Below, in pieces: positions 1 to 64,000 of a stretch of 64,000 bases of DNA; the first letter of the stretch is position 1, and each line of letters opens with the position of its first letter. Source of the DNA: a bacterium. GTDB lineage: Bacteria > Hinthialibacterota > Hinthialibacteria > Hinthialibacterales > Hinthialibacteraceae. Position numbers and translations under genes: made by a program. The notes under the pieces were generated by a model that was given only the letters and a program-made list of their open reading frames with translations, did no database searches and had not been told where the DNA came from. Where the stretch lies: the NCBI GenBank assembly GCA_963662285.2, contig CAXXMV010000001.1, forward strand, positions 896,001 to 960,000. The letters are read 5' to 3'.

Positions 1-11
1 TTTATATTCCT

Positions 12-197
12 TCACTGAGAAGACCTATCATCTTCCTCAATCTGATCAGGGATTTTTTTCTTACGCAGACGCACTGCATCGCGCAGGATAAACTCAATCT
101 GCCCGTTCACGCTGCGTAAATCATGCTGCGCCCAGGCATTGATTTCTTCCCACAACTCAGGATTGAGACGTAATAAAAAACTCTTTCGTTTAGCCAT
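12..197 (-). CDS. Arc/ribbon-helix-helix family DNA-binding protein
   Basis: KSFLLRLNPELWEEINAWA..LRSVNGQIEFILRDAV matches the Arc-like RHH pattern; start moved to MAKRK (197); lies downstream of the SPFH gene. Confidence 0.85.
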   Translation of the reverse strand: MAKRKSFLLRLNPELWEEINAWAQHDLRSVNGQIEFILRDAVRLRKKKIPDQIEEDDRSSQ

Positions 198-206
198 TTT
201 ACTTTT

Positions 207-319
207 TAGATTAATGCGCCCAAAAACGTTCATATTTACGTTTCGAGAAAGCCATTAAAGATCGGCTTTCCCGAAAACAAAAGCAACAAGAAAAGAACCT
301 CGTTTCAAGAACTGCTCTA
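207..319 (-). repeat. ~114-bp MITE-like repeat, diverged copy
   Basis: Aligns nearly gap-free with 54527-54640; ends TAGA..CTCTA; central hairpin TTTCGAGAAAGCCA-8nt-CGGCTTTCCCGAAA; its terminal CTA is the TAG stop of the SPFH gene. Confidence 0.75.
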
Positions 320-1213
320 ACTATATAAAGTTCCTGCATTCACTATCGGTTGAGCATTTTCTTCACTGCATAGCACGACCAGAAGATTGCTGACCATAGC
401 GGCCTTGCGTTCTTCATCCAGTTCAACCACATTTCTTTCGCTTAATTGGGTCAAGGCCATTTCCACCATAGTCACCGCGCCTTCCACAATCTTCTTACGG
501 GCGGCGATGACTGCCTGCGCCTGCTGCCTTCTAAGCATGGCGCCTGCAATTTCAGGGGCGTAAGCCAGATGGCTGATCCGCGCTTCTTGAATAATTACCC
601 CGGCGCAGCCTAATCTTTCCTGCAATTGTTTGGATAATTCTTCATTTACTTCATCTCTGCTTTGCCGCAAAGATACATCATGCTCGCTTTCGTTGGTGTC
701 ATATGGATAGCAGCCCGCTAAATGGCGAATGGCTGCTTCGCTTTGCGTATCGACGTATTCTTCATAATCATCCACCTCGAATAACGCCTGGGCGGTGTCC
801 TGCACTTTCCAAACCACTACCGCGGCGATCTCTATAGGGTTGCCGCTTTTATCGTTGACCTTTAATTTCTCTCCATTAAGATTCCTGGAGCGCAAAGAGA
901 TTTTTTTGACGGAAATAAACGGATTGCACCAGAAAAAGCCGTTTTCTTTAACCGTGCCTTTGTAATCTCCAAAAAGCAACAACGCCGCCGCCTGATTTGG
1001 TTGAATCACATAAAAACCAACCGTCATCAAAATCGAGCAGATAAGCAACACCGCGCCCGGTATCCAAATTAAGGGCGGTCTATCATTGTTAATGCCGATT
1101 AATCCATTAACAAAACAATAAATTACTATGGCATACATAAGGATATTCATTACAAGAAATATCCACCCACTCTTACCATTGATATGTTTTTCTTGATTCT
1201 TATCCTGATTCAT
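317..1213 (-). CDS. SPFH (band 7/stomatin-like) membrane protein
   Basis: Two N-terminal TM helices; [43 protein letters not shown]-terminal IVNAGTLY. Confidence 0.93.
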
Positions 1214-1233
1214 TTTGATCCTCCAATATTAAT

Positions 1234-1266
1234 ATGATACTACTATGATATCACTTTTATATCATT
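1234..1266. promoter_or_regulatory. Three 11-bp-periodic TGATATCA-like boxes upstream of the SPFH-RHH operon (candidate RHH operator)
   Basis: ATGATACTACT / ATGATATCACT / TTTATATCATT in tandem, 21-53 bp upstream of the SPFH start. Confidence 0.5.
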
Positions 1267-1328
1267 TATTCAATAAAAATTTCACTTTTTTCTCTATTAA
1301 TCTATAAGCCTAATGCTTTCTAATAGTT

Positions 1329-3657
1329 CAGACCTCCTGAGCTCACCCGTGGTTTGCGGTTCTCGCGGGATTTTGTTAGGATACTGGAGGGAAGGCCAAT
1401 CCTGCAGAGTATGAGGGAGTTAAAAAAATGCCGCAGACCTTATTACCTCTATTCGCATCAGGCGAAGGATTCATATCCGAGTTGATTTCCTATCAAAAAA
1501 AAGATGGATCGGTGTACTACTTTCATGCCGGATTACCGGTTTTCAGTCATGGGGAAACCGACCTTAAAAGTTTTCGCATGTTCACCAGCCAGTTGGCGGT
1601 CAGTGGAGTCTGCCGCCAAGTTGACATCGTTAGAGCCTTTGGCATCAGCGCCATCAGTATGAAGCGATGGGTCAAGAAATACCGCGAGGAAGGCCCGGAA
1701 GCATTCTTCAAAACTCCGCGCCGACGCAGCGAACATGTCCTGACGCCGGAGGTGTTGCAAAAAACCCAAGACCTCTTATCGCAGGGCGTGAGCCGTTCCG
1801 AAGCAGCGAAGCAAATGAATCTAAAATCGAATACCTTGTCGAAGGCGATCTGCGCAGGCCGCTTGACCGAACCGGTAAAAAAAAAGACCTGAACGGCAGC
1901 AACAAAAGCCAGCGCAGCGCGGCGGATCATGCCGCTCCCATGGGGATGGGATGTACGCGGGTCGTGGAGCGGGTCTGCGCGGCGACGGGGCAACTCAGCG
2001 AAGCGCCCACCCGTTTCGAGACCTCGCTGGACGTCTGCAATGGCGGCGTGCTTTGGGCGCTGCCGGCGTTATCGGCCAATGGATTGTTGACCAAAACAGA
2101 AGCCTTGTTCTCCCTGCCCAAAGGTTATTATTCCTGCATTCATATTTTCCTGCTGTTAGCTTTCATGGCCTTGATCCGGATCAAGACCAACGAACAGTTG
2201 CGCTATTTTCCGGCGGGAGAAGGGGGCAAATGGCTGGGATTGGATCGAATCCCCGAAGTGCGGACCTTGCGGGAAAAGATCAAAATCCTGGCGGCGCCCG
2301 AATCGGTCGCGCAATGGAGCCGCATCTTGTCACGGCATTGGATGGATAACAATCCAGAGGCGGCGGGAGTTCTGTATATCGATGGACACGTACGCGTCTA
2401 TCACGGCTCGCAAACTCCGCTCCCCAAACGGTACGTGGCGCGCGACCGCTTGTGCATGCGGGGCACGACCGACTATTGGGTAAACGATCAGCAGGGCGAT
2501 CCGTTCTTCGTGGTGAGCACGCCGTTCACCGCGGGATTGCTGGATATGTTGAAACGCGAGATCGCGCCGCAACTGCTGCAGGATGTTCCCAACCAGCCCA
2601 GCCCGCAACAACTCGAAGCGAATCCTTATTGCCATCGGTTTGTCATGATCTTTGACCGTGAGGGATACAGCCCAACCTTCTTCGCGGAGATGCGGACGCT
2701 CCGCATCGCCTGCCAAACCTACAACAAGTATCCCAAAGAAGATTGGCCGGAAGCGGAATTCACCGAGGTCAATGTGGAGATGCCCGGCGGCCATTCATCA
2801 CGCATGAAATTGGCTGAACGAGGGGTGTTCCTGGGCCGGGTTTTGTGGGTGAGGGAAATCCGGAAACTCACAGAAAGCGGTCACCAAACCTCGGTGATCA
2901 GTACGGATTACACCTCTGATTTCACCCGTATTGCGGCGCATATGTTCTCGCGATGGTCACAGGAAAACTTTTTCCGTTATATGATGCAACACTATGGAAT
3001 TGATCGGCTTATCGACTACGATCTCGTCAAGCCGGATGATACCGTGAAAGTGGTCAATCCCGCCTATCGTTCTTTGGAAGGCCGGATAAAAAAACAAGCG
3101 GGACGATTGGGAAGAAAGAAGGCGGAGTTTGGAACTTTGGCGCTGACGGAATCCCAGGTGGAGGAGAAAGATATCTTATCCTTTGAACAAAAAAAGGGGG
3201 AAATCAAAGAAGATATCGAGCAGTTGGAGCATGAACTGGCCGGGATGAAGGAGGAACGTAAAACGGTTGACAAGCACTTGCCGCTTAATCAACTGCCGGA
3301 GCCGGAACGGTTTTTGCAACTCGCTCCGACGCGCAAACAATTTCTCGATGCGATTAAAATGATCGCCTATCGGGCGGAGACGGCCATGGCGATGATTGTG
3401 CGAACAAAATTGGCCCGAAGCGACGATGCCCGCTCATTGATCCGGGAAATATTTGCGACGGAAGCGGATCTCATTCCGGATGAGGAAAACAAAACCTTAA
3501 CGGTGCAGTTGCACCATTTGACCAACCACCTATCGGATCAAGCCGCCCGCAACTTAGCAGCGAATCTCAACGCCACAGAAACCATCTACCCCGGCACGGA
3601 ATTGCGACTAATCTACAAACTGGTATCGGATGAAATTCCACCAGATCAGGAGGTCTG
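1329..3657 (+). mobile_element. Complete insertion sequence (2329 bp), unclassified DDE-type
   Basis: Perfect 12-bp TIRs CAGACCTCCTGA (1329-1340) / TCAGGAGGTCTG (3646-3657); 5-bp target duplication TAGTT (1324-1328, 3658-3662); higher GC than the flanks. Confidence 0.93.
1428..1892 (+). CDS. IS OrfA, helix-turn-helix DNA-binding part of the transposase
   Basis: RQVDIVRAFGISAISMKRWVKKYREEG HTH and a second HTH (SRSEAAKQMNLKSNTLSKAI); GAGGGAG RBS; ends at an A9 run. Confidence 0.85.
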   Translation: MPQTLLPLFASGEGFISELISYQKKDGSVYYFHAGLPVFSHGETDLKSFRMFTSQLAVSGVCRQVDIVRAFGISAISMKRWVKKYREEGPEAFFKTPRRRSEHVLTPEVLQKTQDLLSQGVSRSEAAKQMNLKSNTLSKAICAGRLTEPVKKKT

Positions 3658-3664
3658 TAGTTAG
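1877..3664 (+). CDS. IS OrfB, transposase catalytic region (reached by -1 frameshift from OrfA)
   Basis: YIDGH, FDREGYS and RWSQENFF motifs give a D-D-E arrangement; the -1 frame is open from 1667; A9G slippery run at 1877-1886. Confidence 0.85.
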   Translation, partial: KKKDLNGSNKSQRSAADHAAPMGMGCTRVVERVCAATGQLSEAPTRFETSLDVCNGGVLWALPALSANGLLTKTEALFSLPKGYYSCIHIFLLLAFMALIRIKTNEQLRYFPAGEGGKWLGLDRIPEVRTLREKIKILAAPESVAQWSRILSRHWMDNNPEAAGVLYIDGHVRVYHGSQTPLPKRYVARDRLCMRGTTDYWVNDQQGDPFFVVSTPFTAGLLDMLKREIAPQLLQDVPNQPSPQQLEANPYCHRFVMIFDREGYSPTFFAEMRTLRIACQTYNKYPKEDWPEAEFTEVNVEMPGGHSSRMKLAERGVFLGRVLWVREIRKLTESGHQTSVISTDYTSDFTRIAAHMFSRWSQENFFRYMMQHYGIDRLIDYDLVKPDDTVKVVNPAYRSLEGRIKKQAGRLGRKKAEFGTLALTESQVEEKDILSFEQKKGEIKEDIEQLEHELAGMKEERKTVDKHLPLNQLPEPERFLQLAPTRKQFLDAIKMIAYRAETAMAMIVRTKLARSDDARSLIREIFATEADLIPDEENKTLTVQLHHLTNHLSDQAARNLAANLNATETIYPGTELRLIYKLVSDEIPPDQEVCS

Positions 3665-3817
3665 ATACATAAATATTTTGACTTTCTATAAGTCAAAACT
3701 AATTATTTAATGCAAACCATTCCATCATGTGGGATTTTGACGATTTAATGAGATTATTTATTTGGTAATAGGAGAAGAATAACCTTTTAAGTCTATATGT
3801 TTGATGATTCTTGATGA

Positions 3818-4081
3818 TTATGAATACAGTTGGGTATGGGATCCGACTAGGATAAATATCACTCGTTCATAATTGCCTTCTACCTCAAATACTAAACGCA
3901 AGTCCCCACCTGCGGATATTGACCTAGAACCCTGAAACTTGCCATGAAGCGCATGATTCTCGAGTAGTGGATGATGCTGATTATTCTGGAAATTTTCTAA
4001 GGTCTTTTTGACTTTATCTCGTATCTTTGGGGAAAGTTTGAGAAAAGCCTTATTAAAATCTTTATGATAGCGAATTTTCAT
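3818..4081 (-). CDS. RelE/YafQ-family type II toxin (mRNA interferase)
   Basis: 87 aa basic protein; HALHGKFQGSRSISAGGDLRLVF and VGSHTQLY motifs. Confidence 0.9.
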   Translation of the reverse strand: MKIRYHKDFNKAFLKLSPKIRDKVKKTLENFQNNQHHPLLENHALHGKFQGSRSISAGGDLRLVFEVEGNYERVIFILVGSHTQLYS

Positions 4082-4312
4082 CTAGGCTTGGGTTTCTAAT
4101 TGTGTCAAATAGTCTATGGCTGCTTGGCCTTCGAGGTCTGGGCTCATATTAATACCTAGTTTGATATCTTCTTTCGCTTGAAGGATTTTGGCGGTATCTT
4201 CCTCAGAAAACTCCTCTTGTTCTTGAACAGAAATCACAAAATTAATAACTTCCTCTTGTTGATCCAGCGCAAGTTCCTGGAAATCAGTAATTACGTCTTT
4301 TGCGGTTTTCAT
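4082..4312 (-). CDS. Putative antitoxin
   Basis: 76 aa acidic protein abutting and upstream of the toxin; GGAG RBS. Confidence 0.75.
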   Translation of the reverse strand: MKTAKDVITDFQELALDQQEEVINFVISVQEQEEFSEEDTAKILQAKEDIKLGINMSPDLEGQAAIDYLTQLETQA

Positions 4313-4398
4313 TAGGTTTTCTCCATCTTTGGAAAAAATGATTCTTTCCTCACATTATATATCTAAAAAATCTGATCTTGTCAAAAGAATCCATATAT

Positions 4399-4433
4399 TA
4401 GAGCGATTATTCAAAATTATGATAACCACTCTA
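4399..4433 (+). repeat. 35-bp internally deleted derivative of the MITE-like repeat
   Basis: TAGAGCGATTATTCAAAATTATG..ACCACTCTA keeps both termini of the 114-bp family; terminal CTA is the stop codon of the adenosyltransferase gene. Confidence 0.7.
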
Positions 4434-4976
4434 TCTTTCAGGATTCCACTTAATATCATCGCGGCCTTCCTGTTGATTTTGAAACCGGGCCATAACAAAA
4501 AGCAGATCCGACAAGCGGTTCAGGTATGGCAATACAAAGGAAGGTATAGATTCATCCTCACACAACATAGCGACAGTCCGCTCGGCTCTTCTACAGACCG
4601 TTCGAGCAACATGCATGGTCGAAGCCGCCATAGAGCCGCCCGGTAAAACAAAGGCCTTTAATGGGGGTAGTTGATCAGTAAATTGATCAATCCAATCCTC
4701 AAGTGATTTGATTAATTCCGGCTTGGCTTTGAGATTCTGCGCTTCAACATCTGCCAATACGCTTCCTATAAAAAATAAATCTTCTTGTATGTGCAATAAT
4801 TTTGCAGCAGTATCTTCACTAATGCCTTGGGCTATAGCCTGACCGATAAAGGAGTTCAGCTCATCAACCGTACCATAGGCTTCAACTCTCGCTGAATGCT
4901 TGGACAACCGTTTGCCGCCAAAAAGGCCAGTAGTTCCATCATCACCCGTTTTTGTATAAATTCGAGCCATTTTCAA
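4431..4976 (-). CDS. PduO-type cob(I)alamin adenosyltransferase
   Basis: IYTKTGDDGTT, AYGTVDELNS, ARTVCRRAER and YLNRLSDLLF signature motifs. Confidence 0.95.
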   Translation of the reverse strand: MKMARIYTKTGDDGTTGLFGGKRLSKHSARVEAYGTVDELNSFIGQAIAQGISEDTAAKLLHIQEDLFFIGSVLADVEAQNLKAKPELIKSLEDWIDQFTDQLPPLKAFVLPGGSMAASTMHVARTVCRRAERTVAMLCEDESIPSFVLPYLNRLSDLLFVMARFQNQQEGRDDIKWNPER

Positions 4977-5178
4977 TTTAACTCCTTATATTCAGGCATA
5001 TTACAAACTATTTAGTTTTCCAAAGATCAAAATCTTTAACTATTCCCCCCACCCCTAAATAACTTAATAAATTACATTTAATACAAAAAATGCATTTTAA
5101 GCGCCATTTTTTATAAAAAAAAGACTATTAGTAGAGAGATTTTTATAAACCATCATACGGAAAAGAGAGGAAAAGACA

Positions 5179-5883
5179 ATGAGATTATCAGGAAAACAAC
5201 TTACATCCAAAATGTTGCTGCTAGCTATGCTATGCATCACGCAAAGCCTATTCGCGGAAACATATACCTACCAGTTTGATAAAGATACGTACACTACTTA
5301 TCACGATGTACGTATTCAAGAAAATTATGTGGATTATTCTGGTGGACTCTATTTACGAGTACGAAATCCAACCAATATCTATGGATTATTATTATTCGAC
5401 AATATTGAAGCGCCGGCAGGCCTCTATTCAGTTGAACTACAGATAATCGCCAGCGAAGTTGTCACTGCGGGAACAGTTTGTGTAGAAATATTAAAAAAAC
5501 CCAGCTGGACTGATCCTCACGCTATCTTTAACCCTCCTGCAACCAACAGCACTTATCCAACCTGGAATCATCAAAACTATTCAAGCATTGAATGGGATGC
5601 GCCCGGCGCCAGCGGCGCCGAAGACAGAGGCGCCCTGATCGGAACACAGTATATTGCCAACGCCAGCCAAACATATTCCTTCAATGGAACGTTGACAATC
5701 ACAGAAGGACAAAGCGCAGTAGGATTCATTTTGACCGCTTTGGATGCATATATAAATATATATTGCAGCGATTCATGCGGCGAATCCTACTTCCTTACGC
5801 CAAAATTAATTTTGCGTAACCGTTACCAGAGAGGCGGCCTGGATGTTAATACATTATCTAATCAACGACGGCCTTTGAGATAG
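5179..5883 (+). CDS. Secreted protein with DNRLRE/CBM96-like domain
   Basis: Signal peptide; LLLFD, PTWN..W..PGASG..DRG and PKLIL elements typical of DNRLRE-type domains. Confidence 0.6.
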   Translation: MRLSGKQLTSKMLLLAMLCITQSLFAETYTYQFDKDTYTTYHDVRIQENYVDYSGGLYLRVRNPTNIYGLLLFDNIEAPAGLYSVELQIIASEVVTAGTVCVEILKKPSWTDPHAIFNPPATNSTYPTWNHQNYSSIEWDAPGASGAEDRGALIGTQYIANASQTYSFNGTLTITEGQSAVGFILTALDAYINIYCSDSCGESYFLTPKLILRNRYQRGGLDVNTLSNQRRPLR

Positions 5884-5891
5884 GATTCATC

Positions 5892-6005
5892 CAGAGCGAT
5901 TATCAAAATTATGTTCGTTTATTATCACTTTTGATCTTTGAAAAAGCCAATCTTTTCTGGCTTTTTCGAATCGCCAATCAGAACATTATTATGAAAACTA
6001 CTCCA
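5892..6005 (+). repeat. ~114-bp MITE-like repeat
   Basis: Highly similar to 41196-41309; central hairpin TTTGAAAAAGCCA-ATCTTTTC-TGGCTTTTTCGAA. Confidence 0.9.
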
Positions 6006-6119
6006 ATTAATGATTGATATATTGCTGTATGCATTGCTTTTAGAACTAGTTGATTTAGTATTCTGCTGAGGGTGGAATAATCTATTCCACCCTCCAAATT
6101 TGTCGAAGGGGTCATTTTG

Positions 6120-7061
6120 ATGGCGCGATATGTAATTACAGGCGGAGCGGGATTCATTGGTTCTCACTTGGTTGAGCATCTTGTTAATGAAAGTCAAGAG
6201 GTGGTAGTGATAGATAATTTCACTACCGGTCTGAAAAAAAATATTCAACCCTATGCGGATGCCATAACTATCCATGAAATTGACATGCGCAATGCATCAG
6301 AAGTAATGGATGCCATGCAAGGCGCAGATTATGTGCTGCACCAGGCGGCATTGCCTTCCGTACCACGTTCAATCCAAAATCCCCATGAGACGCACGAAGT
6401 TAACATCACCGGATCACTGAATGTATTGTTCGCCGCTAAAGAAGCGGGCGTCAAACGTCTGGTATATGCCGCTTCTTCATCAGCTTACGGCGATACAACC
6501 GAAACCAGTAAACACGAAGAGATTCTTCCCAGACCTATCTCACCATACGGAGTCACAAAACTCGCGGTGGAAAATTATTGCACCGCCTTTTACGAATCCT
6601 ATGGCCTGGAGACGGTATGCCTGCGTTATTTCAATGTCTTCGGCCCACGCCAAAATCCGGATTCACCCTATACCGGAGTAATGGCGATTTTCATCCCCTT
6701 GATGCTGCAAGGCAAGCAACCCACTATTTTTGGAGACGGCAGCGCCACCCGTGATTTCACCTATATCCGCAATAACGTTCATGCCAATATGCTGGCGCTG
6801 ACCGCAGAAAAAGCGCCCGGTGAGATGATGAATATAGCATGTGGAGAAAGCCTTAGTATGCTGAAAATCGTGGAATCGATCAATAAAATTTTGGGAACCA
6901 ATATCGAACCGATTTTCGCTGAACCACGCATTGGCGATATCAAACATTCATGCGCCAACGTAGAAAAAGCCAGTAGAGTTATCGGTTATAAACCGTTGGT
7001 TAGATTTGAGGACGGATTAAAAGACACCATTGAGTGGTATAGGCAAAAATTGAATTTATAA
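6120..7061 (+). CDS. NAD-dependent nucleotide-sugar epimerase (extended SDR, WbpP/TviC-like)
   Basis: TGGAGFIG, AASSSAYG, YGVTK (YxxxK), RYFNVFGPRQNP. Confidence 0.92.
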   Translation: MARYVITGGAGFIGSHLVEHLVNESQEVVVIDNFTTGLKKNIQPYADAITIHEIDMRNASEVMDAMQGADYVLHQAALPSVPRSIQNPHETHEVNITGSLNVLFAAKEAGVKRLVYAASSSAYGDTTETSKHEEILPRPISPYGVTKLAVENYCTAFYESYGLETVCLRYFNVFGPRQNPDSPYTGVMAIFIPLMLQGKQPTIFGDGSATRDFTYIRNNVHANMLALTAEKAPGEMMNIACGESLSMLKIVESINKILGTNIEPIFAEPRIGDIKHSCANVEKASRVIGYKPLVRFEDGLKDTIEWYRQKLNL

Positions 7062-7190
7062 TCAATATTCTCTGGATTGCAACCAGATGTCTCAATAACG
7101 AATCAATTGCAAGCCACAATGGCATTCAACAAAAGTCCAACTTTGCGCGTAAATTATTGATCGATTGAGAACATCACGGGAGTTTGTTAC

Positions 7191-8534
7191 ATGAATATCT
7201 CATTATCAACTACGCCGCGCATCGCTTTCGTAGATTTAACCTTCAACTGGCCTCCTGTAGGTGGATGCTGGATCGATGCATATAACGTTATCGACGGCTT
7301 AAAGAAACGCGGCGCCGCAGTCAGCCTTTTCATGCCTGATTTCCAGACCTACTATCCTCGCGGCGCAGTAAACGCTCCCTTGCCCTTTGATTCCGTCAAA
7401 ATTCCATTCAACCGCTTCACCTTCAATTTTCAAACCGTTATGAAGCGTTTCCGCAAAAAGGTGAATCAATTCAAGCCGGATGTAATTTTCATCATGGACG
7501 GCTATTTCATGAAAAATCACCTGCTGACCGCTTTCGGACCTGAGCGTTGCTTCCTGCGTTTTTATTCTTATGAAATGCAATGCATCAATCTACATTACTA
7601 CCGCTACCACGAAAACCGCATCTGCGACCAGGGATATTTCGAAAATCCTATGGAATGCCATCGCTGTTGGTTCCACAGGATGCCGACCATCGGCAGGGCT
7701 TTACAGATCGCTCTGGGCTTCAAAGATAAGCATCCCACATTGCATTTTTCCCAGGAATATCTGGCCAGCGGCGCATTCACCGAATCCTACCGTCAAAAAA
7801 TGCTGGATAATTTCTCAAAACTAAAAGGCGCCATTGTATACAATGCTTCCATGCGTGAACAATTATCACCCTATGTTGATAATATACATACCATACCTTC
7901 GGGAGTTGATTGCAAGCAATTCACCCCCGGTCTACCGCGTCCGGTCAACCCGGAAGAACCTGTCAAAATATTTCTACCGGGCAGAGCCAATGATCCCCTT
8001 AAAGGGCTGCCCATATTAATTGAAGCGGGTGAAATTCTAGCCAAAAATAATCATAAATTTGAAATTCATTACACGGCGGCTATGGATTGCCCGACCGCCC
8101 AACCGTGGTTGATTAATCACGGTTGGATAACGCCAGACAAACTGCCTGATTTATACCGCAAGATGGATATCGTCGCCGTTCCATCGACCTGGATCGAACC
8201 ATTCGGCATCACCGCCTTAGAGGGCATGGCAACCGCGCTTCCTATAGTCGCCAGCCGCACCGGCGGTCTGGCCATGACCACCGAGCATGACGTCACTGGA
8301 CTATTAGTTGAACCGGGAGACGCCATAGAACTGGCTAACGCATTATCTAAATTAATTGAAAATCATGATTTGCGTATATCTATGGGAAAAGCAGGTAGAG
8401 AACGAGTATTACAATATTACGATTGGGATAAAATAATCGACCAGCATTACATTCCATTAATTGACCAAAAGATATCTCAAGTTCCCCAACCGGAACTACT
8501 CGCAGAAATTGAAAACGATAAATCCGAAGAATGA
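7191..8534 (+). CDS. Glycosyltransferase family 4
   Basis: KGLPIL and PSTWIEPFGITALEGMA..PIVASRTGG GT-B motifs; ATGA overlap with waaA. Confidence 0.9.
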   Translation: MNISLSTTPRIAFVDLTFNWPPVGGCWIDAYNVIDGLKKRGAAVSLFMPDFQTYYPRGAVNAPLPFDSVKIPFNRFTFNFQTVMKRFRKKVNQFKPDVIFIMDGYFMKNHLLTAFGPERCFLRFYSYEMQCINLHYYRYHENRICDQGYFENPMECHRCWFHRMPTIGRALQIALGFKDKHPTLHFSQEYLASGAFTESYRQKMLDNFSKLKGAIVYNASMREQLSPYVDNIHTIPSGVDCKQFTPGLPRPVNPEEPVKIFLPGRANDPLKGLPILIEAGEILAKNNHKFEIHYTAAMDCPTAQPWLINHGWITPDKLPDLYRKMDIVAVPSTWIEPFGITALEGMATALPIVASRTGGLAMTTEHDVTGLLVEPGDAIELANALSKLIENHDLRISMGKAGRERVLQYYDWDKIIDQHYIPLIDQKISQVPQPELLAEIENDKSEE

Positions 8535-9880
8535 ATTCAACCTCAAAAAATCCATCGCCGGGCGCGATAGTTAAAGATTTATGGTATTGGAGCCCGATAA
8601 GTTACGCCGCCTTCGCGCTGGCTCTACCCTATTATGCGCTTCGCATATTAACCGCTGCAAAATACCGCGCCGGTTTACGCCAAAGATTAACCCTGTTTTC
8701 CAATGAAGAGCAACAACAACTCAGCTCCGGCCGTTACATCTGGATGCATACCGTATCAGTCGGTGAACTGATGGCCGCCCGGCCTATAATCGAACGCCTG
8801 AAAATCGAATTTCCAGCTTTCAAAATTCTAGTAACAACCGTAACCGAAACAGGTCAGGACCTGGCGCAAAAATTGGATATTGTTGATACAGCCATTTACC
8901 TGCCGCTCGATATCTTTCCTCTTTGCAGAAAAGTCATGTCTCTGGTTGATCCCGCTTGCCTCATAATCATGGAAACGGAATTATGGCCTAATTTCATACG
9001 TTCAGCCCTAGATGCCAAAGTTCCACTATTTCTGGTTAACGCCCGGCTATCCGATAAATCATTCAAAAACTATCTACATTTCAAGCGCCTCTTTACGCCC
9101 ATACTGGCGCCATTTACCGGAATACTGGCTCAAAGCGAAGAAGACCGACAGCGCTTTCTGCAAATCGGCGCGCCTGAAAAAATCGTTTCCGCTATGGGCA
9201 ACATAAAATTTGAAGCAGCGTCGCAAATCGGCGACAGCGCAACACGTATGCACTGGAGAGAAATATTTCAAATTCAAGAAGATGAATTATTGCTGCTGGG
9301 CGGTTCAACTTTCCCCGGCGAAGAATCCATGCTGGTTCAGGTTGCTACTGATTTACGCAATCAGAATATCCCCCTTCGTCTGGCCATAGCGCCCCGTCAT
9401 GTGGAGCGATCAGCATCTATTCTGGATGAATTAAAAAATTTGGATGTTCCAGTCATACTACGTTCTCAGATCAACGAACATGCAAAAATTGATCCCCGCT
9501 CCGTCATCCTGATGGATACTATTGGAGAACTGGGCAGCGCTTACTCAGCGGCGGATATAGTTTTTATGGGAAAATCAATCTGCGGTCGCGGTGGACAGAA
9601 TCCTATCGAACCGGCGGCATGGGGCAAACCCATTCTGTTTGGCGAAAACATGCAGAATTTCAGAGATATTGCGCCTATGCTGATCAAGGGGGGAGCAGCT
9701 CAATCAGTTGCAGACAGGGCGGCATTGACGAATGCATGTTATGCCTTGTGTCAATCGTCTCAACGCCGTGATCAAATGGGACAAATGGCCAGGGACATTG
9801 TAAAACAGAATCAAGGCGCATTAGACCACATTATCGAAGCGGTCTCACCAATATTACGGGAGACCGGTAAAACCAAATGA
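8531..9880 (+). CDS. waaA: 3-deoxy-D-manno-octulosonate (Kdo) transferase
   Basis: WMHTVSVGE, ETELWPN, NARLSDKS, APRHVER, GGQNPIEPA motifs. Confidence 0.96.
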   Translation: MNSTSKNPSPGAIVKDLWYWSPISYAAFALALPYYALRILTAAKYRAGLRQRLTLFSNEEQQQLSSGRYIWMHTVSVGELMAARPIIERLKIEFPAFKILVTTVTETGQDLAQKLDIVDTAIYLPLDIFPLCRKVMSLVDPACLIIMETELWPNFIRSALDAKVPLFLVNARLSDKSFKNYLHFKRLFTPILAPFTGILAQSEEDRQRFLQIGAPEKIVSAMGNIKFEAASQIGDSATRMHWREIFQIQEDELLLLGGSTFPGEESMLVQVATDLRNQNIPLRLAIAPRHVERSASILDELKNLDVPVILRSQINEHAKIDPRSVILMDTIGELGSAYSAADIVFMGKSICGRGGQNPIEPAAWGKPILFGENMQNFRDIAPMLIKGGAAQSVADRAALTNACYALCQSSQRRDQMGQMARDIVKQNQGALDHIIEAVSPILRETGKTK

Positions 9881-11031
9881 GTTTTTTATCCTCACTGCTT
9901 GCACCCGCATGGATCAAACTGGCCTACCGCAAAGAAGGCCCCCTACGCATCGCCGCGCCTTTGCTGGCGCCTCTATCTTTGTTTTATGGTTTTATCCTTA
10001 TATTGCGAAGACTATTTTATCGAATTGGCCTATTCCATTCAAAATCCCATCCTATCCCCATTATCTCAGTCGGGAACATTACCGTCGGAGGCGTAGGCAA
10101 GACGCCGGTCACGTTATTTCTGGCGCATCATCTATCCCGCATGGGATTCAAACCGGCAATTCTACTACGCGGTTATGGTAGAAAATCAAATAATCCTATC
10201 GTTCTTCATAGGGAAAATTTCATAAAACCTCATGTTCAACAATATGGCGACGAACCTGCGCTGTTAGCCTTTCTTTCCGATTTCCCTATCGGAATTTGCA
10301 GCAACCGAAGCCAGGGCGTTGAAAAACTAGGCGCCGAAACCGACTGCAATATCATCATTCTGGATGATGGATTCCAACATATCCGCTTAAAAAGGAATCT
10401 TGATTTGGTCGTTTTAGATGGAAGCAATCCCTATGGCAATGGTTATTGTCTGCCATACGGACCTCTGCGCGAACCTACCAATGCATTAAATAAAGCAAAC
10501 GCCTTAATAATTAATGGGGAAATGAATCCTGACAATTACAGCGCAATCCAGCGCTTTGATAAAACAATCTATGAAGGCGGCCTGGAATGGATTGGTTTAT
10601 ACCCATTGGAAAGTTGGATGAAACAAGGAGGCGGAATACCATCTTCGATAGAAAGACATCGAGATCAACCGGTAATTATCGCATCGGGGATCGGGTCGCC
10701 GCAAAGACTGAAAAATCAAGCAGAAAGTTATGGATTAATCATCAAGGATTTTATATCTTATCCAGATCATTACTGGTTTAATAAAAACGATTTACGCTTT
10801 TTAGAAATCAAAGCAAGGCAGCATCCCATTCTTATCACCGAAAAAGACGCCATCCGCTTCTTCACTCACCAAGACATTTCGAGAAAATTGCTCGATAATA
10901 CATTTGTCATTCATGCCGCCTGGAAAATGAATCAATCCAGTCGCTTTGAACACTGGTTAGACTCCAAAATAGAACAAATTCTAAAAGATCAACTCGATCC
11001 GCCGGTTGAATCAATCCCCGCAAGTGAGTAG
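9877..11031 (+). CDS. lpxK: Tetraacyldisaccharide 4'-kinase
   Basis: SVGNITVGGVGKTP, RGYG, GDEP, LDDGFQH, GPLREP, TEKD motifs. Confidence 0.96.
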   Translation: MSFLSSLLAPAWIKLAYRKEGPLRIAAPLLAPLSLFYGFILILRRLFYRIGLFHSKSHPIPIISVGNITVGGVGKTPVTLFLAHHLSRMGFKPAILLRGYGRKSNNPIVLHRENFIKPHVQQYGDEPALLAFLSDFPIGICSNRSQGVEKLGAETDCNIIILDDGFQHIRLKRNLDLVVLDGSNPYGNGYCLPYGPLREPTNALNKANALIINGEMNPDNYSAIQRFDKTIYEGGLEWIGLYPLESWMKQGGGIPSSIERHRDQPVIIASGIGSPQRLKNQAESYGLIIKDFISYPDHYWFNKNDLRFLEIKARQHPILITEKDAIRFFTHQDISRKLLDNTFVIHAAWKMNQSSRFEHWLDSKIEQILKDQLDPPVESIPASE

Positions 11032-11075
11032 ATTTCTCATTATACTTTTTCGCAAAACAAGGAGCTGTTTAATTT

Positions 11076-12497
11076 ATGCCTGTTTCAAATTGGGACTCAT
11101 TATATAAAACCGCATACCAAAATGGCATCAAACGCATCAATGAAATTCCAGGAGTATGCTGCGCTTTCCATTCCGTAATTGATGGCTTAATCCACATCAC
11201 GCCCGATTTAATCAAACCGCAATTACTTAAGAATCCATCATTAAAACAAGCCGCGCTAGATGGCTGCAAGGGCGCATCACCGCAGGAAATCCATTCACGC
11301 GAAGATTTAATTCAGGGACTTTTCTTCTCGCTATCACGTGGAACAGCAACTCAAATAGTGATCCGCAACCGGGAAGTCCATCAATGGGTGCTGGAAACAT
11401 TCGGTCCGGGAGAATACCGCCTCGGCGGCACCACAGGTAATATGGCGCGTTCACTGGCGCCCCTGGGTCTGCCCGTAACCGTTTACGCCAACCCGCTAAC
11501 CATTGAGTTAGCCGATTTGTTCGGAGATTATTCAAACCTTAACGTCATTGTCAAACCAAACGGCGCTGTCAAACGGATCACCCCGCACAAAGCAGCTGTG
11601 GAAAAAGGCATCTTCGCTGTTCACTGGATACTGGAATATGGCGCCGATTTCCTGATGTATATTGATGGAATCAAGGTGCAGCCGCACCGCGCTAACCGCT
11701 ATATACCGTCATGGAATCCCGTCAATAACCAATTCCAGATGTGTGACGATTTCGCGGATGGATTCCTATCGCTGAGCGATACGTACAGTCACCTGCTATT
11801 TTCAGGCTTCCACATCCTTTCTGAAAAATACCCGGATGGAAGCGATTGTATAGATACCATAAAACCTCTAGGCGAGTATTTGATTAAGCTTAATCAAAAA
11901 TCACCCCGGTTGAAGATTCATCTCGAAATGGCCTCTATCTCATCATCTCTGATCCGAAAAGCGATTGTAGAATATATTCTGCCTCATGTTCACAGCATCG
12001 GATTAAACGAAACCGAACTGCCTCTGATCCTGGAACCGATTAATCCGGTTATCAATACCGAAACTGTGGAAAATCATTCCGCTTATAATTTTTGCCGGGA
12101 TATGGCGACATTATTAAAAAATACATCTCTGGAACGGGTTCATTTCCATAACCTGGGATATTACCTGTGCCTTGAACGAAACACATGGACATCAAAAGAA
12201 GCGTCACGCGACGCCCTGCTGTTCGCAGCGACTATGGCGGCGGCGCGGGCGCAAAATGGATTGTTCACCTGTCTGGATGATATTGAGACCGGTTTAACGC
12301 CAGAATTGGAACAATCTGGACTAGCAGAGTTAAAATGCTTAGCTGAACGCTTGCGCCAACCAGAACTTATTAAGACCGGCATCGGGATGTTTGAAGATTG
12401 GAATTTATACTTTACGCCCACCCGGCTGGTAAAAAAGCCTCTATTCACCGTCGGATTGGGCGATACTATATCCTCAGGCGCTTTTTTAACGACATAG
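11076..12497 (+). CDS. ADP-dependent glucokinase/phosphofructokinase (PfkC family)
   Basis: RLGG..GNMA, HWILEY, ANRYI, SGFH, HLEMAS, SIGLNETEL, C-terminal TVGLGDTISSGAF. Confidence 0.88.
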   Translation: MPVSNWDSLYKTAYQNGIKRINEIPGVCCAFHSVIDGLIHITPDLIKPQLLKNPSLKQAALDGCKGASPQEIHSREDLIQGLFFSLSRGTATQIVIRNREVHQWVLETFGPGEYRLGGTTGNMARSLAPLGLPVTVYANPLTIELADLFGDYSNLNVIVKPNGAVKRITPHKAAVEKGIFAVHWILEYGADFLMYIDGIKVQPHRANRYIPSWNPVNNQFQMCDDFADGFLSLSDTYSHLLFSGFHILSEKYPDGSDCIDTIKPLGEYLIKLNQKSPRLKIHLEMASISSSLIRKAIVEYILPHVHSIGLNETELPLILEPINPVINTETVENHSAYNFCRDMATLLKNTSLERVHFHNLGYYLCLERNTWTSKEASRDALLFAATMAAARAQNGLFTCLDDIETGLTPELEQSGLAELKCLAERLRQPELIKTGIGMFEDWNLYFTPTRLVKKPLFTVGLGDTISSGAFLTT

Positions 12498-12533
12498 ATT
12501 AATTCTGAGAATCGCTACTAAGAAAGAAAATCC

Positions 12534-12893
12534 ATGAAAATCCCCCGATGCGCGCCATCCTGGTTAATGAGCATTGCGCATGACCTGGTCAAAGCCGGTT
12601 CAGAAAATCCCGGCTCAACTAATCTTTCATGGATTCCCAACTGGAATATTGCGCTGCATTGGATTCAACAGCCCACCTATGGCGCACTTTGTTATCATGG
12701 CGATACAGTGGTGGATGATGTAATGCAGAAGCAAATGCTGGATGCATTGTCACGTTCCAGCCAGAAAAAACTGGTCACCATAGTAAATCAAACCCCGACC
12801 TCCGCCATCTGCTTCTTCGGCGGCGCCCCAGCCGATATCCATTTAGACACCTTCGATCTGGAGAAAATGAACATCAACCGCCCGCCTAATTAA
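12534..12893 (+). CDS. Hypothetical protein
   Basis: 119-aa ORF 36 bp after the kinase gene, same strand; no family recognised. Confidence 0.55.
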   Translation: MKIPRCAPSWLMSIAHDLVKAGSENPGSTNLSWIPNWNIALHWIQQPTYGALCYHGDTVVDDVMQKQMLDALSRSSQKKLVTIVNQTPTSAICFFGGAPADIHLDTFDLEKMNINRPPN

Positions 12894-13084
12894 GCGCAGT
12901 TTTCCGCAAAACATATTCATTCGGTTTAATATACAACATAATGTTTCCCTCCTATATTTCTAATATGCATAACTTGCTGTAATTCCGGTATTATCATATA
13001 TTTATATATCCTTCTATGATATTAACATGATAATTACGTATTAATTAGCAGAAATAATATTTTTATTTAATATACAATATTTGC

Positions 13085-13114
13085 TTGACAATGTATATTT
13101 ACTGTGATTAGTAT
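13085..13114 (+). promoter_or_regulatory. sigma70-type promoter
   Basis: TTGACA-18 bp-TAGTAT in an AT-rich region, followed by AGGAGG and ATG at 13155. Confidence 0.6.
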
Positions 13115-13154
13115 TAAATCATGAAGCATTCATAACACATCTCAGGAGGACAGC

Positions 13155-14864
13155 ATGAACAGAATTGCAGCAATGGTCATGTCCGGTTTTTTGGCGCTTT
13201 TTTGCCTTCCAACCGGGTTCGCACAGGATTAGCAGCCGGTTCCGGTTTCGGAGTATGCCAAGAAATCCGGGCCAAACACTCTTACCTTCCTCAGTTACCC
13301 CAAGTATTACAAAGACGCTGAGCAGAAACTTACATTGGTAAAAACCAATCTGGTTGAGTCCGGCGATCCCCAGTGGGATTACGAGGTCACCACGGGCATC
13401 TGGACTTTGCGGGTGCGCACTGATGGAACCTTCCAGGCCGAACATCAGGGCGACATCTTCAGTTACCAGTTGTCCGGCGTTGGAGTCGGTCGCGGGGAAG
13501 CCTTCAAGGCCTTCGATTGGGGAACGCCCGTCTGGAAGAACTACCAGATCATGGGGGATACGATCCGCTGGTCGGATGTTTTTCCTGACGTCGATCTCTC
13601 GGTGCGATATATTCACGATATCCTAAAAGTTGACGTAATCGTGAAGGCGGCGTTGATGAATCAGATTCGGGACGAAGTGCAAAAAGGCAACCTCAATGCA
13701 GAGGATTACCTGACTGCGCGTTTCGATATCCCCGGAGTCGCGGAAATGTCAGCCAACCTCGGCGACCTGGCTAAAGCGCCGGAAGGCGATGTTGTGATTG
13801 ATCCATCTGAAGATTTTAATAATTCAGATCTTGATACATTGTTAGTCGATGGAAGTGGACCGTATGGTTCTAGTGGAATTGTTGATTGGGGTGGTGATGA
13901 CCGCCTTCTTTTTGGCTTTGATGTTAGTGTTTTTCCATCTTATAGTGAAATCGATTCTTCATCTCTTCGATTCAAAATATATCAGAACCGTACGGCGGCT
14001 GATGCGGCATTTACTGCTTATAAAGTTACAACCTCTTGGGATGAATCTACTGCTGATTGGGATACTCCGTGGAGTACGGACGGAGGTGACTATGATAGTA
14101 GTGTTAGTACAGGGAATATAGTTATTCTTTACGATTACGAAGGTAGGTTTGAAAATCTAGATGTATCAAACATCTTGAACTCACATCTTAGCAATTCAGA
14201 AGATGATGTTAAAACAAAAGGAGTCTTGTTGAAACGCAATGCTTCTTACGACACAAGCAATATTCGTATTTATACAAACAATGCGACATATTCTGATGAT
14301 CGCCCGATATGAACAGTGGATTATACTACTGTTCATAAACTAACATTCTACAAGCATCAAAATACGAGTTTCAACATAAGCACTGCAGATTCTTGGATTT
14401 CTTCTGGAAATTTTGCAATTCAGACAGATGATAGTGGAGTGCCTATTGGAGATGATTACGTAGCCAAGGCTGAAATGCAAAGAGAAGGCAGTCTTTCAAT
14501 GCCAGGAGATATTGCGGATAATTTTACAGCTGTATTGGATGTTTCTGATAAAACTGATATTTTTGAGTTACTTTCAAATGATGCTACTGGAGAACATAAA
14601 GTCTACATTGTTAGTGAAATAAATATTGATGGTTCTGTGTATTTTGGATATGCTCAAGTTTTTGGACGATGTATGATTCATGATGATGTTGCTAATTCTA
14701 AAACCTTGATACATGAACTTGGGCATAATGTAGGTTTAAGACATACGCTGGAAACTTCGGATTATTGGTATTTTATTATGCATCCAGGTGGCGGCGGCGA
14801 TTATAAGCGTTTTTTAAGGGCTGAAGATGTGACAAGGTTTGAGAAAAAACAGTGTTGCGATTAA
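13155..14864 (+). pseudogene. Secreted modular protein (N-terminal domain + DNRLRE-like domain + metzincin-type HExxH peptidase) broken by two in-frame stops
   Basis: Single frame from ATG 13155 (signal peptide MNRIAAM..GFAQD) with TAG at 13230-13232 and TGA at 14310-14312 (RPI*TVDY); C-terminal HELGHNVGLRH plus Met-turn IMHP. Confidence 0.8.
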
Positions 14865-14880
14865 ACAAGGAGAAAATACA

Positions 14881-15609
14881 ATGAAAATCAATACTAAATC
14901 AGTTAATATGTTACTACTCATAATCGTCTTTTTTACTCCATTATCTTATGGTGAGATTCTGGATGATGGTGATATACATGATACATTTACTGATCAGGAT
15001 CACACAGTCTTAAACAATTACCATGAGAATGATTTAGAAAAGAAGATTGAAGATATATCAATAAAAGATTACATTATTGATAAAATACAAAATGGTAAAG
15101 ATGCAATCGAAATCAGAAATGGATATAGTTTGATATATGCATTGACAGAACAGCATCAATTATACTTCGAACCTATCCTCATAGAACATATCACGAAGCA
15201 AATAAACAGCGAAACCCTTTCTTATAAATATGAAATAATCGAGGGTAATGTTGTTTTATTAAGTGCGTTATACACAATAGGAATTATCAGAACAGAGAAA
15301 TCCATTGATTTTTTACTTCAATTAATAGAACCAGTCGATCTATGGCGAGACTCTTTGAAGAAAGCGATTCAAAAGAATAATGATAGGGATATTTTGATCG
15401 AAGAAATTCGCATTCGGTCAATGGGGTCTTTACTACAGCCGCAAGATGAAATAGGTAAGGAATTATTGGGCGTTATCGAAAAGAAGATCGGAAATTTCAC
15501 AAGTGATGATCCTCTTAAATCAAGAATGGAAAAGAAGATTAATACATGGGAGAAGATATATGCTAAGATAGATTCAAGTGGAAATGGCCTCTTTGAAAAT
15601 ATCAAGTGA
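14881..15609 (+). CDS. Secreted acidic helical protein, possible partner/immunity protein of the upstream peptidase
   Basis: AGGAGA RBS, signal peptide, AT-rich; HEAT-like segment ALYTIGIIRTEKSIDFLLQLI; starts 16 bp after the peptidase stop. Confidence 0.65.
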   Translation: MKINTKSVNMLLLIIVFFTPLSYGEILDDGDIHDTFTDQDHTVLNNYHENDLEKKIEDISIKDYIIDKIQNGKDAIEIRNGYSLIYALTEQHQLYFEPILIEHITKQINSETLSYKYEIIEGNVVLLSALYTIGIIRTEKSIDFLLQLIEPVDLWRDSLKKAIQKNNDRDILIEEIRIRSMGSLLQPQDEIGKELLGVIEKKIGNFTSDDPLKSRMEKKINTWEKIYAKIDSSGNGLFENIK

Positions 15610-15682
15610 CCTCTTTCTTCATGTATTGAACTTTGACCGATTGAAATAAAAAATCGCGGGTGACGCCGTCCGCGTGCAACAG

Positions 15683-15729
15683 AATAACCATCCCCGGAGC
15701 GTGAAACGCCCAATCCCGCCTCCGGGGAT
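15683..15729 (+). repeat. 47-bp hairpin repeat, copy 1
   Basis: AATAACCATCCCCGGAG..CTCCGGGGAT; 44/47 identical to 20249-20295. Confidence 0.85.
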
Positions 15730-15858
15730 GAATTCTTCCTTTTTTGATTGGGTGTCGAGCGCCTAGGACAAGACGAAGTATATATTAGTTCGCAAGTGAC
15801 CGCATTGAGGTCTTGCCCTTGGCGCCCGGTTGATTTATCGAAAATAATCAATTGATCC

Positions 15859-15887
15859 GGTGGGTCAAAAAACGCGACCCACCCTAC
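15859..15887 (-). repeat. Single GTAG-type REP element
   Basis: Minus strand reads GTAG-GGTGGGTC-GCGTTTTTT-GACCCACC. Confidence 0.7.
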
Positions 15888-16051
15888 GGGACTACGAAAT
15901 CGACCTGTGGTTTTTTTCGATTGTTTACGTCCTGTTTGCAATTTTGGTATTGTCTCTTTTCTATTGGTTTCCAATCGAGCGCTCACACACATCCAATCGA
16001 TGTGTGGATGATGCTGGTCGATAATTCCATTTTATCCAAATTCATTCACGA

Positions 16052-16468
16052 TCAATTTAAACAAGATAGAAAACATAACACCATAACAGGGGGTGAGACG
16101 ATCAGGAAGCCGGTTTTAAAACCAAGGTAACATTCGTTTTCGTGATCGGTGTATTTCCCCAAAGAGTAACTGAAAAAAAACATGAAAGCAAGTATGTTAA
16201 TCACAACATATATTGTTCTAAATCGGTAGAAAACAAAAGCGGTGATGCAGGCAAATAGAATGTAGATAACCGATGCTCGATTGAATATTCGTATCAATAA
16301 ATACGGTTGCAGCCTTTTCTTCAGCAAACCCATTTTTATCAGTATACGTTCAACAATCAATAAATATAAAGTCGGGATGAACACAAACAACAACCAAAGA
16401 ATAATAATTGAACTGGCAATCGTTGCGGCATACTGCAGCAATGATTCAACACGATTTATTCCGAACAT
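16052..16468 (-). CDS. Small membrane protein
   Basis: Several hydrophobic helices; start MFGINR with GAAGGA upstream, overlapping the stop of the upstream gene. Confidence 0.6.
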   Translation of the reverse strand: MFGINRVESLLQYAATIASSIIILWLLFVFIPTLYLLIVERILIKMGLLKKRLQPYLLIRIFNRASVIYILFACITAFVFYRFRTIYVVINILAFMFFFSYSLGKYTDHENECYLGFKTGFLIVSPPVMVLCFLSCLN

Positions 16469-17142
16469 GATCCTTCCTTCGAATAAGGCGCAATTTTTTT
16501 TATCCGTTCCTGAATAAACAGACTCGCGTTGGTTAGATTCGCTTCCTTTTCTTTTGAATACCAGTAACAAAGCAGGTTGCGAGATTCTCCCGTTTCGCTC
16601 GAATACGTAATTTGCAGGGATTCGTCATTTCGCTGGCAGGATTCGATTTCACGCCACGAGATAAATCGAGTTGTTTTGCAATAATAGTAGAAAATGCCGT
16701 TCTCGCGTATCTCCACTTCAAAGACGAAAAAGGCCACATAGAAGTAGAGGCACAGAAAGAATCCAAAAATCGGCAGCGACGTAAGAACAAAAATAAAAAT
16801 CCATAAGAAAATTTCCAACTGATTTAACGTTTGTTTCTGATGAGGTTCGAGGGGCGAGAAACGATAATATATTTTTCCCCCAATTCTGACGGCGTATTCA
16901 CTGCTTACAAGAGGATATCCAACAACGAAAAATGCGGCTAGAAGATATTCGGAGTATTTTTCCCAGAGAGACGCTTCCTGCCAAGGGAGGGAAACCATGC
17001 AAAAATAGACGGCGATCCAGCACAGAGGATACACAAGAAGATAAACCATCCGAGGACCGGTTTTCAGGTACAATGCCCGAAGAAGGAAAAAGGCAATGAC
17101 CGATAAAATAAGGATGTATACGAATAGAAGGTTCTCATTCAT
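16456..17142 (-). CDS. Membrane protein with C-terminal PH-like soluble domain
   Basis: 4-5 TM segments followed by EIRENGIFY..RFISWREIESC, a bacterial PH-like pattern. Confidence 0.65.
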   Translation of the reverse strand: MNENLLFVYILILSVIAFFLLRALYLKTGPRMVYLLVYPLCWIAVYFCMVSLPWQEASLWEKYSEYLLAAFFVVGYPLVSSEYAVRIGGKIYYRFSPLEPHQKQTLNQLEIFLWIFIFVLTSLPIFGFFLCLYFYVAFFVFEVEIRENGIFYYYCKTTRFISWREIESCQRNDESLQITYSSETGESRNLLCYWYSKEKEANLTNASLFIQERIKKIAPYSKEGSCSE

Positions 17143-17426
17143 TTCGGATTCAAATCTATCCCGATCAGGATTGAGTTGTCTTCCTTGAACGATAATTCGC
17201 TTCGATTTCCTGAATGGATTTTAATGTTACTAACATACGATATTCGATTTCGACCTTAGTTCCATCTTGTAGACGAACAAGTAATTTTCCATTGAATTTA
17301 TCGTTAGTTACATCAGTGATTTCATTATAAAACCTGAGTTTTCCAATTTCAAGTAATTAATTTCCCCAACCATGCTAATTCACTGGATTTATCATGCTCA
17401 TATGTGTAGAGTTACATAAAAAACTA

Positions 17427-17455
17427 TTGACAAGCCATTATAGTAGGTATATTAT
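17427..17455 (+). promoter_or_regulatory. Transposase promoter inside the IS
   Basis: TTGACA-17 bp-TATTAT upstream of GAGGGG and ATG 17495. Confidence 0.6.
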
Positions 17456-17494
17456 ACTGTACGTAATGTTACATTCCACGAGTGAGGGGACATT

Positions 17495-19231
17495 ATGGCC
17501 GGTAAAATCTATGCTAAACAAATTCATGGGAACACCTACTATTACTATCAAACCACTTGGCGTGAGAAAATTGATCCCAATAATCAGGGTAAAACTTCAG
17601 GTTCCGGCAAAAGCCGGGTTCGCACCCGCTCGGAATATCTCGGCACTGCTGATTCCATCTACCAACAATTGAAAGAACGAAACGCTCCTCTGGAAGTGCG
17701 CCATCGGGAATTCGGATTCATAGCGGCGATTTACCAAACCGCGGTTGAGATCGGGCTGGTTTCTCTTTTGAAAAAACATATTCCCGGACAGCGTTATGGC
17801 GTTCCGCGCTGGCTTTATTTTCTGCTCCCCATCATCAACCGTTTGCAATACGCCACCAGCAAACAAAAAATGGGGGATTGGGCGGCGGCGACTATCTTGC
17901 CCGACTTGCTTGATTTCGATCCCAAAAAATTCAACAGCAAAACCTTCTGGTATGTCACCGACGATGTCATCAGCGAAAAGGAATTGCAGGAACGACGCAA
18001 GAATCAACCCGAACTGGCGGATGAACTTTTCGTCGGTTTGGACGATTCAATTTTTTGCGCTATCGAAGAGAATTTGATCAACAATCTGCAACAGCAATGC
18101 GACCTCTCGGAAAACGTTTTCTTCTATGACGCCACAAACTTTTTTACTTACATCGAAGAGCCGCTTCGTGCGCTGTTGGCGCAAAGTGGTCACAACAAAG
18201 ATTCGCACCACCATCTCAAACAAGTGGGGCTGGCGATGTGCGTTGATAAAGAATGGGGCATCCCTCTTTTTCATACTCTTTACCGCGGCAATGCCCATGA
18301 CAGCAAAACCTTCGGCGGTTTGATTGATGACCTCATCGCCCGTCTACAGGCTAGTTTCCGTGACGTAGATAATCTGGTGCTGGTGTTGGATAAAGGCAAC
18401 AATAGTCAGGAAAATTTTGCTTCCCTGCAAGGCAAACTGCAATGGGTGGGCAGCCTGGTTCCCTCGCACTATGCGGATTTGATTGATCTACCGTTGGAGC
18501 AATACGAAGGAACAACTCAGGCTCACCGCTTTCACCGATGTAAGCGAAATGTGTTCGGCGTCGATTGCGCACTGGTACTTACATACAGTTCCAAGTTGGC
18601 CAGAAAACAAGAACACACTCTGCAAAATGGAATCAACAAACTCAAGCGGGATATTCTCGATGCATGGAATTCATATAAACGCCGCCCGAAAACTGTTCCC
18701 AAGAAAATTCTCCGCATGATCGAGGAGCGTCGGTTTGGTAAGTATATTACTGTGACCTACGAAAAAGATCAGTTGATCTTTGCCGAAACCGAAGCAATCG
18801 ACGCAAAGCGAAAACGGCATGGAAAAAATTTGCTATTCTGTTCGGACGATAAAGCGGAAAGCGGTTGGATCATAACCCAGTACCTGAGCAAGGAAAAAGT
18901 TGAAAACGATTTCAAAATTCTAAAAGACCCGGAATTGATTCGATGGCGTCCAGGGCGTCATTGGACCGACACCAAAATCCGGGCGTTTGGATTCTGCTGC
19001 GTGATGGCTTTGGTTCTGATTCAAGTCATGCTTCAGAAAGTCGACCGCGCCGGACTGCGAATGAGTGCGGCGGTGTTGAAAGAAGAACTAACCGATCTTA
19101 AAGAGATTCTGATGATTTATGATGACAAAAACGCCGACATGAAAGTGTCGCGCCGCAGTTCAATTCAACAACGGCTTTGGAATCTGTTCGATCTTGGTTC
19201 CATAGAAAGGCATTTACCATACACTAATTAA
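17495..19231 (+). CDS. IS1634-family DDE transposase
   Basis: FFYDATNFFT, GHNKD...LKQV, GNAHDSKT, VLDKGNNS, Y...EKVENDFKILK motifs. Confidence 0.92.
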   Translation: MAGKIYAKQIHGNTYYYYQTTWREKIDPNNQGKTSGSGKSRVRTRSEYLGTADSIYQQLKERNAPLEVRHREFGFIAAIYQTAVEIGLVSLLKKHIPGQRYGVPRWLYFLLPIINRLQYATSKQKMGDWAAATILPDLLDFDPKKFNSKTFWYVTDDVISEKELQERRKNQPELADELFVGLDDSIFCAIEENLINNLQQQCDLSENVFFYDATNFFTYIEEPLRALLAQSGHNKDSHHHLKQVGLAMCVDKEWGIPLFHTLYRGNAHDSKTFGGLIDDLIARLQASFRDVDNLVLVLDKGNNSQENFASLQGKLQWVGSLVPSHYADLIDLPLEQYEGTTQAHRFHRCKRNVFGVDCALVLTYSSKLARKQEHTLQNGINKLKRDILDAWNSYKRRPKTVPKKILRMIEERRFGKYITVTYEKDQLIFAETEAIDAKRKRHGKNLLFCSDDKAESGWIITQYLSKEKVENDFKILKDPELIRWRPGRHWTDTKIRAFGFCCVMALVLIQVMLQKVDRAGLRMSAAVLKEELTDLKEILMIYDDKNADMKVSRRSSIQQRLWNLFDLGSIERHLPYTN

Positions 19232-19699
19232 CTCTATATCCTCTTGTTTCTTAATATGTTATAATGAGGAGAATAGGCATTTTGGGAAACTCAGGTAAAA
19301 AACTTTGTTCCAATTTTTGTCCTGCCGAATTTCAAAACCGTCCTTGTGCAATCGAAGATAATTGACGCCGCATTTCCACAAAGAGAACGTAAACACCAGT
19401 AACGATATAGAAGCCATAGCGAGTAATATCCTTGCTTGTATATTCATGTCTCCCCTCTTGATTTCGTTGAGTAACCAAGCCATCAAAAATATACTCATCA
19501 ATAAAAAACAAATCGATAATATCGATTTAACCATGAATTCAAAGCGATTCATTACTGTTCCTTTCGACTCGAAGTCGTATCATGTTTTTAATCAGAGCAA
19601 TAAGCCCGCAAACCAATACAATCGAAAACTTACTCGATTCACAAGATCGCTTTCACGAACAAGGACGATGATAAAAAAGGTGAAATACAGGTTGTTGTT

Positions 19700-20221
19700 A
19701 AAGTGGGGAACTATAATCAAATTCAATGCTTTAAAGATGATGATAGGGTATTAGCAAATTCTCGTGTCGTATCATTATCTGAGAAGAAAGTTCTTCATGT
19801 TTTTGAAAATTCTGCTGGATCTATCATTACCAATAATAATCAAGTCTTTGTTTTGATGAGAGGAGGGGGTTCTCTGCAACTTTACAATACTAGCTTATGA
19901 GATTCAGAAACTTATACAAAAATAAGCGAAAATCCCATTTATGAATCAAGAAGCGTTGTAAACAAAATCTCACCAGATGGAAAATTTGTTGCAGTAGGCC
20001 GGACAGAAGATGCGCAGGAAGAGACGCGGATTATTGATGCTCAGACTGCTCAGATCAAAAGGAGAATACAAAACGCTAAAGGTGAAATTCCTGATGTGGA
20101 TAGAATCGTATTCTCTCCAGATGGAAAGCAAGTTGCATTGGTCAGTAAAAATGTTGTTAATGTCTACGACATAAGCGACCTGACCTCCAGTTCCAAATCA
20201 GGGGAGGCGCTGAAGAACTAA
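19700..20221 (+). pseudogene. 5'-truncated WD40-repeat protein remnant
   Basis: The 19703 frame continues past TGA 19898-19900 (TSL*DSET, expected W-D) into ISPDGKFVAVG and FSPDGKQVAL blades, ending YDISDLTSSSKSGEALKN*. Confidence 0.75.
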
Positions 20222-20248
20222 ACGGGTAGAATCCAAACGTGTAAATGC

Positions 20249-20295
20249 AATAACCATCCCCTGAGCGTGGAACGCCCGATCCCGCCTCCGGGGAT
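20249..20295 (+). repeat. 47-bp hairpin repeat, copy 2
   Basis: AATAACCATCCCCTGAG..CTCCGGGGAT, 27 bp after the WD40 remnant stop. Confidence 0.85.
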
Positions 20296-20348
20296 TCTTC
20301 ATGGTGTCTTGGATACACATCATTTATGATAGGTTAGAGTAATTAGTA

Positions 20349-20909
20349 TCAGGATTTAGCGGGTTGGGGTTTTTCTGATTCTTCCTCTTCGTATGCGTAT
20401 GCAATTCTATCGGCGGCTCTTTGGGCTAAGGCAGCTGCGCTGGATTTGCCGCGTGCTATTTGTTGAAGAGTGGGGATGGCTTTTTCGACTTCCAGGTCTT
20501 CGAGCAAATATATGAGGATTGAATTGATGCTGCCTCTACTGCGTTGATCCTGCAAGTCTTTAACCAACAGGTCTGCTTCATCGTCACCGCAGTTATTCTT
20601 CAGATAGGCGTAAGCCATGGTCGCTTCCTGCTTAATCGGGCTGCTGAGCAGTTCCACCAGCGTCTGGGGAGATTTTCCCTCAGCCCAAGCGACGGTTTTT
20701 TTCTCCAGCGATTTGGCGTACTTAAGAAAAATGAGGGTACAGACCAACAACAGCACGGCGCTTCCGATGACGATGGAGAAAAATACCGGCGAATCGAACA
20801 GTTCAGCAATCGGTAAATACTTATCAAAAAAACCCTGGCCGGGAGTGGATTGCGCGAAGGCAATCCGCGTGTTGAGCAGCAATAGCGTAATAGGAATTAT
20901 TATTTTCAT
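20349..20909 (-). CDS. Membrane-anchored HEAT-repeat-like protein
   Basis: Signal peptide, one TM helix, then helical repeats (KAIPTLQQIA..ALAQRAADRI); 13 bp downstream of nadE. Confidence 0.7.
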   Translation of the reverse strand: MKIIIPITLLLLNTRIAFAQSTPGQGFFDKYLPIAELFDSPVFFSIVIGSAVLLLVCTLIFLKYAKSLEKKTVAWAEGKSPQTLVELLSSPIKQEATMAYAYLKNNCGDDEADLLVKDLQDQRSRGSINSILIYLLEDLEVEKAIPTLQQIARGKSSAAALAQRAADRIAYAYEEEESEKPQPAKS

Positions 20910-20922
20910 TATAACCTTACTT

Positions 20923-22701
20923 TCAAGAGCGGTATTTGTTGGTCACCGGAAGTCGGCGGTCGCTGCCAAAGGCTTTATGAGTCACGCGCAGTACAATGGC
21001 CGCCTGCTGACGCTTGTATTCCGCCCGGTCGACCAGATTAACGATGCGTTTGACTATCTCAGAATCGTAGCCTAACTCTACAATTTCAGCAATGCTGCAA
21101 TCCTGCTCGATATAAGCATGAAGGATGCCATCCAGGATATCATATTCCGGAAGGCTGTCGGTATCCAGTTGGTCTTCACGCAGTTCCGCCGATGGCGGCT
21201 TGGTTATGGTATTTTCTGGGATTAACGGTTTCCCTGCAATCCGGTTGCGATAACGGCACATGGCATAGACCCAGGTTTTAGGTACGTCGCCAATCACCGC
21301 CAGGCCGCCGCACATGTCGCCGTAAAGCGTGGCGTAACCGACTGACAACTCAGACTTGTTGCCTGTAGCCAAAACCATATAACCGAATTTATTGGATAGA
21401 GCCATCAGAATATTGCCTCTGATACGGGCTTGCAGGTTTTCTTCGGTGACATCCGGCGCCATTGCGCTGAATTCATCTTTGAAGAGATGGTCATATTGAG
21501 TAAACACATCTTCAATAGCGAATTGCTTGTACTGGATGCCCAGGTTATTGGCTAAATCCTTGGCGTCATCTTTGCTGTGTTCAGAAGAAAATCGGCTGGG
21601 CATTGAGACGCCGACGACATTCCCGCCACCCAAAGCATCAGCCGCAATGGTTGCGGTCAACGCGGAATCTATCCCGCCGGAAAGCCCGATAACCACCTGC
21701 TTAAAGCCATTTTTGTTTATATAATCCCTGACGCCCAAAACCAGCGCGTTGTATGAGTCTTCCACGGGATCGTATTGCATGGAAACCGTTTGAGGCATAA
21801 AGGGATTGCTGGATAGAACATCGATGCGCTCCGGCTTGGATACAACATTGGTTATCCCGCTGGATGCAGTAACCTTAATCGCTTCTCTACCTGGGATATC
21901 GATTGACAAAGAGTCGCGTTGAATCGGCACGGCCAAACGCCCGCGATGTATTTCTTCAAAGCGAAGGTCAGCCTTAATCAGTTCCTCTGCGAAACTCTTG
22001 CCTTGAGCCAGCACTCTGGCTTGCGGAGAAACGATCAGGCTGCGCCCATCAAAGATCAATTCGTCCTGACCGCCAACCTGGTTACAGAAAACCATTGCTA
22101 ATGAATGATCCTGACAGCGGCATTTGATCATGGTCTCGCGCTCAACGCTACGGTAAACGCTGAATGGAGAAGCCGAAATGCAGACCACTAAATCCACTCC
22201 AGAGGCGGCCATATTGGCCACTGTTTCGGCATGCCAGACATCCTCGCATATCAAGACGCCAATATCGGCTACATCAGTCTGAAAGACGGAAAGATGCTCG
22301 CCGCGCTTGAAATAGCGTTTTTCATCGAATACCCGGTAGTTGGGAAGCCCTACCTTGCGGGCGATGCCGATAAGTTTTTCATCATGAATAACTGCGGCTG
22401 TGTTATAACTATCGCCTTCGCGAATCACCATACCAACCACAACTAACATACCCTTGGTATGAGGAATTATCTCATCTAAATATTGCTGTTGATCCGCGAT
22501 AAACTGGGTTTTTAGCAGTAAATCTTTGGGAGGATATCCACAGATCGCCAATTCGGGAAAAGCCAGAACTTGAATCTCGTTTTCCCGCGCTCTTTGAATC
22601 CACTCAATAATCCTGTCGGTGTTGCCGCGCAGATCACCGACGGTGGTATTGATTTGCGCAGCGCCGACGCGGATGAAGGATGGTTTGACATGTGAGGTCA
22701 T
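20923..22701 (-). CDS. nadE: Glutamine-dependent NAD+ synthetase
   Basis: Nitrilase domain (FPELAICGYPP, LPNYRVFDEKRYF, ICEDVW) plus synthetase domain (GLSGGIDS, ENLQARIRG, TGNKSE, PPSAEL). Confidence 0.97.
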   Translation of the reverse strand: MTSHVKPSFIRVGAAQINTTVGDLRGNTDRIIEWIQRARENEIQVLAFPELAICGYPPKDLLLKTQFIADQQQYLDEIIPHTKGMLVVVGMVIREGDSYNTAAVIHDEKLIGIARKVGLPNYRVFDEKRYFKRGEHLSVFQTDVADIGVLICEDVWHAETVANMAASGVDLVVCISASPFSVYRSVERETMIKCRCQDHSLAMVFCNQVGGQDELIFDGRSLIVSPQARVLAQGKSFAEELIKADLRFEEIHRGRLAVPIQRDSLSIDIPGREAIKVTASSGITNVVSKPERIDVLSSNPFMPQTVSMQYDPVEDSYNALVLGVRDYINKNGFKQVVIGLSGGIDSALTATIAADALGGGNVVGVSMPSRFSSEHSKDDAKDLANNLGIQYKQFAIEDVFTQYDHLFKDEFSAMAPDVTEENLQARIRGNILMALSNKFGYMVLATGNKSELSVGYATLYGDMCGGLAVIGDVPKTWVYAMCRYRNRIAGKPLIPENTITKPPSAELREDQLDTDSLPEYDILDGILHAYIEQDCSIAEIVELGYDSEIVKRIVNLVDRAEYKRQQAAIVLRVTHKAFGSDRRLPVTNKYRS

Positions 22702-22902
22702 CTTGAAATCGCCTTATTCATGATTGGAATCCATATAGGAAACTTAATTATACCGCCAGCAGCCAGATTTCGCCATATCCAGCCTGAATAATTGCTGAGT
22801 TACAACTTATTACAAAAAATACCATTTTCTACATGATAACAGGCAGAAATATTGATAGATTTTCTGGATATTCACAATAATCATGATTTAGGAGGAAGAA
22901 TA

Positions 22903-23955
22903 ATGAAAACCTGTATAACCTCAATATTCCTATTGCTAATCTTCGTCATCCAGCTCACTGCTCAAGAAGCCCTAAAACCTACACTGATTCTCAACCACAC
23001 CGGATATTGTTGTGATAATATGGCATTTTCTCCTGATGAGACAATGCTGACGACTTATGGTGAATCCCCGGTCAATATCTGGAATCTGGAAAATGGTGAA
23101 TTAATCCAATCAATCCAACCCAGATCGCCTTTGCAGTCAACCGCGTTTTTCTCTTTGGATGGATTAGAAATCCTTATTTCCAGCAGAGGATATATTGAGG
23201 TGTTTGATATAACAACCGGTAAGATGAAGGCTTCTTACAACTTGCAGTCATTTTTCAATACCCTCTCAGTTCAAAGCAAGACAAAAGTGCAAGAGAATGA
23301 CATAATCTCTCCCCAATGCTATCAAGAATTCAGCAACGCCGTACTTTTTAATAATGGTAAAATGCTGGCTGTGGGCAGCGATTATGAATATGCCATGATA
23401 TGGAGTATGGAAAACAAGGCGCCATTTTTATATCTAAAACTTACCGGATTTATTAATAACCTATCGATTCACGTTTCACCAGATAATAAACGAATCGCCG
23501 TCAAGGATAATAACCAAATTCAAATATGGAACATTTATGAAGGTTTCAGGGGGAATTCGCATATCATCAGTAATAGACATACCACCGCTTTTTCATTTTC
23601 ACATGATGGTTCACATATGCTTGCCGCCTCGGATGATATGATAAGGGTATTTGATTCTGATAGTGGAGCGTTAGTTGATGAATTAATTGAATTTGATGCC
23701 AAAGATCGCCGCCTCCTGGAGTTGGCTAGTTTATCGCCCGATGGTTCCTTATTCCATTCAAACAAAACCATTTGGAATCTCAACGATTGCCGGATAATAG
23801 CGAAATTGGAACACGAAGCAATCGCCCAAGGTTCATCCATTTTCTCGCCAAACAAGAAATATTTAGCCCAAAGAACGGAAGACGGGGATATATTGATATG
23901 GGATATAAGTCAAATAGAACAGACAACTGAAGTACCGACTAGCATGATGCATTAA
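22903..23955 (+). CDS. Secreted WD40-repeat (beta-propeller) protein
   Basis: AGGAGG RBS, signal peptide, repeated FSPD/FSHD..IWN/IWD blades. Confidence 0.85.
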   Translation: MKTCITSIFLLLIFVIQLTAQEALKPTLILNHTGYCCDNMAFSPDETMLTTYGESPVNIWNLENGELIQSIQPRSPLQSTAFFSLDGLEILISSRGYIEVFDITTGKMKASYNLQSFFNTLSVQSKTKVQENDIISPQCYQEFSNAVLFNNGKMLAVGSDYEYAMIWSMENKAPFLYLKLTGFINNLSIHVSPDNKRIAVKDNNQIQIWNIYEGFRGNSHIISNRHTTAFSFSHDGSHMLAASDDMIRVFDSDSGALVDELIEFDAKDRRLLELASLSPDGSLFHSNKTIWNLNDCRIIAKLEHEAIAQGSSIFSPNKKYLAQRTEDGDILIWDISQIEQTTEVPTSMMH

Positions 23956-23980
23956 GAGCGAACGCAAGCAATAATTGATT

Positions 23981-25831
23981 TCAATTGGGTTTAACAACCC
24001 GAATGGGTTTCTCTGAGTCGCGTAGATCAAGATGCAATGAGTATCCCTTCCACTGCGCGTCCAGAACGCCGCTGCCATACTCTGATTGAATAAATGGACT
24101 ATTAAAGAGTTTGTTAGATGAGTCGGCAAGAGTTTCAATCGTATTACCATTAACCAAAATTTCATCCTCATCCAGCGGGAAAAGGAAAACATCTCCCCGA
24201 CGTGAAACGAAAGTCACAGAATCGTTGTCTATCTTCAAAGGTGAATTAATAACCTGATTCATAAATTGATCGAATGATATGAAATTGGATGCAGATTCAA
24301 TCTCAAGAAGAAAAGATGTATATAGATTTTGAAAAGTCAAAATTGACGATCCACTACCAGTTCTAGGGTCCAACTCAGTAGTGCGCCACCAATAGCTGCG
24401 CCCCTTCAAAGGCCTGAATGCCAGATAAATGGCGCCTACCTCAGAGAAACACCATGATTGATCCTGAATTACCGGAGCAAAAGTATTCGGAATCCAAATG
24501 CGGGTAGGCCATTGAACATATGCATCGTCTAAAAATTCACCGGAATCAGTTAAATTTAATCGGACGCGGTCACAACGATGATACCGGTTGAATAATACAT
24601 TTTTATATTGAAAACAAGTTGAATTCCATAAATAATATTCGTCTTGCGCAGCCTGCTTCCCTCCACTGATCAGTTCGTTGCCGGTAAAAGCAAAAAGGTG
24701 ATGACCAAAGTTATTTTCATCCAGCACCAACAAATCCCAGGGGCGTGAATGCCAAGGCGTCGTTTGACTACGCAATTGAAATGAACTAAGAATATACGAA
24801 GGAGTGACATAACTATATTTTTTTAATCCATTGGCGTCTTCAGCTATTTTATTACGATTATTTGCGTATAAAAAATTCGCCGATTCATACGTTCCCCGGT
24901 CATCATATTCACGCATCAATTTAACTAAAACTCCAGGAGGACGGTATTTTGAAAGACTCAAATTAAGGCTGACCGCATCAAACGACGGCTGTAAATTATC
25001 CGGGACAGGCAACCCAAAAAGAATATAATTAATATAATAGTTATCCTGATGCATATTGCTGTTAGCAACGCGTCCCCGTACGCCGCCCCACTGGCCTGCC
25101 AGCGATTCCTGTACGATATCTGATAGTACCAGATCAATAACAGCGGCAGATTTGGTTTCCAAGATAGGATCATCACACCAATCATGAATATTAAGCAAAG
25201 CGCCGATGCAATCCAACAATTCTGAAGAAGAACAATCATTGAATCCATAGCGGGATTTTTGATCCAACCATTGGTAAATCTCTTGGTTAAATCTCGTTTG
25301 TTGAATTTGATTGCTTTTTTTATCCGGCCACTTATAGCCTAGGGTTGCATCTTCAACATATTTAGCCCAGAGCATTAATGTTGACAAATCAAGTATGACG
25401 CTGCTTTCTGGTGAATGTTTTGTCGCTATTGAGGTTGAGTTTTCTAGAGACCTGGAGCGAATCCATTGCGTCATCTCGGTTCGAAGATGAATCAGTACGG
25501 TTTCATCAAGTTTACACAGGTTATTTTGATGAGCGCATAGAATCCGGATAGGAATGGTACACTGAAGTGAACTTGCTTTTTGATGATCAAATGCACGCAG
25601 AATCAAGTTGGTTTGCGGCGGTCTACGATTCAAGAATAAGAGGGCGGCGGCCCTTTCAATATTTACTCTTTCAGTTCTATCAGTTATTTCTCCGAGTATA
25701 TTCTGCTGCCGCAGATTATACTCTTTCTGAATAATTCGAATATCCACATTTTCAGCAAAAGCGCAGGAAACCGACCATGATGCAAGCGCAAAAAACAGTA
25801 GAGATAAGGTGCAGCGGTTTATCTTTCTCAT
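23981..25831 (-). CDS. Secreted hypothetical protein (helical N-domain + beta-rich C-domain, possibly polysaccharide-lyase-like fold)
   Basis: Signal peptide from MRKINRC (25831); long ORF; fold guess from pattern only. Confidence 0.65.
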   Translation of the reverse strand: MRKINRCTLSLLFFALASWSVSCAFAENVDIRIIQKEYNLRQQNILGEITDRTERVNIERAAALLFLNRRPPQTNLILRAFDHQKASSLQCTIPIRILCAHQNNLCKLDETVLIHLRTEMTQWIRSRSLENSTSIATKHSPESSVILDLSTLMLWAKYVEDATLGYKWPDKKSNQIQQTRFNQEIYQWLDQKSRYGFNDCSSSELLDCIGALLNIHDWCDDPILETKSAAVIDLVLSDIVQESLAGQWGGVRGRVANSNMHQDNYYINYILFGLPVPDNLQPSFDAVSLNLSLSKYRPPGVLVKLMREYDDRGTYESANFLYANNRNKIAEDANGLKKYSYVTPSYILSSFQLRSQTTPWHSRPWDLLVLDENNFGHHLFAFTGNELISGGKQAAQDEYYLWNSTCFQYKNVLFNRYHRCDRVRLNLTDSGEFLDDAYVQWPTRIWIPNTFAPVIQDQSWCFSEVGAIYLAFRPLKGRSYWWRTTELDPRTGSGSSILTFQNLYTSFLLEIESASNFISFDQFMNQVINSPLKIDNDSVTFVSRRGDVFLFPLDEDEILVNGNTIETLADSSNKLFNSPFIQSEYGSGVLDAQWKGYSLHLDLRDSEKPIRVVKPN

Positions 25832-25965
25832 CACCCGGTTACCTTGCGGAGCATCTTTAATTACTGCGTATATAAGATTAATAAGAACAGTTCTATAAAT
25901 CAGGGAAGTCCATGAAAAGAACTTCCCTATAAGATTATCTATATCACATGATCCAATCAATACTT

Positions 25966-28554
<2,589 letters not shown>

Positions 28555-28645
28555 TCACTATGATATTTTATATAGATTAAGAGATGATCAAATGATTCCG
28601 GGATGTATTTTTTGGATAAAGAGTTCGTTTTGTAAATGTTACATA

Positions 28646-28674
28646 AGTATAATGGAATGAGTGACAAAAGTCAA
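28646..28674 (-). promoter_or_regulatory. sigma70-type promoter for gyrB
   Basis: Minus strand TTGACT-17 bp-TATACT. Confidence 0.55.
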
Positions 28675-28946
28675 GGTTTTCAGATGTCGTCCATTATAAG
28701 GTCAACAATATAATTCAGAGCTGGAGGGCTATACATTGTTTCCTTGGAGAGTAGCAGTAAAATGGGAAGATTTTCCCTGGCTGTTAAATTTGGGGGGAAA
28801 TCACCAGGGATTTTATTCAGGTCTATCGACTAAGGAATATAACCTGTTTATTCATATTGCGTTATAACAATCCATAGACCGATTATGTATTTCACGGGAG
28901 AATTTGCATATACGTTTTTTGCTGTTATATGTAACACTATAAAACC

Positions 28947-30101
28947 ATGAATAAACTAATTCTATTGGGATCTACCGGATCAATTGGCTGCCAATGTCTG
29001 GATGTTGTTCGACGCCATCCTGGTGAATTTTCTATCGCGGCGCTGGCTTCAAATACAAATTTTAAACTTCTTGCGGAACAATACCAGGAATTCAAACCGG
29101 CGTATATCGCTTTAGCCGATCCAGGCGCCGTTAAACAGTTCCCCCGTGATATCCTGGCTGAAGGCGTCAAATTCTTCACCGGACCAGATGCTTTAATCGA
29201 GTTAGTTAATCAGTGTGAAGCGGATGTGGCGGTAATCGCCACGGTCGGCGCGGCAGGATTCAAACCGACTTTCGAAGCAATACGAACAGGTAAAAACATT
29301 GCTCTGGCCAATAAAGAAGTATTGGCTATGGCGGGTGACCTGCTGATGAGCGGCGCCCGGAAGCAAAATGTTGCGGTAGTTCCCATCGACAGTGAACATA
29401 GCGCCATCCAACAATGTCTGCGATGCGGCCAACCCGACGAAGTCAGTCGGATAATTCTAACCGCATCTGGAGGCCCTTTCCGGGGGATGACGCCGGAACA
29501 ATTTGAAAACGTCCCCGTCAAAGAGGCGCTCAATCACCCCACCTGGGATATGGGCGCCAAAATCACTATCGATTCAGCCACATTATTCAACAAAGGATTG
29601 GAAGTAATTGAAGCGCATCATTTATTCAATACTCCAATCGACCAAATAAATGTCATCGTCCATCCTCAATCCATAATTCATTCCATGGTGGAATTCTGCG
29701 ATGGATCAGTCATGGCTCAATTGGGAGACGCTGATATGCGCACCCCCATCCAGTATGCCCTTTCATATCCCAATCGCATTGACCGCACCGGCAGAAAACT
29801 CGACTTGCTGGAGATATCAGAATTAACTTTCTTCCCTCCGGATTTAAAAAGTTTCCCATGTTTGAGTTTAGCCTACGAAGCGGCGCGCATTGGCGGAACC
29901 ATGCCTGCTTATCTCTCCGTCGCTAACGAAGAGATAGTCGATTCTTATTTGAATGAAAAGATCAATTTTGGTTCAATTCCACGCTTTCTGGAAAAGAGCA
30001 TGAAAAAACATTCATCTAAACTTGATTATTCTCTGGAAGACATCCACCAGACAGAGATTGAAGCCCGAAAGAAAACCAAAGAGATAATCGCTAGTTTATA
30101 A
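28947..30101 (+). CDS. dxr: 1-deoxy-D-xylulose-5-phosphate reductoisomerase
   Basis: LGSTGSIG, LANKE, PIDSEH, TASGGPF, HPTWDMGAKITIDSAT..NKGLE. Confidence 0.97.
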   Translation: MNKLILLGSTGSIGCQCLDVVRRHPGEFSIAALASNTNFKLLAEQYQEFKPAYIALADPGAVKQFPRDILAEGVKFFTGPDALIELVNQCEADVAVIATVGAAGFKPTFEAIRTGKNIALANKEVLAMAGDLLMSGARKQNVAVVPIDSEHSAIQQCLRCGQPDEVSRIILTASGGPFRGMTPEQFENVPVKEALNHPTWDMGAKITIDSATLFNKGLEVIEAHHLFNTPIDQINVIVHPQSIIHSMVEFCDGSVMAQLGDADMRTPIQYALSYPNRIDRTGRKLDLLEISELTFFPPDLKSFPCLSLAYEAARIGGTMPAYLSVANEEIVDSYLNEKINFGSIPRFLEKSMKKHSSKLDYSLEDIHQTEIEARKKTKEIIASL

Positions 30102-33100
30102 ACTCACTTCCGGGGTCTCTTCTGAGACGCCCAGTAGGTTTTTGAACCATCTAATAGCGGCGGCGAAACGATCACCAGCAGCCACCATCGCCGGGACGGC
30201 GACTAGAGTTAATACGGTAGCCACAGCCAACCCAAAGATGACGGCCACAGCCATAGGCCCCCACCATTCCGCCGATTCGCTTCCAACCTGCCATCCACCT
30301 GACCGAAAGTCATAACTGATCCCCATCGCCATAGGAATTAAGCCAAGGATGGTGGTAATAGCAGTCAGCATAACTGGTCGAAAACGAACTTTTCCGGCCA
30401 GAATCAATGACTCCTGATCGGCAATGCCTTCATCGCGCAGTTGCATGGTATAATCCAATAGAACAATGGCATTATTAACCACCACTCCTGCGAGGCTTAT
30501 GACGCCAATGCCAGTCATAATGATGCCAAATGGTTGTTGTAATAGGAGCAAACCAATCAAGACGCCCATCGTGGACAACAATACTGATGAGATAATAATA
30601 AATGGTTTGAAAATTGAATTGAATTCAGTTACCAGGATCAACATAATGAGCATCAAAGCAGTCAGGAATGCTTCACTGAGGAATTGCTGAGCCTCTTCCT
30701 GATCTTCGCTCTCTCCACGGTAAGTTAATTTATAGCCCTGAGGCATTTGCATCGAAGCTAATTCTTTTTGAACATCGGCTAAAACATCATTTCCCAAACG
30801 GCCTTCAGCTTCCGCTTCGATTGTAATAACCCGATTCCGATCAGTCCGTACAATAGTGCCCAAACCAGCTGACAACTCGATATCAGCCACCGAACACAAA
30901 GGAACATGATTGCCTGTCAGACCTGATACAATCAAGTTGCGCAGGGCATAAAGGTCTTTACGACGATCAAGCGGCAGTTGGACGATAATGTCATATTCAT
31001 CATTGCCGTCGCGGTAAACGCCAGCTTCGATTCCACGAATAGCGGCTTTGACATTGGTCGCAATGGTTTGAGTATTTAAGTTTAACAACGCCGCCCGTTC
31101 TTTATCCACTTTAACTACAATCTCAGGCCGGGCGATAACATAGTCGTCATCCATATTAACCAGTCCGGGAATTCCCCGGATGCGCTCTTTGATTTCACGC
31201 ATTAATGGTTCCAGTACTTCGTATTTTTCCCCTGAAAGTTCAATAGTGATCGGGGCGCCGGTTGGCGGACCATTTTCTTCTTTTTCAATTTTGGCTTCAG
31301 CCTCATAAAATGGCGCGAATTTCTGACGCAATTCGTGCAATACGTCTTCCGATGGTCGTTCGCGATCTTCTTTATCAGGAAATTCAAGCATGATTTGAGC
31401 TGCATCAGGCGAGTTGCTCGACTGAGACATAGGATTAGAAGAACCAGCGGTTCCGACATTCGTTATAATACTGGTTATCTCAGGATAAACTGAAGCTTCT
31501 TTTTCCAGACGCTTAACAAATTCATCGGTCTGATCCAGGTTAGTGCCTTCCTGCATCGAAACATTGATGTAAGCCCGCTTGGGATCGATATCAGGAAACA
31601 ATTCAACGCCATTACCAAAACGCACATAAGCAGTAAAAACCAATACCAGTAAACAGACCGCCCAACTCAAAATGTAAAATGGATAACGCACCGCAGCTGT
31701 AACTATTGGAGTGTAAGACCGTATAATAAAACCATCTTTTTTCTTCTTTAATTGTTTGGGCGCCTTCATAAATATGGCGCATAGAGTTGGATTAATAACC
31801 ATGGCCACAAAGAGAGAAGCGGTAAGAGCCACGATAACAGTGATGGGTAAATAGCACATGAACTCACCCATAATTCCCGGCCAAAAAATCATAGGAGCAA
31901 ATGCGGCGACAGTCGTCGCGCAGCTGGAGATGATGGGCCACATCACTTCTTTACTTCCAATTATGGCGGCGCTGATCCGGTCTTTGCCTGCCTGACGATG
32001 CCGGAAAATATTCTCCACAATAACGATAGCATTATCTACTAGCATACCCACAGCCAGAACCAACGAGAACAATACGACCATATTAAGCGTCAGTCCCATC
32101 AATTTGAGCACTTGAAATGTAATAAGCATAGAAAATGGAATAGCCGACGCCACAATCAAGGCATTACGCAATCCCATAGCGCATAAAACAACTATCAGAA
32201 CCAGAATCAATCCAGACAGGATGCTGTTTTCCAGGTCTGACACCATCTTACGTATATCGGTAGACATATCCATCACAATAGAAATATCCACGCCATTAGC
32301 CGCTGAAGCCTTGTATTCTTTTATAAGTCTTTTAATTTCTTCAGATATTTCGATAATGTTTTCGCCGCTGCGCTTGACGATGTTTATCGATACTGACTCT
32401 TTTTGGTTATAGCGGGATTTGGTTTTAGGCTCTTCGAAACCATCTTCCATCCTGGCGACATCGGTAATATAGATGGGATTATTCTCATGAGAATAAACAA
32501 TCAGACTTTTAGCCTCAGAAGGATCCTTGAATTCACCGGGAATTTTAACCAGATAATTACTCGGCCCGATATCCATCTTTCCGCCGGGAGTGTTCAGATT
32601 ATTGGAACGGACGGCGGTCATTAAATCTGTCACAGCAAGATTGTAAGAGGCGAGGCGTTCGGGCTGATAAGTGACGCGAATTTCCCGTTCAAGCCCTCCC
32701 ATAACATTGGCTTCCAGAACGCCGGATACGCTTTCAAAATCATCCGCCATATCATCAGCCAGGTCTTTCAGACGCACCAAACCAACCGGACCCGAAACAA
32801 CTACAGTCATTATAGGGAATTCAGCGAAATTGATTTCATCAACCATCGGATCATCTTCCAGATCAGCGGGGAGTTTAGATTTGGATTCATCCACCTTATC
32901 CCGCACTTTTTGCAAGGCGGTATCGATATCAATGCCGGTGTTGAATTCACATACGATAGTCGAAGCGCCTTCCGATGAATAAGAACGCAGTTCTTTAATC
33001 TCACCAATAGTGGTCAGTTTTTGTTCAATTTCATTGGTAATAAGATTTTCAATATCCGATGGCGCTACGCCTTCATAAGTAGTTGTAACGATAATGTTCG

Positions 33101-33227
33101 GAATAGTAATATCGGGCGCCGATTCACGCGGTAGAGTAACATAGGCATACGAACCTCCTATGATAATCATAATGATAAGCACTAAAACAGTAGTAGCATG
33201 TCGTATACTAAATTCAGAAAGAGTCAT
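30096..33227 (-). CDS. RND-family efflux permease (AcrB/SwrC-like)
   Basis: 1043 aa; VGMLVDNAIVIVEN, GVVVNNAIVLLD, RFRPVMLTAITT. Confidence 0.95.
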   Translation of the reverse strand: MTLSEFSIRHATTVLVLIIMIIIGGSYAYVTLPRESAPDITIPNIIVTTTYEGVAPSDIENLITNEIEQKLTTIGEIKELRSYSSEGASTIVCEFNTGIDIDTALQKVRDKVDESKSKLPADLEDDPMVDEINFAEFPIMTVVVSGPVGLVRLKDLADDMADDFESVSGVLEANVMGGLEREIRVTYQPERLASYNLAVTDLMTAVRSNNLNTPGGKMDIGPSNYLVKIPGEFKDPSEAKSLIVYSHENNPIYITDVARMEDGFEEPKTKSRYNQKESVSINIVKRSGENIIEISEEIKRLIKEYKASAANGVDISIVMDMSTDIRKMVSDLENSILSGLILVLIVVLCAMGLRNALIVASAIPFSMLITFQVLKLMGLTLNMVVLFSLVLAVGMLVDNAIVIVENIFRHRQAGKDRISAAIIGSKEVMWPIISSCATTVAAFAPMIFWPGIMGEFMCYLPITVIVALTASLFVAMVINPTLCAIFMKAPKQLKKKKDGFIIRSYTPIVTAAVRYPFYILSWAVCLLVLVFTAYVRFGNGVELFPDIDPKRAYINVSMQEGTNLDQTDEFVKRLEKEASVYPEITSIITNVGTAGSSNPMSQSSNSPDAAQIMLEFPDKEDRERPSEDVLHELRQKFAPFYEAEAKIEKEENGPPTGAPITIELSGEKYEVLEPLMREIKERIRGIPGLVNMDDDYVIARPEIVVKVDKERAALLNLNTQTIATNVKAAIRGIEAGVYRDGNDEYDIIVQLPLDRRKDLYALRNLIVSGLTGNHVPLCSVADIELSAGLGTIVRTDRNRVITIEAEAEGRLGNDVLADVQKELASMQMPQGYKLTYRGESEDQEEAQQFLSEAFLTALMLIMLILVTEFNSIFKPFIIISSVLLSTMGVLIGLLLLQQPFGIIMTGIGVISLAGVVVNNAIVLLDYTMQLRDEGIADQESLILAGKVRFRPVMLTAITTILGLIPMAMGISYDFRSGGWQVGSESAEWWGPMAVAVIFGLAVATVLTLVAVPAMVAAGDRFAAAIRWFKNLLGVSEETPEVSL

Positions 33228-33238
33228 CTAATTGCCTT

Positions 33239-34357
33239 TTAATTATTCTCGTTATTGATATTAAAAATTATGGAATTATCCATCACCTGGACTTGTTGAT
33301 CATCCACCAGGTCTTGCTGTCCAACAACCACAACATGTTCGTAGGGTTCGAGTCCATCAGTAATTTCAATCCGATCCTTCTTGAATACGCCAAGATTGAC
33401 TGGCCGACTATGCACGATTCCTTCTTTCTCAACAAAAACCATCATGCCGGATGCGCGTTTGATCAAAGCAATCAGGGGAACAATCAGGGCTTTATCGACG
33501 CGTTTAGTGGTTATTTCCGCCCGGACAATCATCCCTGGGCGAATGCGGTAATCAGGATTATCCATTACCAAGGTAGCCTCAAAAGTGTTAGTTTGAGCAT
33601 CGGCTTCAAAAGCCAGACGTTCAATCCTGGCTGGAAGAATTTCACCCAAAGACTCAAGATGAACCATAGATTCTTTTTCATGAGAGACTGCATCAGCATA
33701 AAGTTCCGGGACTCCAACCACAACCTTGACTTTATCCATTGAAAGCAGACGGGCTAATTGCGATCCTTCAGGAGCGAATTCGCCTTTTTCAACTTCTATA
33801 CGATCAATGATTCCATCCATGGGAGCAACGATATGACCAAGCGAAACATCTACTTGCAATGTACGCATTATTGCGCTGGCCCGGCGTTCCTGAGAAACAG
33901 CTTCGTCATACTCCTGCACCGTGACATCTCCGCGCTTGTTGAGGATTTTTTTACGTTCCAGGCTTTTTTGGGCCAAGTCGTGGGCCGCCTTGGCATCTTC
34001 GACGCGCGCAGTACGCGAGCGGAGATCGATTTGAAAGAGTTCCATTCCTTTCTTAACCCGGTCTCCTTCTCTGACGTATACCTCTTCAACGATTCCCGGA
34101 ATTCCCGCGCTGACATTGACGTCTTCATAGGCTTCAACCGTACCAGGCAGAAGAACTGTTTCCTGAAGCGGTTGAGGAATAATTTCTATTGACTGAACGC
34201 GCTTAAGCGGCGCTTTTTCCTGCATTGCCTCAATTGAGGCAGATTTCTGCGCCGAACTGGATGGAATCAGCGACATCACGTATAAAGCTCCTACAAAAAA
34301 AACGGGCAGCGCCAAATACATAATCGAGCGCAATAAATATTTCATAACAAATTTCAT
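33239..34357 (-). CDS. RND periplasmic adaptor (membrane fusion protein)
   Basis: N-terminal anchor; GIVEEVYVREGDRVKKG, IVAPMDG, IRPGMIV. Confidence 0.93.
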   Translation of the reverse strand: MKFVMKYLLRSIMYLALPVFFVGALYVMSLIPSSSAQKSASIEAMQEKAPLKRVQSIEIIPQPLQETVLLPGTVEAYEDVNVSAGIPGIVEEVYVREGDRVKKGMELFQIDLRSRTARVEDAKAAHDLAQKSLERKKILNKRGDVTVQEYDEAVSQERRASAIMRTLQVDVSLGHIVAPMDGIIDRIEVEKGEFAPEGSQLARLLSMDKVKVVVGVPELYADAVSHEKESMVHLESLGEILPARIERLAFEADAQTNTFEATLVMDNPDYRIRPGMIVRAEITTKRVDKALIVPLIALIKRASGMMVFVEKEGIVHSRPVNLGVFKKDRIEITDGLEPYEHVVVVGQQDLVDDQQVQVMDNSIIFNINNENN

Positions 34358-34962
34358 TATTTCTTTCCTCCAATACCATGCAATACAAAGTCAAGCAATA
34401 TTTCAACAAAGTTATCAGGAACAGATGTGGGATCAAGCATTAAAGTTTGCATATATACGCTGATTGAGCCTAAATAATGCATGATTAATTGTTCGATATT
34501 GCCTTCTCTTATGAATCCCTGATTAATTCCTTCTGTGAATAGCACCGCTAATAATTCAAAATGTTCTTTTTCAAATGCCATAATATCAACGTGCGGAATC
34601 GTGTTTCGCGGCGAAAACGCAGCATGATATATTAAACGAACCGTATCTTCATAATCTTTGAATAATAGAAAATATAAATTTGTTGTTTCCCGCAACCGCT
34701 CCATAAAGTCACCGGGATTACTCGTTATTTCGCTTAATCTATTAAAGAAAAAAGCGTAGGCCTCACGAATCAGAGTAACAAACATATCCTCTTTATTCTC
34801 AAAATAATAATATAGAACTGGTTTAGTGACTCCTGCTGCTTTTGCAATATCACGGATGCTGGTTCCATCAAAACCTTGTTTCGAGAAGAGGCGTGTGGCT
34901 GCATGCGCGATGTGTTCCCGTGTATCTTCTGATTTATGAGATATTTGCGTATTAATCGCCAT
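34357..34962 (-). CDS. TetR/AcrR-family regulator
   Basis: LFSKQGFDGTSIRDIAKAAGVTKPVLYYYFENKE. Confidence 0.95.
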   Translation of the reverse strand: MAINTQISHKSEDTREHIAHAATRLFSKQGFDGTSIRDIAKAAGVTKPVLYYYFENKEDMFVTLIREAYAFFFNRLSEITSNPGDFMERLRETTNLYFLLFKDYEDTVRLIYHAAFSPRNTIPHVDIMAFEKEHFELLAVLFTEGINQGFIREGNIEQLIMHYLGSISVYMQTLMLDPTSVPDNFVEILLDFVLHGIGGKK

Positions 34963-34974
34963 ATTATCACCAAT

Positions 34975-35011
34975 CTACTTACCGTTCATTAAGTTACCTA
35001 ACGGTAAGTAG
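34975..35011. promoter_or_regulatory. Palindromic operator upstream of tetR-MFP-RND
   Basis: Perfect 12-bp inverted repeat CTACTTACCGTT / AACGGTAAGTAG, 12 bp upstream of the TetR start. Confidence 0.75.
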
Positions 35012-35167
35012 TATAATTACTTATACCCATTTCGCAAAGATTTTATTTCATTTTTTTTGCATTCTAGTAAAATTAACCATAAAATGTTTTGTTAATTCAC
35101 ACTCCTATAGCAATGAATGCATGATTGATCCTTCATAAAATTGGATTATTTGAGAAAAGAGATAAAA

Positions 35168-38100
35168 ATGAACTCTAGCAAAACTCGATTATTCGTGATT
35201 TTCGGCTTCTTCATGGTTGTTATATTGGGATTATCCTGGGTATCTAACATCCCCATGAAGAATCATCCGGTCGCGCTGCAGGTTAATATGCCTGCTGAGG
35301 AAAAGTCGAAATTGCTGACCATGGCAATTTCAAAGAATATATCAAATACTGTAACCGTTCCTGCAAAATTCGCAAAACCGGATTCGCCTGTCAGGAATCA
35401 ATCAATTACCACACCTGCTCCTCAACAGCAATCTCAGTCCATTGCAACCGGCCAAGAGATACTAAACAGAATCAACAAAATTCACAACACATCAAAAAGT
35501 AATCCCACAGATTCAAGACTTGGGCTTGCCCGTGGCAGAGGCCGCAAAGTCGCGAATCCCGAGCAGCAAAAAGCCATTGATGAATTGCTTGATAAATTAG
35601 GTGGTAACGCAACATTACAGATGGATAATGTTTCACGAACTCTTCGATATCTCGATGGCGATTTATCAAAGATTGTAAGTGACTCAAAAGCATATCAATC
35701 AGCCCACTCACAAAGCAATTATTCTGCGATGTCTATAGCGCTGGTAGATGAACTAAGATTGATTATGAACCTTAGTGAACCGCAAAAAGAATTCGTTACC
35801 AACCGCATAAAAGAAGACAACCTGGGGATGACGCATGTATTCTTGCAGCAGCAATATGATGGAATCCCGGTTTATGGAGCGCAAGTCGGCGTTCATTACG
35901 ACAAAAATAATAATCCAATTCAAGTATCCGGCGTTTATGCGCCAATGCCGGGAATGATAAGTGCTGTTAAATCATGTATTAATCCCCAAACCGCGCTGCA
36001 AAACGCCCGGCAGGATATTGGCAGCATTGGCAATGATTATGCATCTCCCAAGATCGAGCAAATGATCTACTGGGATATCGACCGGGTTCCCGTTCAAACA
36101 TATTTCATTGCCTTAACCCCGACTGTATTTGATCACTGGCATTATTTTATATCCGCAGAAACGGGAGAAATCGTTCACAAAAGCCGCCCGATATGTGCAG
36201 CAGCGGCAGTTGGACAATCCCCTGACCTGTCTGGACAAATCAGAGATGTTCATTGCTGGGAAGATGGAGGAGCTTTCGGCGCCATCGACACCACCAAGCC
36301 AATGTATCAAGCAAGTTCCCAACCGCCAGATATTAAAGCCACTAAAGGCGCCATAATCGTCCTTGATGCAGAAAACCAGATACTTGAAGAAGCCCAGTCA
36401 TTTACAATCGTCAATTCCAACAACAAGAATAACTGGGATCCCACAGCAGTCAGTGTATTGCATAATTACAGTTTAGTTGAAGATTATTACCGCCGCACAT
36501 TCAACCGCAACTCAATCGATGACAAAGGAATGAATATCCTGGCCATCATCCATGCCCAATTCAAAGGGCCAGATGGAAGCGTCTATAAGGATAATGCATT
36601 CTGGAATCCGGGAGCGCAATTAATGGTCTTCGGTGATGGAGAAGTGGATTTCCAAAACCTGCCTTCATCATTAGACGTAACTGGTCATGAGTTGACTCAT
36701 GGCGTGATCGACCATGAAGCCAAATTAATTTATGAAAACCAATCAGGCGCCCTCAACGAACACTTGGCGGATTTCTTCGGCGCCATGGTTGACCGGGATG
36801 AATGGTTACTGGGCGATGGCGTAACCAAAGGCAAGGAAGCCTTGCGCGATATGAAGAATCCCCATAATCCAAACATTCTCGCCGCACAGCCCCAAACCAT
36901 GACGGAATATAGGAACCTGCCCAATACTCCGCAAGGCGATAATGGCGGCGTTCATGTTAATTCCGGCATTCCCAATCACATGGCTTATTTATTAGCCGAA
37001 GGCCCCGATGGGATCGGGCGAGACAAAACCGAGAAAATACTTTACCGTGCACTTTCCGAATATATGACTCAAAGATCAACATTCATCGACTACCGTAGAG
37101 CAGCGATATCATCAACCCGTGACCTTCATGGCGAAAACAGCGCCGAAGAAGCATCGGTAAAAAAAGCATTTGATGCAGTGGAAATTTTCGACCAGGATGG
37201 AGGAGACTCTCCTAATCAACCTACGCCCGGACAAGCAACTGTAGGCAACGATGTTGCTCTGTTCCTGCTAGGTGATCTCAGCGCCGGAGTGGATCAGGTT
37301 CATGATGATCTGTTCTACCAGTTAGCCATCAATGTTAATGGTGAAAACCTGCTTGCTGCGCCGCGTTATGTAGTTAACACCAGACCAGCCGTTTCTGGTG
37401 ACGGACAATGGTTTTTGTATGTCGATACGACCAATAACCTCTATTGGACCGATGGCGCCTCTGAAGAAAAATGGACTGACAGTGGAATCATACGAAGCAT
37501 CGCCATGTCGAAAGATCAACGTTATATCGTATTCACATCAACCAGTTATGACAATTTCATCACTGTTATTGATACAGAAACCGGGGAAATTAATATCGCC
37601 GATCTTTATGTCACCCGAATGGATGGCGTAACGCAGGATTTGGATTTCGCGGATGTTATGACGTTTAATTTCCGTGGTGATTCTCTGATATACGATGCGG
37701 TTATGCAGATGAAACTGGATAATGGAGAAGAGTATCCTGTCTGGGGGATATATTGCCTACGTATGGTTGACCTAAATACTCAGCAGTTGGTCGCCCAAAC
37801 TCCCGGCGAGCAGATTGGCAATCCAACTATTGCTAATACCAACGACCATTTATTACTGGCGGATTATGTTGTATCCGAGGGAGATGATGAAGCGTTAGCC
37901 ATGGTCGCCATTGATTTTCTTGACATGAAAATGAGCGTCTTATTTGGACCAATGAACGATTTCGCTCATCCTACTTTCCGGGGTGATGACCAGAAAATAA
38001 TTTTCAGGGGATCAACCGGGGATAATAGTCAATTCGCGCTGATAGAAGGAGAATTACAAGATAACCAACAGGCCTTAATCGATACGTCAACACGGGTATT

Positions 38101-39142
38101 ATTCGAAGCCTTTGCGCCTATAACATATCCAGTCGGTTTCCGTATTGGAGAATATGTCAAACAGGAAGGTAAAATCAGCGTTCCTAAATCCATCGCAATC
38201 GGAGAAACTCCAGTTCTTACTCAGAACAGCCAAACAATTTCAATAGCGAATATTGGTAATAGTGATTTATCTTTGATTGAGATATCGATTGAAGAAGATA
38301 TAGATGGCGCCTTCTCTCATACCGGCATCAATCAGCAAATTTCCGCAGGTAAGAACATTTCATTTGATATTGTGTTTAATCCCAAGAAAACAGGTGCGGC
38401 ATCAGCTGCGCTTAAGATTAAATCCACTGATGCTTCACAACCGGAATCTATCATCAGCATCTCCGGCAATGGAACCGCCGCCAACACCCCTACGCCGACT
38501 GCGACTATTCCGGGTGGAGTAAGTACGCCAACGCCAGCCGCACCCACGCCAACGCCAATCAGCGGACTCGAACCGACGCCGCTTCCCGGTAGTGAAGATC
38601 AGCTGTCAGTTTATGAATTTGATAAAGATTCGCTATCCGACAACGGGTGGCTCGAAATTCCAGGGGGTTTCGGCGGCGCTGATCCAGGGATTCTTGACTT
38701 TATAACCTTTAATACGGGATTATTCTCTGCTTCTGCAGATGACAAGGGACTCTCACTTACAGTCGAACCAGGTCAAGTCGCTTTTCTAATGGCAAACACG
38801 CCGGTAAATACGCAAGACAATCCCATCCTTCTGCGGATGACAGTACGTTCTAACACCGCTAATGCTTCCATATTCCTGGTCGCTCTCAAGGGAGAATTAT
38901 CCAACAATACACTGGATGGATCATTAACATATAACAACCGCGTCAATGCATCCAGTTTCCTTGACAAAGATCAACGGTTAACGCTTATCTACGAGCCGGA
39001 TCAGGGAGGCAAAATAACCCCTGCCATTCAGGTGGCCGGCGTCGGCGATGAAACAACTACGGTTTATGTAGATAAATTAGAAATTTTCATGCTAAAACCC
39101 GATGGTTCATATAGCGGAATACTATTTCGTTCTTCACCATAA
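35168..39142 (+). CDS. Secreted multidomain M4 (thermolysin-like) metallopeptidase
   Basis: FTP/PepSY propeptide, NAFW, HELTH, GALNEHLAD, GVHVNSG; then beta-propeller-like, Ig-like (ASH-type), Pro/Thr linker and an uncharacterised C-terminal domain. Confidence 0.93.
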   Translation: MNSSKTRLFVIFGFFMVVILGLSWVSNIPMKNHPVALQVNMPAEEKSKLLTMAISKNISNTVTVPAKFAKPDSPVRNQSITTPAPQQQSQSIATGQEILNRINKIHNTSKSNPTDSRLGLARGRGRKVANPEQQKAIDELLDKLGGNATLQMDNVSRTLRYLDGDLSKIVSDSKAYQSAHSQSNYSAMSIALVDELRLIMNLSEPQKEFVTNRIKEDNLGMTHVFLQQQYDGIPVYGAQVGVHYDKNNNPIQVSGVYAPMPGMISAVKSCINPQTALQNARQDIGSIGNDYASPKIEQMIYWDIDRVPVQTYFIALTPTVFDHWHYFISAETGEIVHKSRPICAAAAVGQSPDLSGQIRDVHCWEDGGAFGAIDTTKPMYQASSQPPDIKATKGAIIVLDAENQILEEAQSFTIVNSNNKNNWDPTAVSVLHNYSLVEDYYRRTFNRNSIDDKGMNILAIIHAQFKGPDGSVYKDNAFWNPGAQLMVFGDGEVDFQNLPSSLDVTGHELTHGVIDHEAKLIYENQSGALNEHLADFFGAMVDRDEWLLGDGVTKGKEALRDMKNPHNPNILAAQPQTMTEYRNLPNTPQGDNGGVHVNSGIPNHMAYLLAEGPDGIGRDKTEKILYRALSEYMTQRSTFIDYRRAAISSTRDLHGENSAEEASVKKAFDAVEIFDQDGGDSPNQPTPGQATVGNDVALFLLGDLSAGVDQVHDDLFYQLAINVNGENLLAAPRYVVNTRPAVSGDGQWFLYVDTTNNLYWTDGASEEKWTDSGIIRSIAMSKDQRYIVFTSTSYDNFITVIDTETGEINIADLYVTRMDGVTQDLDFADVMTFNFRGDSLIYDAVMQMKLDNGEEYPVWGIYCLRMVDLNTQQLVAQTPGEQIGNPTIANTNDHLLLADYVVSEGDDEALAMVAIDFLDMKMSVLFGPMNDFAHPTFRGDDQKIIFRGSTGDNSQFALIEGELQDNQQALIDTSTRVLFEAFAPITYPVGFRIGEYVKQEGKISVPKSIAIGETPVLTQNSQTISIANIGNSDLSLIEISIEEDIDGAFSHTGINQQISAGKNISFDIVFNPKKTGAASAALKIKSTDASQPESIISISGNGTAANTPTPTATIPGGVSTPTPAAPTPTPISGLEPTPLPGSEDQLSVYEFDKDSLSDNGWLEIPGGFGGADPGILDFITFNTGLFSASADDKGLSLTVEPGQVAFLMANTPVNTQDNPILLRMTVRSNTANASIFLVALKGELSNNTLDGSLTYNNRVNASSFLDKDQRLTLIYEPDQGGKITPAIQVAGVGDETTTVYVDKLEIFMLKPDGSYSGILFRSSP

Positions 39143-39164
39143 GAGAACATAAAAAAAATACATT

Positions 39165-39202
39165 AAAAAAGGCTCGCGGTTATTTTCCGCGAGCCTTTTT
39201 TT
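39165..39202. terminator. Bidirectional intrinsic terminator
   Basis: AAAAAAGGCTCGCGG-loop-CCGCGAGCCTTTTTTT between convergent genes. Confidence 0.9.
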
Positions 39203-39245
39203 GTTTATGTATTACTCAAGAAGTTCAGCAAGATTCATTCTCCAC

Positions 39246-40907
39246 CTAAAGAGAAGGCGAAATGCTATGAGTCTTCTTAATAGAAGGAATCGCCAGATAA
39301 TCGGGCAATACGCATAATTGCTCTCCATGTTGTCCTATGGCCCGGTATGCATTATTCAAGATTTCCAAGGCATCTTGAACTTTCCTTTGCGAGGGAAACA
39401 AAGCGTTATCCTTAAGACAGATTTCCCGCAATTTGTCTTTCGCGATGCATAGCCCATGATTGCAAAACAATTCATAAATAAAATAGAGTTGTTTCTTGGT
39501 AAAAGTGTCTGTTTCGTAATCGAGTACTTCTTTCAAAGGATTCAACGCAATTCTACGGTCTTGCGCAGAAAGATTATTCTGTTTTTTAACGACATCAGAT
39601 TCCTCTTGCGTAAGAGCCTTGCGCAGATCATTAACAAAATCCTTGGTAACCAGCGTTCTTTTACTTAATTTCTGTCGAGATAAACCAAGTTCCAGCGCGC
39701 GTCGCAGAACATTTGGTTTAACCTCAAATCCCCAATGGTTGCGATAGAACTGTTTATAATTTTCTTTCAGAAAATTTAACGTTCTCTTTAGATGTTGGAT
39801 AGAATGATTCTTCCGCGTCCGGGCGTAAGATTCCGCAATTCGATGACTTATGCCTTCTTCTTTGGTCAAATACTGAGATATGGATAATTCGGCCCGGCTC
39901 TGGGTCTGTCCACGCTTGCGAAGCAACTTCCTGATAGTCCGTTTCCCTCCCATAAGGTCAGAAATGGCCAGTTTCCCATTTGCTAACCGCAGAAGGTTCT
40001 TCATGGTCTGATAGGTTGCCCGTGCTGAAATGTATTCAATTTGTTCTTGAGTAGCGCCCAGTTTCTTAAGCAATTCACGGCGGCGTTGAAAATCGGACGA
40101 CCGTTGGTTTGAGCGCTGCAAATGATCCCGCAGCCGTGAATAATTGGCTTTCAATCTATTCGGTTCAACGCATTTCAATTCACTAAGCAGAATATCGGTT
40201 TTCTTTTTCAGCATATCCAAACTGGATTGACTAACCAGAAATTCCAAATCCGCTTCCGTAAACTGAGGAATAACTCTCCCGGAATCAGCCAGGTTCTCTA
40301 AAAACTCATACTTATTCCGTCGATCATAGGGCCACAGATTACCGCGTTTGGCGCGGGCGCTGGAACGAGTTCTCACTTTAACCGCCGATAGTTGTAATTC
40401 CGGCGTATGAATAAACGAGCCAACTTCCCGGTATATCTCAAGTTTTTTACTAAAGCGATTATAAGATTTTGGAGTATCAAACTGATCCGCCATATTAAAT
40501 TCTTTAGCAATCTCCAAGATTCCTTCTTTTCCCCGTGCTGAAATGCCCTCTAAGTAAGATAGATGCTCTTGAAGCAGCCAATCAGCCAGATATTGACGAA
40601 TATTACGACCTGCTAGTCTAATAGATTCATGCGAAGCAGGACGTTCTTTGATTAATAATTCTTCAATTTCAAATACAGTATCCAAGAAAGATTTTGCATC
40701 AGAATCTTCTCTAATCGGTTGATCCAATTCTAAGTTAGTATTGGAAAAATATTGTTCAACAAATGCTTTTGACTTGGCGTATGAATCAAGTCGTTCATCT
40801 GCGATGGTTATGATTGCCTGGCGAATTCCAACACGGGCCATTTGCCAAGGAGTAGTATCAAACCCAAAAGTAAGCGGAAATTGTGAAATTGTACTAAACG
40901 TATTCAT
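39246..40907 (-). CDS. Orphan basic helical-repeat protein (553 aa), putative nucleic-acid binder
   Basis: GGAGG RBS before ATG 40907; no signal peptide; K/R-rich recurring helices; own promoter and terminator. Confidence 0.75.
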   Translation of the reverse strand: MNTFSTISQFPLTFGFDTTPWQMARVGIRQAIITIADERLDSYAKSKAFVEQYFSNTNLELDQPIREDSDAKSFLDTVFEIEELLIKERPASHESIRLAGRNIRQYLADWLLQEHLSYLEGISARGKEGILEIAKEFNMADQFDTPKSYNRFSKKLEIYREVGSFIHTPELQLSAVKVRTRSSARAKRGNLWPYDRRNKYEFLENLADSGRVIPQFTEADLEFLVSQSSLDMLKKKTDILLSELKCVEPNRLKANYSRLRDHLQRSNQRSSDFQRRRELLKKLGATQEQIEYISARATYQTMKNLLRLANGKLAISDLMGGKRTIRKLLRKRGQTQSRAELSISQYLTKEEGISHRIAESYARTRKNHSIQHLKRTLNFLKENYKQFYRNHWGFEVKPNVLRRALELGLSRQKLSKRTLVTKDFVNDLRKALTQEESDVVKKQNNLSAQDRRIALNPLKEVLDYETDTFTKKQLYFIYELFCNHGLCIAKDKLREICLKDNALFPSQRKVQDALEILNNAYRAIGQHGEQLCVLPDYLAIPSIKKTHSISPSL

Positions 40908-40959
40908 GGTAAAACCTCCAAGGGACAAAATCCACATCCTATACATGTTATCATGACTC

Positions 40960-40989
40960 ATTATATCATCATTATAGCCGGTTTGTCAA
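40960..40989 (-). promoter_or_regulatory. Consensus sigma70 promoter with extended -10
   Basis: Minus strand TTGACA-18 bp-TATAAT, with TG preceding the -10 (TGaTATAAT). Confidence 0.75.
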
Positions 40990-41122
40990 GAAAAAAAACA
41001 AGAATTCCAGTATTTTTTTCAGCAATAACAACAAGGCAGGCAGACATCTATATTATTTATATATAAATACAACAATATCAGCATATTAAGAAATTAAGTA
41101 CTCTGGAATTTGCATTGTCAAC

Positions 41123-41165
41123 AAAAAAAATCCCTCGTTTTTATTCTAAACGAGGGATTTTTTTT
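41123..41165. terminator. Intrinsic terminator downstream of the FG-GAP gene
   Basis: A8-TCCCTCGTTT-loop-AAACGAGGGA-T8. Confidence 0.88.
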
Positions 41166-41195
41166 ACATTTTTTTATTTAATCAAGAAAAATATC

Positions 41196-41309
41196 TAGAG
41201 CGATTATCAAAATTATGTTCGTTTATTATCACCTTTGGTCTTCATAGAAGCCAATCTTTTCTGGCTTCTATGAATCGCCAATCAGAATATTATTATGAAA
41301 ACTACTCTA
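41196..41309 (+). repeat. ~114-bp MITE-like repeat
   Basis: TAGAGCGATTATCAAAA..TATGAAAACTACTCTA with CTAG at both ends; perfect 13-bp hairpin TTCATAGAAGCCA/TGGCTTCTATGAA; terminal CTA is the stop of the FG-GAP gene. Confidence 0.9.
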
Positions 41310-42647
41310 GAACATTTCCCAATGCAAAACGTCTGTTCCCGCATTATTAAAGAAAACGTATACCCGCCCGTTTAGAGCATTGGAAGCGTCTCCAGAATCA
41401 ATAATTGAGCAGAGGACGGCAACATCGGTATCGCCATCACCATCAAAATCATCCTTCACGGCATAGCGCGGCTCCTCTTCCAGCATAAAAGAGGCTGTTT
41501 CAGTGAATTCAGCATTGCCATTATTCTCGAATATCTTCAAACTTGCTTCGAGTCTGTTAGCGCCACCGACATTAACGATTTCCTGGACAGTTGTGATGTA
41601 ATCAACATCGCCGTCCATATCATAATCATCCACCAATACGCTGAAGGCCATACCGGGCGCTGGAATCGAAACTAAAGGACTAAATCGGTCGCCTTTGTTT
41701 TCAAAGATATTTATTGATGCATTGGTTCCTAAAAAGGAGGCCAGGCCATCCATGTCGCCAACATTGGATACGGCTATATCTTCCAAGCCATCGCTGTTGA
41801 AATCTCCCTTATCCAGGCTCCAAGGGAAGAAATTGATATCCAGGGGCATGTATTCTGCAAGTTTGTCACCTGTTCCATTAAAGATGGAGATATTCATATA
41901 GGTGTATATCAAATTGAAACTGGAATCCAAATCAGTTGCTCCCTGGTTAACGCCGACGATATCTTTATTGCCATCCTGATTATAATCGAACGCCAAAAAA
42001 TCGACTAAACTTCCATCCGTATATTTAGGTAAATTAGAAGAGAACAATCCATGCCCCCGGTTATCGAATGAGTATATGCCAGCTTCATAGACATTTAAGG
42101 TTAATTTGACTTCGTCTAATTTAAGCTCACCGTTATTACTCACAATAACTTCATTATCACCATCTCCGTCTAAATCACTTATTTTCAATGCCGATGGAAT
42201 GCCTGATATGGGCTGGAATATCTGTATATAGCTGCCATCCTCTTCTGAATAGAGAAAAGCAATACCAGATTCAGCAGGGGTGCCCAATTGCGCACGGGTC
42301 AGATTTTGCACAAAAGCAACGGCCAGATCGAGGTTCCCCGAGCCATCCAGGTCGCCAATGGTTAGCGCTACGGGATGTTTTCTATCTGATTCCAGAGGCA
42401 AATTAACAATATTGTTAAAATTACCGTTTCCATCGTTAAAAGCCAATGTAATTGAATGGCTGAAAATGTTTGATACAGCTATATCAACATCGCCATCGCC
42501 GTCCAGGTCACCTGAATCGATAGTGCTGGAACGTAAACCTGTCCCGAAAATTGCTCCTTGTTCAAAAGAAATATCGGCGTAAAGATTCGCCGGAACGCAA
42601 AGAACCAAACCTAACACCATGATATAACATACTCTTTTCAATAACAT
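41307..42647 (-). CDS. Secreted FG-GAP/VCBS-repeat protein
   Basis: Signal peptide; about seven DxDGDGxxD Ca-binding blades. Confidence 0.9.
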   Translation of the reverse strand: MLLKRVCYIMVLGLVLCVPANLYADISFEQGAIFGTGLRSSTIDSGDLDGDGDVDIAVSNIFSHSITLAFNDGNGNFNNIVNLPLESDRKHPVALTIGDLDGSGNLDLAVAFVQNLTRAQLGTPAESGIAFLYSEEDGSYIQIFQPISGIPSALKISDLDGDGDNEVIVSNNGELKLDEVKLTLNVYEAGIYSFDNRGHGLFSSNLPKYTDGSLVDFLAFDYNQDGNKDIVGVNQGATDLDSSFNLIYTYMNISIFNGTGDKLAEYMPLDINFFPWSLDKGDFNSDGLEDIAVSNVGDMDGLASFLGTNASINIFENKGDRFSPLVSIPAPGMAFSVLVDDYDMDGDVDYITTVQEIVNVGGANRLEASLKIFENNGNAEFTETASFMLEEEPRYAVKDDFDGDGDTDVAVLCSIIDSGDASNALNGRVYVFFNNAGTDVLHWEMF

Positions 42648-42919
42648 TGTAATTCTCCTTATATTACTTGTATCAAAGATATCTTGAATTAAAATTACAT
42701 TCTTTTAAACCTTGAATCACCTTTTGGAAGCGTTTTAACTTAACAATTGCTCAAAATAGCCGAATTATTCATAATTCTGACCACTCCACTATAAATCAAA
42801 TGGATATTGTAAATGTATCTGAATTGTAATAAATTGTCACTATTATAAAAACGAATTGATGTTTTGGCTGCATTAAACTATAGTTCAGTGTGAGTTAGTA
42901 AAAGAAATGGAGCAGGACG

Positions 42920-43471
42920 TTGAAGACAAAGGCATTCACATTGATCGAATTGTTGATCGTTGTAGCGATTATCGGGATTCTCGCGTTAATCGTAATGCCT
43001 AATTTTTTAAACGCTCAGATTAAAGCCAAAGTAGCCCGCAGCCAGGCTGATATTCGCACTATCTCTAATGCAATCATGGCGTATAGGATCGATAATAACA
43101 ATATCCCCCCCATTCCACGCTCAAATGGCACATCGACCATAATCCGTCCCATGCACTTATCGGTGCTGTTTAATTTAACCACGCCCATCAACTACATCTC
43201 CATCGGGTCGCTCAAAAGCCCGTTCTCTGTATATCATGGTTATTGGTTTTACAATTGGGATTGGTTCGTTGAAGAATCCGGCTCGCCGCCCATCTGGTTT
43301 TGGAATAGCACGGAACATCCTGAGCAAACATTATGGATGGTATCCACGCTGGGACCGAATCGCACTGAATTCCCTTATGATACGGTCAATGACAGCATCA
43401 TCCTGTGGTATGATTATCAACCAACCAACGGAATGAGAAGCCGGGGTCTCATCCAAACCCACGGCAAGTAA
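42920..43471 (+). CDS. Prepilin-type N-terminal cleavage/methylation protein (GspG-like pseudopilin)
   Basis: AFTLIELLIVVAIIGIL type III signal; TTG start with GGAG RBS. Confidence 0.9.
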   Translation: MKTKAFTLIELLIVVAIIGILALIVMPNFLNAQIKAKVARSQADIRTISNAIMAYRIDNNNIPPIPRSNGTSTIIRPMHLSVLFNLTTPINYISIGSLKSPFSVYHGYWFYNWDWFVEESGSPPIWFWNSTEHPEQTLWMVSTLGPNRTEFPYDTVNDSIILWYDYQPTNGMRSRGLIQTHGK

Positions 43472-43497
43472 TCCCTATTGTTGTTGAGATTGATTAC

Positions 43498-43785
43498 GTA
43501 GGGGCGCCTCTCGTGGGCGCCCGGAATACGTATCAACCGTAGATGAAATCATAATCGGGCAACCATAAAGGATTGCCCCTACGGGCTTCGGGATACGCAT
43601 CAACCGTAGGTGGAATCATCATCGGGCAACCATGAAGGATTGCCCCTACGGGATTCGGGATACGCATCAATCGCAGGTGGAATCATCATCGGGCAACCAT
43701 GAAGGATTGCCCCTATGGGATTCGGGATATGCATCAACCGCAGGTGGAATCATCATCGGGCAACCATGAAGGATTGCCCCTACGG
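43498..43785. repeat. REP/BIME-like array: one forward GTAG REP plus four 67-bp tandem units each carrying a reverse REP
   Basis: GTAGGGGCG..CGCCC at 43498-43522; units start at 43523, 43590, 43657 and 43724, each with GGGCAACC-ATRAA-GGATTGCCCCTAY. Confidence 0.9.
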
Positions 43786-43796
43786 TGAGATTTTAA

Positions 43797-44948
43797 TCAA
43801 GTTGCCTGGCGGATGCTGTATTCAACCGCATAACAAATTTGGGCGGTCTGTTCTTCGGTCATTGAGGGATAAAAAGGCAGGGTTATTTCTCTATCGCCGA
43901 CGTTTTCAGTTATGGGGCAACGTACGTCATAATCTCCCAGCAGTTCGCGGTAAACGGTAAATTTATGAATGGCGGGATAGTGAATCGATGTCTGAATTCC
44001 CTGCTCTTTCATCCCTCCAATAAAGGCGTTCCGGCTGATGTTATAACTTAACAATATTGGGAAAATATGATAACCGACGATCTCATTACTTCTTTTTTGG
44101 AAGGGGATGGAGACGCCATCCAGGTTTTGCAGCAAATTCACATATTGCGCATAGATGCCCCGTCGTAATTCAAGATTGCGGTCCAGGCGTTGCATCTGGC
44201 TTAATCCCAGGGCGCTGGTCATCTCGTTGGGACGGTAATTCAATCCTATGGCCTGGACATCATAAGACAACGCCCGGCCTTTGAAACGATCCAGGGTTAA
44301 TGAGGTCATACCATGAGAACGCAATAAGCGGATCCGATCCGCCAATTGATCATTCCCGGTTACGATCATGCCGCCTTCGCCAGTGGTCATATTTTTATTG
44401 CTGAAGAAACTGAAGCAGCCCAGGTCACCATGGCATCCGCAGTTTTTACCATCATGGGATGTTATCAAAGCGTGGGCGCAATCTTCGATGATGGCGATAT
44501 TATGTTTTCGGGCGATGCGTGAGATTTCCGCCATTTGGCATGAAAAACCAGCGTAATGAACCACAACAATGGCTTTGGTTTTTTCGGTTATTTTCGCTTC
44601 AAAATCAGCGGGAGATACGGTCCAGTCGTTTTCATCGCAGATATCAACGAAAACCGGCTTGGCGCCAACCGCGCCTATGACATTAGCGCAGGCGACGAAT
44701 GTCATAGACGGCGTCATGACCTCATCACCGGATTTTATCCCCAGAGCCATCAACGAAAGATGCAGCGCGGCGGTTCCATTGCAAACCGCAATGGCATGGT
44801 CAATATTTAGTTTTTCCGCAAAGGCTTCTTCATAGCGCTTGGTGCGCCCCCCCATCGTCAACCAGCGATCACGGATAGGTTCGCAAACCGCATTCAGATC
44901 ATCTTCGGTTATATCGGGTTCAAAAAGAGGGATTTTCCAGTCTGGCAT
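43797..44948 (-). CDS. DegT/DnrJ/EryC1/StrS sugar aminotransferase
   Basis: NGTAALHL, EDCAHA, FSFFSNKNMTTGEGG. Confidence 0.95.
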   Translation of the reverse strand: MPDWKIPLFEPDITEDDLNAVCEPIRDRWLTMGGRTKRYEEAFAEKLNIDHAIAVCNGTAALHLSLMALGIKSGDEVMTPSMTFVACANVIGAVGAKPVFVDICDENDWTVSPADFEAKITEKTKAIVVVHYAGFSCQMAEISRIARKHNIAIIEDCAHALITSHDGKNCGCHGDLGCFSFFSNKNMTTGEGGMIVTGNDQLADRIRLLRSHGMTSLTLDRFKGRALSYDVQAIGLNYRPNEMTSALGLSQMQRLDRNLELRRGIYAQYVNLLQNLDGVSIPFQKRSNEIVGYHIFPILLSYNISRNAFIGGMKEQGIQTSIHYPAIHKFTVYRELLGDYDVRCPITENVGDREITLPFYPSMTEEQTAQICYAVEYSIRQAT

Positions 44949-45006
44949 TAAAGCGCTCCTTGGGGATATTGTTTCTTGAGAGATTTATAAAAAAACGTGG
45001 ATAAAA

Positions 45007-45050
45007 GCGGTAGTCCAAAGTTTTCATAAGACCGGACTTTGAACTACCGC
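45007..45050. terminator. Hairpin downstream of the xylose isomerase gene
   Basis: GCGGTAGTCCAAAGT / ACTTTGAACTACCGC inverted repeat, followed by a T run on the minus strand. Confidence 0.5.
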
Positions 45051-45078
45051 GTATTCAGTAAATAGAGAAAGCAAAAGC

Positions 45079-46116
45079 CTAGCGCAGTTTCATCAATTTA
45101 TTCATGATCATCATTTCCATGGCTTCATAATCGCGTTGTTTGCGGAAGGCATCGATTTTCTTTCTATCCATGCTGCGTGAAATCTTCAGCAGGTTATTAA
45201 ACATTTCACGGCTATTCTTGAGATGATTGGTTGCACAACCATCTTTCTGGGTGCGCAATGCCTTAACATCCAATCCAACCATTTCGCCATTAAGACCAAA
45301 GCCGTTCTGATCAAGGACGTCAACCTGATTGAAGGCGCGGCGTAGATTCACAAAACCAAATGAACGATCCTGGTCATATTTCAAACCGTTCTGATCGTTG
45401 AGGTGAACGCTCCAGAGTTTGCCGTGCCAGAGTGCATAGGCCATATCATCTGATGGGTCAAGGCCAGCCAGGATGGAGTGCGCCGATTCGATTAAGCCGC
45501 CAACCCGGGCAGGATCAACCGTGCGATAGGACAAACCGAGGAAATGTCCGATGGTCGGGCAGAAAGATTGATCCATTGGTTCATTGGGTTTCATTTCGCC
45601 AAGAATCTTTATTTCGGGGTCATAATTAAGCAATGCATCCATGTATTCAACGAATCTGCCGACTGAAGCCGCGGCATCTTTGGACTCCCGCGTATAAGTG
45701 CCTTCACGGGCAGGCCACAGAACAATCAATTTTGTTCCGATAAGATTGGCAATATCAATCGTACGCAACGATCTATCGATAGCATACTGTCTCTCACTTT
45801 TGTTGTTGGATGTCCATCCACCATCAATAGTACGGGGGTCTTCCCACAAACGGGGGGCGACGAATTCTGGAACCAAGCCTTCGTTTTCCAACATTTTACG
45901 AATGCGAGTTGTTCCCCTTTTGGTTTGGGTTACATCCCAATCCGCTGGTACGACGTCATCATCATGAAACTGCACGCCGTCGAATCCCAGTTTTTTATAT
46001 TCCCCAAGGACGCTGGCGAAAGTTCGTTCTTTACGAACTGCCGGACCAAAGGGATCCGCTCCCGTATGAATATTCCATGGGCCAAACGAAAATCGATACT
46101 TGTCTTTCCGAACCAT
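45079..46116 (-). CDS. xylA: Xylose isomerase (class I-like)
   Basis: FSFGPWN, FHDDD, WPAREG, EMKPNEP, E.AH, HLNDQNGLKYDQD metal-binding motifs; substrate not certain. Confidence 0.78.
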   Translation of the reverse strand: MVRKDKYRFSFGPWNIHTGADPFGPAVRKERTFASVLGEYKKLGFDGVQFHDDDVVPADWDVTQTKRGTTRIRKMLENEGLVPEFVAPRLWEDPRTIDGGWTSNNKSERQYAIDRSLRTIDIANLIGTKLIVLWPAREGTYTRESKDAAASVGRFVEYMDALLNYDPEIKILGEMKPNEPMDQSFCPTIGHFLGLSYRTVDPARVGGLIESAHSILAGLDPSDDMAYALWHGKLWSVHLNDQNGLKYDQDRSFGFVNLRRAFNQVDVLDQNGFGLNGEMVGLDVKALRTQKDGCATNHLKNSREMFNNLLKISRSMDRKKIDAFRKQRDYEAMEMMIMNKLMKLR

Positions 46117-46178
46117 AATAAATCCTTTCCATTTCAGAATACTATATTAAAAGAAGTTAAAAAATATTCTCAATCCAA

Positions 46179-47129
46179 TCAACCATTAAATGCTTTTTGG
46201 AACATTTCCATACTACGCCGGACGCCTTCATCTGCGTCCGCCTTGCCTTCGAATTCCAGGGAGATATATCCACCATAGTTTACGTCCGCCAGAATTTTAG
46301 CTACCCGCTTATAATCCAGATCAAGCGTATACCACTCGCCGCCGCCGAAATAGGTTTTAGCCTGGACGAAAGTAGCCTTGGAAGCAATTTTCTCTAATTT
46401 TTCATAAGGTTCTTCAAGAAAATTACCCGTATCCATTAGAAGTCCCATCCAGGGCGATTCAATGGCATCAACGATGCGAAGCAGGCCTTGCGGAGAGCGG
46501 GTTAATCCCCAGTGATTCTCCAGGGCTAGAACCACGCCGCATTCTTCGGCTTTAGGCAGGCATTTCTCAATCGAGTCGATGCACCATTTGAAAGCATCTT
46601 CCTCGGTGTAACCTTCTATAACCGGCTCAAGTCCGCGTCTCTCCATTAATTCATCGAAGGTTTTAATCGTGCCCCAGCGCCCTGAATTCAGGCGTATGCA
46701 GGGGATGCCCATTTTGTAGGCCAGTTCGATGCATTTTTTGGTATGTTCGATATTTTTGTTTCGAGACTCAACATCAGGCTCCACGAAGTCCTGGTGTATG
46801 GAGAGACAGATAAGATCGATGCCGTTTATGAAGGCGTGCCTCTTGATGCTTTGCAAATAAGCGTTTTCTTCACTTTGAGTATAATCTTTATTGTAGCAAT
46901 CCATCTGTTGATGAAGAACATCCACGCCTTCAATGCCAAATTTGGCCGCGTTATCAATTACTTGATGAATGGTGACTTTGGGATCTCTGAAATGCCAGTA
47001 TGAATAACTGGATAATCCAAACTTAATGCGTTTCTTTACGGCGGGAGCTGAATAAGCTGAGTTTACAGCCAAGGTTGCGCCAACAGCGCCGGCGGCAGTT
47101 GATAACATGGCACGTCGGTTTATTTTCAT
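46179..47129 (-). CDS. Tat-exported sugar phosphate isomerase/epimerase (TIM barrel)
   Basis: INRRAML twin-arginine leader; LALENHWG, MDTGNF, SLEFEG. Confidence 0.88.
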   Translation of the reverse strand: MKINRRAMLSTAAGAVGATLAVNSAYSAPAVKKRIKFGLSSYSYWHFRDPKVTIHQVIDNAAKFGIEGVDVLHQQMDCYNKDYTQSEENAYLQSIKRHAFINGIDLICLSIHQDFVEPDVESRNKNIEHTKKCIELAYKMGIPCIRLNSGRWGTIKTFDELMERRGLEPVIEGYTEEDAFKWCIDSIEKCLPKAEECGVVLALENHWGLTRSPQGLLRIVDAIESPWMGLLMDTGNFLEEPYEKLEKIASKATFVQAKTYFGGGEWYTLDLDYKRVAKILADVNYGGYISLEFEGKADADEGVRRSMEMFQKAFNG

Positions 47130-47347
47130 AATAACGCCTCTCCAGTAAATTGTTTATTAAATATACCACGCATCTGAATTTCTATTTAATAAGCATGATG
47201 ATATATACTAGCATTATTTTTATTTAAAGAGTATTTTCACAGAACAAATTAATACTCATTAATCGACTGTCCATAGAAATGCTTGGCGCTCTTTTCATGT
47301 TTGAGTTATAATCACTCTATAAAAACACAACGGTATAAGGAAACATT

Positions 47348-47926
47348 ATGTCGCGCATATCTTCGAAACCAGACAAAGAATATCCGTGGTGGATTCGGCT
47401 GTTTTTTCGTTCTCAATACAAAAAGTATGGACAGGTTTTAGAACCAGCCAAAATCTGGGCGCGCATTCCACGGGTTTTTCTGGGCGTTGCTGCATTATAC
47501 GGAGGGCTGGACCGTAAATCATCGAATATTGAACCTGTGCTGCGGGCCTTAATCACCGTGCGCATTTCTCAAATAAACTGGTGCACCTTTTGCGTCGATA
47601 TCAATTCAGCCACCGTCTTGAAACGAGGCGGGACGGATAAGAAACTGGAAGATTTGGATAGTTTTCTGGATAGCCCGCACTTCTCAGATAAAGAAAAAGC
47701 CGCATTAGAATATGCCGAAGCAGTTACCTACACTGATCGTCAGGTAACGGATGAATTGTTCGCCAAAGTCAAACAGCATTTTGACGATGATGGAATAGTT
47801 GATTTAACCGGGCTTATCGCCTTCCAAAATCTATCGAGTAAGTTCAACGCATCCCTGGACGTAATGCCGCAGGGATTCTGTAAAATCGCTCCTCAGCCCA
47901 CCGGCGCTAATACAGAAAAAGAGTGA
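47348..47926 (+). CDS. AhpD/carboxymuconolactone decarboxylase-family protein
   Basis: RISQINWCTFCVD (CxxC), FSDKEKAALEYAEAVT. Confidence 0.88.
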   Translation: MSRISSKPDKEYPWWIRLFFRSQYKKYGQVLEPAKIWARIPRVFLGVAALYGGLDRKSSNIEPVLRALITVRISQINWCTFCVDINSATVLKRGGTDKKLEDLDSFLDSPHFSDKEKAALEYAEAVTYTDRQVTDELFAKVKQHFDDDGIVDLTGLIAFQNLSSKFNASLDVMPQGFCKIAPQPTGANTEKE

Positions 47927-47941
47927 TATTCAAGCAGCGCT

Positions 47942-49123
47942 CTAATTAACTTTCAATTCATAAAAGGCATCGGCCAGCCGTTTGATCCCGGTATCTATGG
48001 CAGACTCATCAGCGTTGGAGAAATTCAAGCGCATTGTAGAGTCGCCGCCATCTTCACAATAGAATGGAAAACCGGGAACAAAAGCGACATTATTTTTTAC
48101 AGCAGCATCGAATAATTTCATCGACGACATCCCATCCGGTAAATCAGCCCAAAGAAACATCCCGCCTTCCGGCTCGGTGCATTTAATATCACCGTCGAAT
48201 CGCGCTTTGATGGCATGAACCATGGCGTCACGTTGTTTTTTATAGACTTCGCGAATTTTGTTGATATGTTCATCCATATCATAATCTACCAGCAATTGGT
48301 GAATCACGCGCTGCACGAAAGAACTGGAATGAAGATCAGAGGCTTGCTTGGCGACGATCAATTTCTCGATAAATTCCTTACGGGCGCAAATCCAACCCAG
48401 GCGGAAAGATGGAACAACAACTTTGGAAAACGAACCCAGTAAAAGAACGTTATCCATACAGAAAGATTTGACCGGAGCGATGTCAGAACCCATAAAGCGC
48501 AATTCTCCATAGGGATTATCTTCTACAAACAATAGATTATTATCATGCAGAAGTTGGGCTGTTTCCCGCCGGACTTCCTCAGAATAAGTGATGCCTGTCG
48601 GATTCTGGAAACTGGTTACAGAATAAATCAGTTTGATGGAGAATTGCCTTATAGTCCTTTTCAATTCATCTAAATCAATGCCCTCTTCAGTCAAGGCAAC
48701 CGGGTGAAACTCAGGTTGATACATGGAAAGAGCCTGCAAGGCGCCCAAGTAACCGGGCTTCTCAACTACAACCGGGTCGCCTTTATTGAGGAAGACCTTG
48801 CCGATCAGGTCGATGCCCTGCTGAGAACCATTGGTGATCAATATTTCATCGGCATCAACATCCATTCCGTATTGTTGGTTGTAACGTCCGGCTACCCATG
48901 AGCGCAAAGGGTGATAACCCTGGGTTTTGGCATATTGAAGGGCGCCCTTACTATCCGTCGCCAAAACTTTCTGACAGGCCTCGGCAATTTCCGCAGCAGG
49001 GAACAAATCGGGATTGGGCAATCCTCCAGCAAAGGATATCACTTCCGGTTTTCCTGCGACTTCCAGGATATCGCGGATAAAAGAACGGCGTGTATTAAGA
49101 ATTCTATCTGAGAAATAGTTCAT
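47942..49123 (-). CDS. PLP-dependent aminotransferase (LysN/aromatic class I type)
   Basis: ISFAGGLP, NGSQQGID, FQNPTG, EDNPYGEL, GSFSK..PSFRLGW, PEGGMFLW. Confidence 0.93.
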   Translation of the reverse strand: MNYFSDRILNTRRSFIRDILEVAGKPEVISFAGGLPNPDLFPAAEIAEACQKVLATDSKGALQYAKTQGYHPLRSWVAGRYNQQYGMDVDADEILITNGSQQGIDLIGKVFLNKGDPVVVEKPGYLGALQALSMYQPEFHPVALTEEGIDLDELKRTIRQFSIKLIYSVTSFQNPTGITYSEEVRRETAQLLHDNNLLFVEDNPYGELRFMGSDIAPVKSFCMDNVLLLGSFSKVVVPSFRLGWICARKEFIEKLIVAKQASDLHSSSFVQRVIHQLLVDYDMDEHINKIREVYKKQRDAMVHAIKARFDGDIKCTEPEGGMFLWADLPDGMSSMKLFDAAVKNNVAFVPGFPFYCEDGGDSTMRLNFSNADESAIDTGIKRLADAFYELKVN

Positions 49124-49186
49124 AGAAGGTTGTCCAATTTAAGTAAATATTACGAATATAGTATGTTCAGATAATCTAAAGATAGA

Positions 49187-49729
49187 TTATTTAAGATCAA
49201 GGTCAAGCAGATAAAAAGCATTCAATACAAGAGCATGACGGATAGTTCCATTTTGAATCATGGAGGGGATTTTATCTCCAGGAATCAATACTACTTGAAT
49301 GTCTTCGCCCGCATCCAGGTTCTGCGGATATTTTAACTCAACATTTTCAGCGCAAAAGATATGGCAGGTATTATTCAAAATCGCCGGATTGGGATGACAC
49401 GATCCGATGCATCTAACCTTATCAGAATGATATCCTGTCTCTTCCTTCAATTCACGTCGCGCCGCATCAATCGGGGATAGGTCGGCGCGATCAATCAGGC
49501 CGCCGGGAATCTCCAAGGTAACCTCTTCCATTCCAAAACGATACTGACGCACCATCACAATTTCGCCTTGGGGTGTAATGGGAATGACAATCACCCAATC
49601 TCTGGTTTCCAAGACAAAGACCTGTAGGTCATCGCCTGTACGAGGCGATTCCATCAGGTCGCTTCGAAGATCAAAGACCGGATAACGACAAACATACTCG
49701 CTGGATTTCTTCTTCCATGGACGAACCAT
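49187..49729 (-). CDS. NUDIX hydrolase (ADP-ribose pyrophosphatase-like)
   Basis: VRQYR, EIPGGLID..AARRELKEETG Nudix box. Confidence 0.93.
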   Translation of the reverse strand: MVRPWKKKSSEYVCRYPVFDLRSDLMESPRTGDDLQVFVLETRDWVIVIPITPQGEIVMVRQYRFGMEEVTLEIPGGLIDRADLSPIDAARRELKEETGYHSDKVRCIGSCHPNPAILNNTCHIFCAENVELKYPQNLDAGEDIQVVLIPGDKIPSMIQNGTIRHALVLNAFYLLDLDLK

Positions 49730-49755
49730 GTAATTATATACTCCTTTGGCAGGAT

Positions 49756-51339
49756 TTATTTCGCCATACCAGGATCGTTTATACTTAAAAGCGGCCCAAT
49801 ACGATGTCCATTATGAGGGATGCTATAAGTCCGGGAACCATTCGATGTTACAAAAGAATGCGATGCAACCGCTTCGGTCGACATAATATAACCAGAGTAT
49901 AACACGCCAATACGATAATCATATTCTGCATTCCCCGATGCAACAGGTTTTAAATCATAAGGCTTGTCACCGAGCATGACGCGAACATATTCTGGAGGCC
50001 TATTCATCATATCACGATAGACGCACCGCACATGATATTTTTTCCGGGAGTTTCCCACCAGTTCATAAATCTCAGCAGCATGCAGGAAAGGAGGAGGGTC
50101 GCCAGAAGGCACGCCTAGGGTTTCTGCAAATGCATAGACAATCAGTTCGCCCTCGGTCATAAGATCATCCTGCGACTTATACAGCGTATACGGCAATCCA
50201 AAGCTCTGATTATAACGATGCTCGCATTGGCATAATCCCGTCAAGACATCAGGAAACAGATCCGCAACATACTTGGAAAACCGGGTATCCTGCAAAACCC
50301 GCTCGGAATTGTAAAACCAGGGTAAATATTTCTGGCAAAGCAATTGACTAAAAAAAGCATCCTGAGCAGCGTAATTCGATTCAGCGCAATGTTCTCTTCT
50401 GAAGTGATCGTCGCTCCAGGCGCTTGAATGGATCCGGATAGCATAGTTGATGGAATTGCCGGAATCTTTCCACTGTTGCAGGAAAAGTTTTAATTGACGT
50501 TGTTCATAAAACGAATAACTGGTTTCCGGCCATGTCTCAGTCCAATATACGTTCTTCCCTTGGGCGGAACCTTCTAATGAGATGGGATGAACTGCGCTGC
50601 CCAACGCAACGCCATCTCTATCAAATAGCGGAATAAACATAAAGCGGCAGCGCCGTTTTACTGCGGCGGCGACAGGATCATCCGAAAGTAAAAAGCGAAT
50701 TATCCCTTCACAGAGCCATGAAGCGGCGCCCTCCAGGGCTTCTTCCCGCGCCAGGATAAAAATGGCTAATTTATCTTTGTCAACTATTTCCGGATCAGTA
50801 ACTGTTATCAAGGGAATAGAGAGCTGCTTGATCGGCGTTTGACATATAGATTGAAAATTGACATGGGGATTGGCGCCAATCTCCTTGATAAAATCATCTA
50901 ACCGGTTGTTGGGATAAGGTGGAGTAAAAGCCAGCCAGGCTCGATTTGATGCAAAAGTATGAGTGAAAGAATATTTAACTATATTCTGTTCACCGGGATA
51001 TGAGGTTGTGGTGCGCGTCTTGAGAAAAGACCAGTTTTTCTGATCATAACTGATCGCAGGAAGCGCGTCGCAGCTATAATAATCCTTACGGGCATGCTCA
51101 AATACAAAGGTTCTGGTTTTACCGCCAAGCCCATCAACTCTGAAAAAATACCATATCCCGCCAGAAGATGGAGCATGTTGCAGAACAATCTCACCACTGG
51201 CATTCTGCGTCCACCCGCCTAAACTGCCATTATCAAAATTCCAGGCGATCTGGAAATCGTTATCCGATGCAGATTGGGCGTATAGCGCAGGAAAGACAGA
51301 TAAATATAAAAGAACGATTACAGATGCACGTTTCATCAT
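49756..51339 (-). CDS. Secreted M14 cytosolic-carboxypeptidase-like protein with altered metal site
   Basis: Signal peptide; NFDNGSL, WYFFRV, AFTPPYP N-domain motifs; AREEALE replaces the usual HxxE. Confidence 0.72.
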   Translation of the reverse strand: MMKRASVIVLLYLSVFPALYAQSASDNDFQIAWNFDNGSLGGWTQNASGEIVLQHAPSSGGIWYFFRVDGLGGKTRTFVFEHARKDYYSCDALPAISYDQKNWSFLKTRTTTSYPGEQNIVKYSFTHTFASNRAWLAFTPPYPNNRLDDFIKEIGANPHVNFQSICQTPIKQLSIPLITVTDPEIVDKDKLAIFILAREEALEGAASWLCEGIIRFLLSDDPVAAAVKRRCRFMFIPLFDRDGVALGSAVHPISLEGSAQGKNVYWTETWPETSYSFYEQRQLKLFLQQWKDSGNSINYAIRIHSSAWSDDHFRREHCAESNYAAQDAFFSQLLCQKYLPWFYNSERVLQDTRFSKYVADLFPDVLTGLCQCEHRYNQSFGLPYTLYKSQDDLMTEGELIVYAFAETLGVPSGDPPPFLHAAEIYELVGNSRKKYHVRCVYRDMMNRPPEYVRVMLGDKPYDLKPVASGNAEYDYRIGVLYSGYIMSTEAVASHSFVTSNGSRTYSIPHNGHRIGPLLSINDPGMAK

Positions 51340-51421
51340 TAAACATCACCCACATCACCAGGATTCGTTCTTTAATCTCAGCGCTACGCTCTAGGCAGCG
51401 CATCTATCCAATACTCCAAGA

Positions 51422-52378
51422 TTATGATTTATCACCAATCTCCATACCAAGCAAGACGCCGCCTACAACCACTACATCTTCGCCAAGAGCGGCTGGAACT
51501 ATTGAGAATGATCCATCAAAAGGGCTAAAAGAATTTTGCATGACTCTCTTTAGCAGCGCATCCCAAAACAAAGATCCCATCAAAGAAACGCCGCCTCCGA
51601 TAATAAAACGTTCTGGATTCAACAAGGCGATAGTATTACAGATGCTCACAGCCAGGGCGTTACAAGTATCATCTAGTATAGCACAGGCAAGAAGGTCATC
51701 CTGTTCAGCTGCGGCGTAAACCATTTTGGCGTCGATTGATGAAAGGTCGCCTTTCGACAGGTTCTTAATAAGCGTGGATTCGCCTTCTTCAACAGCATGG
51801 CGGGCGCGTTCACCGATAGCCCAACCCGAACAAATATTCTCTAATTTCTCGGGATCGCCATCGTCAGGATCAGGCACCCAGGTATGGCCGATTTCCGCGG
51901 CGCCAAATCCCTGCCCTTCGTCAATTACGCCATCAACGATCCAGCCGCCGCCGATGCCGCTGCCAATCGTCATATAGAAAACGCGGCTGAATCCTTTACC
52001 AGCGCCCATCCGGGCTTCGGCATAGCCTGCCAGACTGGCGTCGTTTTGAATAGCCACAGGCGCCTGACATTGTTGGCTCAGCCAATCTCTCAAGGGAAAG
52101 CCATCCCATCCATCAATTTGGTGAGATATAAGGGTAATCCCTTTTTTGGAATCAATCGGTCCGCCAAAACCTACGCCGACGCCGCAGATATCATTGCGCG
52201 AGATTTGCGCCTTTTCAATTACATCATCAATCAGAGCGGGAATGGCTTCACGGATGCCTTCTGCGCCGCGTTCCACATCAACTTGCGTACGCGAAATAGC
52301 AATCAACCGATCATTTTTGAAACCGATTCCCGCTTGTAATTTAGTTCCGCCAATCTCAATTCCGATTGCGATGCTCAT
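51422..52378 (-). CDS. ROK-family sugar kinase
   Basis: GIEIGGTK, GVGFGGP, QNDA, GSGIGGG, EIGH. Confidence 0.93.
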   Translation of the reverse strand: MSIAIGIEIGGTKLQAGIGFKNDRLIAISRTQVDVERGAEGIREAIPALIDDVIEKAQISRNDICGVGVGFGGPIDSKKGITLISHQIDGWDGFPLRDWLSQQCQAPVAIQNDASLAGYAEARMGAGKGFSRVFYMTIGSGIGGGWIVDGVIDEGQGFGAAEIGHTWVPDPDDGDPEKLENICSGWAIGERARHAVEEGESTLIKNLSKGDLSSIDAKMVYAAAEQDDLLACAILDDTCNALAVSICNTIALLNPERFIIGGGVSLMGSLFWDALLKRVMQNSFSPFDGSFSIVPAALGEDVVVVGGVLLGMEIGDKS

Positions 52379-52950
52379 GATGTGTGCATAGCCTTGAATT
52401 TCTCTGTCAACGCATCCAAAGCGTAATGCATAACAACGCCATGCACCGCCTCGACGACGCCCATGTTAAAAGAATCAACATGTACTGATTGATGAGCCAT
52501 TTTACGTAATTTCCCGCCATCATATCCAGTGAAACCAAACGTTTTCATGCCGTTTTCATTGGCGTACTCAATGGCTTTGATAATATTAGGGCTATTGCCG
52601 GAACCGCTGATAGCGATCAGCAAAGCGCCAGGTTCGGCGAAGTTCTTCAATTGCTCGACGAAGATGCGGTCATACGACGTATCATTTCCCCAGGCGAGAA
52701 TATAAGGCGTATTATCGGTTAAGCTCATAACTTTGAGCCGTTTCTGCGTATCGAAATCGGTCAGAGTACCCTTACCCAAATCTTCACAGAGATGAGAAGC
52801 GTTAGCGCCGCTGCCGCCGTTGCCAATCAAGAATACAAAACGGTTATTAACATAGGCTTCAGTGATAGCGTCGATTAAACCATCGACCTCTTTTTGATCA
52901 ACTTTGCTCAGCAAATCCGTAAAATCTTTTAAGTATTGTGCAATAGACAT
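52375..52950 (-). CDS. gmhA: SIS-domain phosphoheptose isomerase-like protein
   Basis: GNGGSGANASH, AWGND..Y..IFVEQL, ISGSGNSPN; ATGA overlap with the ROK gene. Confidence 0.75.
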   Translation of the reverse strand: MSIAQYLKDFTDLLSKVDQKEVDGLIDAITEAYVNNRFVFLIGNGGSGANASHLCEDLGKGTLTDFDTQKRLKVMSLTDNTPYILAWGNDTSYDRIFVEQLKNFAEPGALLIAISGSGNSPNIIKAIEYANENGMKTFGFTGYDGGKLRKMAHQSVHVDSFNMGVVEAVHGVVMHYALDALTEKFKAMHTS

Positions 52951-53174
52951 TAAAAAAAACCTCCTAGTAGACATTAACTACGAATCATACATTCTGATGT
53001 TATTTATGAAAAGCGAGATGAAGTTAAAAAAAATAATTTCAGCATTTACATGAAAGAATATGCAACCAATATTATTCTACATGCTGCAAGGATAATCCTT
53101 GTGGTTACCCGATTACGAAATCCCCTTTGGTTTTTCAAATTTCCAAGCCGCCTGAAATATTCTTAGGAAAAGTA

Positions 53175-54254
53175 TTAGAGAATAATGAGTTCTTTAGTTG
53201 AGTTATTCATTATTTCACATGCGCCGTCTCTAATAACTACCATATCCTCTATGCGAATCCCGCCTACTCCTGCAACATACACGCCCGGTTCAATAGTTAC
53301 TACATGGCCGCTCTCCAGTTGGTGGTCGGCCAGAGGGGATAGCCGGGGTGATTCGTGAATTTCAAGGCCTACGCCATGCCCCAGGCCATGCATAAATTGA
53401 TCGATCCGCCCCGCTTTTCTGATAACATCTCGCGCATATTTATCGGCCTGCACGCCGCTGATGCCCGCGCAAATACTATCTTCAGCTGCGCGATTAGCGT
53501 CAAATACGCACTGATACATGCTTTTCAGTTCCTCAGACGGTTGGCCGAAGAAGATAGTGCGCGTTATATCTGAATTATACCCGTCCGGCATCAAACAGCC
53601 AAAATCCATCAGAATAACATCGCCTGTTTTCAGCGTATGATTAGAAGCCTTGCCGTGGCACATCGAAGAACGGGGGCCAAATAAGACCAGTGGGTCAAAG
53701 GACTCTTTCACCGCCCCGGCGCGCCACATCTCATCAAGCAGAAAACGGGCCAGTTCACGCTCGCTCATACCCTCATGGATTTCATCCAAAGCCTTTTGGA
53801 AAGCATCTTCGGCCAGTTTGAGAGCCTGCTTCAGTGCAAGAATCTCCGGCTCTTCTTTTACTACGCGCAAGAGTTCGACAACGCTGCGCTTAGGAATGAA
53901 CGATTTGGCAGGTATAGCATCCTGCAAGGCGGAAAACCTCGCTACCGTGTAGTTATCAGCTTCAAACCAGATAATCTTATCAGACGCATCGCCAATTATA
54001 TCAGATATAGCCTGCATCTCCTTACGGTTACCCTGTATAACTGCTTGATATTCTGATACTTCGCGCGAAACCTGTTCGGTATATCTTCCATCCGTCAGAA
54101 TATACTGCCGGTCAGGGCTAATTAACAAAGAAGCAGAACTTCCAGTAAAACCGGATAGATAACGTACGTTAGACAGGTCGGTTACAAAAAACCAATCCGC
54201 GTCGCCCTGATCAATTGTTTTTAAGACTGAAGCGGTTCTAGATTTATAGTCCAT
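53175..54254 (-). CDS. Xaa-Pro aminopeptidase (M24B)
   Basis: RYLSGFTGS, TDGRY, DFG..YNSDITRT, HGLGHGVGLEIHE, TIEPG, GGIRIED. Confidence 0.95.
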   Translation of the reverse strand: MDYKSRTASVLKTIDQGDADWFFVTDLSNVRYLSGFTGSSASLLISPDRQYILTDGRYTEQVSREVSEYQAVIQGNRKEMQAISDIIGDASDKIIWFEADNYTVARFSALQDAIPAKSFIPKRSVVELLRVVKEEPEILALKQALKLAEDAFQKALDEIHEGMSERELARFLLDEMWRAGAVKESFDPLVLFGPRSSMCHGKASNHTLKTGDVILMDFGCLMPDGYNSDITRTIFFGQPSEELKSMYQCVFDANRAAEDSICAGISGVQADKYARDVIRKAGRIDQFMHGLGHGVGLEIHESPRLSPLADHQLESGHVVTIEPGVYVAGVGGIRIEDMVVIRDGACEIMNNSTKELIIL

Positions 54255-54526
54255 ATATTTTCACCCTTAGAGCGATTCTCAAAACAACATGCGTCTATGC
54301 GGTTGTTAACTGCTATAACCCATTTTCACTCATTATGGATGCATATCTTTGAAGGGCAAGAGTTAAATTAAATGCTTTTGTTTTTAATAATATAAAAAAA
54401 GTCATAATTATTTCACTCGCCTTGACCAGAACCAAGCTACAGAGAAAATACTTATAATCTCTTCACCTCATAAAATCATAGGTATATAGATTGAATTTTT
54501 GATTTTTTACGCCGGATGCAGAGATG

Positions 54527-54640
54527 TAGAGTGCTTGACATAATAACATTCATTTTCGCGTTTTGAAAAAGCCAGTAAAGATTGGCTTTTTCAAAGACTA
54601 AAGGCAATAATAAACGAATATGGTTTTGGCAACCGCTCTA
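54527..54640 (-). repeat. ~114-bp MITE-like repeat, inverted copy
   Basis: Reverse complement aligns to 41196-41309; TAGAG..CTCTA ends; hairpin TTTGAAAAAGCCA/TGGCTTTTTCAAA. Confidence 0.88.
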
Positions 54641-54686
54641 ATCACAAAATATATTCCACTCTGTACAAAGATGGGAGGAAATACTC

Positions 54687-56042
54687 ATGGATTTTCCAGC
54701 GCTTAAGAAAACTGGTGCACTCGATTTCTTTTCCGAATACGGAAAGAAAATATTCAATCCAACAGGGATATTCTATTGGACGGGACGTTCAAAAACCGAG
54801 GCGAAAATCAACGCCACGATCGGTTCCGCTATGGGTCGCTCAAAAGATATCTTTGAAGATGGCGACGACCAAAAAATCACTTTATGCATTCCGTCAATCA
54901 AAGAGTATTTTTCAGATTTGAGCACCGAAGAGATTTTCCCCTACGCTCCAGAAGTAGGCATCCCGGCTTTCCGTGAAGCATGGAAGGAATGGCTGCTCAC
55001 CAAAGCAGCAGGCGATGCAGACCGGATTAAACCGCGCTTGATTAATCCAATGATCATTCCCGGCATCACTGGCGGCATCAGCATCTGTACGCGTATGTTC
55101 GTGGATCCAGGAACACCTATAATCGTGCCGGATAAACGTTGGGAAAACTACGATAACATCTTCCTGCGTAACGTGTTCTGCGAAATTGAAGAATACCCCA
55201 CCTTCGATGGACAGGATTACAACCTGGACGGCATGATCGCTTCGATTAAAAAAGTATGGGGCAAACAAGACCGTGCGGTAGTTATGCTTAATTTCCCGAA
55301 TAACCCGACTGGTTATTGCCCGCCAAAAGCGATTGCGGCGAAAATGGTTAAAGAGATTCAAGAACTCGTCAGCAATAATGCAGACAAGATACTTGTTTTG
55401 ATCTTAGATGATGCTTACGAAGGTTATGTATACGATGACGAAGCGGAAAACCGCTCGCTCTTTTACAGCTTCGATCCAGCGCCCAATTTCCTGCCAGTGA
55501 AGATGGATGGCATCAGCAAGGAAATGCTATGGTACGGCGCACGGGTTGGCGCAATAACTCTTATGTGCCCGGACGAATGGTTCGAGCAAGGCGGTAAAGA
55601 CGAAGTTTGTAAAGAGATTGAAAACAAATTTCGCGGCATAGTTCGCAACACCGTTTCCAACTGCTCGCGCGTCGCTCAGGTTGCCGCATTAAAAGCGCTG
55701 CAAAATATCGACAAAATAATCGAAGAACGAAACAAAGTATTCGACATTCTGGCGGAAAGATATCGAGTTACCAAAGAAGAACTGGGCAAATTGACAACTG
55801 ATCTCCTCCAGGTCGATCCGTTCCAGGGCGGCTTCTTCTGTTTTGTTAATATTAATCCTAAATCAGGATTAAAAGCTTTTGACGTGTGCGACCATCTATT
55901 GAAGAAATACGCTGTTGGCGCCGTTCCCATCGAAGAGGGCGATATCAACGGCATCCGTCTGGCATTCTGCGGCGTTGAATCGAAGGACATTCCAGAAATG
56001 TGCCAAAGCCTGGAAAAAGCTGTTATTGATTTGGCTAAATAA
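54687..56042 (+). CDS. Class I/II PLP-dependent aminotransferase
   Basis: NFPNNPTGY, DDAYEG, KMDGISKE..YGARVG. Confidence 0.92.
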   Translation: MDFPALKKTGALDFFSEYGKKIFNPTGIFYWTGRSKTEAKINATIGSAMGRSKDIFEDGDDQKITLCIPSIKEYFSDLSTEEIFPYAPEVGIPAFREAWKEWLLTKAAGDADRIKPRLINPMIIPGITGGISICTRMFVDPGTPIIVPDKRWENYDNIFLRNVFCEIEEYPTFDGQDYNLDGMIASIKKVWGKQDRAVVMLNFPNNPTGYCPPKAIAAKMVKEIQELVSNNADKILVLILDDAYEGYVYDDEAENRSLFYSFDPAPNFLPVKMDGISKEMLWYGARVGAITLMCPDEWFEQGGKDEVCKEIENKFRGIVRNTVSNCSRVAQVAALKALQNIDKIIEERNKVFDILAERYRVTKEELGKLTTDLLQVDPFQGGFFCFVNINPKSGLKAFDVCDHLLKKYAVGAVPIEEGDINGIRLAFCGVESKDIPEMCQSLEKAVIDLAK

Positions 56043-56068
56043 AAAACCATTATCAAAAAGATTCCATC

Positions 56069-56101
56069 AAAAGGGGCGTATATATTTTTACGCCCCTTTT
56101 T
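56069..56101 (+). terminator. Intrinsic terminator
   Basis: AAAAGGGGCGTA-loop-TACGCCCCTTTTT after the aminotransferase stop. Confidence 0.85.
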
Positions 56102-56201
56102 CAATTTTAAAAACGGGTGGATGATAAACAAATATAGAGGTTAAGAAAAATTCTTGCTCTATTTCATATTACAATAAAAACCAAAATATATTACTAAACC
56201 T

Positions 56202-57626
56202 ATGCAATCAAAAATTTCCCGTACAATTCCAATTTTTATCCTGTGGCTCATAAGTTTCGCATTGCAGGCTAATGCTCACCCTCACGTTTTTATTGATCTA
56301 TATTCTAATATTTTATATAACCAGCAAGGCATTGATGCGATTGAGATCGAATGGATATTCGACCGGTTCTCAACCCAGATCATCCTCGAAGATTGCGACG
56401 ATGACGGCAATGGAAGAATTGACCCCGATGATATGCCGGCTATTCAAAAAAATTATGGCGATTCGCTCTCCAAAGAAGATTTCTTCACCATTATCCATGC
56501 GGGAGAAGAACGGATTACCAACGTCACATCAACCCTTCAGAACGCTTCGATTATAAAAGGATATGCGGTTTTCAATATATTATTGGATGTCGATATTCCA
56601 TTCACAGAGAGCGAGCAATTTCTAACATTGAATTTTGAAGACCCAAGTATATTCATCGCTTTCTCGGTTAATAAAAAAAAGCCATCCATCACTACTAAAA
56701 TAGTTGAGGGCGACCTTCCCCCGGTCAGCATCAAATCAAGTTCAGAGATGGCATATCAGTTAATCCTGCGCTTGGGATCACTAAATGACTTAGGAAAAGA
56801 GTTCGACGCCTCTGATTTATTTACAGCATCCGCCTATTCACATAAATCAAAAAATTATTTCTCAACCATAAGAACCAGATTCACCGCATTGCAAGCAAAA
56901 TACAATCAAAAAATTGGTAACATGGTTATCGAATCAAAAGAAAAATTATCCTTAAAATTATTATTGGTTATATTCCTGTTTGCTTTGGGATACGGCATTA
57001 TTCACGCCGCTGGACCAGGACACGGTAAGACCGTCGTGATGGGATTTTTTCTGCAAAATCGCGCCAAACCATTTCATGCCATACTAATGGCCTTGAATAT
57101 TTCAATCGTCCATACCGGAACAGCGATTCTATTATCGCTCTTGTTCATGACTATTCTTTCATCTTACTCAGGGATGTCGAGAATGGTTATTCAAGCGCAA
57201 ATCAGTTTTGCAGTGGCTATCTTCATCTTAATATTCGGCATTTGGCTATTGGTAAGAAAAATCCGCTCAGACAACCAGGTGCTCTCAATCGAATCAGTTT
57301 CATCCAACAAAAACATGGTACGCGCCGTGATGGCCGCAGGCATGATTCCCTGCCCGCTATCCATTACCATCATGCTGCTGGCAGTTACTCAAAATGTTTT
57401 CTTGCAAGGATTGCTGGCAGTGGCAGGAATCGCGCTGGGCATGATGATTCTACTCTCCTTAGCAGGGATTACAGCCATAAAAGCTAAAGACGCAATTCGC
57501 GTCTTATCAGAATCCCGTAAAGGCGCCGCTACGAAATTGCATAACGCCCTGGAATACGCCGGGGCGATTATGATAATCTGTTTCGGCGCAGGGCTGTGCT
57601 TCTTATACACGCCCCGGATTTGGTAA
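56202..57626 (+). CDS. DUF1007-like periplasmic domain fused to a NicO/RcnA-type nickel/cobalt transporter
   Basis: Signal peptide + AHPHVF and W.FD.F; YGIIHAAGPGHGKT, H.GTA and PCP transporter motifs. Confidence 0.85.
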   Translation: MQSKISRTIPIFILWLISFALQANAHPHVFIDLYSNILYNQQGIDAIEIEWIFDRFSTQIILEDCDDDGNGRIDPDDMPAIQKNYGDSLSKEDFFTIIHAGEERITNVTSTLQNASIIKGYAVFNILLDVDIPFTESEQFLTLNFEDPSIFIAFSVNKKKPSITTKIVEGDLPPVSIKSSSEMAYQLILRLGSLNDLGKEFDASDLFTASAYSHKSKNYFSTIRTRFTALQAKYNQKIGNMVIESKEKLSLKLLLVIFLFALGYGIIHAAGPGHGKTVVMGFFLQNRAKPFHAILMALNISIVHTGTAILLSLLFMTILSSYSGMSRMVIQAQISFAVAIFILIFGIWLLVRKIRSDNQVLSIESVSSNKNMVRAVMAAGMIPCPLSITIMLLAVTQNVFLQGLLAVAGIALGMMILLSLAGITAIKAKDAIRVLSESRKGAATKLHNALEYAGAIMIICFGAGLCFLYTPRIW

Positions 57627-57650
57627 TCACATTCTATTACTGTAATACAG

Positions 57651-58118
57651 TTATTCTTTTAACGCTTCAAGAACTGCTTCGGTATGACCGTCAACTTTCA
57701 CTTTGTGGAAAATCTTTTTGATTTTGCCGTCTTTGCCGATAATAAAAGTGCTGCGCTCAATGCCCATTACTTTTTTGCCATACATATTCTTCTCTTTCAT
57801 GACGCCATACTTTTTGCATACGACCTCTTCCTCATCACTTAAGAGAGGAAACGGCAGTTCGAATTTATCGCTGAATTTAATATGAGATTTTATACTGTCA
57901 CGGCTGACGCCCAGAACCACCGCGCCTTTGCTTTTAATCTTGGTGATATTCTCTTTGAATGAACATGCTTCAGCAGTGCAGCCCGGCGTGTTATCCCGTG
58001 GATAAAAAAAGAGCACTACTTGCTTTTCGCCTTTATAATCCTTCAGCGAAACCTTCTCTCCATTTTGTGCGGGAAGCGTAATCGCCGGTGCGGCTTTTCC
58101 TTCTTCAACAGTCGCCAT
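57651..58118 (-). CDS. bcp: Thioredoxin-dependent peroxiredoxin Bcp
   Basis: FYPRDNTPGCTAEAC, RSTFII; AGGAG RBS before MATVEE. Confidence 0.95.
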   Translation of the reverse strand: MATVEEGKAAPAITLPAQNGEKVSLKDYKGEKQVVLFFYPRDNTPGCTAEACSFKENITKIKSKGAVVLGVSRDSIKSHIKFSDKFELPFPLLSDEEEVVCKKYGVMKEKNMYGKKVMGIERSTFIIGKDGKIKKIFHKVKVDGHTEAVLEALKE

Positions 58119-58202
58119 TTTATATCTCCTATATTTACAGTAATCCACCATATTAGTAATATTGTAATCTTAGAGATTAGAAAAATCCAACAAATTCAGA
58201 AA

Positions 58203-58985
58203 TTACTTATAATCGATTGGGTGGGTGATTGTAGGATTGTCGCCGCATACCGCACAATCTTTGTCCCGTGGAATCGACACGCGGCGAAACTGCATTTCCA
58301 GCGCATCATAAATAACCATTTTTCCGACTAAAGGACTGCCAATTCCAAGAATGATTTTGATCGCTTCAGCAGCCTGCAATGTCCCCAGCGTACCAGCGAC
58401 GCAACCTAATATTCCCGCCTCCTTACCACTGGGTATTAATCCCGGCGGGGGAGGCTCAGAGAAGATGCATCTATAACAGGGGCCTTCACCGGGAACAATG
58501 GTCATAGCCTGTCCGGCAAATTGAGAGACGCCTGCATGCACCATTGTTTTACCTGCTATAACGCAGGCGTCATTAACGAGAAAGCGGGCGGGGAAATTAT
58601 CGGTGCAATCCAAGACCACATCATAAGGTTCAATGAGTTGCAGGATATTTTCAGCATTCACTCTTAGCGAATGCTGAATAATCTGACAATCGGGATTAAG
58701 TTGCTTGAGTTTACGCGATGCAGACTCTGTTTTATCAATGCCCAAATCAGGCGTGGCGTGTAGAATCTGCCGCTGGAGATTGGAATAATCAACCATATCG
58801 TTATCTACCACGCCCAGCGTTCCTACACCGGCAGCCGCCAGATAGAGCAACACGGGAGAACCAAGCCCTCCTGCGCCAATAACCAATGCGCTGCTGGCTA
58901 ACAGTTTCAACTGTCCGGCCTCTCCAAATGAAGGAAGGACAATATTGCGGCTATAGCGTTCGGTTTGCTCTTTGGATAATTGCAT
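58203..58985 (-). CDS. moeB: MoeB/ThiF-family adenylyltransferase
   Basis: RYSR, GAGGLGS, SNLQRQ, DCTDNFPAR, CYRC and CAVC; pathway partner not in the window. Confidence 0.85.
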   Translation of the reverse strand: MQLSKEQTERYSRNIVLPSFGEAGQLKLLASSALVIGAGGLGSPVLLYLAAAGVGTLGVVDNDMVDYSNLQRQILHATPDLGIDKTESASRKLKQLNPDCQIIQHSLRVNAENILQLIEPYDVVLDCTDNFPARFLVNDACVIAGKTMVHAGVSQFAGQAMTIVPGEGPCYRCIFSEPPPPGLIPSGKEAGILGCVAGTLGTLQAAEAIKIILGIGSPLVGKMVIYDALEMQFRRVSIPRDKDCAVCGDNPTITHPIDYK

Positions 58986-59028
58986 GATTATCTAAATCTT
59001 CAGAAGACAGGTGATCAATAAAAATCGC

Positions 59029-60387
59029 CTATTTCGGGTCGCCCGCTATTACCCACTCCAGATTAAACTCAGCGTGTTTAATAGATTTTTTATTCTCCGG
59101 CAAGTGGTAGCTATAAGTGGCGTGAATCATGCCATCCCTGGTTTGAATAAGCGATGGATAAGAAAAACTGCCTTCACCGGGTTTGCCCAGTTCAAGATGT
59201 CGCTGCAATGGCCAAGTCCTTCCTTCATCACTGGAAAGAAACAAATTCAGGCTATGACGCCCATCCGTGGTATCGTTGCACATCAAAAGCCAATTCCCGT
59301 TTGCTAACCGAATCACCTCTACGCTTGATCCGGGATTGGGGATTTCCATTTCAGAAACGCGTCCCCATGTCATACCTTCATCAACGGATTTACTGATACG
59401 GATGCGATTATGCGGGCCGTTCTCTCTCATCATGGCCGCAATGGTTCCATCATTCATGCGGATAAGGCTTGGTTGGATGCCTCCAAAACCAGCTAGAGGA
59501 TGACTGGTCTGCCATGTTTTTCCTCGATCATCTGAAATGGCAATAATGGATATGCTAAAAGCGTCGGTATAGAGCGGCAGCAAAATCCGGCCTGAAGGAA
59601 GCGTAAGCGGGTGGATGCGCGTCATCCATCCCAGGCGCTGAGTCAATTTATTATTGACATTTCTTTTCATATAATACCCGGTAAATTCGTCTGCGGTTAA
59701 TTCGGCGAAAGGTTTCAAATCAGAAGGCATTATATCGGGGAATTTCTTAATAAACCGATCCCATTCATCACGTAAATCATCAGCAAAATTCTGGGGAGTA
59801 ATATGAATATTATCCTGCCAATCCCATTCAGGAGCGCCATCTTTTTGCATGAAATTATTGGAAGTGCGGTATTTAAGCAGAGATGATTCCCAATGATTAG
59901 ATAACACAGTGATCCAGAAAAGCCACAATTTATCCTGTTGATCAACATAAAAAACCGGATTGCAATCAGGATATCCTGGCGTATCTGCCAAGACAAAACG
60001 ATCACTCCATCGTTTCATCCCCTTTTGTTTTCTTGCTCCTTCAATACGAACATCATCCGCTTTGCGTTCGCCTGACCCATGAAACCAACACAACAATAGA
60101 CTACCGTCGGGACATTCAACCAGACTTGATGCATGATTATGCCATGATTCGAGAGGGAAAACTAACTCGGATTCATAATAAGGTTCATCGCAATATACTA
60201 TGGGAGAAAAAAATGCGAGAACTAGAAAAAATACTGTTGAATAAATAAGAAAGTCGTTAACGTTTCCCTTTGAACGTTCGAAACACCATACCGCGACTTG
60301 ATTTAGATTGCGATTTGGCGCCAGTTTTTGGACCACTATAAGAGGTAGACGGACTAGAAGGTTTTGCATCTTCACCCATTTTTTCAT
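59029..60387 (-). CDS. Secreted BNR-repeat exo-alpha-sialidase-like protein
   Basis: Asp-boxes SDDRGKTW, SVDEGMTW, SSDEGRTW; FSYPS; true start uncertain, probably near 60260 just before the hydrophobic signal segment. Confidence 0.85.
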   Translation of the reverse strand: MKKWVKMQNLLVRLPLIVVQKLAPNRNLNQVAVWCFERSKGNVNDFLIYSTVFFLVLAFFSPIVYCDEPYYESELVFPLESWHNHASSLVECPDGSLLLCWFHGSGERKADDVRIEGARKQKGMKRWSDRFVLADTPGYPDCNPVFYVDQQDKLWLFWITVLSNHWESSLLKYRTSNNFMQKDGAPEWDWQDNIHITPQNFADDLRDEWDRFIKKFPDIMPSDLKPFAELTADEFTGYYMKRNVNNKLTQRLGWMTRIHPLTLPSGRILLPLYTDAFSISIIAISDDRGKTWQTSHPLAGFGGIQPSLIRMNDGTIAAMMRENGPHNRIRISKSVDEGMTWGRVSEMEIPNPGSSVEVIRLANGNWLLMCNDTTDGRHSLNLFLSSDEGRTWPLQRHLELGKPGEGSFSYPSLIQTRDGMIHATYSYHLPENKKSIKHAEFNLEWVIAGDPK

Positions 60388-61138
60388 TGAGTTGTTTCAC
60401 CGCTTTCTTCATTTCTTTTCGTTGATTATCCAATCGCCCTATATCCTGATGAGTTTTCTGCATCGACTCAATGCCATCTTTAAGAATTTTCTTTAATTCA
60501 GTCGGCGATGCTTTGAGACTTCCAACCCTAACTTTTGAAGGAACATCTAAATTCAATGATTTGAGCATTGTCCGTACTTCCTGGATCGCATCACTATCTT
60601 GCAGCAAAAGAGCGACTTCAGTTAATCTGTGAGCGATATTAATCATATTTGCTACCAACGCACTACGATGCGCTTCCAGAATATCATCATAACACCATGC
60701 CATTTGAACTCGATTCTGCATCGATTCAACAACGTAGTTACGTATATTAGATAATGGACTTGGTTCATAAGACAAGGATGTTTTATTATCCAAATCGCCA
60801 AGGCAGTCGATTAAATTATCAAGCGTTGTTTCTTTCCCCGCCGCAATTAAAACTCCACAAATCTGTTTAACAACAGGATTAGTATTTTGTTCATGTATAA
60901 TCTTTTTATCTGTAGTATTAAGAGTAAATCGAAGATTGGACGCTTCTTCGAGATTATCTTTCACTTGACGTTGAAGCGATTGAGTTTTATTAGAATCGAG
61001 TTCCTTATTCTTCTCTGCTTTTTGCAATAAATCAATACAGGTATCTGCTTGATGCTGAATGGCATGGTAAATTTGCTGCGCTTCTCCCGATATAAGGAGA
61101 TTCGCAATTGCTGTAGGTGAAGAAATGTCATTTTCCAC
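60257..61138 (-). CDS. Hypothetical coiled-coil protein
   Basis: GTG start with AGGAG RBS 3 bp after the regulator gene stop; helical with a basic disordered tail. Confidence 0.7.
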   Translation of the reverse strand: MENDISSPTAIANLLISGEAQQIYHAIQHQADTCIDLLQKAEKNKELDSNKTQSLQRQVKDNLEEASNLRFTLNTTDKKIIHEQNTNPVVKQICGVLIAAGKETTLDNLIDCLGDLDNKTSLSYEPSPLSNIRNYVVESMQNRVQMAWCYDDILEAHRSALVANMINIAHRLTEVALLLQDSDAIQEVRTMLKSLNLDVPSKVRVGSLKASPTELKKILKDGIESMQKTHQDIGRLDNQRKEMKKAVKQLNEKMGEDAKPSSPSTSYSGPKTGAKSQSKSSRGMVFRTFKGKR

Positions 61139-61141
61139 AAT

Positions 61142-62320
61142 TTACTCCTTTTCCACCAATATTGATTGGATCACAGCGAAAAGTTCTTCTTTTTTAAATG
61201 GCTTTTGCAAAAACCTCGTTTTCCCACTTAAAGGAAAATGGTTAAGAATATTTTTTTCATTTTGCAATGCACTGTAAAATACGATTCTAGCGCCTGGATC
61301 AATCCCTCTAATCAATTTTGCAACCTCAATACCGTCAATTCCTGGAACAAATACATCTAGCAAAAAAATATCAATTTCCGACAAGTGCATAGAAGGCAAC
61401 AGATTAGCCAGTTCCTGTCCATTATCATATATTGAAACATCAAAACCATGCTGAACCAATAGGTTTTGAATAAACTCAGATACCATTTTCTGGTCTTCCA
61501 GAATTAACATATTCTTTTTGTGATCATAGGTTTGAAAATGTTGTTTTGAGTCAATATCTGAATCTACCGAAACCGGCGCAGTCGATTGAAATGGGATAGA
61601 AATAGAATATTTTGCTGGTGATATACTATTTCTATCATATACAATTTCACACCCGGATTTCCCCGCGATTTCATGAGCCAGTTCTAAACTGACTTTTTTA
61701 ATAATTCGCGAAGATGTTGCAGATTCATTATGATCATATAGGATAGAATTAGTAGAAACCATCCTCCGAGGAATGACGTCAATTACCAAATTCGCATCAT
61801 TTTCTTTACCGTAATTTAGATCAATTACGGCTTCAACCCGGATATCTCCCTGGGCGGATAGATCTGCCTTGGCCGCCAATAAGACATAAAGCAGCAATAA
61901 CGGCAATTGATTTACCGCAATATAATGACCTGATAAGGACTCGTCCGGCTTATAAACAATGGAACAATTCGAACCAAAAGTTTTATCACAGAAATCAATC
62001 ACTCTGATTAATCTCTCATTGATACAACTCGAAGCATCTCCATCTGTGCGAAATAAATCCAAAAAATCATTACTGATTGTTTTATTTTTTTCACAACACT
62101 GAATAGAACGTTCAATAAAAGAAATTACATCTTCAGATAATGAGGGAGTTTTCCGGGCAAGGATAAGATATCCCAAAATCCCGGTTAATTGATTATTAGA
62201 TTCATGCAAAACTTTCCTGGTCAGCGATCCAATAATCGCTAATTCAAAAATTTCTCTTATTGCATCATCAGATACTGATTGATGCAATAATTCTTCAAAT
62301 AAACCAGAATGTTCCAACAT
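61142..62320 (-). CDS. Hybrid histidine-kinase-like/receiver protein without sensor domain
   Basis: H-box HESNNQLTGILGY; C-terminal REC (LILEDQ, LLDVFVPGIDG, SA, QKPF); ATP-binding boxes not recognisable. Confidence 0.8.
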   Translation of the reverse strand: MLEHSGLFEELLHQSVSDDAIREIFELAIIGSLTRKVLHESNNQLTGILGYLILARKTPSLSEDVISFIERSIQCCEKNKTISNDFLDLFRTDGDASSCINERLIRVIDFCDKTFGSNCSIVYKPDESLSGHYIAVNQLPLLLLYVLLAAKADLSAQGDIRVEAVIDLNYGKENDANLVIDVIPRRMVSTNSILYDHNESATSSRIIKKVSLELAHEIAGKSGCEIVYDRNSISPAKYSISIPFQSTAPVSVDSDIDSKQHFQTYDHKKNMLILEDQKMVSEFIQNLLVQHGFDVSIYDNGQELANLLPSMHLSEIDIFLLDVFVPGIDGIEVAKLIRGIDPGARIVFYSALQNEKNILNHFPLSGKTRFLQKPFKKEELFAVIQSILVEKE

Positions 62321-62383
62321 TTTTCCTACACAGCATATTTATACAGATTTTACTATAATCAAACAAATCTCAAAGTCAAATTA

Positions 62384-64000
62384 TTATGTTTTTTTACTTA
62401 TAAAAAAAATACTTAAAATTATCAAAATGCTAATTACCGTAATAATAACACCAATAGTAAAACCAGTTAAAGGCTGCATCGCAAATGGCGTTATCGAAAG
62501 CGAAATATGATGTTTTCCACTCGACGCCTTAACTGCTAAAAAGGTATCTTTATATTTTTCGATAGAAACATCCTGCTGGGTTTCTTCAAGCCTCCATCCC
62601 TTATAATAATTCTGGGGGATTATAATACTGTTAGCAATTGGAGTATTAATGCTAAAATTGATATATGAAGGCTCCATTACGAGAACATCAATCTTTGATT
62701 CTTTTTCTCGTTCCGCGAAATAAATCGGTTGCCCGATACTATTAACGCAATATACCTTTAATCCTGAATTCGCATTGCACCATATTTCATCAAACGGTTT
62801 TGATAACGATTGAGTGGTAAGAACTAAACTAACGTTCATGGTGCACAAATCTTCCTGCGCAGGAACAGAAGGGAATAACAAAAGACCGCCTTGCGGCGCA
62901 TCAGGGTCTTTACCATAGATTCGATTTACATAACCCGCATAAGAACGAAGAATTAATGGATCATAACCTCGAACCGTCATTATTCCATAATGCATCAATC
63001 GATTGGGACGCAACTCAGGATGAGTGTTTATCGCAGGATACCCAATCGCATCATCTAAACAGAGAATCCTTCCCCCATTAGCATGATTCTTTAATACCTG
63101 CACTAGTTCGGTTTCAGGAAAAAAAGTCTCACGCCATTGATCAGCGGGAAGCGTTTTAACAAAACGCGCTGAAAAGAAAAGCAGATCAAACACCAAAATC
63201 GACGCTGGAACAATCCAGATATGACGTTTTCTCATACGTAGAACAGCAAAAAGGCTGATCCAACCAGCCGCCGCCCACGCACATGCTTGCAAACAGGAGT
63301 TCAGCATCCATGCATAACGCGTTTCAAAGAGGATGTTAGGGAGTCTCTGGCCGATTGCCGCCCGATTGGTAAACCACAATTGATATTCTGCAATGGTACG
63401 ATCTATCTCGAATTCTCTCAATAAATTAAGCAAAGCGGGTTTTGATCCCGATAAAATAATAGTCAAGACCAATAACAATACCGAAGCGATCACTCCGGTT
63501 TTCAACTGCCATGAATTGATTGTGACGGAAAAATCATTGCGGCGCCAACACATCATACCCCGTGCTGATAATACCGATACGCCAATAATGAACATCAAGA
63601 GCAACCTGCCGGGAACCCTGAAATAACTCCAACCGGGAAGTCCATAATATAAAAGCGGGTAGAGTGGATTGTATTCCCCCATGGCAAAGAGAATCCCGAA
63701 TATTGTAACAAAAAGAAAGAACCAGGCATCCCACCTCCTAAACTGCTCCAAATTATCCCGTTTTTTCTCTGATATAGGTATAAAAGCCAATAAAAGCAAT
63801 ATTAAAGGCAACACTCCACAATATCCACTGATTTCGTGATACCCGGTTTTAGTCTCCCAAAAACGGCCTTCGCGCGCTTCGCTGGTTGGATCGCCATAAA
63901 AAAAGGGAATGGCCAGAGTAATAATATGCTGTGGAGGCATCGAATCGCTGGTGGCGAATTGGTAATCCGCCCCTCCTGCGCGACTGGCTGTTTCAGAAGA
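62384..64000 (-). CDS. YfhO-like (GT-C fold) membrane protein, 5' end outside the window
   Basis: Many TM helices; YFRVPGR, RGYDPL, YYKGW and GKHHI C-terminal pattern; frame open to the window edge. Confidence 0.8.
   Translation of the reverse strand, partial: SSETASRAGGADYQFATSDSMPPQHIITLAIPFFYGDPTSEAREGRFWETKTGYHEISGYCGVLPLILLLLAFIPISEKKRDNLEQFRRWDAWFFLFVTIFGILFAMGEYNPLYPLLYYGLPGWSYFRVPGRLLLMFIIGVSVLSARGMMCWRRNDFSVTINSWQLKTGVIASVLLLVLTIILSGSKPALLNLLREFEIDRTIAEYQLWFTNRAAIGQRLPNILFETRYAWMLNSCLQACAWAAAGWISLFAVLRMRKRHIWIVPASILVFDLLFFSARFVKTLPADQWRETFFPETELVQVLKNHANGGRILCLDDAIGYPAINTHPELRPNRLMHYGIMTVRGYDPLILRSYAGYVNRIYGKDPDAPQGGLLLFPSVPAQEDLCTMNVSLVLTTQSLSKPFDEIWCNANSGLKVYCVNSIGQPIYFAEREKESKIDVLVMEPSYINFSINTPIANSIIIPQNYYKGWRLEETQQDVSIEKYKDTFLAVKASSGKHHISLSITPFAMQPLTGFTIGVIITVISILIILSIFFISKKT

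Follow-up and report, generated by a model that had tools for sequence, protein, structure and literature searches.

Insertion at TA with duplication of the TA is the signature of IS630/Tc1-mariner-type DDE transposases, and the Nezha-type IS630-derived MITEs of cyanobacteria are small, palindromic, TA-duplicating, high-copy elements with a known partner IS. Among other described bacterial repeats, the RUP element of pneumococcus is ~107 bp long, has ~108 copies and presumably moves by means of IS630-Spn1 (Delihas 2008, PMC2229807). The same account describes TA duplication and long stem-loop transcripts for the Correia/NEMIS and ERIC elements, together with an IHF site and outward promoters in Correia, for whose transcripts RNase III processing is proposed (PMC2229807). 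Elements of other types share individual features with these: GTAG-tagged REPs are described as having termini that supply TAG stops to flanking ORFs (Di Nocera 2013, PMC3733652), and REPINs as forming hairpins with frequent compensatory changes (Bertels and Rainey 2011, PMC3116915).

The window analysed here is a stretch of 64,000 nucleotides from a 7.29-Mb genome of the Hinthialibacteraceae. A preliminary description of this DNA had proposed an unnamed, non-autonomous MITE-like family, and the genome bears this out, with terminal inverted repeats (TIRs) and 183 loci (292 hits in an iterated, converged nhmmer search), both ends being present in 126. The loci are mostly 113–114 nt, non-coding and dispersed, and the flanking DNA is unrelated between copies. 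The family thus has the properties by which bacterial MITEs are recognised (<300 bp, non-coding, many dispersed copies, unrelated flanks, TIRs), and consists of real, abundant, small non-coding mobile elements of an ordinary kind. A search of a plasmid collection returned no DNA similar to the element, and no curated Rfam family matches the window at its gathering score, with sub-threshold hits only on the terminator adjoining the copy at 41196. The covariance model finds full-length copies in three genomes of the same taxonomic family (97 of 150 scored candidates in G017, 49 in G010 and two in G016), and three or more further genera of that family have related copies; no full-length copies were found by the model in 15 other genomes of the phylum.

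Three subfamilies are distinguished, each with a 114-nt consensus and predicted folds of -34 to -38 kcal/mol. The imperfect TIRs are ~25 nt long, start with TAGAGCGRTTNTCAAAA and pair as helix 1 (columns 1–25 with 90–114; 87.6% of cells paired in the covariance-model alignment), while a 13–14-bp stem closes an 8-nt loop at the centre, such that the entire element is one long imperfect palindrome. The central module is ordered as an A-run, a short GC clamp, the 8-nt loop, the complementary clamp and a T-run, and this order is common to subfamilies and genera. RNAalifold gave an empty structure on the 126-sequence HMM alignment because indels misalign the element centre, and was replaced by subfamily consensus folds and the covariance-model alignment. 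Shortened forms also occur: inverted end-core pairs number 12, 20 and 28 per 50-bp bin at 0–149 bp and 1–6 per bin past 200 bp, and a 26-bp form with both ends is present elsewhere in the genome. This distance histogram was used in place of a regex census of short both-ended forms, which is uninformative since the reversed-sequence control (155) exceeds the genome (76).

The four full copies of the preliminary description are all recovered by sequence inspection, nhmmer and the covariance model (covariance-model E-values 1e-12 to 4e-29). The first (207..319, minus strand; 113 nt, divergent subfamily-1 type) lies within an operon junction. Its terminal CTA at 317–319 is the TAG stop of a 298-aa SPFH-like ORF (317–1213, minus strand), and the following operon ORF begins ~10 nt past its distal end. 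The second (5892..6005, plus strand; 114 nt, subfamily 1A) has degenerate ends CA..CA and begins 9 nt downstream of the stop of a plus-strand ORF (5179–5883). The third (41196..41309, plus strand; 114 nt, subfamily 1B) is bounded by TA..TA and its terminal CTA at 41307–41309 is the TAG stop of a 446-aa FG-GAP ORF (41307–42647, minus strand). The central stem-loop of this copy (41241..41274, plus strand) consists of the arm TTCATAGAAGCCA (41241–41253), the loop ATCTTTTC (41254–41261) and the arm TGGCTTCTATGAA (41262–41274). Just downstream of the copy with respect to the FG-GAP gene, and outside the element, is a canonical, bidirectional terminator-like hairpin with 18 pairs and T-runs (41123..41165, from a terminator scan), so that the insertion came to separate the FG-GAP stop codon from its native terminator. 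The fourth copy (54527..54640, minus strand; 114 nt, subfamily 1A) is in a divergent intergenic region between ORFs 53175–54254 (minus strand) and 54687–56042 (plus strand).

The window also contains shortened copies. A previously reported 35-bp derivative (4399..4433, plus strand), internally deleted but retaining both ends, is confirmed by a covariance-model match spanning model positions 1–114 (E 0.004); its terminal CTA at 4431–4433 is the TAG stop of an ORF at 4431–4976 (minus strand). The earlier proposal of a 25-bp remnant (47920..47944) holds only as a resemblance to the element ends by eye, since the covariance model gives no match there at E≤1. This unconfirmed candidate is between convergent stops, a TGA at 47924–47926 of a plus-strand ORF and a CTA at 47942–47944 of a minus-strand aminotransferase ORF; the aminotransferase has two close orthologues only, and the alignments end 4–6 residues short. 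An ORF check places minus-strand ORF ends at 317, 4431, 41307 and 47942, as had been claimed. A 50-bp subfamily-2 derivative with both ends (54268..54317, minus strand), identified by terminus matches, is absent from the earlier list of copies; it is accounted for by a deletion between TTAAC repeats and is located in a divergent promoter region. This derivative is itself multi-copy, with at least ~9 copies of near-identical architecture among 13 listed of 42 extra terminus matches.

Of the 126 both-ended copies, 78 have a TA at each end and the remaining 48 are without TA at one or both ends. Among the 78, the -1 base is Y in 67, the +1 base is R in 70 and both hold in 60, so the flanks read Y-TA-R. 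At one paralogous empty site there is a single TA between the same flanks, although the site is diverged and its filled counterpart reads TA..TT. Short-read contigs from one study that cover the window break at the element, and none provides an empty allele by joining across it. Our reading is that of an IS630/Tc1-mariner-type MITE that duplicates TA, with the duplication seen once and otherwise presumed. Subgroups of the IS5 family have 2–4-bp YTAR-like targets in the ISfinder descriptions, and such a subgroup is a possible alternative source.

A transposase sharing the element termini was sought and not found in this genome, in 20 genomes of the family or in a scan of 185,579 species. The single intact IS630-like (DDE_3) gene of the genome lacks inverted repeats matching the element ends, and the 20 family genomes, this one included, yielded 17 DDE_3 loci, all of them likewise without inverted repeats of the element type. 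The end-pattern scan of genomes of the 185,579 species returned only MITE-sized, shortened or contig-truncated copies and no transposase-bearing element. A search with PF01359 (mariner transposase) gave no match in the genome, but gave none in control genomes either. Among IS-sized end pairs, one (contig C1, 75904–76889) encloses an ABC-transporter ATPase rather than a transposase and the others enclose ordinary genes. A DUF1670 element has no MITE ends and no family copies within ~10 kb.

The proposal that the element termini supply TAG stops applies genome-wide. The terminal TAG or TAA is a predicted stop codon in 18 of the 126 copies (19 with one TGA at offset -1), against null proportions of 4.1% for TA sites and 7.8% for YTAR sites; the enrichment over TA frequency that the preliminary description had asked about is therefore present at 2–3.5 times the null (binomial on k=19, p=1e-6 for TA and 0.004 for YTAR), with location classes and nulls that are approximate because the gene map comes from a crude codon-usage ORF caller. 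The same terminal residue is found in SPFH orthologues from eight of nine genomes and in FG-GAP orthologues from all nine, indicating that the element occupies the old stop codon and that the protein is unaltered. Where stop-codon copies have an intact distal end, a purine (A or G) follows the TA there in 10 of 12; with a baseline already at ~90% R, this does not discriminate.

Sequence comparison gives good support for compensatory change in the central stem. The compensatory pairs between the copies at 5892 and 41196 are as first described, and the stem covaries in larger alignments. In 29 sequences, 26 cells are changed on both sides versus 8.3±2.5 after shuffling (0/500); in 92 sequences including other genera the corresponding values are 229 and 74±7, with a covariation of 0.242 compared to 0.121 for shuffled and 0.057–0.077 for slid alignments. 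Of 47 double changes found in the central stem within subfamilies, 29 bring back Watson-Crick pairing; the slid controls give 40 of 124 (p=0.0008).

Several processes could leave such a pattern. In one, both the palindrome and its pairing are by-products, the element having arisen by deletion from a transposon whose inverted ends were long, or having been shaped by arm-to-arm conversion, with no structural selection. The whole element is indeed palindromic, and the compensated states, being mostly common to subfamily members, could have been inherited from founders; but the two TIR arms have kept conserved differences from each other, and compensated double changes are in excess in the central stem and not in the TIR region (p=0.14). 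Several stem pairs occupy three or four different Watson-Crick states, and the loop is almost constant even where the stems of the subfamilies differ by at least five pairs. We consider the by-product explanation quite improbable. Another source of pairing would be a REPIN-like life cycle, with the palindrome as the ssDNA hairpin substrate of a REP-associated tyrosine (Y1/HUH) transposase and no target duplication. Folding of the entire element as a long hairpin with compensatory changes recalls REPINs (PMC3116915), REP termini are described as providing TAG stops (PMC3733652), and the genome has six Y1_Tnp matches, four as ~170–196-aa ORFs. However, the six Y1_Tnp loci have no flanking copies (a half-copy is ~380 nt from one of them, with 0.16 loci expected per 6.3 kb), the terminal TAG is preceded by Y (T or C) in the 67 of 78 copies noted above and not by the G of GTAG, and TIRs of ~25 nt with TA on both sides and a single TA at the lone empty site are at odds with this mode of movement, for which we see very little probability.

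The hairpin could alternatively be a host-domesticated RNA element that, once transcribed, stabilises the 3' UTR, marks a site of RNase processing or terminates transcription weakly in both directions; the preliminary description had itself suggested RNA-level structural selection and domestication as a 3'-UTR signal. Only the central stem shows the compensatory excess, its module resembles a bidirectional terminator across subfamilies and genera, 22 of the 67 copies in tandem gene contexts are ≤10 nt after the upstream stop, and transcripts of the Correia/NEMIS MITEs are described as affecting mRNA processing (PMC2229807). Against an action in RNA, orientation is random with respect to transcription in the tandem contexts (28 same, 39 opposite) and at stop-codon copies (10 and 9), and G-U mismatches on the inferred sense strand do not exceed A-C (26 versus 20, p=0.46), as is also the case for G-T and A-C on the element strand genome-wide (46 versus 40). 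The family shows no enrichment at the 3' ends of genes; on the approximate gene map convergent intergenic copies are depleted (8 observed, ~18 expected) and divergent ones somewhat enriched (44 observed, ~34 expected). The T-run is interrupted in subfamily 1B, one copy (207) is inside an operon junction, and the intrinsic terminator scan flagged none of the four full window copies while flagging the native hairpin directly behind the copy at 41196. Stem and loop positions (8–12% per-site divergence each) decay nearly as fast as other unpaired positions (11–18%). The proposed RNA-level selection does not agree with the equal mismatches, random orientation and near-uniform decay of copies, nor 3'-UTR domestication with the convergent depletion, the restriction of stop-codon placement to 18 of the 126 copies and the unchanged protein ends there; a host RNA function is unlikely.

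The interpretation we favour, and consider probable, is a non-autonomous, TA-inserting MITE of ~114 bp with a central hairpin kept by selection on the element itself. The copies would be those of a cut-and-paste transposon inserting at Y-TA-R and duplicating the TA, moved in trans by an IS630/Tc1-mariner-type DDE enzyme that is absent from this assembly. The first base inside the duplicated TA is G, such that a TAA or TAG stop hit at its TA is rebuilt as TAG on the gene side and the protein is kept. Stop codons would thereby be harmless landing sites, at which copies survive ~2–3.5-fold above the TA or YTAR prediction. The hairpin is kept by compensatory change along multiplying lineages, in at least four genera, while resident copies decay almost uniformly, a combination that favours element-level selection over a host function of the transcripts. 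Approximately ten compensatory events that are each in one copy only count against this, as they could mean compensation after insertion, that is, host-level or structural selection at individual loci. A hairpin in DNA or ssDNA may help a short element to pair its ends or to be mobilised. More specifically, the transposition substrate might require the central module as a structured component, or the module might be an orientation-independent insulator or attenuator tolerated or used by the host within operons and promoter regions, although we regard this as doubtful. If the hairpin is required in the substrate, the family would combine TA duplication with mobility that relies on a hairpin in DNA; to our knowledge, the two are not described together for IS630/Tc1-type elements. 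The covarying stem thus poses a testable question, whether the structure serves element mobility or the host.

The family illustrates cleanly, and in numbers, why small transposons that target TA accumulate on stop codons, the stop being rebuilt and the protein kept. For annotation, its ~180 loci should be masked as repeats and element-supplied TAG stops should not be taken for gene truncations. It also provides an example from a phylum without cultured members or described mobile elements; a full-text literature search on 'Hinthialibacter' gave no paper on repeats among the texts it covered. The family is unnamed, but the preliminary claim of novelty is weakened, as both TAG-supplying termini (PMC3733652) and compensatory hairpins in mobile repeats (PMC3116915, PMC3184786) are in print.

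With GTAG REPs and REPINs the element shares terminal TAG stops and a compensated hairpin; as described, however, those are 20–40 bp or doublets, GTAG-tagged, RAYT-tied and inserted without TA duplication, whereas here there are ~25-nt TIRs, Y before the TAG, TA on both sides and no RAYT association. The Correia/NEMIS elements of Neisseria and ERIC of enterobacteria are alike in their TIRs, terminal TA, long stem-loop and short and long forms (PMC2229807), although the distribution and orientation found here argue against a transcript-level role of the kind proposed for Correia. The Nezha-type MITEs are likewise small, palindromic and high-copy, but their partner IS has been found and none was found here. 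By its description RUP is similar, the present family being 114 bp, at 183 loci, intergenic and non-coding, with TIRs, TA insertion and a predicted long stem-loop. It differs from RUP, whose ends match a resident IS630-family element, in that no matching transposase was found, in its host, which belongs to an uncultured phylum, and in a central stem with documented compensatory change across genera.

The element is, as the preliminary description proposed, a MITE-like repeat of ~114 bp with a central hairpin; it is palindromic, and its four full copies in the window (207–319, 5892–6005, 41196–41309, and 54527–54640) align end to end but have unrelated flanks. Iterating an HMM of these copies over the organism's own genome (7.29 Mb) gave 292 hits at convergence; because the element is a palindrome, 109 loci are matched on both strands, which leaves 183 actual loci. 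Of these, 126 extend to both ends of the 114-position model (65 on the plus and 61 on the minus strand); 70 of the 126 are 113–114 nt long and 17 are internally shortened to 68–92 nt. The window also contains a 35-bp form with both termini at 4399–4433, which was noted earlier and is matched end to end by a covariance model (E 0.004), and a both-ended 50-bp derivative at 54268–54317 absent from the first list. The 25-bp remnant proposed at 47920–47944 has no covariance-model match at E≤1 and is a resemblance by eye, and a weak match (E 0.6) at 34570–34662 on the minus strand, inside ORF 34357–34962, is probably due to chance. Rfam gives no matches to the window at gathering score, and hits at relaxed thresholds lie at a neighboring terminator. 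The flanks of several copies (e.g. contig coordinates C4:51659–51718, C8:1624125–1624184, and C2:34400–34459) match 13–94 other places, and the genome therefore contains at least one or two more abundant repeat families.

The 126 copies form three subfamilies (76, 20, and 30 members), each with a 114-nt consensus predicted to fold as a single long hairpin (−34 to −38 kcal/mol). Imperfect inverted repeats make up the outermost 25 positions at either side and flank a central 13–14-bp stem closed by an 8-nt loop. A subfamily-2 deletion between two TTAAC motifs accounts for the 50-bp form, which occurs ~9 times among the 13 listed of 42 extra terminus matches and thus spread after the deletion. 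A 26-bp both-ended mini form (C1:613236–613261; TAGAGTGGTTATAA + TAAACCGCTCTA) illustrates that the family can shrink to little beyond its two termini. Inverted pairs of the 14-nt end core number 12, 20, and 28 in the genome at spacings of 0–49, 50–99, and 100–149 bp respectively, and one to six per 50-bp bin beyond 200 bp, such that short forms are common and no insertion-sequence-size class stands out.

The covariation initially noted in the central hairpin is real, with double changes exceeding both shuffled and slid controls. When 29 subfamily-1 copies are aligned without gaps, 26 cells are changed on both sides compared to 8.3±2.5 when shuffled (0/500) and 9–17 when slid. Among 92 model-aligned copies including other genera there are 229 such cells versus 74±7, and a covariation score of 0.242 versus 0.121 shuffled and 0.057–0.077 slid, with both sides changing in 11 of 13 central pairs and individual pairs taking as many as four Watson-Crick states; these figures lean high, since this is a structure-fitted alignment of related sequences. 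Inside subfamilies, double changes affect 47 central-stem cells (19–26 with slid partners), and Watson-Crick pairing is restored in 29 of these versus 40 of 124 controls (p=0.0008); the terminal inverted repeat region has no such excess (20/53 versus 69/251, p=0.14). Copies in three other genera share a common plan of an A-run, a short GC clamp, an 8-nt loop, a complementary clamp, and a T-run, with differing clamp sequences.

The hairpin was suggested to be under structural selection as RNA, possibly domesticated as a 3′-UTR signal, and tests for such a function in the host gave negative results. One-sided changes of the central stem comprise 46 G-T, 40 A-C, and 76 other mismatches, and on the inferred sense strand G-U and A-C are similarly frequent (26 versus 20, p=0.46). 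Copies are oriented with transcription in 28 cases and against it in 39 (p=0.22), and 10 versus 9 at stop codons. By a crude gene map, the 119 intergenic copies lie in 67 tandem, 44 divergent, and only 8 convergent contexts, where YTAR sites predict 67.7, 33.5, and 17.8 (p=0.013). None of the four full copies in the window was flagged by a terminator scan. Divergence from the subfamily consensus is 8–12% in the stem, 8–12% in the loop, and 11–18% at other unpaired positions, and resident copies therefore decay nearly uniformly. A transcript-level role is less likely; ~10 compensatory events occur in single, divergent copies, which could mean compensation after insertion. Our conclusion is that pairing has been maintained chiefly in the lineages that multiplied, which suggests that the hairpin may serve the element's own propagation.

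Among the 126 copies, one end reads TAGAG (66), TATAG (21), or TAAAG (7), and the opposite end CTCTA (75); 78 have TA on both ends. In these 78 the preceding base is T or C in 67, the following base is A or G in 70, and both hold in 60. The four-base junctions differ between left and right (e.g. TTAG and CTAA), which excludes a four-base target duplication, and a 2-base TA duplication inside YTAR fits. The sole direct evidence for TA duplication is a copy at C3:130251–130364 in a locally duplicated gene end, whose paralogue has the same flanks with a single TA between them; the filled copy has TA..TT. Duplication of TA at YTAR or CTAG-like sites is the hallmark of IS630/Tc1-mariner transposases.

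The proposal that the terminal TAG serves as a host-gene stop codon is borne out. On the crude codon-usage gene map (5,159 genes, 86% genome coverage), the terminal TAG or TAA is the predicted stop in 18 of 126 copies, and a nineteenth case is a TGA with a one-base offset. Stop codons constitute 4.1% of TA and 7.8% of YTAR sites in a null of non-coding plus stop-codon sites, giving a 2–3.5-fold excess (binomial, k=19; p=1e-6 for TA and p=0.004 for YTAR). In tandem contexts the upstream stop carries 14 of 67 copies, and 22 of 67 are within 10 nt of it. Stop-codon cases are commoner in the window than in the genome at large: two of the four full copies, and also the 35-bp form, are such cases. 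The SPFH protein (ORF 317–1213, minus strand) ends at the same residue in eight of nine family genomes, with one extra residue in the ninth, and the FG-GAP protein (ORF 41307–42647, minus strand) does so in all nine orthologues; the element thus coincides precisely with the ancestral stop codon. The element's G following the TA rebuilds TAG, leaving the two proteins neither truncated nor extended. The FG-GAP C-terminus (41310–41324) is ..HWEMF, and that of the nine orthologues (L141–L149) is W-[EQL]-[LIM]-[YF].

The 113-bp copy at 207–319 separates the SPFH gene from the next gene, a small conserved ORF at ~150–206 on the minus strand (MAKRKSFLLRLN...), where the orthologue spacing is 4–11 nt, and is therefore inside an operon. 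The 41196–41309 copy lies between the stop codon of the FG-GAP gene and that gene's native strong terminator (41123–41165), a canonical bidirectional terminator-like hairpin whose 18 pairs are flanked by A- and T-runs. The hairpin is followed by a perfect 12/12 match to a TG-extended sigma-70-type promoter (40960–40989, minus strand); classical terminators and promoters seem to be in use in this organism. Weak sigma-70-like promoter matches (9–10/12) recur at the same place inside copies (41203–41254, 5899–5950, and 54582–54655), one spanning the element end that faces the gene at 54687; together with the overrepresentation of copies in promoter regions between divergent genes, these could merit a look.

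No two copies are identical; nearest-neighbor identity has a median of 82.5% and a maximum of 98.2% (n=126), and only eight copies have a neighbor at ≥95%. The family is old and for the most part in decay, in keeping with the missing transposase. Full-length covariance-model matches (E≤1e-3) occur in five of 19 other genomes of the taxonomic family (97, 49, 2, 1, and 1 among 150 scored candidates each); at E≤1e-5 they are present in four of 35 phylum genomes including this one, and in none of the 15 outside the family.

No partner enzyme was found in the organism's own genome, the family genomes, or a scan of 185,579 species. The genome has one intact IS630-like gene (341 aa, DDE_3 and HTH domains) without detectable matching inverted repeats around it, and element ends are at none of 17 DDE_3 loci from 20 family genomes, this one included. 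The species scan for the end pattern, with one genome per species, yielded 21 stretches in four assemblies, 18 being MITE-sized model hits and the others a contig-edge fragment, a divergent ~109-nt form, and a 59-nt mini form. A piece of the element's end at the edge of a 748-bp contig (L167), in an assembly labeled as another phylum (Candidatus Zixiibacteriota), adjoins an oxidoreductase-like gene and could reflect a binning error or transfer. A REPIN/RAYT system would involve a Y1_Tnp gene; however, none of the six Y1_Tnp loci in the genome is flanked by copies, which speaks against it. These loci are four HUH transposase-like ORFs of ~170–196 aa (C8:1524265–1524834, C8:130150–130446, C8:829561–829869, and C1:404847–405356), a further strong match of 146 aa, and a broken copy.

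Full-text literature searches (MITEs with IS630 and stop codons; the phylum name) listed nothing on this family; the element is a new representative of a kind already known. Bacterial MITEs of 100–200 bp that have terminal inverted repeats, duplicate TA, and form long stem-loops are in print, among them RUP with IS630-Spn1 as an example of the IS630 link (PMC2229807). Repeat termini supplying TAG stops are described in PMC3733652, and compensatory changes maintain the hairpins of REPINs and bcr1 (PMC3116915 and PMC3184786).
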